Origin: Perna viridis
Lineage: Eukaryota
Length of the DNA: 64,000 bases
Assembly (NCBI GenBank): GCA_037379345.1
Contig: CM074523.1
Coordinates: 876,525 to 940,524 of the forward strand
Direction: 5' to 3'
Shown: positions 1-64,000 of the stretch, piece after piece
Position numbering within the stretch: position 1 is the first letter of the stretch
Layout: the number at the start of each line of letters is the position of its first letter
Notes under the pieces: generated by a model
Told to the model about the DNA's origin: nothing
The model's database searches: none
The model's input: only the letters and a program-made list of their open reading frames with translations
Translations under genes and position numbers: made by a program

Positions 1-1199
1 GTAGGGGTTGTTCAAGTACTAAGTCATATAAATATGTACAACGTGGAAAAAACAAATCCAGAAATCCATGTCAGAAGTGATGTCTCGTACAAACATACGT
101 AAAATTGTGTACATGAATCATGTGTAGCTGTCTGTCTTCGTATCGGGATCGGAAGTTCATATTTTCCTGTTTTTTAAGGTCAAAAAGGTACTTCGACTTC
201 AAACGTCATGGTCTCCTCAAAGCAGTACACTAGCCCAGGACAAAGTTTCCTTTATGTTTTAAGTGCTTTTTATCTTTTAATTATTTTATACTCCATGTCG
301 TCTTAATGTTGTATAGTACTTACGTAATAGAAAGTGGAAGATTTTACGAAAATTGTCCTCTAATAATCATATATATACAAGTACATGTACAATGTAGCTG
401 TGAGTACTGACGCATACTTGATTGAAGATACATGTAATACTCAAAATATGTTGTGATACATGTATATGTAAATATAAACATGTCCCAAAAAGTAGCATTA
501 TTTCTAATTTTCTATTTGTTTTCAGATATCTCGCTAGATTTTCATTTAATAATTGGAATTTTCACACTAAAACTAAAACTTAAAATGGAATTTCAAATTC
601 GGATATTGATCATTTTTTTAGGTTTTAACTAATTGATCAAGGACATCAAGTTTTGTTTCCTTTATAACTGAAGGAACGATAATGAGATTAATTGCAGTCA
701 GAATTTCTGTACATGAACATTTTAATTATATGTTAAGAACAAATGTTGCGTTCGATCGACAATCATCCAAGGCTGATGATAGGTAAGAAGTACTTTCAAT
801 CGAACGCAACATAGAAATGCTTTTAAAACTAATGATTAAATCAGTCTACTAAGCCGATTGTGATGAAACATCTTGTAAAAATAGATAATGACCTTGCTTT
901 TATTTGATTTGGAATCTTTACCAGCCATGAACAGACTACAAATGTTGAAATATCAAGCAGGCAATACTCCTGGTGTACATGTAGCGGTACAGGTTTGTTT
1001 GTGTCTCCAATAGAAAACGCAAACCTGTATTAAACACAATTTTTTTTTTAACTACAATTTTTTTTTACAGATTTCAAAGGAGAAACAGATTTTTCTCCGA
1101 TGCTCACGGGGATTAAAAGATTTCTCCATTCACCCTTGATAGTTAATTTTAGATATAATCCACTCGCTGAAGCTCGTGGGTTGAAATTAAAAATTAATT

Positions 1200-1800
1200 T
1201 GACTGCTTCGAGTAGAAAAATAAAACTCATGACCAAACTATTCGACAAACGCAATGATTTCTCGTTCTGTGTTGTCAACTTTCCTTTCATCTGTGGTTTC
1301 GTCCCTTCAACACATGCGTATAGAGTTTTCATATTACAATCCATACATTTACATATATACGTTATGCAAGAGCTTACCGAGACTATATAAACATTTTGTA
1401 CCGTCCTAGACTTCTAACTATTAGGCTCCGGAAATAGGGTTATAGGTTGCTTCAAGACTGAAGTCAAAGTACAAAAGAATAATGGTCGCCATCGCGAGCT
1501 CGAGGATAGCTATTATGTATCCATCTGAACAAAAAAAAACAGATTTGTTTACTGTGTCATAGTTTTCCTTTTCTTTTTCGTCTACACTTGACGTGACATG
1601 TTATGGACAACTCGGTGGGTGTTTCTTGAAAAGGAGGACGCTTGCCTGGTTCACCTGGTGCATTGTACATGCACCTATTTTAGACCAGTCTGGGTTGTTT
1701 ATATATTTATATTTATATTTCTTTGTACAATTGTACGATTTATTTTGGTTATTTCGTGCGTTTGTTTTTCCTGTCTACATGATCTTTATACTTAGAATAT
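1200..1800 (+). mobile_element. Decayed Penelope-like retroelement (RT C-terminal region and 3' UTR)
   Basis: Translates to LMTKLFDKRNDFSFCVVNFPFICGFVPSTHAY.VF, then frameshifted RYARA and GRHREL. The non-coding tail (CAACTCGGTGGGTGTTTCTTGAAAA..GAGGACGC) is homologous to the copy at 6840-7612. Boundaries are approximate. Confidence 0.75.
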
Positions 1801-2394
1801 ATTCTTTTGTTTTAACATGAATCCCGAATACCTTAATTTCCCGTCGTATCATACAAATTCTACCCAAACCCCTACCTAAATTAAATACGTCATGAGTGTG
1901 TTTATCTACTAACGTACTACATGTATGACATGTATTCCACAGTTGAGAAAAAAGAGAATTTATTGAATTTAATTATATGTATGACATAAATGCTGTTCGC
2001 AAATGTAAGGGAACCAGAAGGAAACAACAGCGGATTGTGTATTCTAAGTTTTAGGACATGTACATGTATTAATAATTAAATGTTAATGAATTTTGCCTGC
2101 ATGGACTGAAATCGGATATTATATTAAATGGACCGATGACATTTAGAACGTAAGGATAACCCAATACTCAACACTGACATGTAGAGTTCTTTCCTTACCC
2201 TGTATCAGGGATTGGTGATGTACATTGTACATGTACTTTAATCTGGATCTTGATGTCTCTCAATCTACATTGACATTTTTGTAGCTGATATTTGATGACT
2301 TGATTGCGTATAGCATTTACATGTATTAAAATCAAATGTGAAATTAAAGTAAAGGCAAGGCAAGCCCTGATGTCATTAATAAGGAAAACAACAA

Positions 2395-2642
2395 TACATG
2401 TATATCCTTTCTAGAGAGTCAGTAATAGTACATGTATAACCTGCCTAGAGTGTCAGTAACTATTCATGAATAACCTGCCTAGAGCATCAGTAACTGTACA
2501 TGTATAACCTGCCTAGAGAGCCAGTAACTGTACATGTATAACCTGCCTAGACAGTCAGTAACTGCACATGTATAACCTGCCTAGACAGTCAGTAACAATA
2601 CATATATACATGTACAACCTGCTTAGAGAGTCAGTAACTATA
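2395..2642. repeat. Minisatellite, 34-bp unit, about 7 copies
   Basis: Unit TACATGTATAACCTGCCTAGA(G/C)AGTCAGTAACTG. Confidence 0.92.
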
Positions 2643-3054
2643 TAAAGTATAATTTTATACTTAAAGATGATTAATGCCGAATCCGCTATCAATAACAGAC
2701 TTTTGACAAATGATACGTATATCTTTCATGTTTTCTACGTCAATGGGATTTGTTTTACACTCTTATATTTGGCTCCTCTATTTATTTTGCTGTTATATTT
2801 ACACTAACTGCTATCGTATATATGATGTGGGACGTATATCTATCCTACAGAATAGACTTATACAGATCTAAAAAACGATACGAGTAATTATATTCTCTCA
2901 GCTACATGGAAAAGCTTTTAACAAAACAGAGGAGAAACAAATTCAATTATAACCAATTTGATTCATTACAACACAGACGAGATGTTTCAAGGAAACAATG
3001 CGTGCATATAATCGTATTTAAGGCACGACCTTGACCCTTTAAAGTGAATTCTGC

Positions 3055-3300
3055 TTATTTTTATATTTTTTAACAAAATAAATTTATTTCTTTGAATGTG
3101 CTTTTTATCTTTTATTTTTGATTTTTTTTCTGTTTAATTTGTTACGTTTTTTTTTTTGTTTTTTTTTTATCTTGTTTTTGCTTTTTTGTTTATTGTTGTG
3201 TTATTTTTGTTCTTTTTCTTTTGTTTTTGTTTGCTTGTTTTTGTTTTTTGTTTGTTTGTTTTTGTTTTTTTTCTTTGCGTGTGGTGTTTTTTCTCGTCTG
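3055..3300. repeat. T-rich low-complexity tract (A-rich counterparts at 20091-20190 and 21607-21673)
   Basis: Degenerate (GTTTT)n / (AAAAC)n runs. Confidence 0.85.
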
Positions 3301-4032
3301 CTTATTTTCCTTGGATTGTATGCTTTTGATTGGCGTTCAAATACTGGTTTCCTTTACTTCTCTTCATATCATAGTACAGAATCATATTTTACTCTGAAAA
3401 GAGAAAAAACAATCGCTAACACAACTTAGCACCACATGTACAAACGTATATAATCTGTCAGAATGTCATTCTACAGAATCCCTTGCCTAGCAGTTTCGGT
3501 CGGAGGGGAAATAAATTCTCAACATCTTACATCTTTTGCGGCAACCTGAACATGGTGGTTTTGGTTGCTCCACCAAACTAAAGTGTTTTAACATGTAGTA
3601 GACAAATGTCTTTGTACATATTTTCAATACAAGTGGCATGGTCTGTAATAACTATCTTTTTTCTGTTTAAAGTAGAACTAACAAAAATGTGTTTATATTT
3701 ATTTTTAATATTGCGAAATACAGATAAACATCCGGTCAGTACTGTACCTGATCAATAAGGTTGACCACAGAAAATTCTGACAGTCTGTTTATTCGAGTGT
3801 AATCAAGATACATTTATAGTAACTATTTATTTATTTACATCAAATGAACGTATTACTCCGTTAATAAAACTTCTATCCTTGAATATATATATTTTTTTGT
3901 GATAACACACACAATAATTTTTTAATTAAAAAAATGTAATTTCGTAAGGGAACCGAGATTTTGATCTGCCTTTGACCTTATGATAAGTTGTACATGTAGA
4001 TTATTTTTATGATCTAAATACATACTATAAAC

Positions 4033-4075
4033 ATGGTCGCGCATCTATCAAAATATGGTCGCGCATCTATCAAAA
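4033..4075. repeat. Direct duplication, 21 bp
   Basis: ATGGTCGCGCATCTATCAAAA occurs twice. Confidence 0.85.
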
Positions 4076-5116
4076 CGGAAACTAACAAAATGAAATAAGA
4101 CACATTGTTGTATTTCAAACATCATTCGTGTTAAAAGTTGGTCTGCTCATTGGTCATTAGATTCAGTACTGAAGTATGGAATCTACATTGTATCAGTAAG
4201 CATCTTATCACAAATTGAGAACGTGTCGATTGGTGAACCGACTCCGTTTCTAATGCATATTTAATACATGTTATCTGTAACGGTTTATGATGCTGTGTAT
4301 TACTTCTGGTTTGATTATTAGGGTAAAGATATGTTTTACGGGTGTAACAGAAAACATGTGATGGATACTGAGACTGGACCTGTGTAAACCTTTAGACGTA
4401 CAAAACCTTTAACTAACTTCACATTCATATAAGAAACTGCGCGGTGTAAATAACGACAACACATAATGAATTGGCATTCTACTAGCGTACATTTGTACAT
4501 GTACATGTTATGATACATAAATATCCATTTCCAATTCTACAACTCATCTCGCTTATCTCCCAACTATCATTACATTACGAATACAAGACCACACGACACT
4601 GTCACTTGACTGCAAGCGCGGTCCTGGTCCGACTTATCCAAGGGCCGAGTTGTCTTGTTCCAGTACACATGAGTTACATACTCTGTAATCATGAACAATT
4701 TTGATTCCATAAAAGCATTCCATATTTCAAGTACTGTTTTCATCATTCTTTTGTAGGACTTTTATCGTGATCCTACTAGATAAAGACTAAACGGTTTTCT
4801 ATTTAATGATTAAGGGCGGCAGAAAGATCTATTGAACATCAGATACTAGTGGCCTTTATATCAAAATGAAACACAGCTGCTGGCAGTTGTAAAGGAGAAT
4901 TTCTGGCTCAACAACAGATCCAGATAGAATTATACCAAGGCCATCTCATGAATAGGAATATGTATTGAAAAATGATAAGTACAGGAGTCCTGTGGAGAAG
5001 TGGTGTAGCTTTGGGCTTGATTTGAAAGAAATTGAAAAGTTATATAGAGGACTCGGCGGCCATTGTTGGCCTTTTATGTGGTAACAACAAAGTAGTGACA
5101 TCATAGTCATATGCCA

Positions 5117-5290
5117 GTTGCGGATCTAGAGGGAGGGCAAAGGGCAACACACACACCCCTTTTTTATTGACAAAATTGTTATTTTCATGAGTAAAATTGA
5201 CTAAAATTGGCAAATAATATCTTAGCAACCCATTTTTTTTCTGAGGAACCCCGTCTGGGACCCCTCCTTTTCAAAGTGTCTGCCCCATTG
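5117..5290. mobile_element. Degenerate short non-autonomous DNA element of the GGCGGATC..GATCCGCC TIR type (relatives at about 14150-14266, 16079, 23405, 48240-48380, 63679-63800)
   Basis: Recurring GCGGATC/CTGGATCCGCC termini with G- and C-runs just inside. All copies are decayed. Confidence 0.4.
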
Positions 5291-5741
5291 AATGCTTAAC
5301 TGTAGAAGGTTAAGGGGTAGATTTTGAAGTATTCAGAATAGGTTGAATTTATTATATAACATTTTGCATTAAAGTTTGAGAAATAAAATATAAAGAGTAT
5401 GTACATTTACGCTTTTGGCTATTGGCGAATTATATCCAGTGCTATGGTGTTTTAGTTACCGAACACTGAATATCATATACAAATACTAATACGCCAAACA
5501 GTAGTGTATTTTTAGTGCTGAGAATAACAAGAGATAAAATACCCAAAAAGTGAAACGAACAAAAAAAATATTTAACTTGAAACAACCCAGGAAAGGGTAA
5601 CGAGGTAGATCTTTTACCACCTGGCTAAGAACTGTCAAAACTAAAAAAAAATAACAAAAGGGGGTAAAGTAACATTTTCGGCCATACCTCTTATGAGACG
5701 CACGGACGGGCAATCAAAACATTATAAGAACTTATATACAC

Positions 5742-5802
5742 GTACGATCAAAGGGAGACCATTCACATGGACAGTACGATCAAAGGGAGACCATTCACAT
5801 GG
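5742..5802. repeat. Direct duplication, 29 bp (period 32)
   Basis: GTACGATCAAAGGGAGACCATTCACATGG occurs twice. Confidence 0.85.
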
Positions 5803-6779
5803 CAAGGACAGAGACCAACAGAAAAAGCTCGTTGGTGCCTTACATATGCACAATACATGTATGTCCTGGCCGGATAAATTAATGGAAGTGCAGTATATAA
5901 TATAACTATACATGTACATGGGTTAACAAGACCATATACTGATCTATTATGGATAAAGTTCTAAACATATATGTATTCAATTCAATTATTTATTGGGCTC
6001 GTGCATCCTCCCCCTACCCCCATGCCGTCCTTCCCAGAGACGAAACATCGTCTACTACAACAGTCGTCAATAGTAAACCCAAATTGTGTGCAATATTTTT
6101 TTAAATCTATAATGAGTAATTATCGGATTAAATTGTACCAATTACGCGACAGAATCAGATGTAAAACGTCAACAAGATGAAAATGAATGCCGAGTTCGTT
6201 AACCATAATACAGAATTGATTGACAGGGAGGATCATATAGTACATGTATAAAAAAAAATATCTACTTAAATACATGATAAAAAGACATATACATAAATAC
6301 ATGTAAATATTTATTCAATACCTTAATATGAAAGAAACATTCAATATGCCTCGAGCCTCCATATCGTGCCTTGGCACAATTTGTACTTCAGTGACATTGG
6401 ATTTTTATTAAATTATAGTCTCCTGAGTTTGAGGCAAATGTAGGGGTTAAGTCATTGCGTTCCAGTTGTTACCAGGACGTAGACCTCGTTAAATGTCATC
6501 ATTTCAAATTTTAGTGACTTGTACTTTGTGTTTTGCATAAAGTAACAGTATTTTGTAGGAATCATGCTTGTATACTGCCAACCATGCCTCATATGAGGTC
6601 CTTAAATTTCATCATTTTCTTCTTAGTTCTTCTTCTGTACATGTACTTAAACCATTACAAACAACGCCGTGAATACTTCTGCTGTTGAACATACGACAAA
6701 ATCTTACTAAGGATGAATATAGTGTAACAGAAAATGCTTTTGAAATATATAGATATGCAGTTATCATGACTGCGTCAAT

Positions 6780-9556
6780 CCATCATGTACTAAATCAATT
6801 TATATCGATCGTTTGCATTCTTAAGCCTCAAAAAATTGCAAAGAGTAATCAAGTAACCAAGGTTATAGCGGTAATCAAAAGAATGTAATCCAGGGACAAA
6901 GACCAGACATGGAAGACAGACACACACAACAAAGAACATAAAGTAACTAAAATCATACATACAAAGTAACAAAATCAAATGAGCAAGTCGGACTCCACTA
7001 AAAACTGGGAGCATGGACCGGGTGCACCGGTAGGGTATGCGTCCTCTGCTTTTCTAGAAACACCCGCCGAGTTGCTCATAAAAAAGTCAAGTCCGGGGTA
7101 GACATACGAGAAAAGGAAACACTGACCCGTTGAATAAATCAGTTTTCATGGTGCAGATTGATACACAATAACGATCCACGAGTTCATGATGACGACCATA
7201 AAACTTCTGTAGTGATGACTTCAATCTTGTAGCAACATAACCCTGCCTGTTCCAGAAGCCTATTTGTTAGAGTTCTAGCGCTATACAAAAAGTCTGTGTA
7301 GTTTCGGCAAGCTCTGGCATAACGTTTGAGTTGTGATATGAACACTCCATACGCAGTTGCCGAAGGGATGTTGAAACAGATGAAAGGAAAGTTGACAATT
7401 TTGAATGAAATCTCATTACGTTTGTCGTAAAGTTTGGTCAATAGTTTTCCTTTACCATTTTTTAAAGATAATACGTCATCTATATAGCGAAAACTGAGAT
7501 TACAGGATCTAGCTAAACGATATTCTTTCTTTCGGATCAGATCAGCAAGTCAGCCTCATAAGAGTGAAGGAATAGGTCAGCAAGTAAAGGAGCACAATTT
7601 GTTCCCATTATAAGGACAGGTCGGATATCGAATTTAAACGTATCTCAACACAAGCTTATTGTTGTAAATGGTTAATAATATTTTGAACTCTTTGATTTAT
7701 TTTCAAATTAACCATTCTGCCTAGAAGGGCATTATAAAAACACTGAAATTCATGATGCATCGTAGCAGTGTGTAAGTATGCGTAAAGTTCAGGTTTGATA
7801 TCGGTTTACATGGAACACTATGATGGATAATTAACTCTCCGACATAATTGAGCAACAAGTTGTAATAGCTCCAATACTTTCTATGTTAAATGCAGCTATT
7901 TATAAGGCTCATAACAAAGTTTACATGAGTACACATGGTGCTGGAGGGGTTTCATAATGATGGACACCCTTTACATTAACTCGAACAAAAAATATCAACA
8001 TACCTTATGAGCCTTCTAAGAAAGAATCGTAAAATGAAAGTATCCAGGTACAGAAATTACTACTTTCGTTTAAAATTTAGCCATATCAAGGGCGTATATT
8101 TTTGTTCAGAATTATGCAAGCCTACACTTAGAAAAGAAACTGGAGTTTTAAAACTACTGCTAATTCAATCAACTTTTAGATGATACATCTACATCACATA
8201 GTGCAATATTAGGACTACTTCGTGTCATTTCGAACTACTTTCTTATATGTGCAGTCGACTGGTTCCCGAAATAGTGGTATTACAGCACTAACTTCTAGTT
8301 GACCTTTCCCAATCTATAAATTTTAAGTAGATATTCAATTTATCGACCTCCTGGTCGAAACTGTCTGTCAAAACATTCATTGAAATAAATACGTCCTAAG
8401 ATGCATGTTCCTCCTAACTAGCTACATTTCTCAGTTGCTACGCTTTATAGCTCAAGAGCTGCAACTTTTTGCATAGACGCCTATGGGTCATGTAAAAACG
8501 CTTTGGTTTCTGGGAACTTATCTCAGAGACACATACATTAATATAAACATCAACGTCTTTGAATATAATTTCAACAATTATGTCTAGTGCAGAAATCGCC
8601 AGCCATACACTTGTAAGGCCCTGGAGCACGTACATCTCTATTATCTTACATGTAACACATGGATAAAAATAGCCGAATGGAATGATTATTACAAAACGCA
8701 ATATCACTAAACCACAGATTGACACCAATTCCGAGAAATGCATTTCCAAAATTTCTATGTCATCGTCTAAGCAAAGTTTCATTTTTATTTGTCATCTCCG
8801 GGTTTCCGATATCACAAGGCAGTAACCGTAATAAATACACACGATACAGTAGTCCCTGCCTGGAACCTCTATATTTTTATACGTTTCTTGATTGGAACCA
8901 CTGCCCCACTTTTGTAAATATATAGATCCGCCAGGGCCTGCATGAAATATATGAAGACACTTTAAGACAGCGCTTCCCATTGGTACTCAGCATTCCTCTT
9001 CACATTTTATTTCTATGATCGATGGCTATTTACAATCTCGCAGGGTTTTCATTTCTAGTAAAATATCAAATGGTTTGTTAGGCGTCTACAGCTAAGAGTA
9101 AAGCATCTTGAATATATCGACAGCGAAGGATTGGTTTATTCGGCTAAACGCATAGAAATAAGCGTACTGATAAGGGGTAAGATGTCCACTACTTTTAATT
9201 GAATCGTTGTCAATACAAATGTACACATTAAACCAAATCATATTTAGTTTGTAATAAAATTGCTTATTGGGTTTTGTATATTGGCGTAAATTACATCGAA
9301 TTCAATATGATTTATAAGAAATACCTACCAAAGTGGACTTAACTATCTGCATTTCAGCCCTAATGGAGTATGCCATTGGGACTATTTTCCTGCTGTAGTG
9401 TTAGATAATTGCAGATGCTACATGTAACAAATCTCATGGCTCTGGCGATTGCTATATCAATTCTGATCTTAGATTTTAATCGATAAAAATGACTCATAGA
9501 AACTGCAAATGAGTCAGTCAACTTGGCACATAAAAGGAAGACAAATCCATAAAATC
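6780..9556 (+). repeat. Arm A of a diverged long inverted duplication (interrupted by the PLE at 6840-7612 and an extra block at about 7830-8270)
   Basis: Colinear reverse-complement homology to 17030-19015 in many blocks. Examples: 8790-8850 vs 17941-18000, 8850-8950 vs 17730-17836, 7625-7680 vs 18855-18905, 6781-6838 vs 18955-19013. Confidence 0.85.
6840..7612 (-). mobile_element. 5'-truncated, internally deleted Penelope-like retroelement (RT and 3' UTR)
   Basis: The minus strand reads MGTNCAPLLADLFLHSYEAD, then SFRYIDDVLSL (catalytic YIDD), then TKLYDKRNEISFKIVNFPFICFNIPSATAYGVFISQLKRYARACRNYTDFL, then GYVATRLKSSLQKFYGRHHELVDRY, with frameshifts. A T-rich 3' UTR follows. Confidence 0.88.
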
Positions 9557-10609
9557 TGTTTATTTTTATGGTTTACATATAAGACCATTTTTCTTGGTAT
9601 TTTCTCTTTGGTCCATCGTTAACAAATGTCAAAGGACCATTGATCCAAGAAATCTGGAATAAAAACTGATCCCTGGACAATGGTCATTACACTTTTCGTA
9701 CATAAATCATGGTGTAAACCAATGACCAGCCTTTAACACGGTTATTCTTAAATCCAGAGCAATAGAGTGATCTCTATAACTTACAAATGCACAACAATTG
9801 CAAATTACTTTTTTGTTCAAAATAAAAGGGCATTTTACCGGTATATTTTCTTTTTTTTCAACTTTTTTGTATAATTTTAAAGTACCATTTCTCTCATTCG
9901 TTTGAAATGCCTGTACAAAGTCAGGACCATTGTGGTACCAGCTGCTCTGGTGGCGTAACATCTATTTTGCCAGATCTACTTTGGACTTAACTTGATTATG
10001 AAACTTACAAATGTTCGGTATTTTTGCTGTTATCCTTATCTTCAACTACGTGAACAGACAGACGGACACAGTACCAAAACTTGTCAATGTACGAAATAAA
10101 ATGTAGATAAAATAAAAATACATTATACTTTTCTGTTTGCATGAAATTCATATATTAATGGTATTTATACATTGGTGGACCATATATTGTGTATTTCAGT
10201 GATTTAAATCTCGGTGAAAGATGAAAACTTTAAAAACATGTTTTCATTATGTATTGAAAACCAATATAAAGAAGTCGTTCCATATAAAAATGATACAAAT
10301 ACAGCTGTGATCGCCATAAAAACAGATTTAATTAAAGTTCAATTCATGTCCAAGGTTACTTTTAAAGGACGTGAAGTAGCTTCACTTGTCTGGGGAGTGT
10401 GCACTGATTTTCAGCTCGTTCTACACTAATGTTTAATGTAAAGACTAAGAGTAGAGAATAGTCAGACGAAGGGAAATCTTTGGACAAGACAATATCGGGA
10501 AAATCAAATAGCAAATATACGTGAACAAACAAGAAAATGCCTAAAAATACACACACGGAAACAACACTGAATATCAGGAATTACAGCAAAATATTCAAGT
10601 AGTGTGTGA

Positions 10610-10740
10610 AAGCTAGGGAACCAAGATTCTAGTGGAAATCAAAGTAATGTTGTCCAGCGATAAAGACTAGACATGGAAAGAAGACACATAAAACAAAGAA
10701 CATGAAATAACAGGTACAATAGAAACAAAAATAAATAAAA
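10610..10740 (-). mobile_element. 3' UTR fragment of the same Penelope-like family
   Basis: AACCAAG..TCCAGCGATAAAGACTAGACATGGAAAGAAGACACATAAAACAAAGAACAT aligns with 6855-6940. Confidence 0.6.
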
Positions 10741-10752
10741 CTACTACTTATA

Positions 10753-11180
10753 CCGTAAACAATCAAAGTTGTGTAACTCTCTCAATCGCATTTACGAAGT
10801 ATACAAAAATGGATGGAGCTGTTATGATGCTACATGATATCTTGTATATTATGTTGACAATAGGCTATACATGTATTTATATAGGTGCTAATTGTTTTTA
10901 TGGTATATTTTAAATATCTTATTAATAATTACATGTTTATATGTCATCAGCGAATACAAATAAGTTAAGATATTTAGAAAAGACTCTACATGTGTATATT
11001 GCAAACAAAATAATAGCAAGGTAAAATACCCAAACTTACAAACCATGAAAGGAAAATTAATGTGTCCTTCATCCGATTTGCACTGTCATTCAGGAGCTTA
11101 AAAATAGCATCATGACAGCTAAATTTTTGTATACTTCGTAAATGCGATTTGGAGAGTTACACAACTTTGATTGTTTACGG
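10753..11180. mobile_element. Tc1/mariner-type MITE, about 428 bp, about 58-bp TIRs, TA TSD
   Basis: The left end CCGTAAACAATCAAAGTTGTGTAACTCTC..ATCGCATTTACGAAGTATACAAAAAT is mirrored almost perfectly at 11123-11180. Flanked by TA at 10751-10752 and 11181-11182. Confidence 0.9.
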
Positions 11181-11213
11181 TAAAAGTCCAGTTGTGGAGA
11201 AGTAACGGAAATA

Positions 11214-11339
11214 TTGTTTGTTTGTTTGTTTGTTGGGGTTTAACGTCCGAGCAGCAATATTTCAGCTATATTCAGACAATGAACATGAAATGGATGATAA
11301 AGTGAACATGAAATGATAAAAAAAGGATGGGTCACAAGG
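11214..11339 (-). mobile_element. Heavily 5'-truncated SINE copy with 9-bp TSD
   Basis: The (AAAC)n tail and ATAGCTGAAATATTGCTGCTCGG.CGTTAAACCCCAA 3' end are shared with 22333-22460. TSD ACGGAAATA at 11205-11213 and 11340-11348. Confidence 0.8.
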
Positions 11340-14300
11340 ACGGAAATAAGAAGAAAATGCATCGTAGCCAACGGTATACATGTTAACTCAGCAAGGTAAC
11401 ACAAATGAACGGAAATAACAAGGTGATAAATCTACTGTTAGAATTATAACTCGGAGAATGAACTGAAACAAGGAGAAAAATGTTCCATATCCCAGGGTAT
11501 AACGAATGAACGGAAATAAGAAACATTTATTGTAGCCCGGGATATGAGAAAACACAGTCAATGTAAAACATATAAATTAACCAATTCCTGGCTTTGTCTA
11601 TTATAAAACCGTAAAAACTTCCGGCCAATGTGAAAGTCGACGTATTATTTAAGTAAATTAAAACTAAAAAAACAATATTGGATTTTTCGTGTACAGCCAG
11701 AGTAAAAAAGATTAACAATCAATTAATATATTTACCGAATCCGCGAAGAGCTTCCAGGTGAACAGACGGAAATATGTTTCATAAAGAAGTGGCTTGAGCA
11801 CTGAGTGTGGCAGTTGTGTAAAAGCTTTTATCTCTACATAGGAGATCTGTTCACTTTCATTCTCACTAAAAGGACAAATACTTCCGCGTTTCAGTGTATC
11901 CAATCTGTACGCATTCGTCTACGTACAAGTACATAAAGTGCATATTGGTGCATGAGCACTTGTAGTATGCAGATTGTTATGTCCGCAGTATAAATCTCAT
12001 GGTCACGTCAATTATAGCTACCACCATAACAATAAGTCAACAGAGAAGAACGTTAATTGGATCCGAGTTATCTACAAAAAAATCATCTTTTGACACTAGT
12101 TGAAACAAACAAGGCATTTATAGTATTTCAGTCCGAGAAACTTATATTTACCTAAGTACTAAATATAATAATGTGCACATGTGGGTATGTACGTTCAATT
12201 TGTTTGTCAAATTGCTTGGTTAGGTTATAATAAAAACTTCAAAATAAAATTTAGTATACATTCTTATTTCCAGAATTTGTAATTAAACTAACTTCCTCTG
12301 AGACACCGAAAATAATCTACTTTATTTTGTGGTTTTTATGACAACATGCTTCTCTTAAAAAAAAAGGGATTACATGTAGTCCCGGGAACCAGGATGGTTT
12401 TCCTATTACTTTTATTTTGAACTAAGTTACAAAATATGAATGTTTCTACATGTACTTTCGAAACATGATTATCTTGGGTAACCTGTTTTCTATTCCAAGT
12501 TTCAATTAAATCTGCTACGGATAGTGTTTTAGACAACAATGTAAATCTGCGCTTAAAAAATTTAAAAAATTAAAATATTTCTTTAAATGTAAGCATTCGC
12601 AAAAAATACTGCGATGGACATTCAAACAGATTGACGGTCAAAATGTACGCGTTGCACCTATATGTCGTAGAGGCACCGCTCAAATTAAAACTGATATCAT
12701 ATGACGCCTGATTGTGACTGGTCCGCAGGTACAAATTCTACTTGGACCATCTGTTGACCCGTGGTAACATGAACACCGTACTGCGAATACCATATTCAAT
12801 AAACAAAAACTAACTTTTTGAACCTTGGTTGACACTATGATGACCTTGACCCACCATATCAGTTAATTATTCATCATAATTTTAAACATCAAAGCTGCCC
12901 AAACGCTTAGGGTATTATAGTACCTATGGGAAAATCAATCAAACACTGGTTGAAATCATAATTTAATTATTTGTTCATATTTATTTGTATTTTATTCACG
13001 GTCGAGGAGCATGCAGCCATTAAAGAATCCCGTTAAAACATCTGTTGCGACCTTAATAATGTTAATCACTCAAATCTCTGATCGGAGAGGCTAAAAAATG
13101 GTGTGGTTCCGCAAACTGGTATCGAGTAAATTTCAAACCATAAGAAAAAAATGCAACTGCAGACATTGTGACGTTATAAGTTATTGCATGTTTTAAAACG
13201 TACTATATGCTTCAAATGACTCCCGTCACACTGGTTCATGTTCTCAAAATGGATGCTTCAACTATTGTAATCCATCAATGGCTTGGATTACGTGTAATAT
13301 ACTCCGAACAGTACATTTTACCAGTCGATCTACCTTTTTAGTCTCTTTGTGCAAATTAACACAGTTAAGCGTCAACCGTTAAAAAAGACTATTGTTCATA
13401 TGTCATGAAAAATATTACCATCAAGGACAGTTTTTGTGGTCAATTTCACAAAAGAAGTGATGTAAATTGCTTCATGTTTTAACGTAATGTTTAATGTCTT
13501 ATTTCATATTTAAATCATTTCGTGAGTTCGACCACAGATCCAAATATCTATCACTTTTTCCTAGTTCTTTGTCCCGTTCCATACTATAGTCCTGGCGCTG
13601 CCTTTCGAAGCCAGGTTAACACGGCCTTGACCTTTAAATACACAATCAAATGATCAAACACCGATGGAACAGTGATAAAACATAGCATAAATAAAGCATT
13701 GCCGTAAAGCACCCACATGAATTTAATTATATATTTATTCTTGAGTGTATAGACAGATTAACGAAAACCGGCTTTTATCACTAAAGCAAAAAATAGATTT
13801 CGCTTTTCATCGTTTGTTCATGACACAGCTAGAACGTGAGCATTAAATACGTGAGCAATATTAATTCATCGTTAATTTTAATTCGTTTGATAGAACAAAC
13901 GGAAATGTGAAGGGTTGGTATGTCTGCACCTAGATGTAAAACGGTTGTCATGGAACACAAACGTTTAGAAATCTATGACATTGTTGGGAATTATACAAAA
14001 AACAAAAATACGAAGCAAGGAAAATTATAAGTAATTTGAACACATAAAACCTAACTGTATGTCATGAAAATATAATGTTTTGTCATTATTGTTCAGATAC
14101 CAAAAAGAAAAAAGGCAAGACCTATATTTTCGCATAATAAAAATTTCATACTAGCTACTAGATGAAGAGATTTTAAGAAGGAGTGTGCTCATTTCATGCA
14201 CGAAATTGACACAATTTCCCGACAAAAATGGGAATGTTCCTACACCCTGCCCCTGGATTCGCCAGTGCCACATATATTGTATCCAAATGCCAAGCTACAT

Positions 14301-15038
14301 GTACGATTCAGTTATAAGTGCGTCATCAAAAAATGGTTAATGCATGCATGTTACAAACGGTGTGCAGAAAACGTGAAACATTACGCAAGATTCAACATGT
14401 AAAGATGGATGAAAAAAATCAAAACGTGAGTAATTCGATTTTATGTGTTTACAAACAATCACTCAGTGCATCTTTTGTTTATCAATTATGTAACGTTTGT
14501 AACATGGATAATACACGTGGGTTCAGTCGTCGTTTTTTGTCAAACGACCTTGACCTCGTTTAAGTACAAATTATAAACGTTCCAGATTCACACGTAATTA
14601 TCTGCCCTTGCCTTGACAATAGTAGGACGACTTATTACATGGACGAGCGACCAAGAACGGAAATTAATATCACATTACTTCACAAAATTACATAATAATA
14701 ATTATCCTCAAATTTACGGCAGTGTTAAAGGGAAACCACAACCACAAGCAATTGTGATAATATTGGGCGTAACGAAATAACACTTTGCACAAAGGACGCT
14801 CATCAAAGGGTTGCTCGATTTTTACAGTTGCGTAATTCGGTGTTTGTGTCCATTGTGAGAACTGTATACAAAATGGTAATTAGTTTGGTAATTTATTGTA
14901 AGTATTGCATGCCAACAGAATGACAATGTGATATTTGCTGAATGGACATGGAAATTTAATGTGTGCATGTACCGGACACTCAGTTTGATTGTATAGTATG
15001 TTGTAAATTTGTGTATAAATATTATATTGTTTAGCTTA

Positions 15039-15336
15039 GGTCAAATAAAATTATACTTCTGTTTCCTGTTAAATGCCACAAAGATGGGTCGATAAGTTGG
15101 GATTTTTTAATTTTATTAACTTACCCCCCCCCCCCCTAATTTCATAGAAAACAACTTTACAAAATCTTATAAACCACACGGACGTTGCGGAAACCGAAAT
15201 TTGAAAACCGTGATCTGTTAAATGTCGGGTCGTTTGATAGTATTTTTGTTGTTTGTTAAGTAGAAAATATATCAGTCGTGGGTCAAGGCATGAATCGGTC
15301 GGGTAACAGTAAAAAGAGATATAATTTCATTTGGCC
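15039..15336. mobile_element. MITE, about 300 bp, imperfect ~33-bp TIRs, TA on both flanks
   Basis: GGTCAAATAAAATTATACTTCTGTTTCCTGTTA on the left vs TAACAGTAAAAAGAGATATAATTTCATTTGGCC on the right. Confidence 0.7.
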
Positions 15337-16108
15337 TAAGTTAACCAATTTTCAATTCAGATAAAATGTAGACTGTTTGGATGTATGCACCGCATATTGA
15401 ATGTTGAGCAAAACGATTTCTTTTGTTGTTGTTTTATATTTGGGTGTTATGGGTGGATGTTTGGATTGTTATTTTTAAACATGCTGTAAGATATTGGGTA
15501 TATCATACTATTTACTATTGGAAGGATTGTCCAAGCAACATATCAAAAACCTTGATCCATTTACGAATTCAGTGCATTTATTAATCGTCGTAAAATTATT
15601 TGTTAAACATATGTTACTAACTGATACATTATAGATATGAACGCGTATACATGTAGTGAAAATATAGCTAGATTTGTATACCCGTACTCCATATTCCGAC
15701 CTTTCTTTGTTTCTTGTGAAATTCTGATATCATGCTTACAGCCTTAACCCATACCATCAAGATAAATAAAGCATTAAATTGTCGATTTCAGAAGAAGTAA
15801 ATGCTTTCCACACAATAACAATATGATAAATATCCATTAGCCTTGAGGACAGATTGTCAACTAGGTTTGATAATACCCAGGCAGAATACTTTAAATCCTT
15901 AAAGATTGTTGAGTCATGCATAGAAAACGAAAAGTTAGTAGGTAAGAAAATATGTCGTCAAGTCAGGACTAATCGTACCTCTAACTGAGGAGAATAATAG
16001 GATGTGATGATAAGATCTCGAACTTAAGTAAATAGTACATTAAGTAACATGAGCGAAAGGTTACATTAATAGTCTGCATTGGCGGATTCACGGAGAGGGT
16101 TCAGGGGT

Positions 16109-16435
16109 TCACCTCACCTATCCTCTTCATTCCCAGTGGGACATAAGGCCATTACAAGATCCCGCCATTTGTCTCTGTCCTGGGCCAAGTGTTGAGCTTC
16201 GCCAAGGCTGTAACCAAGTTCTTCTAGCTCTGCCAGTACTGTTCTCCTCCAGGTGGTGCGAGGTCTGCCCGGTTTCCTCTTCCCAGGTGGTGTCCATCGT
16301 AGGTCAATTTTTTGGCAGGCGGTCATTTGGCATTCTGAACACGTGGCCTAGCCATCTGAAGCGTCTCTTTTTAGGTCTGTTGCAAAGGAATGGCATTTAC
16401 ACATTCTTAACAGGTCTTCGTTTGTTATCTTCTCT
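16109..16435 (-). mobile_element. RTE-clade LINE, 5'-truncated 3' end
   Basis: The minus strand encodes KRRRFRWLGHVFRMPNDRL, then (frameshift) KIDLRWTPPGKRKPGRPRTTWRRTVLAELEELGYSLGEAQHLAQDRDKWRDLVMALCPTGNEEDR*, the typical RTE ORF C-terminus. A short (AGGTG)n tail follows, with GGGGTT on both flanks. Confidence 0.9.
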
Positions 16436-17029
16436 GGGGTTGCCGTACCTTTTCTAATATTTTGTTAATTTCGTACAAATTTGGACACAAATGAGCAAAT
16501 AAAAGCCCTTGTAAAAACTTTTGACGGCAACAAATATGACAGGTAGTGACATAGCCTGGTTTGAACTGTATCTGATGAATAAGTAATGTCTTTGTGTTCT
16601 TTGTGCATCCCACCCAATACACAAAGTGCCAAGCAATGACATAAAACGGGATTTAACTACTTTAAGAAAAATCAGACTTTGAAACAAAGTACATAAGAAA
16701 CCGTGCAGCACTTTACAGAGTAGTTGCAGTGTATATGTATCTGTATATTATCAGAACTAAGGAGTATAGACCAGACTTACAATATTGTCTATGAAAAATG
16801 AATAACGATTCCATTTGAAAACACTAAGACTACAAATGAATAATTTAGGGCTATACATACACCTACATGCAATTACATGTATGTCAAAATTCAATTTTTT
16901 TTCTAACATACTTTTTGAAATCATTCTGCAATTCTGTAGATATGAAGTATAGTGGTCGTTTCAATTAATGAACGCCACTTTTAGTGAATATGGTTGGTCA
17001 GATCGGTGGGCGTTTGAAATACATATTTA

Positions 17030-19015
17030 TGATTTTGTGGATTTTGCCTGATTCTAGAAGAGGAAAGGAAAACACTGACACGTTGAACAAATATGTTCTC
17101 ATGATGCAGATGGATATATCATAACGTTCCACAGGTTTCTTCTTATTAGCTGATACAACTGCTTTTCCTGCATTGTTTTATTATGAGCCTGGCCCTAGCT
17201 GTTTTTATCAATTTAGATCGAAGATCAGAAGTGATATAGCAGTCGCCAGAGCCTTTAAATTTGTAAAGCCTGTTAGCACCGGAAAGTAACTACCACAGAA
17301 AAATAGTCCCACTGGCATTTCCCATTAAGGTTCAAATGCAGATAGTTAGTTTCACTTCTAGGTATTTCTAATATACCATATTTAATTATTTGCTATGTAC
17401 CCAAATAAACAAACCCAATAAACAACTTCTATACTGCAAATTAAATATGATGATTAATTTGGTTTGTATTAACAACGATCCAATTAAAAAAAGTTGACCT
17501 CTAACCTCACCAGTACCTGTTTATTTCTAAGCATTTACTCGGATAAACCAATCGTTTATTATAGCATATGTTGATATATTTAAGTTTCCTACAAATGCAA
17601 TATTCTTAGAGGCGTAATTAACCATTTGATGTTTAGCTAGAAATGAAAACCCTTAGAGATTATAAATATTCATCGTTCATAGAAATGAAAAAGAGCAATA
17701 CTCAGTGCCAATTGAAAGAGCTGTCTTCGGATATTTCATGCAGGGTCTGGCGGATCGATTAACTAGTATTTACAAAAAGGGCAGTGGTTCCGATTAAGAA
17801 TCTTACATAAATAAAGAGGTTCCAGACAGGGACTACACTTCATGTTCCAGGCTAATATTTGCCCCTCTTTTTTGCTATAATTTTATTTGACTTTTAACAA
17901 AAGTAAGCACAACCTCCGAAGCCATCCTGATCTATTACCCACTGTATCGTGCATTTTATTACGGTTACCGCCTCGTGACATCGGAAGCCCGGAGATGACA
18001 AACAAAAATGAAACTGCTTATAGACAATGCCATAGGAATTTCGATAATGCATTTCTCATGAATGGTTTCAGTCTGTGGTATGGTGATATTGCTTTGTGCA
18101 ATGAAAAGTCTATTTGACCATGTGTTATAATGATAGCGCTGTAGGTGATTCAGGACCTTAAAAGTACTTGGCGAGTGTTTCCTTCACCAGACAAACGTAA
18201 TTGTTGAAATTTTATTCTAAGACTTTTGCTTTTATGTCAATGTACATGTACGTGTCTCTGGAACTAGGTGCCAAGAATTAAGCGTTTTTTACATGATACA
18301 CAGGTATCTATGCGATAATTTGTATGATTTGAGAAATATAGCTTATCAAATGAGAAATGTAGTTAGTTGAGAGGGACATATACACGTATCTAAGTGCATG
18401 CTTTATTTCTTTGATTGTGACTAAAAATTGAATGAGTTGACTGACAATTCCAACCTGGAGATCATTAAATTGAATTTCGACTTGAAAATTTACAAATTGG
18501 GAAATAGTAGTTTCTAGTTCAGTTGTGCAGTATGTTGGATGTTTTGTGTTAATTCATGTAGGTTTTCCATGTAAACCAACATCGATCCTGAATGTTTCGC
18601 AAACTGGCGCAATGCATGGTACGATGCATGTCGAATTTTGTTGTGTGTTTATTAAATGTCCTTGGTAATCAGAATAGTGAATTTAAAAATAAATCAGAGT
18701 TCCTTCCATTCGTCTGTCTAAATAGATGATAACATTTAGAATCATGAAATACAGATAAAATTCGAATTTCAGCCTGATGGAATTATTTGTATAAATGATG
18801 TATGTTGTTTTTTACACTCCCCGAATTTTGTTGATGAATTGGAATATTCTTTCAATATTAACTATTTACAATAATAAGCTTGTGTTTAGAAACGTTTGAA
18901 TTCTATCGCTGCGCTTTCTTTTTATCCCTGCTTTCATACCATATTTTTACAATTTGACGATTATTTGAGGCGTAAAAATTTAAACCGTCGATATAAATTG
19001 ATTCAGTATATGAGT
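17030..19015 (-). repeat. Arm B of the long inverted duplication
   Basis: See arm A. Carries its own insertions at about 17058-17135, 17837-17940 and 18710-18850. Confidence 0.85.
17058..17135 (-). mobile_element. Short fragment of the same Penelope-like family
   Basis: GAAAGGAAAACACTGACACGTTGAACAAAT..CATGATGCAGATGGATA..ATAACGTTCCAC aligns with 7108-7180. Confidence 0.65.
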
Positions 19016-22000
19016 ACTTTGATTTTAATAAGTTGTCGAACCATATACACAATGTTGGTCTCTCCTCTCATTGAGAGCTATTGGTTCCTTCCAAACTTTT
19101 AATACACTGTAGGTTTAATGTAGAATATGCTGTAATTGTTATAGTGCTCAATACCGAACATTTTTTAATAACTACTTAGTTACAATAAATGTGCTGAAAA
19201 ATCTTAAAATTCTATTTGAGACTTCAATTTGATATATATTTATAGATGAATACAACGAAACAAAAACAAAATATGAAGTTTTTTTTTCCGCAGAGGTAGT
19301 CCTGTAATACAAGAAACTTGAAAAGGCCTGTGAAACTTAATTGGAACACTTCTCTTGCTGTTCATTCTAATATTACCGTTTTCTCCTGATTTTTAGGAGC
19401 GGATACGGTAGGCGCAATGTTTGACCTTAGATGGGGCGCGCACCGTCAGCCTGAGTGATTTTCTATCATTTCAGCCATTTTCTCCGAAAATAAGAGATTC
19501 GGGCCTGGAGTCGTCTTTGATTTATTTTGTTATTTGCAGTTGCTGTTCCTATTTTATTATATATTGCACCACTATGGTAAACTATATCTGTCCATGTCCG
19601 ATATAAATGATTTCTGTTTGTAGTGAGCATGTACATTTACAAGCTTCATCCATACTGTAACAGAAATTTTCGAAAGTAACATATTCTGTATAAGACCATG
19701 TATAGATCTATTAAACCGTCTGGTGTATTTGCACAACAGATTTGCACAACAGTGTTATTGTATTGCGAATGTTCTAAAATCAGATTTAAAAGTTAATAAT
19801 GTCTTCAAACCAGGACGAACTTTATTTCGCCGAAGGCATGTTACGGCTCGATAATAATTGTTATACCCTAATAAAGGGGAAGGTCACTTTTGTTCGAATC
19901 TTTTTACGTGATGGTTATGCGATTAGTGGGTATCAGATTTATTTGCCCCAGAATAGAACGTGATTTAAACCGATTTAATCTGGATAGAAGTTAATATTCA
20001 AATAAACCGATCGATACATATACATGTATATTAATTAGAAAACAAAGTATTTAAGTTGAAAACATGGGGTCTGGTCTTTGCCCCCCCCCCAAAAAAAAAC
20101 AAAAAAACAAAAAAAAACAAAAAAAAACGAAACAAAACAAAACAAAACAAAACAAAAAACAAAGAAACAAAGAAACAACAGAGAAACGAAAGCAGAAAGA
20201 TACATCTGGTCACCCTGATCAAGCTCAATTAAAATGCATGTACATATTGATAAACTCGGTACATGGGACACGAATTTCAAGGAATTGCCTCTAATTGGTA
20301 GTTTTAGGACCACATACATGTACACCAGAAGATCTAAACCCAAACCAAAGCTGTATACAATAAGTACATTATGTACTCAAATCCAAAATTATCGGAATAG
20401 GAAGCCAAGTCCAGCACATATATTAAGTTCTACAAAGTGCAAATACAAGGAAGAAAGCCTCGGACTTTGAAAAAAAACATGTGTAAACAAAATTAAAGTT
20501 TCATAGATAACCATACAGCCTGGTAGAAACAAGGATTTGATTAACAAGGCGCCCGCCATCGACATCTTTGTCTCTTCTAAACCCCCGTAATTGACTATCA
20601 TAACAAGTAGACATGGAAGAACAACTTGTTTGACCTTAATATTAAACCCTGGCCGCCAGGTACGTAAATATAAATTAAATAGATACATATTTATCATAAA
20701 TCAGTTTACATTTCTACCTACAAGATCATGCTGAATCAGCATTGTAAAACATATACCACTCCGTTTAAATGAAAGGTTTCTTAATGGTTTGAGCGTGTAT
20801 TTCTCTTCCACATATACAATTCCAGTAACAAGCAATAATACATTATACATCTACACTATAGGAAAATCCCTAAACACTTTATTTTGTGCTTATAAGACGA
20901 ACTTCCGATTATAAATGTTTGTACACAATGCACATGGAACGGTCACAATCTGGGTTATATAAGATAATCATTTATATACGAACAATTCACACCTAATAGG
21001 GCTCTGAAGGCTAGAAAGTCAAGCGAAATAGAAAGCAATAAGACCACTTCTAGAACGGCTGTAAATAAGTAATAAGATATAAAAGGGTACAGTATATTAA
21101 TGTATACCTAGAAAATCAGGTGAAAATGTACCACAGAAAAGGTAACATCTGTTACAAGTAAGGTGACCTGGATTTTACTTGTAGGTCAAACATATGCTGT
21201 TCCTGCAGCATGTAATTTTATATGATGTAGCGTTTAATATCTTCGTGATTTCCATGCCCAATTAAAACATCTCAATATAACTTTGTATAGAGGCAATGAT
21301 AGATCATTATCATGTGTTGACGAAGTTTTGTTGCTTTATAATTGTGCTATTAAAGACCATTGAAGATCATGTTAGATTGACCTATATTGTGACTCGGGGT
21401 CTTGTGCGTGTGATTAAGAAAGATGAGAGCATCTGAACTCATTTAAATTTATCTCACAAGAAAGTTTACTTAACTGCGTTGGTACCAGAACAGATACATT
21501 TTGTTCATACATGACGTATGTCCATGTTGTTGAAAGAAGCATACAAATTGATAGTCAAAGAAGTAACATATATATCATTTGATAGACTCACAAAGTTAGC
21601 AGAATGCAAAAAAAAAAACAAAAAACAAAAAAAGCAAAATAAAAAAAACCCAAGAAAAAACCAAGAAAAAAAACGCCAATTCTGCAACTATGCAAGAGGA
21701 TACAGTACTGTAGGCACTTGCTAGTATAGTCCTTTGTCTGTCGCTAACTGCATTTAATGATGAAATCGCTTCTTGCGTTCTTACTTCCCTTCCCGTACCT
21801 TATTTTGACTAGTTCTTCGTTTTTCGCTTCATTTCTCCCAACAGGTGTGATGTGTTTAATACAACAATGATACAACAGAATGATAGTTGTTTTAAATCTT
21901 GTAAGTGTACCATACATGACAAATAGATTTATGTCATACACAGTGTACACAAGTTTCAAACCTACAAAGTGACGGTACAAATTGGCGCGAAACGGGTCTG

Positions 22001-22332
22001 AGTCAAAACCATAGACAACAGATGAAACGTACAAAATCATTTGAAAACACATCAACACGAAAAACAACATATTTCGGAACACTTTAAATTTAAAGTACAT
22101 TTGTAAACTAATGCAAGAATATACAGGGGAAGAGATAGAGACTGAACAAATTTTTTCCATGGCCTATGATTACAAATTACATGTGTCTTGTTGTTAGCAG
22201 CAGTAACATTTTGCTCTTCCTGCGTACATATACATGTACATATACATATACATGTACATACATGTGAATGATCTTACCTATAATCTTAGGATCGACACCG
22301 GAAGTGTCTATAACAGAGGCGGACATGATTCT

Positions 22333-22901
22333 TTGTTTGTTTGTTGGGGTTTAACGCCCGAGCAGCAATATTTCAGCTATATTCAGGCGATGAACATTAA
22401 GTGGATGATAAAATGAGCATGAAATGATGATGAAATGAAAAATGGGACGGGACACAAGGACAATGAGGTCGCGAAATTTTGATTGCCACTGGAAATAGAG
22501 AGAAGTGGGTAGGGTCGGGCAATTTAGCCTCCTGTGGCGGAGCACAAGGACAATGAGGTCGCGAAATTTTGATTGCCACTGGAAATAGAGAGAAGTGGGT
22601 AGGGTCGGGCAATTTAGCCTCCTGTGGCGCAGCCCTATGGTTTCTACTCCGGGAGAATACCACAGTAGGGTTTTTTAACGTGGCATCTTTCCCAACACGG
22701 TGCACCACTATGGTCTGCGGTCAGGTTTTCCGTATTATAGCCTGACAACCCCAGCATGTGACACGCCAGGTGTACCCCATTCCACCACCTGGGGTACACA
22801 ACCCAGTTGCTCTATGGGCAAAGCGCCCTAGCCCCCGGCTAGGGTTCTGAGCACTATTTAGTCGCTTTTTACGACAAGCTTAGCGCTGCTGCAGGCCTAT
22901 T
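22333..22901 (-). mobile_element. 5'-truncated SINE (probable Meta/MESC-domain family) with 13-bp TSD and an internal 87-bp duplication
   Basis: TSD CGGACATGATTCT at 22320-22332 and 22902-22914, with an (AAAC)n tail. The minus strand has GCTTGTCGTAAAAAGCGACTAAA, resembling the Meta-domain core GTCGTAAGAGGCGACTAA. 22453-22539 is identical to 22543-22629. Confidence 0.8.
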
Positions 22902-25502
22902 CGGACATGATTCTGTCTTGCTTGTTTATATTCATACATCATATTTACAAGAACTTACATCGTTATTACTGCGATGACATTTTTTTTAATTTCTTAAAAC
23001 ATATCCATAACATGTAACATTCATCAGCCATTGGTTCAAATGTATATTCTAAAATGTCATATAAACTAAGTTACATTTATAGAAACAAAAATAGTATTCA
23101 TGTTCCATCGTACAACTGATACTATGTTTTCTATGACCTAAGTATGATATATCAGTTGTTTATATATTTAATCCTAGTATTTTCTTGGAAACTAGTTCTA
23201 ATTTAGATTTACTCATCGATAATACATGTACGTGTACACGTACGAATTAAAGATTCCGTTCCCGAGCCATCCAAAATACACTCATCCAGTTCGTAGTCGT
23301 TTTATGGACACGTACATGTTACATCGTTTCAATAGCAGTAACTTCCTCTATAGAAGTACATTTGCACTATGAAATACAACTACAAGTTGAAATGTACATA
23401 CATTGACGGATTCATGACAGCGCGGGGGGGGGGGTGAAACCTTTTTTTTGGGGGGGAGGGGTGTTAATTTGGTGCAAAATCTTGGCAATAATGAGCAAAT
23501 AATAGCTTGGTTTCACTTTTTTTTCTTTTAAATCTCCCTTTTCAAAATCGTGTGCATTGATATTTACAACACTCCCCGAGATACCAGTTACCATACATGT
23601 ACACGTGTATAATCGCCTGTCAGCAGGAATATTCTTAACAATGCTTCTTTACTTTCATCCAACGTTCAATCAAATTACGAAACCTCTCGGAACATTGAAG
23701 TCAGCACATTTTCCCTGAATAACGAAGAATCAATTGTAAACCACCATCTCACTGCGATAACTAATCAACAACCTAACCATACAAAACAGATATAATAAGT
23801 TAAAGTTTTCTAAATATAAAACTTGCAATTCGCTGTATCTGGGCCCTGTAATCAAGTTGACCTTGGTGAGCTCAACTAGACTGTTTGGTGAATCGATCCA
23901 AGCTATCAATTTAGAAGATTTTTTTCCTTTCCTTATGCCAATTTAAATGTTTATTCGTTGATAGAGTAATTTTATTTTATGCCGTTTATACTGCTCTAAC
24001 GACCAATTTGATCCACTTTACTCTTGGGGCCATTCGCAGAGTCAATGGCTTTATATTGAAGGGCACATAAGGGACATTGACGTTTGCTAAACCTAAGGAT
24101 CAAGGTGAAAATTTCGTACCAGTGTTATGCCCTTCATGTGCATGAACATGTCTTACATTAGAAAAAAACGGATATGGTGAAACGCAAAAAAAAAATGCTC
24201 TGTGTGCTCTTAGGACAAAAATTGCCCAACCGATCTAGAGGGTGAGCGAAACAAAACCTTAATTGAGTGCTATATGTACATGTAATGCTTCACTACATCT
24301 ACTAGTAAGTGGAATCGGAACCCCCTTTTATTGGAAAATATTGTCAATATTATTCTAAATTTGTCAAAATTTAGCATAAACGTTACATGTAGAGCCTAGT
24401 ATCCTCTTTTTTTTTTAACCTCCCCCTTTTTGTATCTTTGGATTAACCCATATCCTTTTATTAAAACCTCTGCTACCAAAATACATGTACTGTTCCTAAA
24501 GATACCACTTTGATATTTTAAACGTGTTAGTGAACTGCACGATTTATTTCCATTTTTTAAAATTACACATACATATATACCACTATGAAACAGTTAGTGA
24601 TTTCTGAAATGTTAACTATTTTTGGTTTTAAATCTAATACTGGTAAACAATATCCGTTCTTTTTTTTTTTTTTTCACCAAATGTTCCACACAACTCACAA
24701 ACAAAAACATGGACAAAAAGCAAAGAAAACATAAAACATAATATTTTGAAGAGAACATGTCCCAATACGAAAGATCGACAGTCATATGGTATAGTTATGC
24801 GAACAAGTAATAAATTTCACCCTTCTTGGGCCCATTAAACTAAATCACTTTTTTTCAGTTCAATTTTTCCTGATTTTGCATTAAATAATTACATTGTAAA
24901 TCCCTCTGTCGATTATGTCTCGGCAGGGAGCTTTATTTAATCATCAAAAATTGATTGAAATTATCATGAAAGGATCAGGGATGAATTGTAAAACTTTAAA
25001 TTTAAATAGTTGCATTTTAAGATCTTGAACTTGATAATCTTGACAGAAATCATAATTCTGTAGCGGTATGACTCGTTAAGTAGTTAAATTAATGACGTGT
25101 ATCTGCCTTATCTTGCATTTTGTCATTTAGTTATATTAATTGCCATTTTATTGATTATAGAGGTTTGTACCATTAAGTTTATTTATTTTCCTATTTCTAA
25201 TGACTAAGAGGGATCGATCGGATCAGGGCGTGTCTGTCCAAAAACAGTCAAAAACCAATAAATGAAATATCTATATAATGTAAATAAATATTCAATAACA
25301 AAATATTCTCAGTTTCCTCCCTATGGACAATTCAACATGTTTACTTACCTGATTAGACTATGGGTTGGAATGGAATTCGAAAAACTTTTGCATAAATGCG
25401 AGACAAAAATATGTGGGCCTATAACCAGTCTATGATTTTCCGCGTACTTTTTCTATTGTTTGATTTTAATAACACGTGTAAACAGTTAATCATTAGGGTT
25501 GG

Positions 25503-25642
25503 TACATATAACATACATGTAATGTACATATTAAATACATGTACTGTATATATCAAATACATGTACTGTACATATAAAATACATGTACTGTACATATTAA
25601 ACACATGTACTGTACATAGTACATACATGTTCTGTACATATT
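25503..25642. repeat. Minisatellite, 22-bp unit, about 6 copies
   Basis: Unit AAATACATGTACTGTACATAT(T/A/C). Confidence 0.85.
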
Positions 25643-25989
25643 ACTAATATACAGTTTCTATACTGAACATCTCCATCACACAAATTTTGAACAACATTCA
25701 AATTGTTAGTTCCCTGAATTCTAAATAGTTACTATAGGTACGTCAGCAGCCATGTACTTTATCTTACGATAGGGTTACAGATATAGGTTAAATTTGAATT
25801 ATTGAAAAGCAAGATTGAATACAAAATAAATGAACCGTAATCATTATAGTGCAGACTGAAAGACCAATAGTGAACTTACACCAGAAGAGCTAACACTTCT
25901 AGAGCCACAGTGTCAACTTTCGGTTTATATCAATAGTTTTGTTTGTGTAATGTATTTTTTCTTCTATTCAGTTTTAATATGAAACGTTA

Positions 25990-26230
25990 TTGAGGTCTGC
26001 TACCTATATTGTTTGTACTTTGATCACCTCTTTTAGTTTTAGTCATGTCATTGGATTAGGTCGATTTTCGTATTTTATAAACAGTTTCACTTCATTTTAC
26101 AGCTAGCTTTATGGCATGGGTTTTGCCCATCATTGAAGACCGTGTGGTGACCTGTAGAAATTGTTCGTTGCTTGGTTTCTGGGTGATGACTGCCTCATTG
26201 CCAATCATCACATTTCCTATTTTATATAGG
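25990..26230 (+). mobile_element. Degenerate interspersed-repeat 3' end of a type common in bivalves (probably retroelement-derived)
   Basis: GGCATGGGTTTTGCCCATCATTGAAGACCGTGTGGTGACCTGTAG..CTCATTGCCAATCATCACATTTCCTATTTT resembles a bivalve repeat I recall. The family assignment is not verified. Confidence 0.4.
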
Positions 26231-27024
26231 ATTATGATGCCCCTGAATTGTCCTTCTATATTGCAAAACAAAGATATTTTTAAGTGTCAGTATCTGTAAG
26301 AATAAGAGCAGTAGGTGAAACACGGTATGGAAAAAACATCATTTTGATAGTTTCATTTGACAATTTTCACCATCAGAATCAAGGAAAACAGGCATGATTT
26401 TCCATATCATGCTGGACCATTGAGTTAAAAATTCATTGAAATGCACTAAAATGAACGTTTCAAGGGCGGATAACTCTGTCAAAAACCTCATTTTTCTAAC
26501 ATTCTATTGAAACATTTCTGAGTAAAGCCAGCGATGCAGGGATCAAATAATAGTCTTTTCAAATCAAGAAAGCATCCTGGAGTGATATTACATTGTCAGA
26601 TCAGTGGGGTTTTAACATGCATGTTTCTGATTTTCCCATTTAGCATGATTCTTACAAAAACTTACACTTAACTCATTACCGCATACAACAACCAGTTGGC
26701 TTTCCCAAAAGAAATAATCAAGCGAACGTTGGTGCATGTGCATAGTCGAATATGATGGAAACGTGATCTTCACAGCATTCAATGATTGTTTCCGGACACA
26801 AGTCAGACACAGGATCATCCTTAACATAATAATTCCTGTTGGTATTGAAACAAATCATACATGATATTTTATAGATGTACATGTACTCTTTTATGCCAGG
26901 AAATAATAAGTCGTCATCACATTTCAATATGTACACAACAAAACAGATGGAGGTAAACAAGTAGCAATTACATTTGGGCATTGGAAATGGTACACTGTAA
27001 ACGCACATGCATTCTACATGTACT

Positions 27025-27140
27025 AGATTTTTGTTACTTTGTATGTATTATTTTGATTATTTTATGTTTTTTGTTGTATGTGTCTGTTTTTTTTTAATGT
27101 TTGATCTTCCGCTAGAATCTTGGTTCCCTTGATTACTCTT
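27025..27140 (+). mobile_element. 3' UTR fragment of the same Penelope-like family
   Basis: TTTTGTTACTTTGTATGTAT..CTTGGTTCCCTTGATTACTCTT is reverse-complement-homologous to 6841-6975. Confidence 0.6.
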
Positions 27141-27334
27141 CCCTAATTATGTATTCTTAGTACAAAAAATGGTATTTGAGGTACATGAATATACGACGTG
27201 GTCATGCATGTACGTGTATTCAATACAAGCATATACATGTAAATGCAAATGTCTCTTGCATAAATGAAACATTTGATATTCATTTGCACAGAAATAGCAT
27301 AAACAAACAAATGGAAACGTCATAACGAAGAAGG

Positions 27335-28490
27335 AAGAGGCAGAACGCACCACATAATGTACAGGGAGTGGCAGTAGTCCTACCGCACCACATAATGTAG
27401 GAGAAGCAGTAGTCCAACCGCACCACATAATGTAGAAGGAGAAGCAGTAGTCCTACCGCACCACATAATGTAGAGATGACGGGCAGTTGTCCTAAGGCAC
27501 CACATAATGTAGAGGTGACGGGCAGTTGTCCTAACGCACCTCATAATATAGAGGTGACCAGCAGTTGTCCTAACGCACATCATAATGTAGAGAGACGAGC
27601 AGTTGTCCTAACGCACCACATAATGTAGAGGTGACGGACAGTTGTCTTAACGCACCACATAATGTAGAGGTGACGGACAACGCACTACATAATATAGAGG
27701 GACGGGCAGTTGTCCTAACGCATCGCACAATGTGGAACTCAGAGAGTAGTCCTAAAGCACCACATAATGTAGAAGGAGTGGCAGTAGTCCTAACGCACAA
27801 AATAATGTAGAGGGGCAGTCAGTAGTCCTATCGCACCACACAATGTAGAAGGACGGGCAGTTGTCAGTCCTAACGCATCAAATAACGTAGAGGGACGGTC
27901 AGAAGTCCTAACTCATCACAAATATAAAGGGACGGGTAGAAATCCTAATGCACCATACAATTAGAGGGACGGGTAGTAGTCCTAAGGCCCAACATGGTGT
28001 AAAGAGACGGCCAGTAGTCCTAACGCACCACACAATGTTGAGGGACAGACAGTAGTCCTAACGCTCAACACTATGTAGAAGGACGGACAGTTGTCAGTTC
28101 TAACGCACCACACATTTTAGAAGGATGGACAGTAGTCCTAACGCACCATATAATGTAGAAGGATGGGCAGTACATGTAGTCCTAAAGCACCATATAATGT
28201 AGATGGACGGGCACTAGTGCTAACGCACCTCTCAATATAGAGGTACAGGTATTAGTCCTAACGCACCACACAATATAGAATTTGGACGGACAGTAGTCCT
28301 AATGCACCACGCCATGTAGAAGGACGGAAAGTAGCCAATGCACCACATAATGTAGAGTGAGAGGCAGTGGTCATAAGGCACCACACAATGCAGAATGAGG
28401 GGCAGTAGTCCCAACACACCACAAAATGTCGAGTGAGGGGCAGCGGCCTTAACACACCACGAAATGTAGAGGTAGGGGCAGTAGTCCCAA
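27335..28490. repeat. Minisatellite, 38-39-bp unit, about 30 diverged copies
   Basis: Unit GCAGT(A/T)GTCCTAACGCACCACA(T/C)AATGTAGAGGGACGG. Confidence 0.95.
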
Positions 28491-29490
28491 AGAGCTCTTT
28501 GTCTGAAAACTACTATAGATATGGAACCCGTAAAGGAAGAACAATTCTTATTTAAAAGACATAGCACATCATTTTGGTCTGTGTCACCACTAGTATTTTT
28601 GTACACTAACGGAAATAAAAAACAACAAACAAACAAACAAAACAAACAAAAAAACGCAGAAGTTAAATAAAGAAATTACTATCTGTCCCAACATAGGCCA
28701 TGAAATCGGTAATATTATCTACATAAAGCTTAGATAGAAATGCTAACAATTTTGCACTGAGTTACATCATATGTAATTTACTCCGAGATCAAATATAATT
28801 GCAGCAGATGACAGTCAGAAAATAATGACAATATTATCAAGATGGACTAAGGCACTCCATAAATGTATGTCTGTTCGGCATTATGACCACATCTGTCATG
28901 ATAATTCTAATATTCGACAAAAACGTACAAAACTTATTCCTAGTAGCGATGAAAAAAATGATGCATGTTGTGAAATTGCTTATTACTTTTAAACCCATTA
29001 ATATGATGATATACCTAAAATAGGTATAAATAATGACAATTATCAGTAATGTATATCTGAATGAGACACTGATGTTACAAATGGCTTATGGATCCATCAC
29101 ATGCTGTCACCATTCGAAACCGATTATCAGTGCACAACTAAAGATCATTTAAACAAGCAGATGCAATGCTTCCACGTGTAAGGGTTTCCCCAATGCATCA
29201 ATGGATCTGTCATTATCTTTCTTTACTAACCAAATTTAATATTTTGCATCATATCGACTGTTTATTCATCGATTTTTCACCGTTATCAAACAGTTATCAT
29301 TATCAACCACGACCAAGAAAACATGTTCAATGTGTATTCCCAGTGTCAAGGTCAACTTTGTTTACACCAACATTTGTGTATTTGACGCATGACGCGTGCA
29401 AGGAGAAAATTCTGACCAACCGAAAGGATCGTTTTAAAGAGCTGTGGTTTTCTCTTTGTTCTGAACCAAACTCAGCGAATACGTGGCTAT

Positions 29491-29546
29491 TGATTGGCGA
29501 GAAATATTTCTGTAATCTATATTTAAACTACCACATGCTTCAGTAC
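29491..29546 (+). promoter_or_regulatory. Candidate Mkx core promoter: inverted CCAAT box, TATA-like box, initiator
   Basis: TGATTGGC at 29491-29498, TATATTTAAA at 29518-29527 and TCAGT at 29540-29544 occur in canonical order about 150 nt upstream of the ATG. Confidence 0.45.
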
Positions 29547-29692
29547 GCCGGTTAGCTCTGAATGTAGATATATACGCGAAAACACTTAGGAGGATAAAAT
29601 ATATACAATTTATACAATGTTTCTTTAAAATTTTGTAGATTATTTCATGCTATAGCTGTGCAGAATATTTTAATGTCTGCTACGTGTTAAAA

Positions 29693-29841
29693 ATGGATCG
29701 ATCTGAAATTAAATGCAGGGATATATTACAAAACAAGTGCGAAAGTGATCTCAAATATGGATTTAACCAAAACATGGGGAATATAGAAAATAATTCGGAT
29801 TTTACTGCTCCCGCCAGAAATCTGCGGGCTAGATCACAAAG
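29693..29841 (+). CDS. Mkx: Mkx coding exon 1 (MDRSEIKCRDILQNKCESDLKYGFNQNMGNIENNSDFTAPARNLRARSQ-R)
   Basis: The ATG has a strong Kozak context (AAAATGG). The frame is open to donor AG|gtagga (phase 2), which splices in frame to exon 2 (AG+G=Arg, then KVYPIKVRQKRQ). CCAAT/TATA/Inr-like motifs lie just upstream. No family motif is present in this exon, so support is contextual. Confidence 0.7.
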
Positions 29842-32102
29842 GTAGGATGTTTCCGTAGTTATTTTGAATTTCTCAGTTCAGCTAAGTAAGTCCCATTTTT
29901 AAGCAGTCTCCATGTTATCACATGTGGATATTGTTGTTTTCTCAGGGTTCAGGTACATGTAAGGTGCTATGCAGTACACGGTTGTGTTGATACATCTATG
30001 TTCACGTACTATTTTTCTATAGACCATGACATACATCTGAAGGAGATCATGTACACTTAATAAGTTCAGCGTTTTTAGCTGACATTAAAAATAAATCTAG
30101 CAAATCACTGACAAAATCATTGTTTGCATAGAAACTATTCCCATATTATAAATGTGTACATGTATGACTAACGTCGTCAATGCATTGACATTTCATGGTT
30201 CTATTAAATACAACCGTATACACATATTAACTTGTAATACGGTCATTGTGAAGGAAAAGCCATCTTTAAACCATTGCCTAACATTTTATTTCGTCCCGTA
30301 CTGTTAAAATCCGATTTATTCATATAATAAAAATTTATGATAAACATTGTAAGAAAATATTTAACGTAAAGGTGTAATTATTTTAGCTTGAACCCCGGTA
30401 AGTGAAGAAAAATAGGGCCAAGTTTTATTTAGGTCAGATTTCAATGACTGCCATAGAAATCTAAGTACCGGTTGTAGAGAAGTATAGGAGGATTCAGTGG
30501 CATACTGAATTATTGGTGTATTTGACGTGGACACCAGGTTATTCTGTCATAATTGCAGTGTTAATAGCATAATCAATTTACCTTAAACAGCAAAGCACAT
30601 TCTACAATTGCAAATATCATTTTGTAGGAAGTGTTGTCAGGTTTCGGTCATTGTGAATAAATTTCGGCATTCTTACATATGATTTTAGGGAATGCGTTAG
30701 TAGGGAACTGAAAATTTAAAATAATAGAAAAATGAAAATTAGTTATTTTTCTTTGAGTACAAATTAAATAATAGTTGAGAATTCGTTTTAATTATTTGAG
30801 TGTGTGTTCTTTCGATCGAGCAACAAACATCAGGACATTAACTACTTGTAATGGGTCATTCATTGAATGCATGTGGTGTGTCTCTGCGGTGAATAATTGC
30901 TCCAGAGATATGTTAGTGCAGTGGAGGGCTTGATTGGTTTAAAGGTTGTTTGTCAACGAGTAAACATACTAATCACTTATAATATCACAGGTTGTTAAAC
31001 TGTGATGGTAGCTGCAATTAGTGAATTATGTGTAAATGTAAATGACTATTGTGGGTAGCGGCTATTACTTTATAATGGTTGATACAGCGGTGGTTTCAGA
31101 AATTTCGAATACCTTAAGATGGAGTCAACATATGGGAGATTCCGACCGCGGAGCCCCTTTGATCAGTCATTGATTGATGTAAGTTTTACTTCATAATTTA
31201 CTGGTTTGGATTCTTTTCTTTGTAAATATAAGCGTTTAGATGGAAGCGAATGTTTACACAGAAGAGAAAATTGTTTTAATTTTTTGCATATTCCGTTTTA
31301 CAGAAAGATTATGGACCTTGATTAAATAATTCTCACTACACTATATTCTCTATTAGTTGAGCCGGCAATTTCTATGTCACACCCTGTCGAAATTAAACTT
31401 AAGATAAATTCTAAAACCACGTAAGATTATAAATGACAAAAAATACTACATTATACGTGGCATACAAACATGCATTTTTATTATTACTTATGAAATCGCC
31501 TATCACCGCTCCAGGTCACTGGTCCATGGACTAACCTTTCCTGTCATGCACAGTTTACATTACATACAAACAGCAAACATCGCCATAAAGATATATATAT
31601 ATAGATATGCTTAAAACACGTTATTCAAATAGAGACATTATGAAAGTTAAACAAGAGTCCATTGTACGATGTAAAACATGTTACACAAATACAGCGACCT
31701 TAGGTACTATCTTAAATATTAGGCCTTGTCCGAAATTTGTGACAAATTCTTGTGAAGGTCACGCTCTTCTAGATAACAGCTCTTTATGTGGGTTTTTTAT
31801 TTGATAAATTTTATGATGGTTTGGCAATGGGAACCATTTGGTACTTTAATGGAAATTTAGAAAGAAATAAATGAGTGGAATTTTAACAAGTTCAGACGTA
31901 CGATTATTGCTAAGGTTCTTTTTTTCACCTTTCCTTTTGTTCAGTTCAGTCATTTACTGAAGCAGCAATCGCATGATGTTTCTTTTGGTGTGGTCATGTA
32001 GAACTATCAGAGATGGTCCGAAAGCATAAGGAAAAGAAATGGATCATTTGAAACCATCACTGTGAATGTATTGAATGTATTCCTTTAATTCCCACTTACA
32101 CG

Positions 32103-32334
32103 GGGCATTTTGCTGATCAAGATAGATGGCCATTTTGCTGATCAAGGTAGATGGCCATTTTGCTGATCAAGGTAAATGGCCATTTTGCTGATCAAGGTAG
32201 ATGGCCATTTTGCTGATCAAGGTAGATGGCCATTTTGCTGATCAAGGTAGATGGCCATTTTGCTGATCAAGGTAGATGGCCATTTTGCTGATCAAGGTAG
32301 ATGGCCATTTTGCTGATCAAGGTAGATGGCCATT
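32103..32334. repeat. Near-perfect minisatellite, 25-bp unit, about 9 copies
   Basis: Unit GGCCATTTTGCTGATCAAGGTAGAT. Confidence 0.97.
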
Positions 32335-35300
32335 CGTGTATTTTGGCCTAATAGACTAGATTTACAAAAACGTTTGAGTGACCAGAGTTTAATGACACCA
32401 CGGTATAACTAGTCGGTCATTGCACTATAATCTCTTTTTCAGTTATCTATAAATGTTGCAGGACATCCTTTTGTTACGTGCAGATATATGTTTATAGGAT
32501 CATGTCTTGTTTTCAAGTATTTTAATAGCCATTGTGTCGTTTTACAAGCCTGCAACGTGCACATCGATGTAATGAGATAACCTAGGTTGACATATCACTC
32601 GATATGCCATTGTCCCGCATCTTTTTACTGAGAATTACGCAAACATTGTAGCGTGTGTCGAATTTTAGATACAGGCTGTAATGATAAAACGTTCCATATT
32701 TAATAATTTGGAAAATCCACATGTGGCTTCAGGTTATGGTTAGGAGAATTTGATATTGAACATTTGGTAGAATGTGATACATGTATGAATAAAAATACAT
32801 GCAAAATAAATGTACCGTGCAAATGTAAAATGTATCCAATGTGTTCCTTTTATTTGTAGCGCATTTTAAGGGGTTGGAACCAGATTAAACTAGAAATTAA
32901 AATGCATGACTGGACTTAGGGTGAAGATAGTTTAGGACGTGCTACTGTTACAAAAGGCATTTAATGAAATAATATTAGGTCCGAAAAAACAAAGACCAAA
33001 CTAATGAAATAAAAAAAAAGAAAAAGAAAATAAATAATTTAACTTCATCAAGTAATCAAATGGCTACTCCCTATTAACATATACTTTATGACGAGCTGTT
33101 TAATACAATGTACATCCAATGCTTGTAGATAAGACGTAAATGATTTACCATTCACTGTACACCATATACTTCCATTGGATTAAAAAAAGAGTACGAGCTA
33201 TTATTCACTTAACACAAAATAATAGAAGTCTTAAGTGTCAGTTCGGAACTGCAGGTTTTATTGATAATTTCCCGCCTTTACGTCATTCTGTATCGTGTAA
33301 TTACCTCTTCTGGAAAAACCAAGTAAATGTCATGTAGAAACCTTTAAAACAACACAAAGTTCACTAAAACATTACAATAGCCCTTGGATAATGTGATTTA
33401 TTCAAAACAAAAGCGGGCATCATTCTATTTTTCCATTTTAGAGGCATTTTTTATACGACCTTTAACCTATTGGAGAAGCTTTTTCTTTACTATGAGTTTT
33501 TTTAGGACAACGCTGTTCCATCTGTTACTTTGTTATATAGGACACTTTTCCCAACTTGTTCTTTACCTGACATATGTTACGTATTACAACTTACATGTAC
33601 TTTAATCCAGCGATTTTTACATAAGCATTTCAATATACAATGTGTTTTTCGTGTTTCCGTTATTTATATGTATTTCCGGTGATTTTTCTGAGGGCACCTG
33701 CTAAATTTTATGTCCGTCCAACTCTTATAGGTAATGTGTTTATATGTGTAATGAAAATTAATGCAGTACCAGCAAGATGGAACTTAATTAATATTGTATT
33801 TTATGAAACAGACCAGAGATTTACAAAAGAAGATTACCCTAGTCATGGGCCCATTTTTTTTCGTAAGATAATATGACAAAATATGTCTTACATTTACTTG
33901 TGTAGGTATAATACAAGGTTTAAAACGGATTGGCATGATAATTTGTTGAACTGTATTACTTTGCCAGTAAAATTTTGATGTTTAAATATCAGAATAGAAC
34001 ATTTCATTTCTTTTTGAGTTTCGCCCTCCCCTTTTTGGGGTCCGCCTCAACAGATCACTCTTCTCATAGTTCATGTTGTTGCAAATTTTCATTTCCTGTA
34101 AACGTACACATAAGTTAGGTGTTTCCTTTATTAGATACATGTAATTGACATGTACTTGTAGTAATTACTAATCAAACAGTTTAGTTATAGTGTACATGTA
34201 CATGTACAACAAACATGTAATATTTAAACATACGTCTGATGTAATAGGTACATGTCCTTATCCATAGTATATCGACCTCGAGCTTTGACCTCTATCTGAT
34301 GTGGTGATAAATAAAGATTAAGTAGGAACATATTTCGTAAGTGAACTAAAATAAATATAAAAGGAAATACTTTAAATGTACTGACTATTTTGTTAATTCT
34401 ATATCACATGATGAGTCACTAACATCGACAAATTTTAAATATTGTTTGAATGCATTAGGTGGTTTTAAACGTAGGTTACAGGTTATAGGTAGTTTCGGAA
34501 ATAATTACAAAAAAAATGTCTAGGTGAGAACTTTTGGTTAGTCATCATTTTATGTTTGATAGGATTTATCAAGTTACCCTTAATATATCATTCCATTCAG
34601 GTATCAGTTGTAATACATGTACATGTATGACAATGTTTACTTTATACTAGTTACCCAAGCTATTCATCCAATACAACTTGAGTGAAGAACTACTTACTGT
34701 TAAATTTACTATCGATGGTCAGAATTTGACGTCAAGTTAGTTCTACATACACGTACATCAAATGTTCATGTACAGTGATATTTTTATCTACAAGACTTTA
34801 CACGTACGCTGAGAGGGGTGCTGGAATGTTAAAACAAGTCCTTACACCACTTATCTTAAATTACTCCACTTGCATTAACATGCCTCTCACCACACGATGT
34901 ATTTCTCTACAAAACGCATTGTCACACTGTATGAATATATTTGTCTTTTTGATCGTGTATAAACAATAGACGAGTAAGGTTATATCGGTACATAATCATT
35001 AGACATGCCCACAAAGTCAATGATTTCCCAACAATTCAATATCGATGGCTCTGATATTAACAGTTGAGGGCGTCATGGCTTAGAGTTTTTTTTGTTTTTT
35101 TTTTAATCTAGAGTATTGCGTAATGCACATAAACGCACATAATGTGAATTGTTCAAGACAATACATTTTTCAGGAACAATAGTTTATCATTAATCTTACA
35201 TGATTCATGATATCTCTGAGGTAATGCTACACACTAATTGTTTCGTGGAAATTCCTGTAAAGATTGATGATTGCAATTGATTAGCAATCCTTGTAAATCC

Positions 35301-38300
35301 CGTGAAAATGAAATTGGGTTCTATGAAAACATATGATGCAATTTGCTACACCGAAACCTTGAATTTTTGTCACAGCACCTGTTTAAATCTAAAAAACAAT
35401 ATAAATCGGATACATATCAAATCATTTCCAGCAGATTTTAAAATGGAAAGATGGTGTGTCATATGTGTCACTGATATTTTTTTTTATTATACAAGTGATG
35501 CCTTTCGGGGTTTGTTTATTTCAGAATTGCTATTATGCATTTGTAAAGACAGAAAATAGTTATGAATTAAATTTTCCATCTGCTGGAGCTATTTTGTGTT
35601 TGGTGTTACATATGTATTTCTCCACCTTCGCAACTTACTAGTAACAAACATGTATATCCGTTATACAACTCACTCTTTCCCGCAATAATTAGTAGATTTG
35701 TTATCAGAGGGATACATGTGCATGCGATCAATAAACAGTTCATTTATTCTTTGATAGGGACTTGAAACAAGTCGAACAATTAAGTTGCATCAAAATCAGC
35801 CCCATCGTTCGGCATTCTGTAAATTATCCTCATCGTTTTACACAATGCGTGTTTATTTAACATTACCTGAAACCTCTTCATTATTAACTGTTTATTTATT
35901 CATGTATTATATAATTACCAGATAATTTCCCAGTCAACCAAACATAATCATGTGCATTGAAACCACAATGTATAAATTGTATATCTCATATAGGAAATAT
36001 ACATTATACATGTATATAGATAAATGGATGCCAACAAAAGAAGACCTTTAAACTGGGTCATTATCTTGTTATGTCTCCGAATTACATTAAACTGTCGTTA
36101 ATGCACATTTAAAAAAAAATCATTGTGAATGATGCATGTTAAATGTTGTACATACTGTAAATGTATTTCATTGGTGTGCACATGTGTACAGTTGTAATGC
36201 AATTGGGATTTAACACTCTATTCATGTTACTTTGCAGTCATGGATCCTTATATTTTCTCTGTAACTGTTTATAGTTTATGAGAATAAAGTAAAGTAAAGT
36301 AAGATCCAGAGATTTTGGGAAAAGGGGCTTTGATGCACATTTTACATGAAACTACCCCCCCTTTTTTTTCCCATTCCACAATTTTGGATCTGTTACTGCT
36401 TTGTGACCTTTTAGAGTGTTGGTGTTTTGAAAGTATAAAATTTCACACACGATTTTGCAAAATATTCAAAATCAGGAAGAAGACTTGTACATACACTGTA
36501 TAAAGATATTACTGATTATTTGGGCATTGTGATACAATTACATATGCATGTACATTTTTGTGGTTACCATTGCAGAACTGTTCTTGACATAGCATCAACG
36601 CTGGATAGCAGGAAAGCCTCCCCTGTGATAGCCCGACAAAGTCCGCTGCTCGACCAGGGAAGCTTCCCCTTTAGCCCGATAAATTTTGCAGAAGACTGTG
36701 TATTATTGAACAATGTATTGCTATTAATTAAAAATTCCTCACGCATCAGTTAATTTTATCGTTTTGTTTAATTATTCGACAATTGTATATGATTACCTTT
36801 GTTTAAAAGTCCCCTCGGATTCCCATTTAAATGGTTCATAACTTTATGAATATGATATTTGAGGCACAGAAGGGATTACATTTCTATTGACCTTGAGAAC
36901 GACCCTTGGCTTAGACTCATATGTCCTTTTTGTGTGTCAGCACCATTGTCTTTGGAAAAGAAACTAATACACACAAAAAATGTAATAATTATCACCATCA
37001 AGCCCTCTGTACATGGTATCTGATAATAAAAAATGACCTTTTATTCTTGAGGTCCCCGACATGTTTACATGACATTTTTTCTTTTTCCAAAATGTCAATA
37101 AGTATTAATGATTAAACCCATAAAACCGTAAACCTTCCCTTTGTGTTTGGAATAACTTACAAAGTCCTTTATATAAAGCTTTATATACTTAGTCTTTGTT
37201 CTTCTGTATATATAGCCATAAATAGTGACAAATTCATTCTGTTAAAATAAGTTAACTAATTATAAAGCCTGGTCATGAAGCCATTTGTCTTGCCTCGTTC
37301 TATATCAGCAACTTTATATGTACACATGCACTAAATTTATTTGTTATGGTTTCAATTTTTAATTAAATTCACCAACAGTCGCTTTAGTTGCGAAGCTCTA
37401 ATGATAGCCTACAGACACCTAATAATTTCTGTATGTTATCAGCTATTAATGGGCAGCATCGTACATTATCTAGCGAAATGCGATTCTAATACGAAATTCC
37501 GCGTGTACAAAAAAAAAAAAGAAAAAAAAAAAATCTGCATCCCCGGGCTATATACAGGGTGTGTACTAATGTATATACAGTGTATGTAGAAATCTGTATG
37601 TATCTATATATTGGATGCAGGGTGCTTTTGTTCGCCCACTGTATAATTTGTCAAACGCGGCTTTAGTTTTAAGTGTTTCAGTGGTGTTTCTGAAGACATT
37701 CATTAAATAAACCGGGCACCTGTTTATATCTTTATATGTAATGTTCAATTCTTTAAACCAAACATGGTAGATATTCCTTCATACATGTATTTGATCCACT
37801 TTCAGACTTACATGTACGCTCCTGTCCACAATAAAATGAAGTGTTTAGTCATAAAAAAATTTGAATTATATTTGATTTTTTTTCACATTTTTCACTGCAA
37901 TGTCTCCTGACAACGTCATTCAAGACCACATATAAATTATCTCCACTGTAAGGGACGACTGATAGAAATGTTCAACCTTTTTTGGGGACATTTTTTTGAA
38001 AAAAGAAGCGCCATCTGTATTAAAACATAATAGTTTACTGACATACGACTTCTCATGACAAAGGAAAACCATTCTGCATTAACTCATATAAAACAACATT
38101 TATTAATAAATGTAAGCATTGACAGCCCAATTTTCATGTTTGACTTGTTAATGAGGTCATTAGTATTCGATATTATTCTGTTTCCGAGACGTAGAATACT
38201 TATGCATTAATAATGGTCGGTACAAAAAACCAATTTGACGACACGCAAATGCAAAAAACAACAAAAAACACGCAATTTATTCTTTAATTTTCAAATATCT

Positions 38301-39862
38301 GATAAGCATCAAATGCAATTTGGATAATTAGCCGTAGAAATAAATTTAATAACAGTGTATTTTTGAAATAGGAATAGAATAAGGAAATCATTGACTTTAT
38401 AGTTCTCTATCAAAGTGGTTTTACATCCGGCTGTAAAATCAATGCTAGCTCCGATCAATACAAATGACGTCAGACACAAGCTGCCAAGTCAGCAATCCTT
38501 AACACAATTTGATAGGGTGAAGGTCGGATACTAATCTATTTTTGCGGTTTTCCATTAATTTTCGAAAACATGCATGTACTGTGTATGGACTAGAGGATAT
38601 TTCTTCCAGGTTCATACTGACCGCTACATTGTTATCATATTTTCAGAAAAACTCGATACATTGAAATTCCTCGATTGATGGATTCAACCCTTGGCAGAGA
38701 TGAGCGGATTATTTATTGGGGTGTATTCTCGTTGCAATGATGACATGATATGGTAGTTTTCTGGTTTCTATAGAGCTTAGAAGATCCATTTATTTCGGTC
38801 AAGTGCGTTTAAGGCTTTTTCCAATTTCCTTTGGCAAAAAGGTTGTGCTAATGATTACATTATAGGTCATTGTTAATTAGCTTTTGTCTGTTATTTGTAT
38901 TCAGTTGCAAGTCATTTGAAGATAATTTTTTTAATTTTACTGAGATGATGGTAGACATTATTAAAAAGAGGAAAAAAATCCAATCGCTATGTTTGCATAA
39001 AATCAATCAAAACAGACAATTTGATTGGCTTAATGGATTACAGCCCTATCAAGAATGAATGAGATTCTGACTAATAATGGAATCAAGTCTTGTAAGCAGA
39101 GATGAAGCTCGGTTAGGTACGATTGTGTTGGCGGTGGAATGTAATAATGAAGATAGGAAATCTTCCACTGAATTATTATGTCTATAAAACTGCTTTAGTC
39201 TCTGGTAGTGAACAGAGCAGATAAGAATCCGTACTTTTCCTAGGACATAAGGAACCATTATATGTCACAAAAGTAATCTGGAACAGAGATATGAGCGTTC
39301 CAATATTATAACATTTACAATGAACTGTATTTAACCTCGGAACATGGTCACACTACGATCGGTTTAGTCAACAAGTTTTTGTCTGTGTTTTGGCCTAAGA
39401 TCGGTCCAGTCAGCATGTTTTTGTCTGTTCGACACAATAGAACATGTTCTATCCAGTTCCCAATGTCAAAATATGACTTGTATCGCATTATCACCCGAAT
39501 CATTGTCCTTGACATAACCAAAGACCTGTAAAATTACGAGCTCTTTTGAAAAGCATTGAAATTCAACAGCCCATGTGTAAAAACGGATCTCGTTTAGTTT
39601 TGCAGTACTTACATTTTGATTGTAATCACACTTTCGAATGATTGAAACCCAGGTATTTTATCGTAAGGTTTAATTACCTGTACTGATAGATATATGAAAG
39701 ATTTCGTCTTACATTCTATAGCATTACAATACAATTACACAGTAAATTCATGTCAGGAGTTAGCTACGGTACTATGAAAGTTGTCTTAATATCAATATCT
39801 GAATTTGTCAGTTACAATTGTTCAGTGTACATGTATGCATACTGTGTATCATTCATTTTATA

Positions 39863-40064
39863 CAGTAAAACCTGCCTAAACAGAACCCTGGATAAACTGG
39901 AACCCTCTCCAAACAAGAGGTTCTCACTGGTTCATACCATATTCGTTCATTTTGTTCTCATTAAAACAATTTCAATATATTTTGAACCCGATTAAACCAA
40001 ACACCTTTCTAAAGCGTTTAAATCTTTCAGTCCCAGTGGAGGTAGGTATAGACAGGTTTCATTG
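39863..40064. mobile_element. Old pogo/Tigger-like MITE in Mkx intron 1
   Basis: TA-CAGTAAAACCTGCCTAAAC at the left end and GTATAGACAGGTTTCATTG at the right end form an imperfect TIR pair with CA..TG termini. Confidence 0.6.
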
Positions 40065-40844
40065 TCTTGTACTTTATGATGATATGACAGAAATAATCAA
40101 ATCTTTGACGTTTTTCAAAACGTTGATTATAACTGTAAGAACTTTACGCCACGATTATAAAGTTACCAAAATATCTGTATAACATCAACACTCAATATAC
40201 AAAGATGACGAGGAATTTATATACTTTTTAAGGAATAACTGGGAAATTACCGTTTTGTTTCCAAATTATACTACCAACCTTATTCGTGGATATTCAATAT
40301 TTACATGTAGTCAACCAAACCCAGAAAAAAATTGCAAAAGGTCGTTAGAGAAAAATCTCCATGTTTAATATACATGTTCCTTGATATCGGATAAGTGGAG
40401 ATAATAGTTCTGGCTGTATCACCACATTTCATTTGTCTGAAACCAAATCGATATCTTGAAATGTCATCCTGTCGCATAGTGCTGACGTATTATTGTATTA
40501 GTAGATATAAATGTTCAATAATCATTGACATTTTCCTAATATAGGTCAAACGATAGCTCTGTAGCTTCACCTTTATATACTTCTATACATTTGTATTGTG
40601 TTAAGTATTTAATTGTACATGTACATTAAACTCCAATGTATTTCGTTATACATTCATAATGTACAATGTAACATAATGATTGAAAGGGGGCTCCATGTAC
40701 ATGTGACTATAGAATGGTCAATGGCATTTATTATTAACTTCGAGCAGATGAGTTGCAAACAAAATATTGCCATAGGCAATATGTATCCATGAAGTGCAAA
40801 ATTGTCATGGACAGTTTCCTGTCAGTAATTAACATGGCTTGTTG

Positions 40845-41345
40845 GAAATGGTCATAGTCAGTATAAACTAATTTAAAAGTATCACCCTCAGGCGGACTTG
40901 CTGTAAACCATGCAGTTTAAGAATGGCCTAGGGCATTATCAAGTATCACCCTAAGCGGGCTTGTAGTACACTAGTTTTATAATGGTCTTTGGCAGTATGA
41001 ACTGTCAACCTCAGGTGGGCTGGCTTTAGGCTAGTTTAAGAATGGCCTATGGCAGTGTCAGGTATCACCCTAAGGCGGGGATGGTGAAGTTTAAAGTGTT
41101 AACCTCAAGCGGACTGGTTGTAAACCAGTTTTAGGATGACGCAGGGTAACCTCAGGCGAACTGGTTGTAGACCAGTTTTAGGATGACACAATGTAACCTC
41201 TAGCGGATTGGCTGTAGGCTAGACCAATTTTAGGATTACGCAGGGTAACCTCAGGCGGACTGGTTGTAGACTAGACCAGTTTTAAGATGACGCAGGGCAA
41301 TCTCAGGCGGGCTGGCTGTAAACCAGTTTTAGAATGGCCTATAAC
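40845..41345. repeat. Degenerate tandem repeat, about 61-bp units grading into 47-52-bp units
   Basis: Core CCTCAGGCGGACTGGTTGTA..CCAGTTTTA(G/A)GATG recurs about 9 times. Confidence 0.8.
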
Positions 41346-43217
41346 TAGGACTGTATGAAGTGTTAACCCTGTTATACCTACATTGGATCTCCTGACGTCA
41401 GCTTTACGGGTGCTGATAATATTTTCATCAGTTGAGGTGTTAGAATCCAATTATTGACATCTAAATGTTGACTGTAATTGTATTTCGGTGGTTAATTAAT
41501 CCAATTATGAATCGGCTATGCCGAAACATGACCTTTGTGAACCAAGTAGCAGATGGTCGCAGAGTTACTGGGAATTTATGAGGTAAAGCATCGAGAAAAT
41601 CAGATAATTAGTTTTTGGCTCGTTTACAAATTACCGGGCTTCTTCCTAACAAAACGAGTGCGAAGGGTTGAGCGAAGGTTCTATGTAACTTCACTATTAA
41701 TGTTTTCCCATTTCTAAATGATTTTAAGTTGGCTTATTTTTTCTTCTATTAAGGGGAGAAGACTCTAACCCCTTTCTTAGATTTTTTAAGAAACTCGTGG
41801 CACTTCTTGCCTTATGATTCAATAATCTTGCTAAATCATCACTTGCCAAAGAATTAATTTAAATCTCTGTTGCACTAATTTTACATTTATATAAACATTC
41901 ACAGGACGGTTTTAACCAATTATATCTATTGTTCCCCTGCAGCCAGTTGTGTCGGGTACGTTAAATACTTTTTCTTTGTTCGGCCTACAAGAGATATTAA
42001 ATTTCTATCAATTTACATAACGTTAACCAGAAACAGTGTGAAATTCATTATTATGCGTCGCATCAAATCTGCATAACCCTTCTATAAATCTTCTGTTTGG
42101 GTCATTGACTTAGCAACACGTGCAAAAAGAAAAATAAAACATTTCTGCCATTTAGTTTTAATATATATGCGACACAGGTTCATGTAAAGGTGAATGTATT
42201 TTTGCTGAATAAGCATTTTTATGAAATAAGTGTTAAATCGTAAACAATCGTATGTTATTTTACACACCGACGAAAAAGAACATCATTGTCTGTAAATATT
42301 TATCCCTCTTGGGTGAAAGTGATACGACATATTAATAACTGTTGTTCCCCTGTGTGTTGGCGATTTATATTATTAATGATAGTAGGGAAGTATACAATAA
42401 CCCATGGTCCTTAAACATTGTTTGTCTGAATGTTACCTTCTAAATGACTCCACCAGTAGATGGAGTGGATTCAGTATGGGTTTTGTAGATACTTGAAGGG
42501 TTATCAAGCTGCCGATATGTTTTCTATATTAACGACTTTACCATGTGTTGATGTCCATTAACATTTGTATTAATACATATGTAATTTACTCAACCCGAGC
42601 AGGACAAGCCAGACCAAAATTAAGGCCAGGCTATTCTGTTATGTAGTATACTACTTTTGCCAAATCCTGGTCCCTTCGTCGTCTTCGATTACCTGTTATA
42701 ATGATTAGTGGTGTGAAGGTAGAGATTGAAATAATAGTTAATTACTATTTGATTGCTGCTTGATTTGTTTGTTAGTCTGTTTTTGTTTAGAGTTAACTAT
42801 AGGATAGTTCTAAAAGTTTCATTTAACAGTTCTAGAACCAACTCTTCCGACAATTCCGCGATTGTAAGAGTGGAAATACTTCTTAGTAGGAAAATACCTT
42901 ATATCAAGATGTGTTAGCTACATTCGAGACGGTGTACATACCTATATTTGTAGCTACAGTTGATATGCATCGTCACTAATGAATATAAACATGTACTATG
43001 TAATTCCCACGGTAAACGAGTTATCTTATTGGTAACCATACTGGAATATAAACATGTCTTTTGTGAGCTTACATTGCAATTCATTTCCCTTTTACCCCAA
43101 CAATAATATTAAGGGCATTAAATAAAAGGACGTCCTTTTTACAAAGGACAGTCTTTGACCGTTATTTATGACTTATTTACCTCTTCCATTTAAGTATTCG
43201 TTTTAATCTCTTTTCAG

Positions 43218-43543
43218 GAAAGTGTATCCAATCAAAGTGAGGCAAAAACGACAAACTATGCAGAATATGACTAAACCCTTGAAGCAATGGTTATGTATAA
43301 ATAGACACAATCCATATCCGACAAAACACGACAAGGAAATCCTATGTAGTTTATCGAACATGTCTCTAACACAAGTCTCTAACTGGTTTGCAAACGCTCG
43401 ACGGAGGCTGAAGAGCACCGTCAAGGGAGAGGACTTCAGTTGGTCGTCACGTGTTAAATTGTACAACAGCCACGTGGAAGGAAATGCTGAGTTGCTGAGT
43501 ATAAGTTCGGATGACAGTATTTTTGATTCCGATGATAATACAG
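43218..43543 (+). CDS. Mkx: Mkx coding exon 2: TALE homeodomain and adjacent Mohawk motif
   Basis: Acceptor ttttcag, donor G|gtttgt. Encodes KVRQKRQTMQNMTKPLKQWLCINRHNPYPTKHDKEILCSLSNMSLTQVSNWFANARRRLKSTVKGEDFSWSSRVKLYNSHVEGNAELLSISSDDS. The PYP loop and WFANARRR (Ala50) mark the Irx/Mkx group. The downstream SW..R.KLYN..V.GNAE.LS motif is diagnostic of Mohawk. Confidence 0.97.
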
Positions 43544-46500
43544 GTTTGTATTCTTTCTAAAATCTACAAATAAGAATCCGTTTCCACGAAATAGGATGCA
43601 TGAATTCCTTCTGAGATTGTAAAGGAACTTATAATTATATATACGAAAGTGACAAAACTCTGCAAAAACTGACCGTGTCCCAGCTTGATTGACCCGGGAT
43701 TCTCTTTGATATGGTTAGTGTTTTGTACTTGATAAATTATAAATCTCTATGATTCAGAAGAGATGGTTGAGTGATGTCTCGCTCAGTCGTCATATTTTTG
43801 GTTTGTCTACATGTACATGTATACTAATACAATTACATACAGTAATGACACATAAACGTGAATCATAATGCAATTCTGCAATAAATACTAACCCATGGTA
43901 CATTTTACGGAATAGAAAATGGTTGTGCTGTCTTGAATTGTAATGAAAAAGGGAAGTTCATGGTACGTAGATAGCTCCAATTAAGGTAACCGAGACGCCT
44001 TAAAGTTAAACCTAATGCTTGTTTTAGCAATTATACTATTTATAGCAGTATACGTGTTTCGAGGAACGAAGTTCAAATGAATTGTAAAATCATTAAGTGT
44101 TTAAACATATTCCAAGAAAGAATTCTGCTAACGTAATAGATTATTACGTAAACCTCCTATATCATGTGACGAAAAATTACTAAAACATTAGATGGAGTTA
44201 TGAACTGGTAATTTGGATCAACATGAAAAACATATTCTTGTTTTTTTCCTTATTCACTGGGATCAACGTCAATAGGCATGCTATTCCAAATAGCTGCATT
44301 TTGTTATTATGCCCTATAAATCATTAAGCCCCAAAATTTTGAATGCTGAAAAAATACTTTACTTGCATGACTTACGAAATTTCCTCAAATCGTTTTTTAG
44401 ATGAAAAATTCTTTCTTTTTTCGAATTTTCTCGTTCTTAAATATCATGACCGATTACAAGCTAATTTAGTCCAATTCTCCAATTAATGAATCCACTCCTT
44501 TAATTGATTATGCCATTAGAATATTCTGTTCCTGTCAAAATACTTGTCTTCAGTAATTTGTTTCAACTCTCAAACTGACACGGAGTTGACATTTTAAAAC
44601 GGATGTGTAAGCATTTTCTAAAGCAGCAAACATAAAACGCCAGGTGTAGGGAAGTGTAATATTTAATCGATATTGCCTACAATAGAACTTTAAAAATAAA
44701 AATTTTATGTAAAATTTAAAGTGATTTTGATGTTAAGTTTGTGCTAAAAGAATAATTGCAATAAAATCTAGCTTTGTATCTCTAAATTTCAAGTTTGTTT
44801 TAAGGCCACAAGATAAAAAAAATGGCGGTGGTACAGTTTATTTACCCTCCTGAACGCTATAATAGTAGTATTAGAAAATCCTACATGTACATGTACATCT
44901 AGTTTTACTTGTATCTAGCTTGTTAAAACTTCATTTACAGAACCGTGAGAATTTACTTTGTCCTATTCGGTGATACGTTAACCAGAACTGGAGGGGTCGA
45001 AGAGACCCCCACCACAACCCACCAACTTATAAGTTATGCTAAAAAATTGTTATTGTACATGTTAATGTATATAAATCACTGGAAATCGCTGAAGCTGGCA
45101 CCTACTAAGATAGTTCGTCTCCATCCAAAACCCCATTTTAGAACTCGATTCGTCCCTTACTTTAAATATCGATCCCTTGTGTGATATCATGGATTATGTT
45201 GGAATTTTCTATTGTTGAATATCCCAGTTTCACATGTACATGTCTTTAATATCCCAGTTACACATCTACATGTTTTTAAGGTGAAGGTTCCAACTCGTTG
45301 AGTTATTAAACATGTTAATAATAAAGACATTTAGGACACGTTTAACCCCAAGGATCCGACTAATGACAAATAACAAACTGTACCAAAAAGAACAGTAACG
45401 ACCGTATTTATAGAAAGATATTCACACGGGCATATAAGCTTTGCTCGTTCAGACGTTATTTATGAAGCAACAGTTCAAAGGGAAAATCCCAATAAATGCC
45501 AACCCAAGACAAGTAGTACATGTACTGTCATTCGTCCTAGCTAATTACAAGTTTTTTTTATTATTTAGGTTCAAGGCGGTACTTTATTATTATATAAGAG
45601 TGTATGTACTTGATGAACGAAGAATTGAGTAACACATGGCATGCATACTGAATTACATCTAAATTTAATCTAAAGCTTTTATTGCTAGGCGGTCCGTACC
45701 TGTCTGAGTGACGGAGGATTTAGTCACTATTACTTATATGTAGAATCCACGTAACGGTAAAACTACAGACTGATTGGTTATATTAGTTTGAGTGCAGAAT
45801 ACATTGTCTGTTTTCTTTCGGTTCTATTTATACACTGTGCATGTACATTGTACATGTATCAGGTTTGCAATTTCCACTCATCAAGTCGAAGAGCTATCGT
45901 TGTATTTAATATGGTCATTGAACGGAAATGCCCATCACAATCTGCGTCAGCAATGGAAACATACACATTCCGGATGCGTTTCAATTACACTGTCAAGTCA
46001 ATATTTGGCACATTGTTGTCATGTATAATAGGAAGATATTTATATAAATATCACATATTGATATTTTGATATCCTGTTAAACCATTTATCGGACGTTCTG
46101 TTTGGAATAATGAACCATTTTTGTTCTCAATGGCTGTCAATTTGCTGAAATGGTCGCTTAATGTTAAGGTTTAATTGCCATTTATGGTCTACGGTGAATT
46201 GATTTCAGGGTAACAGTGATTAGTTCGTTGTGTTTGTTTTGCGACCGTGGCTCAATTCTAAGAATCGTTATAGTAAATTGTGTTCATCAATATTTGATTT
46301 CACTAAGCATTGTAACAGTTGATGTAACAATCATGCAGCTAAATATTGATTCCTGAAAGTCCAGGTTCTTAGATACAGCCCTTTCTACGAAACATGTATA
46401 AGACATTACAGTATCCGAATGAACGTCCCGGATGAACATTAAAATTAAAAAACCCATCCTGGATACTAACTAATATCTAAAAGCATCCTGGGTAACATGT

Positions 46501-49500
46501 CACATCATAAACTATCCGAATCGTTAACACTAACACTTTGAACTCTTTACCCAACGAAAAAAAAAACATCAAACTCCACTTCTTTATAGTGCCCCTAAAG
46601 AAAACCCTCGTATGTGGTTGAGAGTTGAAACAATTTTGTAGCCATGGAAAACATTTGACTATTATAGAATATCCCCTGATTAAATTTGATGTTTATTATT
46701 TTCCGGTTGGCAAGTATTTCATTCAGGATACTATTGGATGTTACGCATGCGCACGTAGATCTCATAAAATTGCAAGCTTCAAGGAGTTTGCTTTACCAAT
46801 GGCTACCGATAGCGGGAATCTTAAAATACAGTGTGTATATTGTGTATTGAATTAAAAAAAGTAATACTTTTCTTAATCAACCGTCAACGTTACGTTTTTC
46901 TGTGGCATACATGTAAATGTAAATTTAATAAATTTTAATACAGTATGGGCAGATATTCCATACCAGATTTTTGCACGGAGTGATACTTGTCTCAGCAACC
47001 GTTACACATTTCTCTGCAAACATTCATTTAATTACGTTAGCAAATGTTTGGACGAGAGAAATTTTGGTGTAATTGATTGCGCGATGAACGCGGTTTCCTT
47101 CGTAATTAATTTCTGTATCTAAATTGACCACTTTGGTTTGTATGACTACACATACAGTAGAGATGTTGTATCAGTCAAAGGTCAATTGTTGGTACATTTC
47201 CTTTGATGTCTAAAACTATTCATAAATAAAAAATGCTTCTGTGACTATTTATATTTTAATTCCATGTACGATCTTTGTGGTGTAAGCATGCACTCATCAG
47301 GCTTCATCGACCATAGATGTATAATCCCATCAATGTTCAAACATCGTATTTGTAGATGTTCATCTTTGAACAGATCTTTATCATGAATAAACCCGTTAGT
47401 ACTGCTAAAATCATTGACACGGTCAAGAAAAAGAAAAGTATGATATTTTTTTGCCCATTCCCCCCCCCAAAAAAAATATAAAAAATTTGCACGAAAATGA
47501 AATATTTCCAACTTGATCACACTTTCATTACGGTTTAATATAGAATATATTTAAAAACAGAACCAACTGAGGTTTCGAGTTAAAACATGTTTGGAGTGAA
47601 GTAGACAAGGCATAGCATACCTTGAAATTACATCAAAGAGAGTATTTGTTCAAAGGAGAGTACTGTCTTTGTCCACAAAGTTTGTATACTAAGCACGTTA
47701 CACATATATAATTTCAACCTTTTATGTCTTTTTCGCGCTTTGTCGATGCTCAGTCAACTGCTGTCTGATTATCCTTGACCCTCTGCAGATCTCGTTATGT
47801 TATCGTTCATCAAAACGTTGACACACGCCTAGAAAAAACGTCACAATAGATGTGTGACCTCGTGTCCCCATCTTTCGCACCTGTCTTTTGTATATACGCC
47901 TTTAAACATCAAGATAAACAGTGACACTTGATATGTTTGAAATATTTAACATTTCCTAAGAGATGTGGGGCGAGATTTGATGTTGCTGGCTTTTATGTGT
48001 CAAAGCTTTTGTATTGTTTTAGGAGGGTGTTACGGTATGGACGGTTCAAGTTCACACAGTCATCTACTGATGTAGGCGCCTGCTTATCATGCATGTACGC
48101 TTTATAACATCGAGTTTATTTCCAACTGGACTTGAGGTAGTTCCCATGACCAGTACGGTAAAGGGGTGACTTAATAGTCGAACTATCAAAAACATTATTG
48201 ATCGATCTTATTCCATCTTTGTTTTCATGCACATGCATCATAGGTGGAGCAAAGAGGGCCCGCCCTATGTTCTTGAAATATTCGGTTGGTTATATTATAA
48301 AAATGACAATTACTGAAGTTCCTACTTAGGCCACTCAGCGCCCCATCCCCGCGCATTTCGGAAATTCTGGATCCGCCACTTCGGAAACATATGTAGGGTT
48401 GTTGCATACATATACATATACATGTACATGTACAGTACCTTATCAAAAACGAAACTGCTTACACGTAGCTGTATATGATATTAAATACTCTGAAATTGTT
48501 CTAGAAGTGTAAAAAACTTTGTCCAAAATCTAGGCCACTTAATGAAGTACTTTCACGTCGTTGATTACTAGTGAGATTCTGCCATATGTTTCATAGCGTT
48601 TTATTGGGCGTTCACCAACAAGTCTTCATAGTGTCAAGGTCGAACAAACCGCAAACGACCTTGACGTCATGTTCTGGCAAACGTTTGATGTTAGGTAATA
48701 TACATATAATATTTGGTAAGCAGGTTCTTATTCGAATAAGAATGACAAGTAAGCTGTTAAGATCTATTTATAGTTAAGACATTTGAGTAATTATTATAAA
48801 TAAAGTTGATATTTGTAAACAAAATTCTTTTCTGCAAATTATGATGAATCGATATTTTGACGATTTATGTAATGAGGATTGAGAGCTATTGTGGATTTGA
48901 ATGTTGACACCCTGACATTTTCCTTTACATAGTTGTAAAATACAAGTGCATTTATGATCTTCATATATTGATTAAAAATCATGGGTAAAATTATAATGTT
49001 TCCCACAAACTCGTTGCATGCTTATCACAACATGAATTGTTTCATTTAACATTGCGGACTATCTAATCTAAATGATACTTAATTGTTTCATTCAGTCTCT
49101 GCCCGTAGTCTACATATACAAATGTATACGTAGGGTGCAAAAGGGGGAGGAATGAAATATTTAGTAGGACCACGTGAGCAGTACTTATTCTAATAATCAA
49201 TTTTCATTCGCGAAGAAAACAAGACTAATTGCCTCTGGTAAACTAGATAAACCATCGTGCATTCGATCAATTAATCTCCCTATATATTTCTTAATCGGTC
49301 AGCTGGTGGGGTGCAGAAAGGCCAAATACATAATTAATACTCGAGTCTTCTTTTTGTACTTAACGGGCATCTGTTGTCTTTTTCTGCTCTGCAAAGTAAA
49401 ACAAATGGAAGCGAATAAGTCAGAAGAAAATGAAAGCCGAAATAAAGGAGAAACACAGTCCTAATTTAAATGAAAACAAAAACATTTTATTTATCGCGAA

Positions 49501-50939
49501 AGTCTGCGTCTCTAGACTGGTAGACAATTGATATATACATACATGTACTTCAATATACGATAACCAAAATGGTAAATTTAGAATCCTCTACAAAATTAAT
49601 AATATCAATTTGACACCTCACATAAATGAGTTATCTGACCCCTGTATGACATTTCAATATGACCACCCATGACTTTAAATAATAATTTAGTTATTAAAAT
49701 GTAGTACATATTAATTTATCATAAAAAGTAGACAGATTGCTGCCAATATCTGACCTTTGACGTTTGAAATGAACAAGTACTCAAGTCACATGTTTACAAG
49801 TGTTGACTTCACTATTGCAGACTACTTATAGGATTAAGATTTTTCCACTAGTTTTATCTCTAAAAACAGGTATTAAACACAACATGTTTGTCGTTGGTTA
49901 ACGCTCTACATCCACAAGGTATCATACTTGATCCACTTTCTACAAATCTCCTTCATTCCGACCTTGTGTCTATATTTAGAATGATTAGCCTTCCGGTCAA
50001 GGAACATCCATCATCTGGACAGATATAAAGTCTCAATATTTTCGTTTTTCTTTATTAACGAACATGTAACCAACCACTTGGTGGCGTCTTCTTCTGTCTC
50101 TGAAAAAATGATAGCAATCTAAGTTGGACTTTGGACTCGTATAAAGTTTCTTCATTTAGACAGTTCGTTTTACTAAAATAAAAAAAGAAAACAACATTTA
50201 ACTTGAAGTAAACAAACTTAAAAAAGGACAGTTTTTTTTATCCCATCTAAACCTAATAGTGTACTTCTTAAGGCTGTTTATTTCCATTTAAATGTATTTT
50301 GAACTATAGTAAACCACAGTACATGTACGTATGCATATGCAACAATGAGGAAGGTTTACAGAGTTGCAACAAATACATGAAAATTGCATTAAATAAAAAC
50401 CTTGCTGAACTTATTTGTGCATAATTTTTCGAATATGTTATTATTACATAAATGTACAAGTACATGCATATATTGTATATGTATATTGTTTTCTTGCATG
50501 TTATAAGTAGCTGTCTTTGTAAGAATCATGCAAAGTCTGAAAAATGTGATACACTACAAAAAAGGCTACATATTTTTATTTTTGTAATTAAGTTGTTTTA
50601 TGGGTCTATACTATGAAATGTGTAATTATTCATTCGAATTTGCCTGCTCTTAGGAGATGATCCACATTGAAAATCCAGTAGATTCTATTGTATTTGAGAG
50701 TTGTCTCCCTTAATTTTGAAATCTATGGTACATTCTATATAATTTTCATTTCCTTAGAGCACGGGTTATATGAAAAACCACAGGTTAATGTCTGTTTAAT
50801 ATGACATTTCAAACAAAATATCCAAAAAAAATAAAAATATGTAGGCTTTTTACCCATGAATCACATTTTGCATGATCCTTAGCTGGAGTGCTACATAATT
50901 GATCTTTTCCATAGCCTAAAAATTACTTTACTGTTTTAG

Positions 50940-51314
50940 ATGATGGCCGACAGATACCGAAGGAGAACCAAGATGAACAAAGCGAACCTTCAGATGTGGT
51001 AGTACCTTCTCGATCTCAGACGCCAACAAGAAGCCCCTTGTTTGAGCCCCCAGATTTTCTAGGGCCGATGAAAACGCAGCACGAAACTAGATCTCAAAAT
51101 AAATTTAAACAGACTATATTACAAAGATACCTTAGTGATACATATGGCCACCATTCGGGACATCCTCCTGGCAGCCTCGATATGGATGTTTCGGCTTTCA
51201 CGAAAACCAGATCGAGGCGACCTTCCGGTTCCATTGGATCACGCGATTATGAGGAAATGTCGACGTCATCGGGTATTTCGCTGAATGATAGCCATAGCTA
51301 TACGTTTTACGATG
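50940..51314 (+). CDS. Mkx: Mkx coding exon 3
   Basis: Acceptor ttttag, donor G|gtgagt, phase 1 to phase 1. Encodes KFKQTILQRYLSDT (compare vertebrate KYKSSLLNRYLNDS) and SGSIGSRDYEE (compare SGSFSSNEFEE). Confidence 0.93.
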
Positions 51315-54300
51315 GTGAGTGTTTAGTACGCTGATTTTTTTTTTACATTGATTTATTAGCCCCCACCCACTCTCTAATGGAAAAAAATAAACAGTACGTC
51401 TTCTTGAGAAAATTACACTAACGGAACATATTTAAAAAGGTGTAGGCCTGCGTAAGGAGCTGGTCGCAATTTTTTCTTTATTTTATGTGCAAAATCAGCA
51501 TGCAGTAAAATTTTACACGTACCGCTGCAAATTCATTTTTTGACTATTCGATATATATTGTGCACATCAGATTTTGATTTATGTGTTTCTATTGAAACTG
51601 TCTTTATTTTCCTTCTGCACTTACATGAAACAAGATGACCAATTCACTGTAATGGGTATCAGCTGTAGAGAATAAATTATCTTCATTACATCAGCAATGT
51701 TAAAAGTTTAAAGAGGGGCATGTCTGTTGCTTCCTCTGCAATCAGTCACGTCAGCCGATCGCTGTTAACGGATGAAATATGATAAACCGCACGAGAACTT
51801 GAAATAGATACTGTATTACACAATTTCCTTTGCATTCAAAAAGAAAATTTAATATCATAATGGACAAACCCGATACTTGAAATGGATGTGCAAATTTACA
51901 ATTTATAGAATTATAAAAGATGTGATTATAACGATCCACAGGGTGGAAATAGATGACATATGTTGCACGTTGTATATTGTAAGGTATCAATTTATGTAAC
52001 TAATGTTTTATGACCTAAAATACCGTAAAATTCAGATGGCAGGTCAGGACTGTCATACACATTCTTTTACGTCCCAAAGCAGTGTGTGATTTTGGTTACA
52101 TTGCCTTAGACCGGTTACATAAAATGTACCAGAGTCTGTTTGTAAAATACGTGTCTAGTCTTATTGGAATTTCAGTCATTTAACATGAATAACCCTTTAT
52201 TTCTGGTAAATTATACACTACCCTATAATAAAATTGATAAATTAAAAGCTGTTTCATGTATTTGAGACTTAATTTAGATTTAAAAGTACCGATGAACACA
52301 TATTTAATTAAAAGGTCACGATTATTTTCACCATGCCTTACTTATTTGAACAAAAGCAACTTTGTTAAATCTGAAAGTTTGTGTTGTTTGTATTTTTATT
52401 ATAAACTATCACGTTTATGCTCTTGACGGTAGTATAGGATATTTTCATGGGCAAGTGTTTGTTTAAAATGGAAACGTACCTCTTATCTTCCATGCTTTAA
52501 AATCAATAGGGGGAAATGTGGGCTTGTTAAAGGTACGCATTCAAATCCTGTTATAGTAACATGTAAATTGTAATTGATGTCAGGAGGGCGGACCTCGAAT
52601 AATATCTACATGATACTAAGGTATTTTTAAGGTACATTCACCGATGGGATCTATTGTAAGAAGCAAACATTTAATTTTTATCTGAGATACATGTACATTG
52701 TGTATGAAATTAATTTAGAATTTATTTTCTTTTACGTTATTTTCCTGTTTCGTTTGGCATAATTGGTCATCTTAATATACTTTGTGTTCTAATTCTGATT
52801 CGAAGACTTTAGAATTCAAGGCTAATATGAGCTGACTTGGATTCGACTCCTGTAATAAAAAAAAAGATAATTCGAACACTGAATTTGGAACATAGAACGT
52901 TTAGAGGTTCGATGTCCGCCTATCTCTTTTAACTTTAGTGCCATCATTGACGTTATCGCAATACGCCATTTTGTTCTTCAGTTACTTCAAGTGTGTATCC
53001 TTATAAGATTTCACATAAACGCAAAAATGTCAAGTTGACCACCAATGTTTATCACATTTTAATATATTGGACCTTTATAAATTTTGCTTTATGATTTCTC
53101 CCAATCGGTAAAGTACATCTGGCCCATTTACTATACATGTAAGATGGTTTATAGTTCGTATAAAACCCTCATTCAATTTCCCGACACGTAAAATTGAACA
53201 AAGACTCTTTCCCTCAATCAATATTTAATAGAACTATGAAAAGACTTCTTGCTGCGTTTAATATCACCAAGTTATAGTGTTTTACCCAACAATCGTAGGA
53301 AGTATAGCTCTACAATAATTAGAAATAAAGTACAGTTACTCGTAGAAATCAGGCGGGTGTCAGCTTCGAATATCTAAAACCAAGTAAATAATTACTCTTC
53401 AAAGTGTATAGTCATACTTTGTTTGAATATAATGATATTCATTTACGATTTCATATTTTATTTTCTGATTATTTTGCTCTGAGGATCATTTTTTAAATTT
53501 AATCATTATACCGTAAGCAATTGTTGATAACTTTTTCTCACTTCAGTTGATGAATAAAATATCTTTTCATATGTTTCATAAAGAAGGTGTGAAATAGAAG
53601 TGGTTTAGGCGTACATTGTATTTTTTTTACACCAAAACCCTTTAAATGAATTTTGCAGCTGCCAAAAAGGAATTGAATTGAATTGAATAATTTACATAAC
53701 AAAACTATAAAGTACCTGGTATCTATAAAAAGCAGTAGATAAAAATGATCGAGCACTTAAGTTGAGAAAAGTCAGCTTCTGTGTTCACAGGAATATAACT
53801 TTTAATAAATGATATAAAATTCAGTGTGCAGAAATCTATTGACGTATTTAAAAACGTTTGAAAACCAGAGAGAATAAAATTCACAGTCAGTGACGCGTGC
53901 ATGTAAGATTTGAAAGGCTTTTCAAAAGCTTAGTTCGATACTTAAACACATGCGAGAAAAAAAAGATATTTTTAATTAAATAAATGACAAAGCTCAATAG
54001 AGCATTTTTGTTGAAAGAGAAAAGTTCTATAAATGGAGATTTATTTCTAATATTGGTAAAACTGCGTGAAGGCAATGCAATGTTGTGTTTTATGATGAAA
54101 CAGACCGTAAAAAGCTGTTAAAATACAGCAATAATGATAGGTTCCTCAGGGAAAATGATACCAACACTACCATCAATTAGATTACTCAATATTTCATTTC
54201 TGTGCCAGTTCGAATGGCTAACAGCAAAGCATTTTTTTCTATTGAAGTATAATGTATCAGATTTTATGTAAAAGGTCCCGACAAGTATAAACATTATATC

Positions 54301-54751
54301 ATTTGGACCGGCTTTTAGTACCATCCTTTATAAAAACACAAGTATTAGATTGCACGCTGTAGGGTCATTGGATCGATGGACATCGCCTATTATATATTAT
54401 AAATTATATACATATGCAATAACAGAGATGAATGAAAGAAAAATCTTGCTGAATATGTATACTGTTAACGTTAATTCACCTTCGGGTATAAATAAGCAGC
54501 TGCTCATGAATGTTTCATTTTGACTTTGAACATGAACTGAAGATGTACATGTATACATGTATATAGTGCTCACCCCATTAGTTCGTTACTGGTATCACCA
54601 AAGCAACCATTCCCCTGTTTTTTAAACTTGAAGGTTTTATGGTATTTGTTGTTTATGAGGCTTATTTATGAGTTATTTTATTTTGCGATTGATAGATCAC
54701 TATGTTTTGATGTGTATATTCCTCTACTGACCTTATTTGTTTCTTTTTCAG

Positions 54752-54815
54752 ACAATGCTGATGATTTGGAGTCAGCTGCTCGGCGCAGGCGCATCTCAGG
54801 GGATATTCATGGCAG
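54752..54815 (+). CDS. Mkx: Mkx coding exon 4 (D-NADDLESAARRRRISGDIHG-R)
   Basis: Polypyrimidine tract plus cag acceptor, donor AG|gtcagt. Its 64 nt convert phase 1 to phase 2, exactly what is needed to join exons 3 and 5. It is a GC-rich island in AT-rich intron. Confidence 0.85.
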
Positions 54816-55875
54816 GTCAGTGAAATAATTATCCTGTCGAAACGCTGTCAATTTGGCAGCATTATTAACTGCACCCACTTAAAGGCTTGAATAAGCGAAT
54901 CAAGATATCCATTTACACTTGTTGTCCAAGAAAAAGTTAGGGTTTTATATTGTCAAGAGTGACTCTCATCTGTTTACCGAACCTACCTTGTACATGTGGA
55001 TGTACAAAATGTACATAGTATGGTGTACTTTCAATTAAAAATATGCCCCACAATGGAACGCCGGGTTTCTTGTAAGTCAATTACAAGCTACGAGTCAGGT
55101 TTTTATACACATACATGTGTATCTAGCTAATACGTAACTACATGTACATGATATGCCAAAACTAAGATTGAATAACATTGGAACAATAAATATTCACTTA
55201 TATTGACGTCTCTGAGAGTATACGAGTTCTCTTTTAAGCTCGGAAAACTTGATAACTATTTCTTTTATCCATGATATATCACATGGACCAGACTTAGCCA
55301 CGTTATCTGCATTTATCGAATGTGCATAGAAATTATATCCATCATTTTTGTACTTTCTATCCTTTGGGAATTCACAAAGTATGCCCGGAACTTTCCGCTG
55401 TCCGTCGGTGACTCAGAAATTACAATATCGTAGCGTGATCAGAAAGTGGAATCGATAAGTAAATATGAACACAGCCGCAAAAATCATGTAACCTTTTCAC
55501 TTCCTATTGTTTATACTTTTATATGTTAATTATCAGACCTGTTTGATTGACGTTCCGTGTCAAACGGAGACGCATTTTGAATTTATGAACGCCAGGACGA
55601 CGCTATCTATATATAATACTAAAGATGATTCTTCCTATTTTGTCGCGTTTGTTCAGGAATAAAATGTTATAGGCATACAGTAAACCTCAGATTCAATAAA
55701 CTCATCAAAATGAAGTTATGCATTTGTACACATAAATAATACAATGTGTATATATACTTTAAGTCGTTTGCTTAAATTCAAGACTTCTTTTGGGTATACT
55801 AAAGCCAAGTTGCGATTTTATGCTATGCATTTTGTTGATATTCTTATTTTAACTGTTATTTTTATTCTTTTTCAG

Positions 55876-55963
55876 GAATCAAGATGATATTCATCTTAAA
55901 GAAATAAGTGCTGTCATGGCGCTGACCTCACTCGCAAGATCTCGTAGATACCCAATAATGTAG
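55876..55963 (+). CDS. Mkx: Mkx terminal coding exon (NQDDIHLKEISAVMALTSLARSRRYPIM*)
   Basis: Acceptor tttttcag, stop TAG at 55961-55963. Matches the C-terminal Mohawk motif (vertebrate DDTYWKEINAAMALTNLA). Missed by the ORF track. Confidence 0.9.
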
Positions 55964-56208
55964 TTATGTGATAGTCACGTGGTATCCTCCATATTTAATG
56001 CATTCCGTATGCATCTGTGCCTACTATAAGAACTGGAGGGATATATATTGTTCTTAATTGTTTAAATGTTACGATATCTGCAGGGAAAGTCTTTAAAATG
56101 TTTAGATTTTATTTTTAATGTTACTCGTCAAACGCATTTGAGCATGCGCAATGAATGTTGTTTTACAAGTGTGTGAATGATTGACAAAAATAGTGTGGAT
56201 GGGTACGG

Positions 56209-56252
56209 AATAAATTTTTATTGTTATAGCTAATGATGTGTTTTGTTTTATG
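56209..56252 (+). terminator. Mkx polyadenylation signal with downstream GU/U-rich element
   Basis: AATAAA at 56209-56214, about 245 nt after the stop codon, followed about 25 nt later by TGTGTTTTGTTTTATGT. Confidence 0.6.
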
Positions 56253-58239
56253 TCGCCTTGTCACCAAAATATCTCTTTGGACAGTTGCTATGATGAACAG
56301 TTTGCACCAAAACTGTATTAGCATTTAACAATTTAAAATTATTGACTAAATGCACATGCTATGCATACACATGACGGTTTCAATACAGCTTGATGTGCAT
56401 AATAATATGGTGTGTAAGTCTCGTCACGTGACTCCGTGGTTTCACGAGAAGGAGACCTAATCTACCATTCAGATGCATGGATATTTGTTATTAACAGGGC
56501 GTTGAGATCAGTATTAAAACCTTAATTGTGTGCATAAATACTGATAAAAATTGCATAAATATTGAATAAATTACCTCTGTCCTGAAACAAAATACAAACC
56601 TTCAATCCTTTTATCACATATTTAGAGATGGCTTTGAGTTACTTGATTCCAAAATTGATTATGGAGCAGATGTTAACAAATAACAACTGGCATATAAACC
56701 TTCCAGTGTTCTTAAATTTTACAACAAAAATATGTAGTACGTTTATCAATTGTAGGTAAGTGTACCAATAAGAAATTAAAAACAGAATTTATAGAAAACT
56801 TTAATAGAAAATCTGATCTTTCATGGCTACAACTGATGGAGCATAGGCCAGAACCATTATATGAGCATATGTCCTTTTCCATAAACATTAATTAGGCGCT
56901 TTTTTAAAATACCCGCTGATAGAAAATATATTTAATGGATTCAAACTGGCGGCATAGGAAGTTCTTTCACTGTTTCTGTTGAATTATTTCTTTGTAATGT
57001 GAAGACATCGACATACTTTGATCACAGACATGAAAAAGATACGAAATTTTGTAGGATTGCCATGCGATGTTTTATATTTTAAAAAATCTCAAAAAAGCAG
57101 TTGGAATATTGCTCAAGTATTGCCTGAATACACACCAAATTTCTGTCAATGCAGAAATGATCGAGAACGGCGTTTTCACATTTTCTAGCTGCATGTACAT
57201 AAAGTTGGTTCAACAGAAGCATATAAATCGCTTCTACAATTCTCTGCATCAAATACTTTGTCGATTGAATAGCGCACATAATATAATGTACATGTCAACC
57301 TATGAATGGTAAAGCTCCTGCAGAATTCGTCATACCATTAATTTTAAGAAAAACAGTTGTGTTGTATACGCATTCTCCTTTACAATTGGCACCCGCAAAA
57401 AAGAAACATGCAATTCTGTATTTTTATCTGCATCAGATGCCAACTAAACCTATCCAGCCTCAACATAAAGATATAGCGAATACAAACCAACTCGCTGATT
57501 GGTTAAGGTTACGCTCCGTAAATATAGTTCAAACAGGCATACATTTTTGAAGCCAATAAAACGTTCCGTTCTCCTTAGATTTTCTAATTTCCCTTTAACT
57601 GTTGATTTTTTATGGAACGAACAACGATTGCGACCCTAGCTTGACCTTTTTCTGTCGAGATGGAATAAGTGTAATCAGTCAGAATCGCTCCAGATTGCGT
57701 TTCCTTTTAATGATAATTTTCATTTATAACAGGAAAATAGCTCTTAGCGCCACTTCCGCCATTCGGAAGTTGCTCTATCAAGCTGGTGCTTGGAAACGAT
57801 GTCGGCGTCAAGTAGACGCTTAACTTTAAGTTACCTGATGGCCCTGAATTGATATCACCGCTTTGTTAAAACTCAAGGATTAATGGTTGATATTATCAGG
57901 AAAAAAAACATGAATAGAACAATGATCAATCATGGCAGATACTTAAAACAAAAATATTTCATCGAATGTTTTACAACATAGGAACCATTCGGAAACAGGA
58001 AGCCGCCAAAGTCGCTAGGGTCAGTAGCTTTAAATAGGACAGGCTTACAAATATGGAAATACCAATGATCCAAATATCCAGGGGCGAGAAAAGAGTCGTT
58101 GCTATCACGTATACTTCTATCTGCATGTGCTAGTAATCGGCATTAATTAACGACTACCAAATTCCGAGTCTGCCTTAATATGAAAGCCCAGCATCGAACA
58201 AACGCGGTTGAGGCAAACACGCAACCACAAATGCTTCAC

Positions 58240-58330
58240 TCATTTTTATATGCTTTTCAGACAGATGGATTATGGTATACAGGTGTCCGTCCATCTGTCT
58301 CTTACACTTCGCATTATAACTAAGCAATGC
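58240..58330 (+). mobile_element. Possible Helentron/HINE-like terminal fragment
   Basis: TTTTTATATGC..ATTATGGTATAC..GTGTCCGTCCATCTGTC resembles the T-run plus GTCC/GTCT microsatellite end of such elements. Confidence 0.3.
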
Positions 58331-60243
58331 TGCTACCATTTTTGAGGAACATTGGTTTATAGTTTCTTTTAACTAGTGTGAGCTGACTTTCGATTTTTTG
58401 AATCCCAGACTTTTTTTGAATTATGGGAATTAATATATACAAAAAATAGGACGATTTTCTGTTTTTGGGCAAGAAATCAAAAACCTTTGCAGCGATTTCA
58501 GTGTGTTTGTTTTTATTGATGTAAGCGCCCTTTCATATTTCACAGTTTTCAGATTATAACTCGGTCGTGGTTTGATTCAAGCATTTTCATAAAAGTTTAG
58601 TAAATATTATATTACTATTGGTGTTATAGCTACCTCTTAAATTGGTAATAAATTTATTTGCGTTTTTGTTTTTTTTCTTCATAAAAATGGGGGGAGGGGG
58701 GTCAATAATTACACAATAATTTCAAAACACTTCGAACAATTTAAAAAAAAATGTGGAATTGGTTTTTCTTTTTTCTACTTTCTTTTCTACTTTTTTAATT
58801 TAAGCTACTATTTTTTATACATGTGTGATTGTGTCAAATATCTAAACATAACTGAAATGAGAACTGTATCAAGCTTCAATTGTATGCCCATATTTGCCTG
58901 AACTGTTCAGTGTATGACCTCTGTGGTCGTATTTAGCTGCGTTCCGCTACGCGAAGCATTTTATTGGACTTTTACTAAAAAAAAAACAATAAATAAATAA
59001 CGCTTCCACCAAATGCCATGAAATTGTGAATTGTTTGTTTACTTTGATCTAGGCTTTACATTTTTATTATTCATATACTTTGTCTATCTGTTTCTTATCA
59101 TGTTATTTTTTAAAAGTTTTATTGCGAGTATTTACATTATTTGACCGCTCCCATTCTGTCCAAAATATTATCCTGGCTTTAACTTTTAATCACAATCATG
59201 CAAAATTCAGAGCTGTATATAGTTTGAATATTGTGTTTATACATGTATTTACCCGATCCGTTAATATATACAGGGAGTTTTCATCCTACTTGATTTCAAT
59301 TGTAACATATACATGTGATACGATAAACTTACTATATCTTTTTTTGGTAAAACAAAACTAAGACTTGGTGGTATCGTTGAAATATTGTGAATATCAGACC
59401 AATGTCATCCACGTTTACAACAAAATGGTAACTCAAACTACACAGTATAGAATATGCAATAATAGCAAGCAGGTTATAGAAACATTTGTACATAAGGAAA
59501 AAAACACAGTAGCATGTACCAACAGTTGGAGTATAGAATAGATATAGCAGCAAGGTAAGCATCCAAATTTTAATAGACATATTCGATCTGAGTTGCTCTG
59601 CACATGTAATTATTATGGAATGCATACTGTCACGTGACTACACAAGTTTGCATATATATGTCAAACCTTTCATCGTTGACTCCATACATCGTGTTGAAAC
59701 TTTATCTTTTACACGAATATTTTAATTTATTTTTGTATGTAATAAGACCCTCGGAGAAATAGTTGGGTCTTTGGTTTAGTCGGAAATGGCGTGACATACG
59801 GTAGACAGAAGTGTATAGCTATCGTTAATGTTCCAGTCTGAGATGTAACTCTGGCAGACCATATTAAGGTGATATTAATTAAATTTTTACTGATGTGACA
59901 GCATCACGTTTCTGTAGAAAAAGTTTACAGCATGTTACATTTGTACAATTCGTCCGGATGGAGTTTAAATTTTTAAAGAGCAGCACGTTCAACTCTTACA
60001 CAACCCTCAAACATTGATGAAAGTGCTACACTGGCAAGACACGAAGACATGAAGAGGAATTATATGAGTTTATGTTATCAGCCTTTGAAATTTAACTAAT
60101 ATGTAACTTTTAATATAATTAAAATTATCAATATCATGACCTATTACAATACAGAGACTATATGGTCAAGGTGAAAAAAAGTAAAACCCAAATGGCTTAA
60201 AATAGAAATACATGTAATAGGAAACCTTATGAATCATCAATCA

Positions 60244-60350
60244 TGTACAGTTGGTCACGTATCTACCCCAAATAAAACATTGGTGTACAATTGGGCACGT
60301 ATCTACCCCCAAAAAACCTTGGTGTACAGCTGGGCATGTATCTACCCCAA
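60244..60350. repeat. Tandem repeat, about 40-bp unit, 3 copies
   Basis: Unit TGTACA(G/A)(T/C)TGG(T/G)CA(C/T)GTATCTACCCC... Confidence 0.8.
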
Positions 60351-60626
60351 TTATCTTTACTAGTATAATGACAGTAAATATGACATTAAATAACCCCCTC
60401 CGACCCCCTCCCAGTAAAAATTTCTGGCTACGGGCCTGTACTTGAAAGACTTCAACATTTCATATTTCTATTGAGTCTAACGGGTTATGTCTGTATTAAC
60501 CCCCCGGTCCTCCAAAAAAGATAAAAAAAAAACAAAAAGAAAAACTGAACATTATTACTGAAGTTTAAGGCATTTGTATGATTGCTATCAATTCTATATT
60601 TATACCTTAATTTAAAGAATTTTCTT

Positions 60627-60935
60627 AGTGGCAACTTAGTGGTACATGTATGAGCACCAGTGGTAAACTTACATGTAGTGGTACATGTATGAGAACCAGT
60701 GACAAACTAAGTTGTACATTTATGAGCACCAGTGACAAACTTAGCGGTACATGTATGAGCACCAGTGGTAAACTTACATGTAGTGGTACATGTATGAGCA
60801 CCAGTAAAAACTAAGGTACATGTATGAGCACCAGTGACAAACTAAGTTGTACATTTATGAGCACCAGCGGTAAACTTACATGTAGTGGTTCATGTATGAG
60901 CACCAGTGATGAACTTACATACGGTGGTTCATGAA
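60627..60935. repeat. Minisatellite with 33-bp and 39-bp unit variants, about 8-9 copies
   Basis: GTGGTACATGTATGAGCACCAGTG..AAACTTA, with or without an added CATGTA. Confidence 0.9.
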
Positions 60936-62339
60936 CTGATTGTATTTCTTTAGATCGTTTTTTAACTTTTCATAAACAATATAACGAGTGGATACTAACA
61001 ATGATGCATTAGTGGTATGATACAAACATGTTCATGTACGTAAATGTAATGTAGAGGTTTAAATGTCAGAAGTAACTGACCGAAAAGGCCGATGGAATTC
61101 TGATAGAATCGTAATGAAAAATAACTAATTAATCATAGACGTACAAGTTGGTCATCGACCTGTGTAGATACATGTTTACCCGTGTATCTCTGCTGTTACC
61201 ACCAATTTATCTGTGCAGTTCATATCCACAGTGAAACAGGTTAAGTACCATTCTGTGTAAGAATCAGGCAATGGGTGGCAAATCATATTTCTCAATTTGG
61301 TCTTTTTTGCCTCAAATACATTCAATACATCTAGAAAACAACTTAACAGCTATTTTAATTTATCCTGAAACATCAGTGACGTAGATATTTTTGACTGCTT
61401 ATATAAGGAAAAAGTTCGGGAGAATTTTCCCTCCATTTTTCCACAATGCATTTCAATTAAATTTGACATGTCAATGTCTTAAAAAGGCAAACTTTCCAGC
61501 CACTTTGACAGTAATTTATTGAGGTTGTGAGGTATAAATACTTGGATCATGCAATGAAATGTCTGTGTATTTTTTCTTCATGTGCCACACCTTATATACA
61601 TTTTGTCTGATTCTTAGACGGAGAAGTACTTAAATGGTTATTGGCATGTCCGAGAACAGATGTATACAGGTTTTTCCCGTGCTTTCTTAATTTTCACTAG
61701 TTCGAAACGTTATATAAAAAATCAACACGTAAAATAATAAAATAAAATAAATAACAATGCAAAAAAGGTTCAAATAATATCAAATCTCTCCTTTAATAGG
61801 TGGTTATTTTTTTCAGATAGTTATGAACTCCGGTCAACCGATGCGGAAGACCCAGCAGTTCCACTTGGTAAACACTTCCTGTGTTTGGTGCAGTCTAAAC
61901 AGTCTAAATAGCTACAGTAATTATGTTGTAGTCATCTGCGCAGTTTTTTGTTTTGTTTTGTTTTTGATTTTGTTTTTTTTAAGGGGGTCATGTACACTGT
62001 GCGTTTCCGTTAATAGTTACTCTCTTCATTTTCGAATTTATTTTTTTCAGCTTACAAGTTCTTTAAAAGCGAAGGTCAAATAACTGGCATGCCCTTTGCC
62101 TAGAACTTGGTAATAATTACTGTAACAGATAAACCACAAATTGAATATTTCTAGGCCGCTATTTCAAATGTTACATTAAAACCTCAGGAAATATACATTT
62201 ATATATATCTAAATATTTAAATTTCGGAATACATTACCACCAAACCTGTGAAGGTCATTTAAAATGCAACCTTTGTTCGGTCGTTTGACATAGGAAGACA
62301 GCAACAGCTTAAATATATGAAGAGACAGTCCGTGTAGAA

Positions 62340-62942
62340 AATAGGATCATCATATAATAGAGGACATCATATGATAGATAACATCATCCGATAGAGGACA
62401 TCATATAATAGAGGACATCATATAATGGAGAACATCATATAATATAGGACATCATTTAATAGGAGACATTATATAATAGAGGACATTATATAACAGAAGA
62501 CATCATATACTACAGGGTATTATATAATAGAGGATATCATATAATTCAGGACATCATATAATAGTGGACATTATATGATAGAGGACATATAATAGAAAAC
62601 ATTTTATAATAGAGGACACTATATAATAGAGGACATCATAATAGAGTACATCATGTAATAGAGGACATCATTTAATAGAGGACATCATAATAGAGGACAC
62701 CATATAATAGAGGACATTATAAAATTAAGGACATCATATAATCGCGGACATCATATAACAGAGGACATCATTTAATAGGGGGCATCATATAATAGAGGAC
62801 ATTATATATTAGAGGACATCAAATAGTAGAGGACATTATATAATAAAGGACATCATGTAATTGAGGACATCATATAATAGAGGACATTATATGATGGAGG
62901 ACGTCATTTAATAGAGGATATTATATAATAGAGGACATTATT
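62340..62942. repeat. Minisatellite, 17-bp unit, about 35 copies
   Basis: Unit GAGGACAT(C/T)ATATAATA. Confidence 0.95.
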
Positions 62943-64000
62943 ACCTAATTATAAGGTTTTATCTTGTTTATTACATATACACATATTTTTCTCTATTTTC
63001 AAAATTTATTCAGGACAGGGCGATCTATTGCACTGTCGATGTACTATTGCACGGTGCAATAGTCTCCTTGAGGAGTCTATTGCACTGACCCCATAATGAC
63101 CTTTATCTAAGCCTTTTGATTGGTTGAACTTTTTTAAGCGCTTCAATGAATTGGAATTTACACACAAAAAACTCGTGTGTTAAAACGTAGATGTGACTCT
63201 TGTCTGCCAATTCGTAAACATGGAGCGTTCAATTTCCTATTCCTGGTCGAATGGTTGTCTCTTTGACGTATTCCCCATTTCCATTCTTTATTATATCTCA
63301 TAGACAAATTAGGTAATAAAACAGTTATTAAATGGGTTGGTTGCAATAGACCAGAATATTTGTCCTGAGGTACTGAGAATGATTAAGTGTTCTATTGCAC
63401 GAGGCCAACGGCCATTTCAGACTATTTGCTTCAGAACATGAGTTGGAAGAAAATTTTTTGGGATACCCACTACACAAATTGCATGTACTTGTAATGGAGA
63501 ATAAGAGTTTAACGTCAAGTCTGCGGTAAACTGATTTGCATATTCTTCAGTTGCCCATAAATATACATGTACATGCATTTGTATGTAGAAGTACAAGTTA
63601 TGTATATGATGTTGATGTGAATGTTGTGAATACGTGCAAATGTCCTGTCATTAATGAAAAAAAAATTAATATTCTAATGGCGGATCAAAGGGGTAAGAGG
63701 TTTGCGTTTTAGCGGTCGGAACCCCCTTTTGTTTGAACACATGGCTTATTTATGCATTTGGTGGACAAAAAATTGACCAAAAATATTCCGGATCCCACTT
63801 TCCAAAATTCGAGATTTGCGCACGTGCTATTCATTGTCTTTTCTTTAGTACAATGGTATTTCCTCAAATTTCTGTTAACTATTTCAAGTGCAATGTACTG
63901 TACTTGCTCATGTAATGTCTTTAGAGGTTAATTAGCTTAAGTTCAACATTGGCAATCAGTAAACTCTGCCCTTCTTTTAACCAATGACCTCCGCTGACCT

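What the first reader, a model, noticed from the sequence alone, without database searches (positions are those of the whole stretch)
8647..60677. TACATGTA palindromes look like Tc1/mariner excision footprints: five internal TA versus TACATGTA pairs
Seen: TACATGTA occurs about 20 times by eye in the first 7 kb alone (five of them in one minisatellite), against roughly 2-3 expected in the whole window from base composition. Five sites have an internal homolog with plain TA. (1) 28171-28178 GCAG-TACATGTA-GTCC vs sister units GCAG-TA-GTCC. (2) 60670-60677 AAACT-TACATGTA-GTGG vs AACT-TA-G(T/C)GG. (3) 18243-18250 AATG-TACATGTA-CGTGTCTCT vs arm A AATG-TA-TGTGTCTCT (about 8525-8541, minus strand). 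(4) 9419-9426 TGC-TACATGTA-ACA vs arm B TGC-TA-ACA (17271-17278, minus strand). (5) 8647-8654 vs arm B TA-ACACATGG (about 18118-18128). Established: Tc1-family elements insert at TA, end in CA..TG, and TACATGTA (TA+CA+TG+TA) is a classic Tc1 excision footprint in C. elegans. Inference: the motif is a fossil record of very frequent cut-and-paste events, acting as a 6-bp insertion mutator at TA sites. The CA..TG-ended MITE at 39863-40064 is the kind of donor expected.
Basis: partly seen in the sequence, partly recalled or inferred. Interest (0 to 1): 0.78.

Follow-up and report, generated by a model that had tools for sequence, protein, structure and literature searches.

The report
Transposon excision scars flood mussel genome
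The 8-letter palindrome TACATGTA is about 30 times too common here because the six letters CATGTA have been inserted again and again at plain TA sites, most likely as the scar left when Tc1-type jumping genes cut themselves out, which gives this bivalve genome a readable record of past transposon traffic.

Summary
TACATGTA occurs 88 times in the window against about 2.8 expected, and 232,827 times in the 723-Mb genome (about 7-fold). No other 8-mer palindrome or TA-NNNN-TA word is enriched. Other first-stage readers noted the same excess in other windows of this genome. None of those notes had been followed up.

I tested polarity on an abundant repeat family with 8,162 standard copies. In a 34-nt stretch with six TAs, 13 of the 19 listed 6-nt insertions are exactly CATGTA at a TA. 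All six TAs are hit, with no CATG nearby, so these are derived insertions, not deletions or slippage.

The same stretch also shows four TA-to-TACAGTA/TACTGTA events, which is the canonical Sleeping Beauty-type footprint. It shows junction variants (TACAATGTA, TACAGCATGTA). Three copies are interrupted at the same TAs by sequence starting CAGT.

The window's MITE belongs to a TA|CAGTG...CACTG|TA family, and the genome holds more than 100 Tc1-type transposase matches, many with intact frames. Decayed versus perfect copies fit steady production.

Excision footprints are the best explanation (about 0.75). No allelic occupied/scar/empty series could be obtained. TACATGTA is not the classic Tc1 scar: that scar is TATGTA or TACATA, and it is rare here.

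The parts
382..63571. All 88 TACATGTA sites of the window (full list). 77 are solitary, and most lie in sequence with no repeat partner in my 204-kb sample.
   Evidence: 88 observed against 2.7-2.9 expected. Only 17 of the 88 lie in sequence with any repeat partner.
28171..28178 (.). CATGTA insertion at the TA of one unit of the 38-bp minisatellite (27344-28487).
   Evidence: Sister units read GCAG-TA-GTCC. Five partner alignments show the 6-nt gap.
60670..60677 (.). CATGTA insertion at the AACT-TA-GTGG site of a 33-bp unit. It was copied with the ~102-bp higher-order repeat to 60775-60782 and 60877-60884.
8647..8654 (.). Probable CATGTA insertion in arm A of a ~1-kb inverted repeat (8380-9460 against 17240-18410, about 70-83% alike).
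   Evidence: It is a plausible 6-nt gap, but the alignment there is loose.
18243..18250 (.). A 6-nt difference between the two inverted-repeat arms. It is ambiguous between a footprint and a tandem ATGTAC duplication.
9419..9426 (.). A TACATGTA site claimed to have a TA homologue in arm B. The alignment does not support this.
39863..40064 (+). Old, decayed copy of a Tc1/mariner-type MITE. The family consensus ends are TA|CAGTGAAACCTGTCTAAAC...GACAGGTTTCACTG|TA. It is the kind of donor whose terminal CA and TG match the scar.
   Evidence: At least 40 scored genomic matches at 74-88% identity, and several copies are flanked by TA on both sides.
6840..7610 (+). Window copy of the abundant retroposon-like family that I used as the ruler for insertion polarity. 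It carries no footprint itself.
2390..2608 (.). 34-bp minisatellite whose ancestral unit already held TACATGTA (5 of about 6 units). One old scar was amplified.
25502..25643 (.). 22-bp minisatellite with TACATGTA in four units.
34193..34206 (.). Double scar TACATGTACATGTA. The same form is at 34614-34627, 43808-43821, 44882-44895 and 48419-48432. Two abutting scars lie at 54546-54561.
   Evidence: Five doubles were observed, against about 2.6 expected if the TAs of an existing scar are hit at the window's average rate per TA (my arithmetic).

Best explanation
TACATGTA is a repair scar. Shown: at ordinary TA dinucleotides, the six letters CATGTA (equivalently TA + CATG + TA) have been inserted repeatedly and independently. 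The insertions occur in unique DNA and inside copies of older repeats, at a roughly steady rate over a long time.

Inferred: each scar marks a place where a Tc1/mariner-superfamily element with ends TA|CA...TG|TA inserted, duplicating the TA, and later cut itself out. The transposase leaves two-base 3' overhangs (CA on each flank). The germ-line end-joining of this animal usually keeps and fills in both overhangs, giving TA-CA-TG-TA. Less often it produces the three-base products TACAGTA or TACTGTA, or adds a base (TACAATGTA).

Because elements leave much more often than they decay in place, scars outnumber resident elements. The scar has become one of the two most over-represented 8-mers (second in the window's table) and the main kind of 6-nt insertion.
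For: Excess:
- 88 against 2.7-2.9 expected in the window.
- 232,827 copies in the genome, about 7 times the roughly 33,000 expected. The reversed word occurs 94,142 times.
- No other palindromic 8-mer or TA-NNNN-TA word is enriched.

Polarity and specificity:
- In a family with 8,162 standard copies, I searched genome-wide for +4 to +30 nt insertions in a 34-nt stretch with six TAs.
- 13 of the 19 listed +6 cases are CATGTA at a TA. These represent 11-12 independent events, and all six TAs are hit. The rest are tandem duplications, A-runs and one TACGTA.
- A second search anchored on one TA gave 8 independent CATGTA events, and a third gave 13 events on two chromosomes.
- Scar-bearing copies do not cluster on a family tree.

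Transposon signature:
- Four TA-to-TACAGTA/TACTGTA events occur at the same TAs, plus the variants TACAATGTA and TACAGCATGTA.
- Three family copies are interrupted exactly at these TAs by sequence starting CAGT. One of them resembles the MITE end CAGTGAAAC.
- The resident MITE family has TA|CAGTG...CACTG|TA ends.
- There are 113 matches to the Tc1-type catalytic domain PF13358, many with uninterrupted 348-460-aa frames.
- Flank preference is weak and symmetric (A at -3, G at -1, C at +1, T at +3), as expected for a dimeric enzyme.

Age:
- The excess of one-mismatch variants over the excess of perfect copies is 1.10 in the window and 1.07 in other DNA. A steady birth-and-decay model predicts 1.09.

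Published basis:
- Tc1/mariner elements leave 2- or 3-base 3' overhangs, and the scar is overhang plus duplicated TA (PMC3878927, PMC7827188).
Against: - No locus was seen in all three states (occupied, scarred, empty). The occupied copies are paralogues, and their far ends were not seen.
- TACATGTA is not among the footprints reported for Tc1, Tc3 or Sleeping Beauty in the papers I read. The model therefore needs a lineage-specific repair outcome.
- The window holds 88 scars but only one decayed donor, and no intact TA|CAG...CTG|TA element.
- Two 98%-identical 64-kb copies differ by 155 indels, none of them CATGTA. About 2.4 were expected under a steady rate, so this is only weak evidence.
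- The four-fold higher density in this window than in the genome is unexplained.
Confidence: 0.75

Rival explanations
1. The scar comes from an unrecognised TA-targeting element whose ends read CATG...CATG and whose transposase leaves four-base overhangs. These overhangs are self-complementary, so they re-anneal and ligate exactly, as piggyBac does at TTAA. That would give one uniform scar with no polymerase step.
For: The scar is very uniform, and the 4-nt products typical of Tc1 are rare. Minos, a Tc1-family element, is said from my memory (not checked here) to leave 6-nt footprints through four-base overhangs.
Against: A scan of 186 kb for TA|CATG...CATG|TA inverted-repeat elements found only pairs explained by the motif itself. 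Among family copies in which a TA is followed by CATG, no recurrent element end appears. In contrast, CAGT-ended interruptions do occur. The variants TACAATGTA and TACAGCATGTA look like untidy joining of separate CA and TG ends.
Confidence: 0.1
2. A process unrelated to transposons, such as an unknown nuclease or repair pathway acting at TA, inserts CATGTA.
For: The link between scar and element is circumstantial. Donors are scarce in the window.
Against: No known process inserts a constant non-templated hexamer. The inserted letters are exactly a duplicated TA plus the terminal dinucleotides of resident elements. Canonical transposon footprints C(A/T)GTA occur at the same TAs.
Confidence: 0.08
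3. Replication slippage or growth of a (TACATG)n microsatellite produces the motif.
For: Five double units are present in the window. Pair (3) can be read as a tandem duplication. 771 GTACATGTACATGTAC sites occur genome-wide.
Against: 77 of the 88 sites are solitary. In the family test the insertions fall at TAs with no CATG nearby, such as AAAGTAACT and AACTAAAA. The number of doubles is close to what re-hitting a scar's own TAs predicts.
Confidence: 0.04
4. The motif is a selected binding site, or an assembly or sequencing artefact.
For: Its core ACATGT resembles some factor-binding cores (from my general knowledge).
Against: At 1.4 per kb in non-coding DNA it arises by insertion inside dead repeat copies. 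It decays at the neutral steady-state ratio. It was amplified within minisatellites. A 5.9-kb stretch holding 14 sites is held at 0.79-0.92 of its sampled words by runs of several independent studies.
Confidence: 0.03

Closest known systems
Sleeping Beauty / Frog Prince canonical footprint TAC(A/T)GTA
   Same: Duplicated TA flanks the terminal bases of a CAG...CTG-ended Tc1-family element, and the break is joined by end joining. This exact 5-nt insertion also occurs here at the same TAs (4 events).
   Different: Here it is the minor product. The main scar keeps two bases from each end (CA + TG) instead of three overlapping bases, and it is not among the eight footprints listed for Sleeping Beauty.
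Tc1 and Tc3 footprints of C. elegans (TATGTA / TACATA)
   Same: TA target, CA...TG ends and two-base overhangs.
   Different: The worm product is a 4-nt insertion in which the two overhangs overlap. Here these words are only 1.2-1.7 times expected. No TGTA insertion was seen among the 100 listed family insertions, and one was seen in a young SINE.
Genome-wide excision surveys in rice (O. sativa against O. glaberrima, PMC4423477)
   Same: They use genome comparison to read DNA-transposon excisions as a force that creates small indels.
   Different: In rice only 8 of 94 excisions left a clean scar, and the rest carried deletions or filler. Here one uniform scar dominates, and it is frequent enough to distort the k-mer spectrum of the whole genome.
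piggyBac seamless excision at TTAA
   Same: A uniform, sequence-defined outcome of excision.
   Different: piggyBac restores the target with no added bases. Here six bases are added.

Membership tests
Tc1/mariner-superfamily excision footprint | Lies at a TA, which ends up duplicated on both sides of the added bases. | tested here: met
   Relative to a family consensus of 8,162 copies, TA becomes TA-CATG-TA at all six TAs of the test stretch.
Tc1/mariner-superfamily excision footprint | The bases between the two TAs are the terminal bases of elements resident in the same genome. | tested here: met
   The MITE family of window 39863-40064 has ends TA|CAGTG...CACTG|TA. CA + TG = CATG. CAG or CTG gives the 5-nt variants seen.
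Tc1/mariner-superfamily excision footprint | A transposase of the superfamily is present, and plausibly was active. | tested here: met
   113 matches to PF13358, many with open frames of 348-460 aa and no stops, some in several equal-scoring copies. Activity itself was not tested.
Tc1/mariner-superfamily excision footprint | The same site is found occupied by an element in some alleles, scarred in others and empty in others. | tested here: inconclusive
   Only paralogous copies could be compared. Three copies are interrupted at the same family TAs by CAGT-starting sequence, but the far ends were not seen.
Tc1/mariner-superfamily excision footprint | Scar sequence equals one of the published footprints (TATGTA/TACATA for Tc1 and Tc3; TAC(A/T)GTA for Sleeping Beauty). 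| tested here: not met
   The dominant scar, TACATGTA, is absent from the lists in the papers I read. The published forms are minor (C(A/T)GTA) or rare (TGTA) here. This bears on which repair route is used, not on the TA and end-base logic.
Excision in an experimental assay | Mobilising an element yields the scar. | not testable with these tools
   Needs a bench excision assay.
Microsatellite slippage product | The new unit arises next to an existing identical unit. | tested here: not met
   Insertions fall at TAs without neighbouring CATG. 77 of the 88 window sites are solitary.

The most novel reading that the evidence does not exclude
This bivalve genome carries a steady-state fossil record of more than 200,000 germ-line excisions of Tc1-like elements, written as one uniform 8-bp palindrome. 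Its end joining keeps both two-base overhangs. Excision scars are therefore the main source of 6-nt insertions and a measurable mutation class, at roughly 1-3% of the per-base substitution rate at each TA. From this record, past transposon turnover, regional hopping and the germ-line repair mode can be read directly from a single genome.
Probability: 0.55. Interest if true: 0.72.

Novelty: new variant of a known kind. Interest (0 to 1): 0.62.

Why it matters
Excision footprints are usually studied one locus at a time in the laboratory, and in genome comparisons they have looked untidy and rare.

Here a single clean scar is common enough to be one of the two most over-represented 8-mers (second in the window's table) of a 723-Mb animal genome. 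That makes several things measurable from sequence alone:
- how often cut-and-paste elements leave compared with how often they stay;
- how steady that traffic has been;
- which regions are hot;
- which end-joining product the germ line of a mollusc prefers.

It also identifies a specific, predictable class of small insertions. Indel models, alignment tools and population-genetic scans in bivalves should expect this class.

Tried and rejected
- Read laying for haplotype or congener alleles. No allelic or outgroup test was possible.
Local scripts (k-mer counts and self-BLAST inside run_python) did read the whole window file.
- Comparison of two 98%-identical 64-kb copies on contig C1: 155 indels, none CATGTA. 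The divergence is too small to be decisive.
- A young SINE (window 22326-22902) as ruler: only 1 CATGTA and 1 TGTA among 29 insertions, so it has low power.
- A pattern with trailing Ns returned no downstream letters. I repeated it with loci.
- Searches for occupied sites were swamped by common substitution variants of the family (CATACAGTAAC, CATACATGCAAAG). Only the first 100 rows could be read.
- Scan for TA|CATG...CATG|TA elements: nothing beyond motif self-matches.
- Scan of the window for intact TA|CAG...CTG|TA elements: none.
- Metagenome scans for related bivalve DNA: none, then one 1-kb contig that I did not use.
- Literature: no paper linking TACATGTA to footprints or reporting its genome-wide excess. 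Plasterk 1991 is not held.
- General hairpin (P-nucleotide) palindrome formation was rejected because no other palindrome is enriched.
Full report
**1. The observation**

TACATGTA occurs 88 times in the 64-kb window. Dinucleotide-preserving shuffles give 2.74 +/- 1.66, with a maximum of 7. A dinucleotide Markov model gives 2.9. Among 8-mers seen at least 15 times it ranks second in fold excess. The first is a word from a 17-bp minisatellite.

No other palindromic 8-mer and no other TA-NNNN-TA word stands out. TACATA, TATGTA, TACAGTA and TACTGTA are only 1.2-1.8 times expected.

The sites sit in varied contexts. Only 17 of the 88 lie in sequence that has any repeat partner in my 204-kb sample.

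Genome-wide there are 232,827 copies in 723 Mb, or 0.32 per kb. That is about 7 times the roughly 33,000 expected from the window's composition. The reversed word of the same composition occurs 94,142 times. The window is thus about four times denser than the genome average.

Earlier notes of this scan call the genome mussel-type or bivalve, and several first-stage readers flagged the same motif in other windows. None of those notes had been followed up.

**2. The five pairs**

- Pairs (1) and (2) are clean 6-nt differences between minisatellite units. The three 39-bp units of pair (2) descend from one event.
- Pair (5) is plausible.
- Pair (3) can equally be a tandem duplication.
- Pair (4) is not supported by the alignment of the two ~1-kb inverted arms.

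**3. Polarity and specificity**

This was the key test. An old, very abundant retroposon-like family has a copy in the window at 6840-7610. I chose a 34-nt stretch of its consensus that holds six TAs, bracketed by two 12-nt anchors.

Genome-wide, 8,162 copies have the standard spacing and 177 copies carry an insertion of 4 to 30 nt there. The first 100 of these are listed.

- Nineteen of the 100 are +6 cases. Thirteen of those are exactly CATGTA inserted at a TA. These represent 11-12 independent events after merging one local duplicate and one possible shared origin.
- They fall at all six TAs, including AAAGTAACT and AACTAAAA, where no CATG is nearby.
- The other six +6 cases are tandem duplications, A-runs and one TACGTA.

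An independent search anchored on one of these TAs returned 24 places. Eight carry independent CATGTA insertions and one carries CAATGTA. A third search with only the left anchor shows 13 independent events on contigs C1 and C2 alone, including one double. On a tree of family copies the scar-bearing ones do not form a clade.

So the TACATGTA state is derived by insertion. The process does not depend on neighbouring sequence, and slippage is excluded as the main source. In this AT-rich stretch, footprint-type events are about 17% of all listed insertions of 4 nt or more and two thirds of the listed 6-nt ones.

**4. Link to transposons**

- In the same 100 rows there are four 5-nt insertions that turn TA into TACAGTA (three) or TACTGTA (one). 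There is also one TACAGCATGTA.
- C(A/T)GTA is the published canonical footprint of Sleeping Beauty and Frog Prince (PMC3878927; bioRxiv 10.1101/659086).
- Three family copies are interrupted exactly at these TAs by foreign sequence starting CAGT. One reads CAGTGAAAC..., like the MITE end described next.
- The feature at 39863-40064 belongs to a MITE family whose better copies read TA|CAGTGAAACCTGTCTAAAC ... GACAGGTTTCACTG|TA. One copy (L039) is followed directly by TA-CATGTA.
- The genome has 113 matches to the Tc1-type catalytic domain PF13358. Many have uninterrupted frames of 348-460 aa, and some occur in several equal-scoring copies.
- Flank preferences around scars, compared with all TAs, are weak and mirror-symmetric. 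A at -3, G at -1, C at +1 and T at +3 are favoured, and T-TA-A is avoided.

**5. Age and rate**

The excess of one-mismatch variants, divided by the excess of perfect copies, is 1.10 in the window and 1.07 in 176 kb of other DNA. A simple model predicts 8/(7+1/3) = 1.09. The model assumes scars are born at a constant rate and each of the eight positions mutates at the same rate; this is my inference.

The family test gives about 21 to 23 events in about 8,400 copies with six TAs each. That is roughly 0.04% per TA in copies that differ little from the consensus. This is within about two-fold of the rate implied by the genome-wide density under the steady-state model (my arithmetic).

Two 98%-identical 64-kb copies on C1 show 155 indels and no CATGTA event. 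About 2.4 were expected, which is compatible.

At the family TAs, scars outnumber occupied copies by roughly seven to one in the part of the lists I could read. This fits elements that leave long before they decay.

**6. What is different from the known**

The papers I could read say otherwise:
- Tc1 leaves TATGTA or TACATA in 73-78% of events (bioRxiv 10.1101/2022.08.01.502254).
- Tc3 leaves the same two words, and Sleeping Beauty leaves eight listed footprints that do not include TACATGTA.

Tc1/mariner excision leaves 2- or 3-base 3' overhangs. TA-CA-TG-TA therefore means that both two-base overhangs were kept and filled in, rather than overlapped.

Whether this reflects the host's end joining or the transposase's cut geometry is not known. 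A rival model is an unseen element with CATG ends and cohesive four-base overhangs. It found no support in the scans I could run.

In rice, clean excision scars are the exception (PMC4423477). I found no paper reporting a genome-wide excess of this word or of any footprint in bivalves.

**7. Limits**

No allelic or outgroup evidence exists.
Local scripts did read the whole window.
Regional density around the window and the far ends of the interrupting sequences could not be examined.
- Lists from pattern searches show only the first 100 rows.

**8. Verdict**

The excess is real. The motif is a derived 6-nt insertion at TA. The best explanation is a Tc1-type excision scar of an unusual, uniform form, produced steadily and on a very large scale. 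I rate it a new variant of a known kind and of moderate to high interest.

Noticed in passing
window 22326-22902: 3'-truncated copy of a young, very abundant SINE-like element about 580 bp long. Copies are 92-95% alike. This copy carries an internal 90-bp tandem duplication at 22453-22633 and is flanked by a 12-bp direct repeat, GGACATGATTCT.
   Followed up: partly
window 6840-7610 and 1222-1663; C1:70-140 kb: Retroposon-like family with a fixed end (AAAGAGTAATCAAGGGAACC...) and variable truncation at the other end. At least 8,000 copies genome-wide, and 15 or more copies within 70 kb of contig C1.
   Followed up: partly
G000 C1:70-134 kb against C1:157-220 kb (L001-L014): Two collinear copies of about 64 kb, 98% alike, 87 kb apart. 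This is either a recent segmental duplication or an uncollapsed haplotype. Indels between them number about one fifth of the substitutions (155 against 770), and most are in homopolymers.
   Followed up: partly
window 1-64000 against the genome: Scar density per TA is 1.46% in the window, against about 0.5% in other sampled DNA. TA density is the same, so this is a regional hot zone without an explanation. The window lies 0.9 Mb from the end of contig C13.
   Followed up: no
window 62343-62938, 32106-32334, 27344-28487: Three minisatellites: a 17-bp unit x35 (AGGACATCATATAATAG), a 25-bp unit x9 at 98% identity, and a 38-bp unit x30.
   Followed up: no
L049 and L056 (family copies on C3 and C7): Single repeat copies carry two separate CATGTA scars within 30 nt. 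This hints at local clustering of events.
   Followed up: no
window 382-398 and 2219-2235: A 16-nt inverted repeat, GTACATGTACAATGTA, 1.85 kb apart, each arm including a TACATGTA. It could be chance or the ends of something.
   Followed up: no
G000 C5:41349690-41376683: Tandem array with a period of about 2.6 kb in which each unit holds a stop-interrupted fragment of a Tc1-type transposase domain.
   Followed up: no
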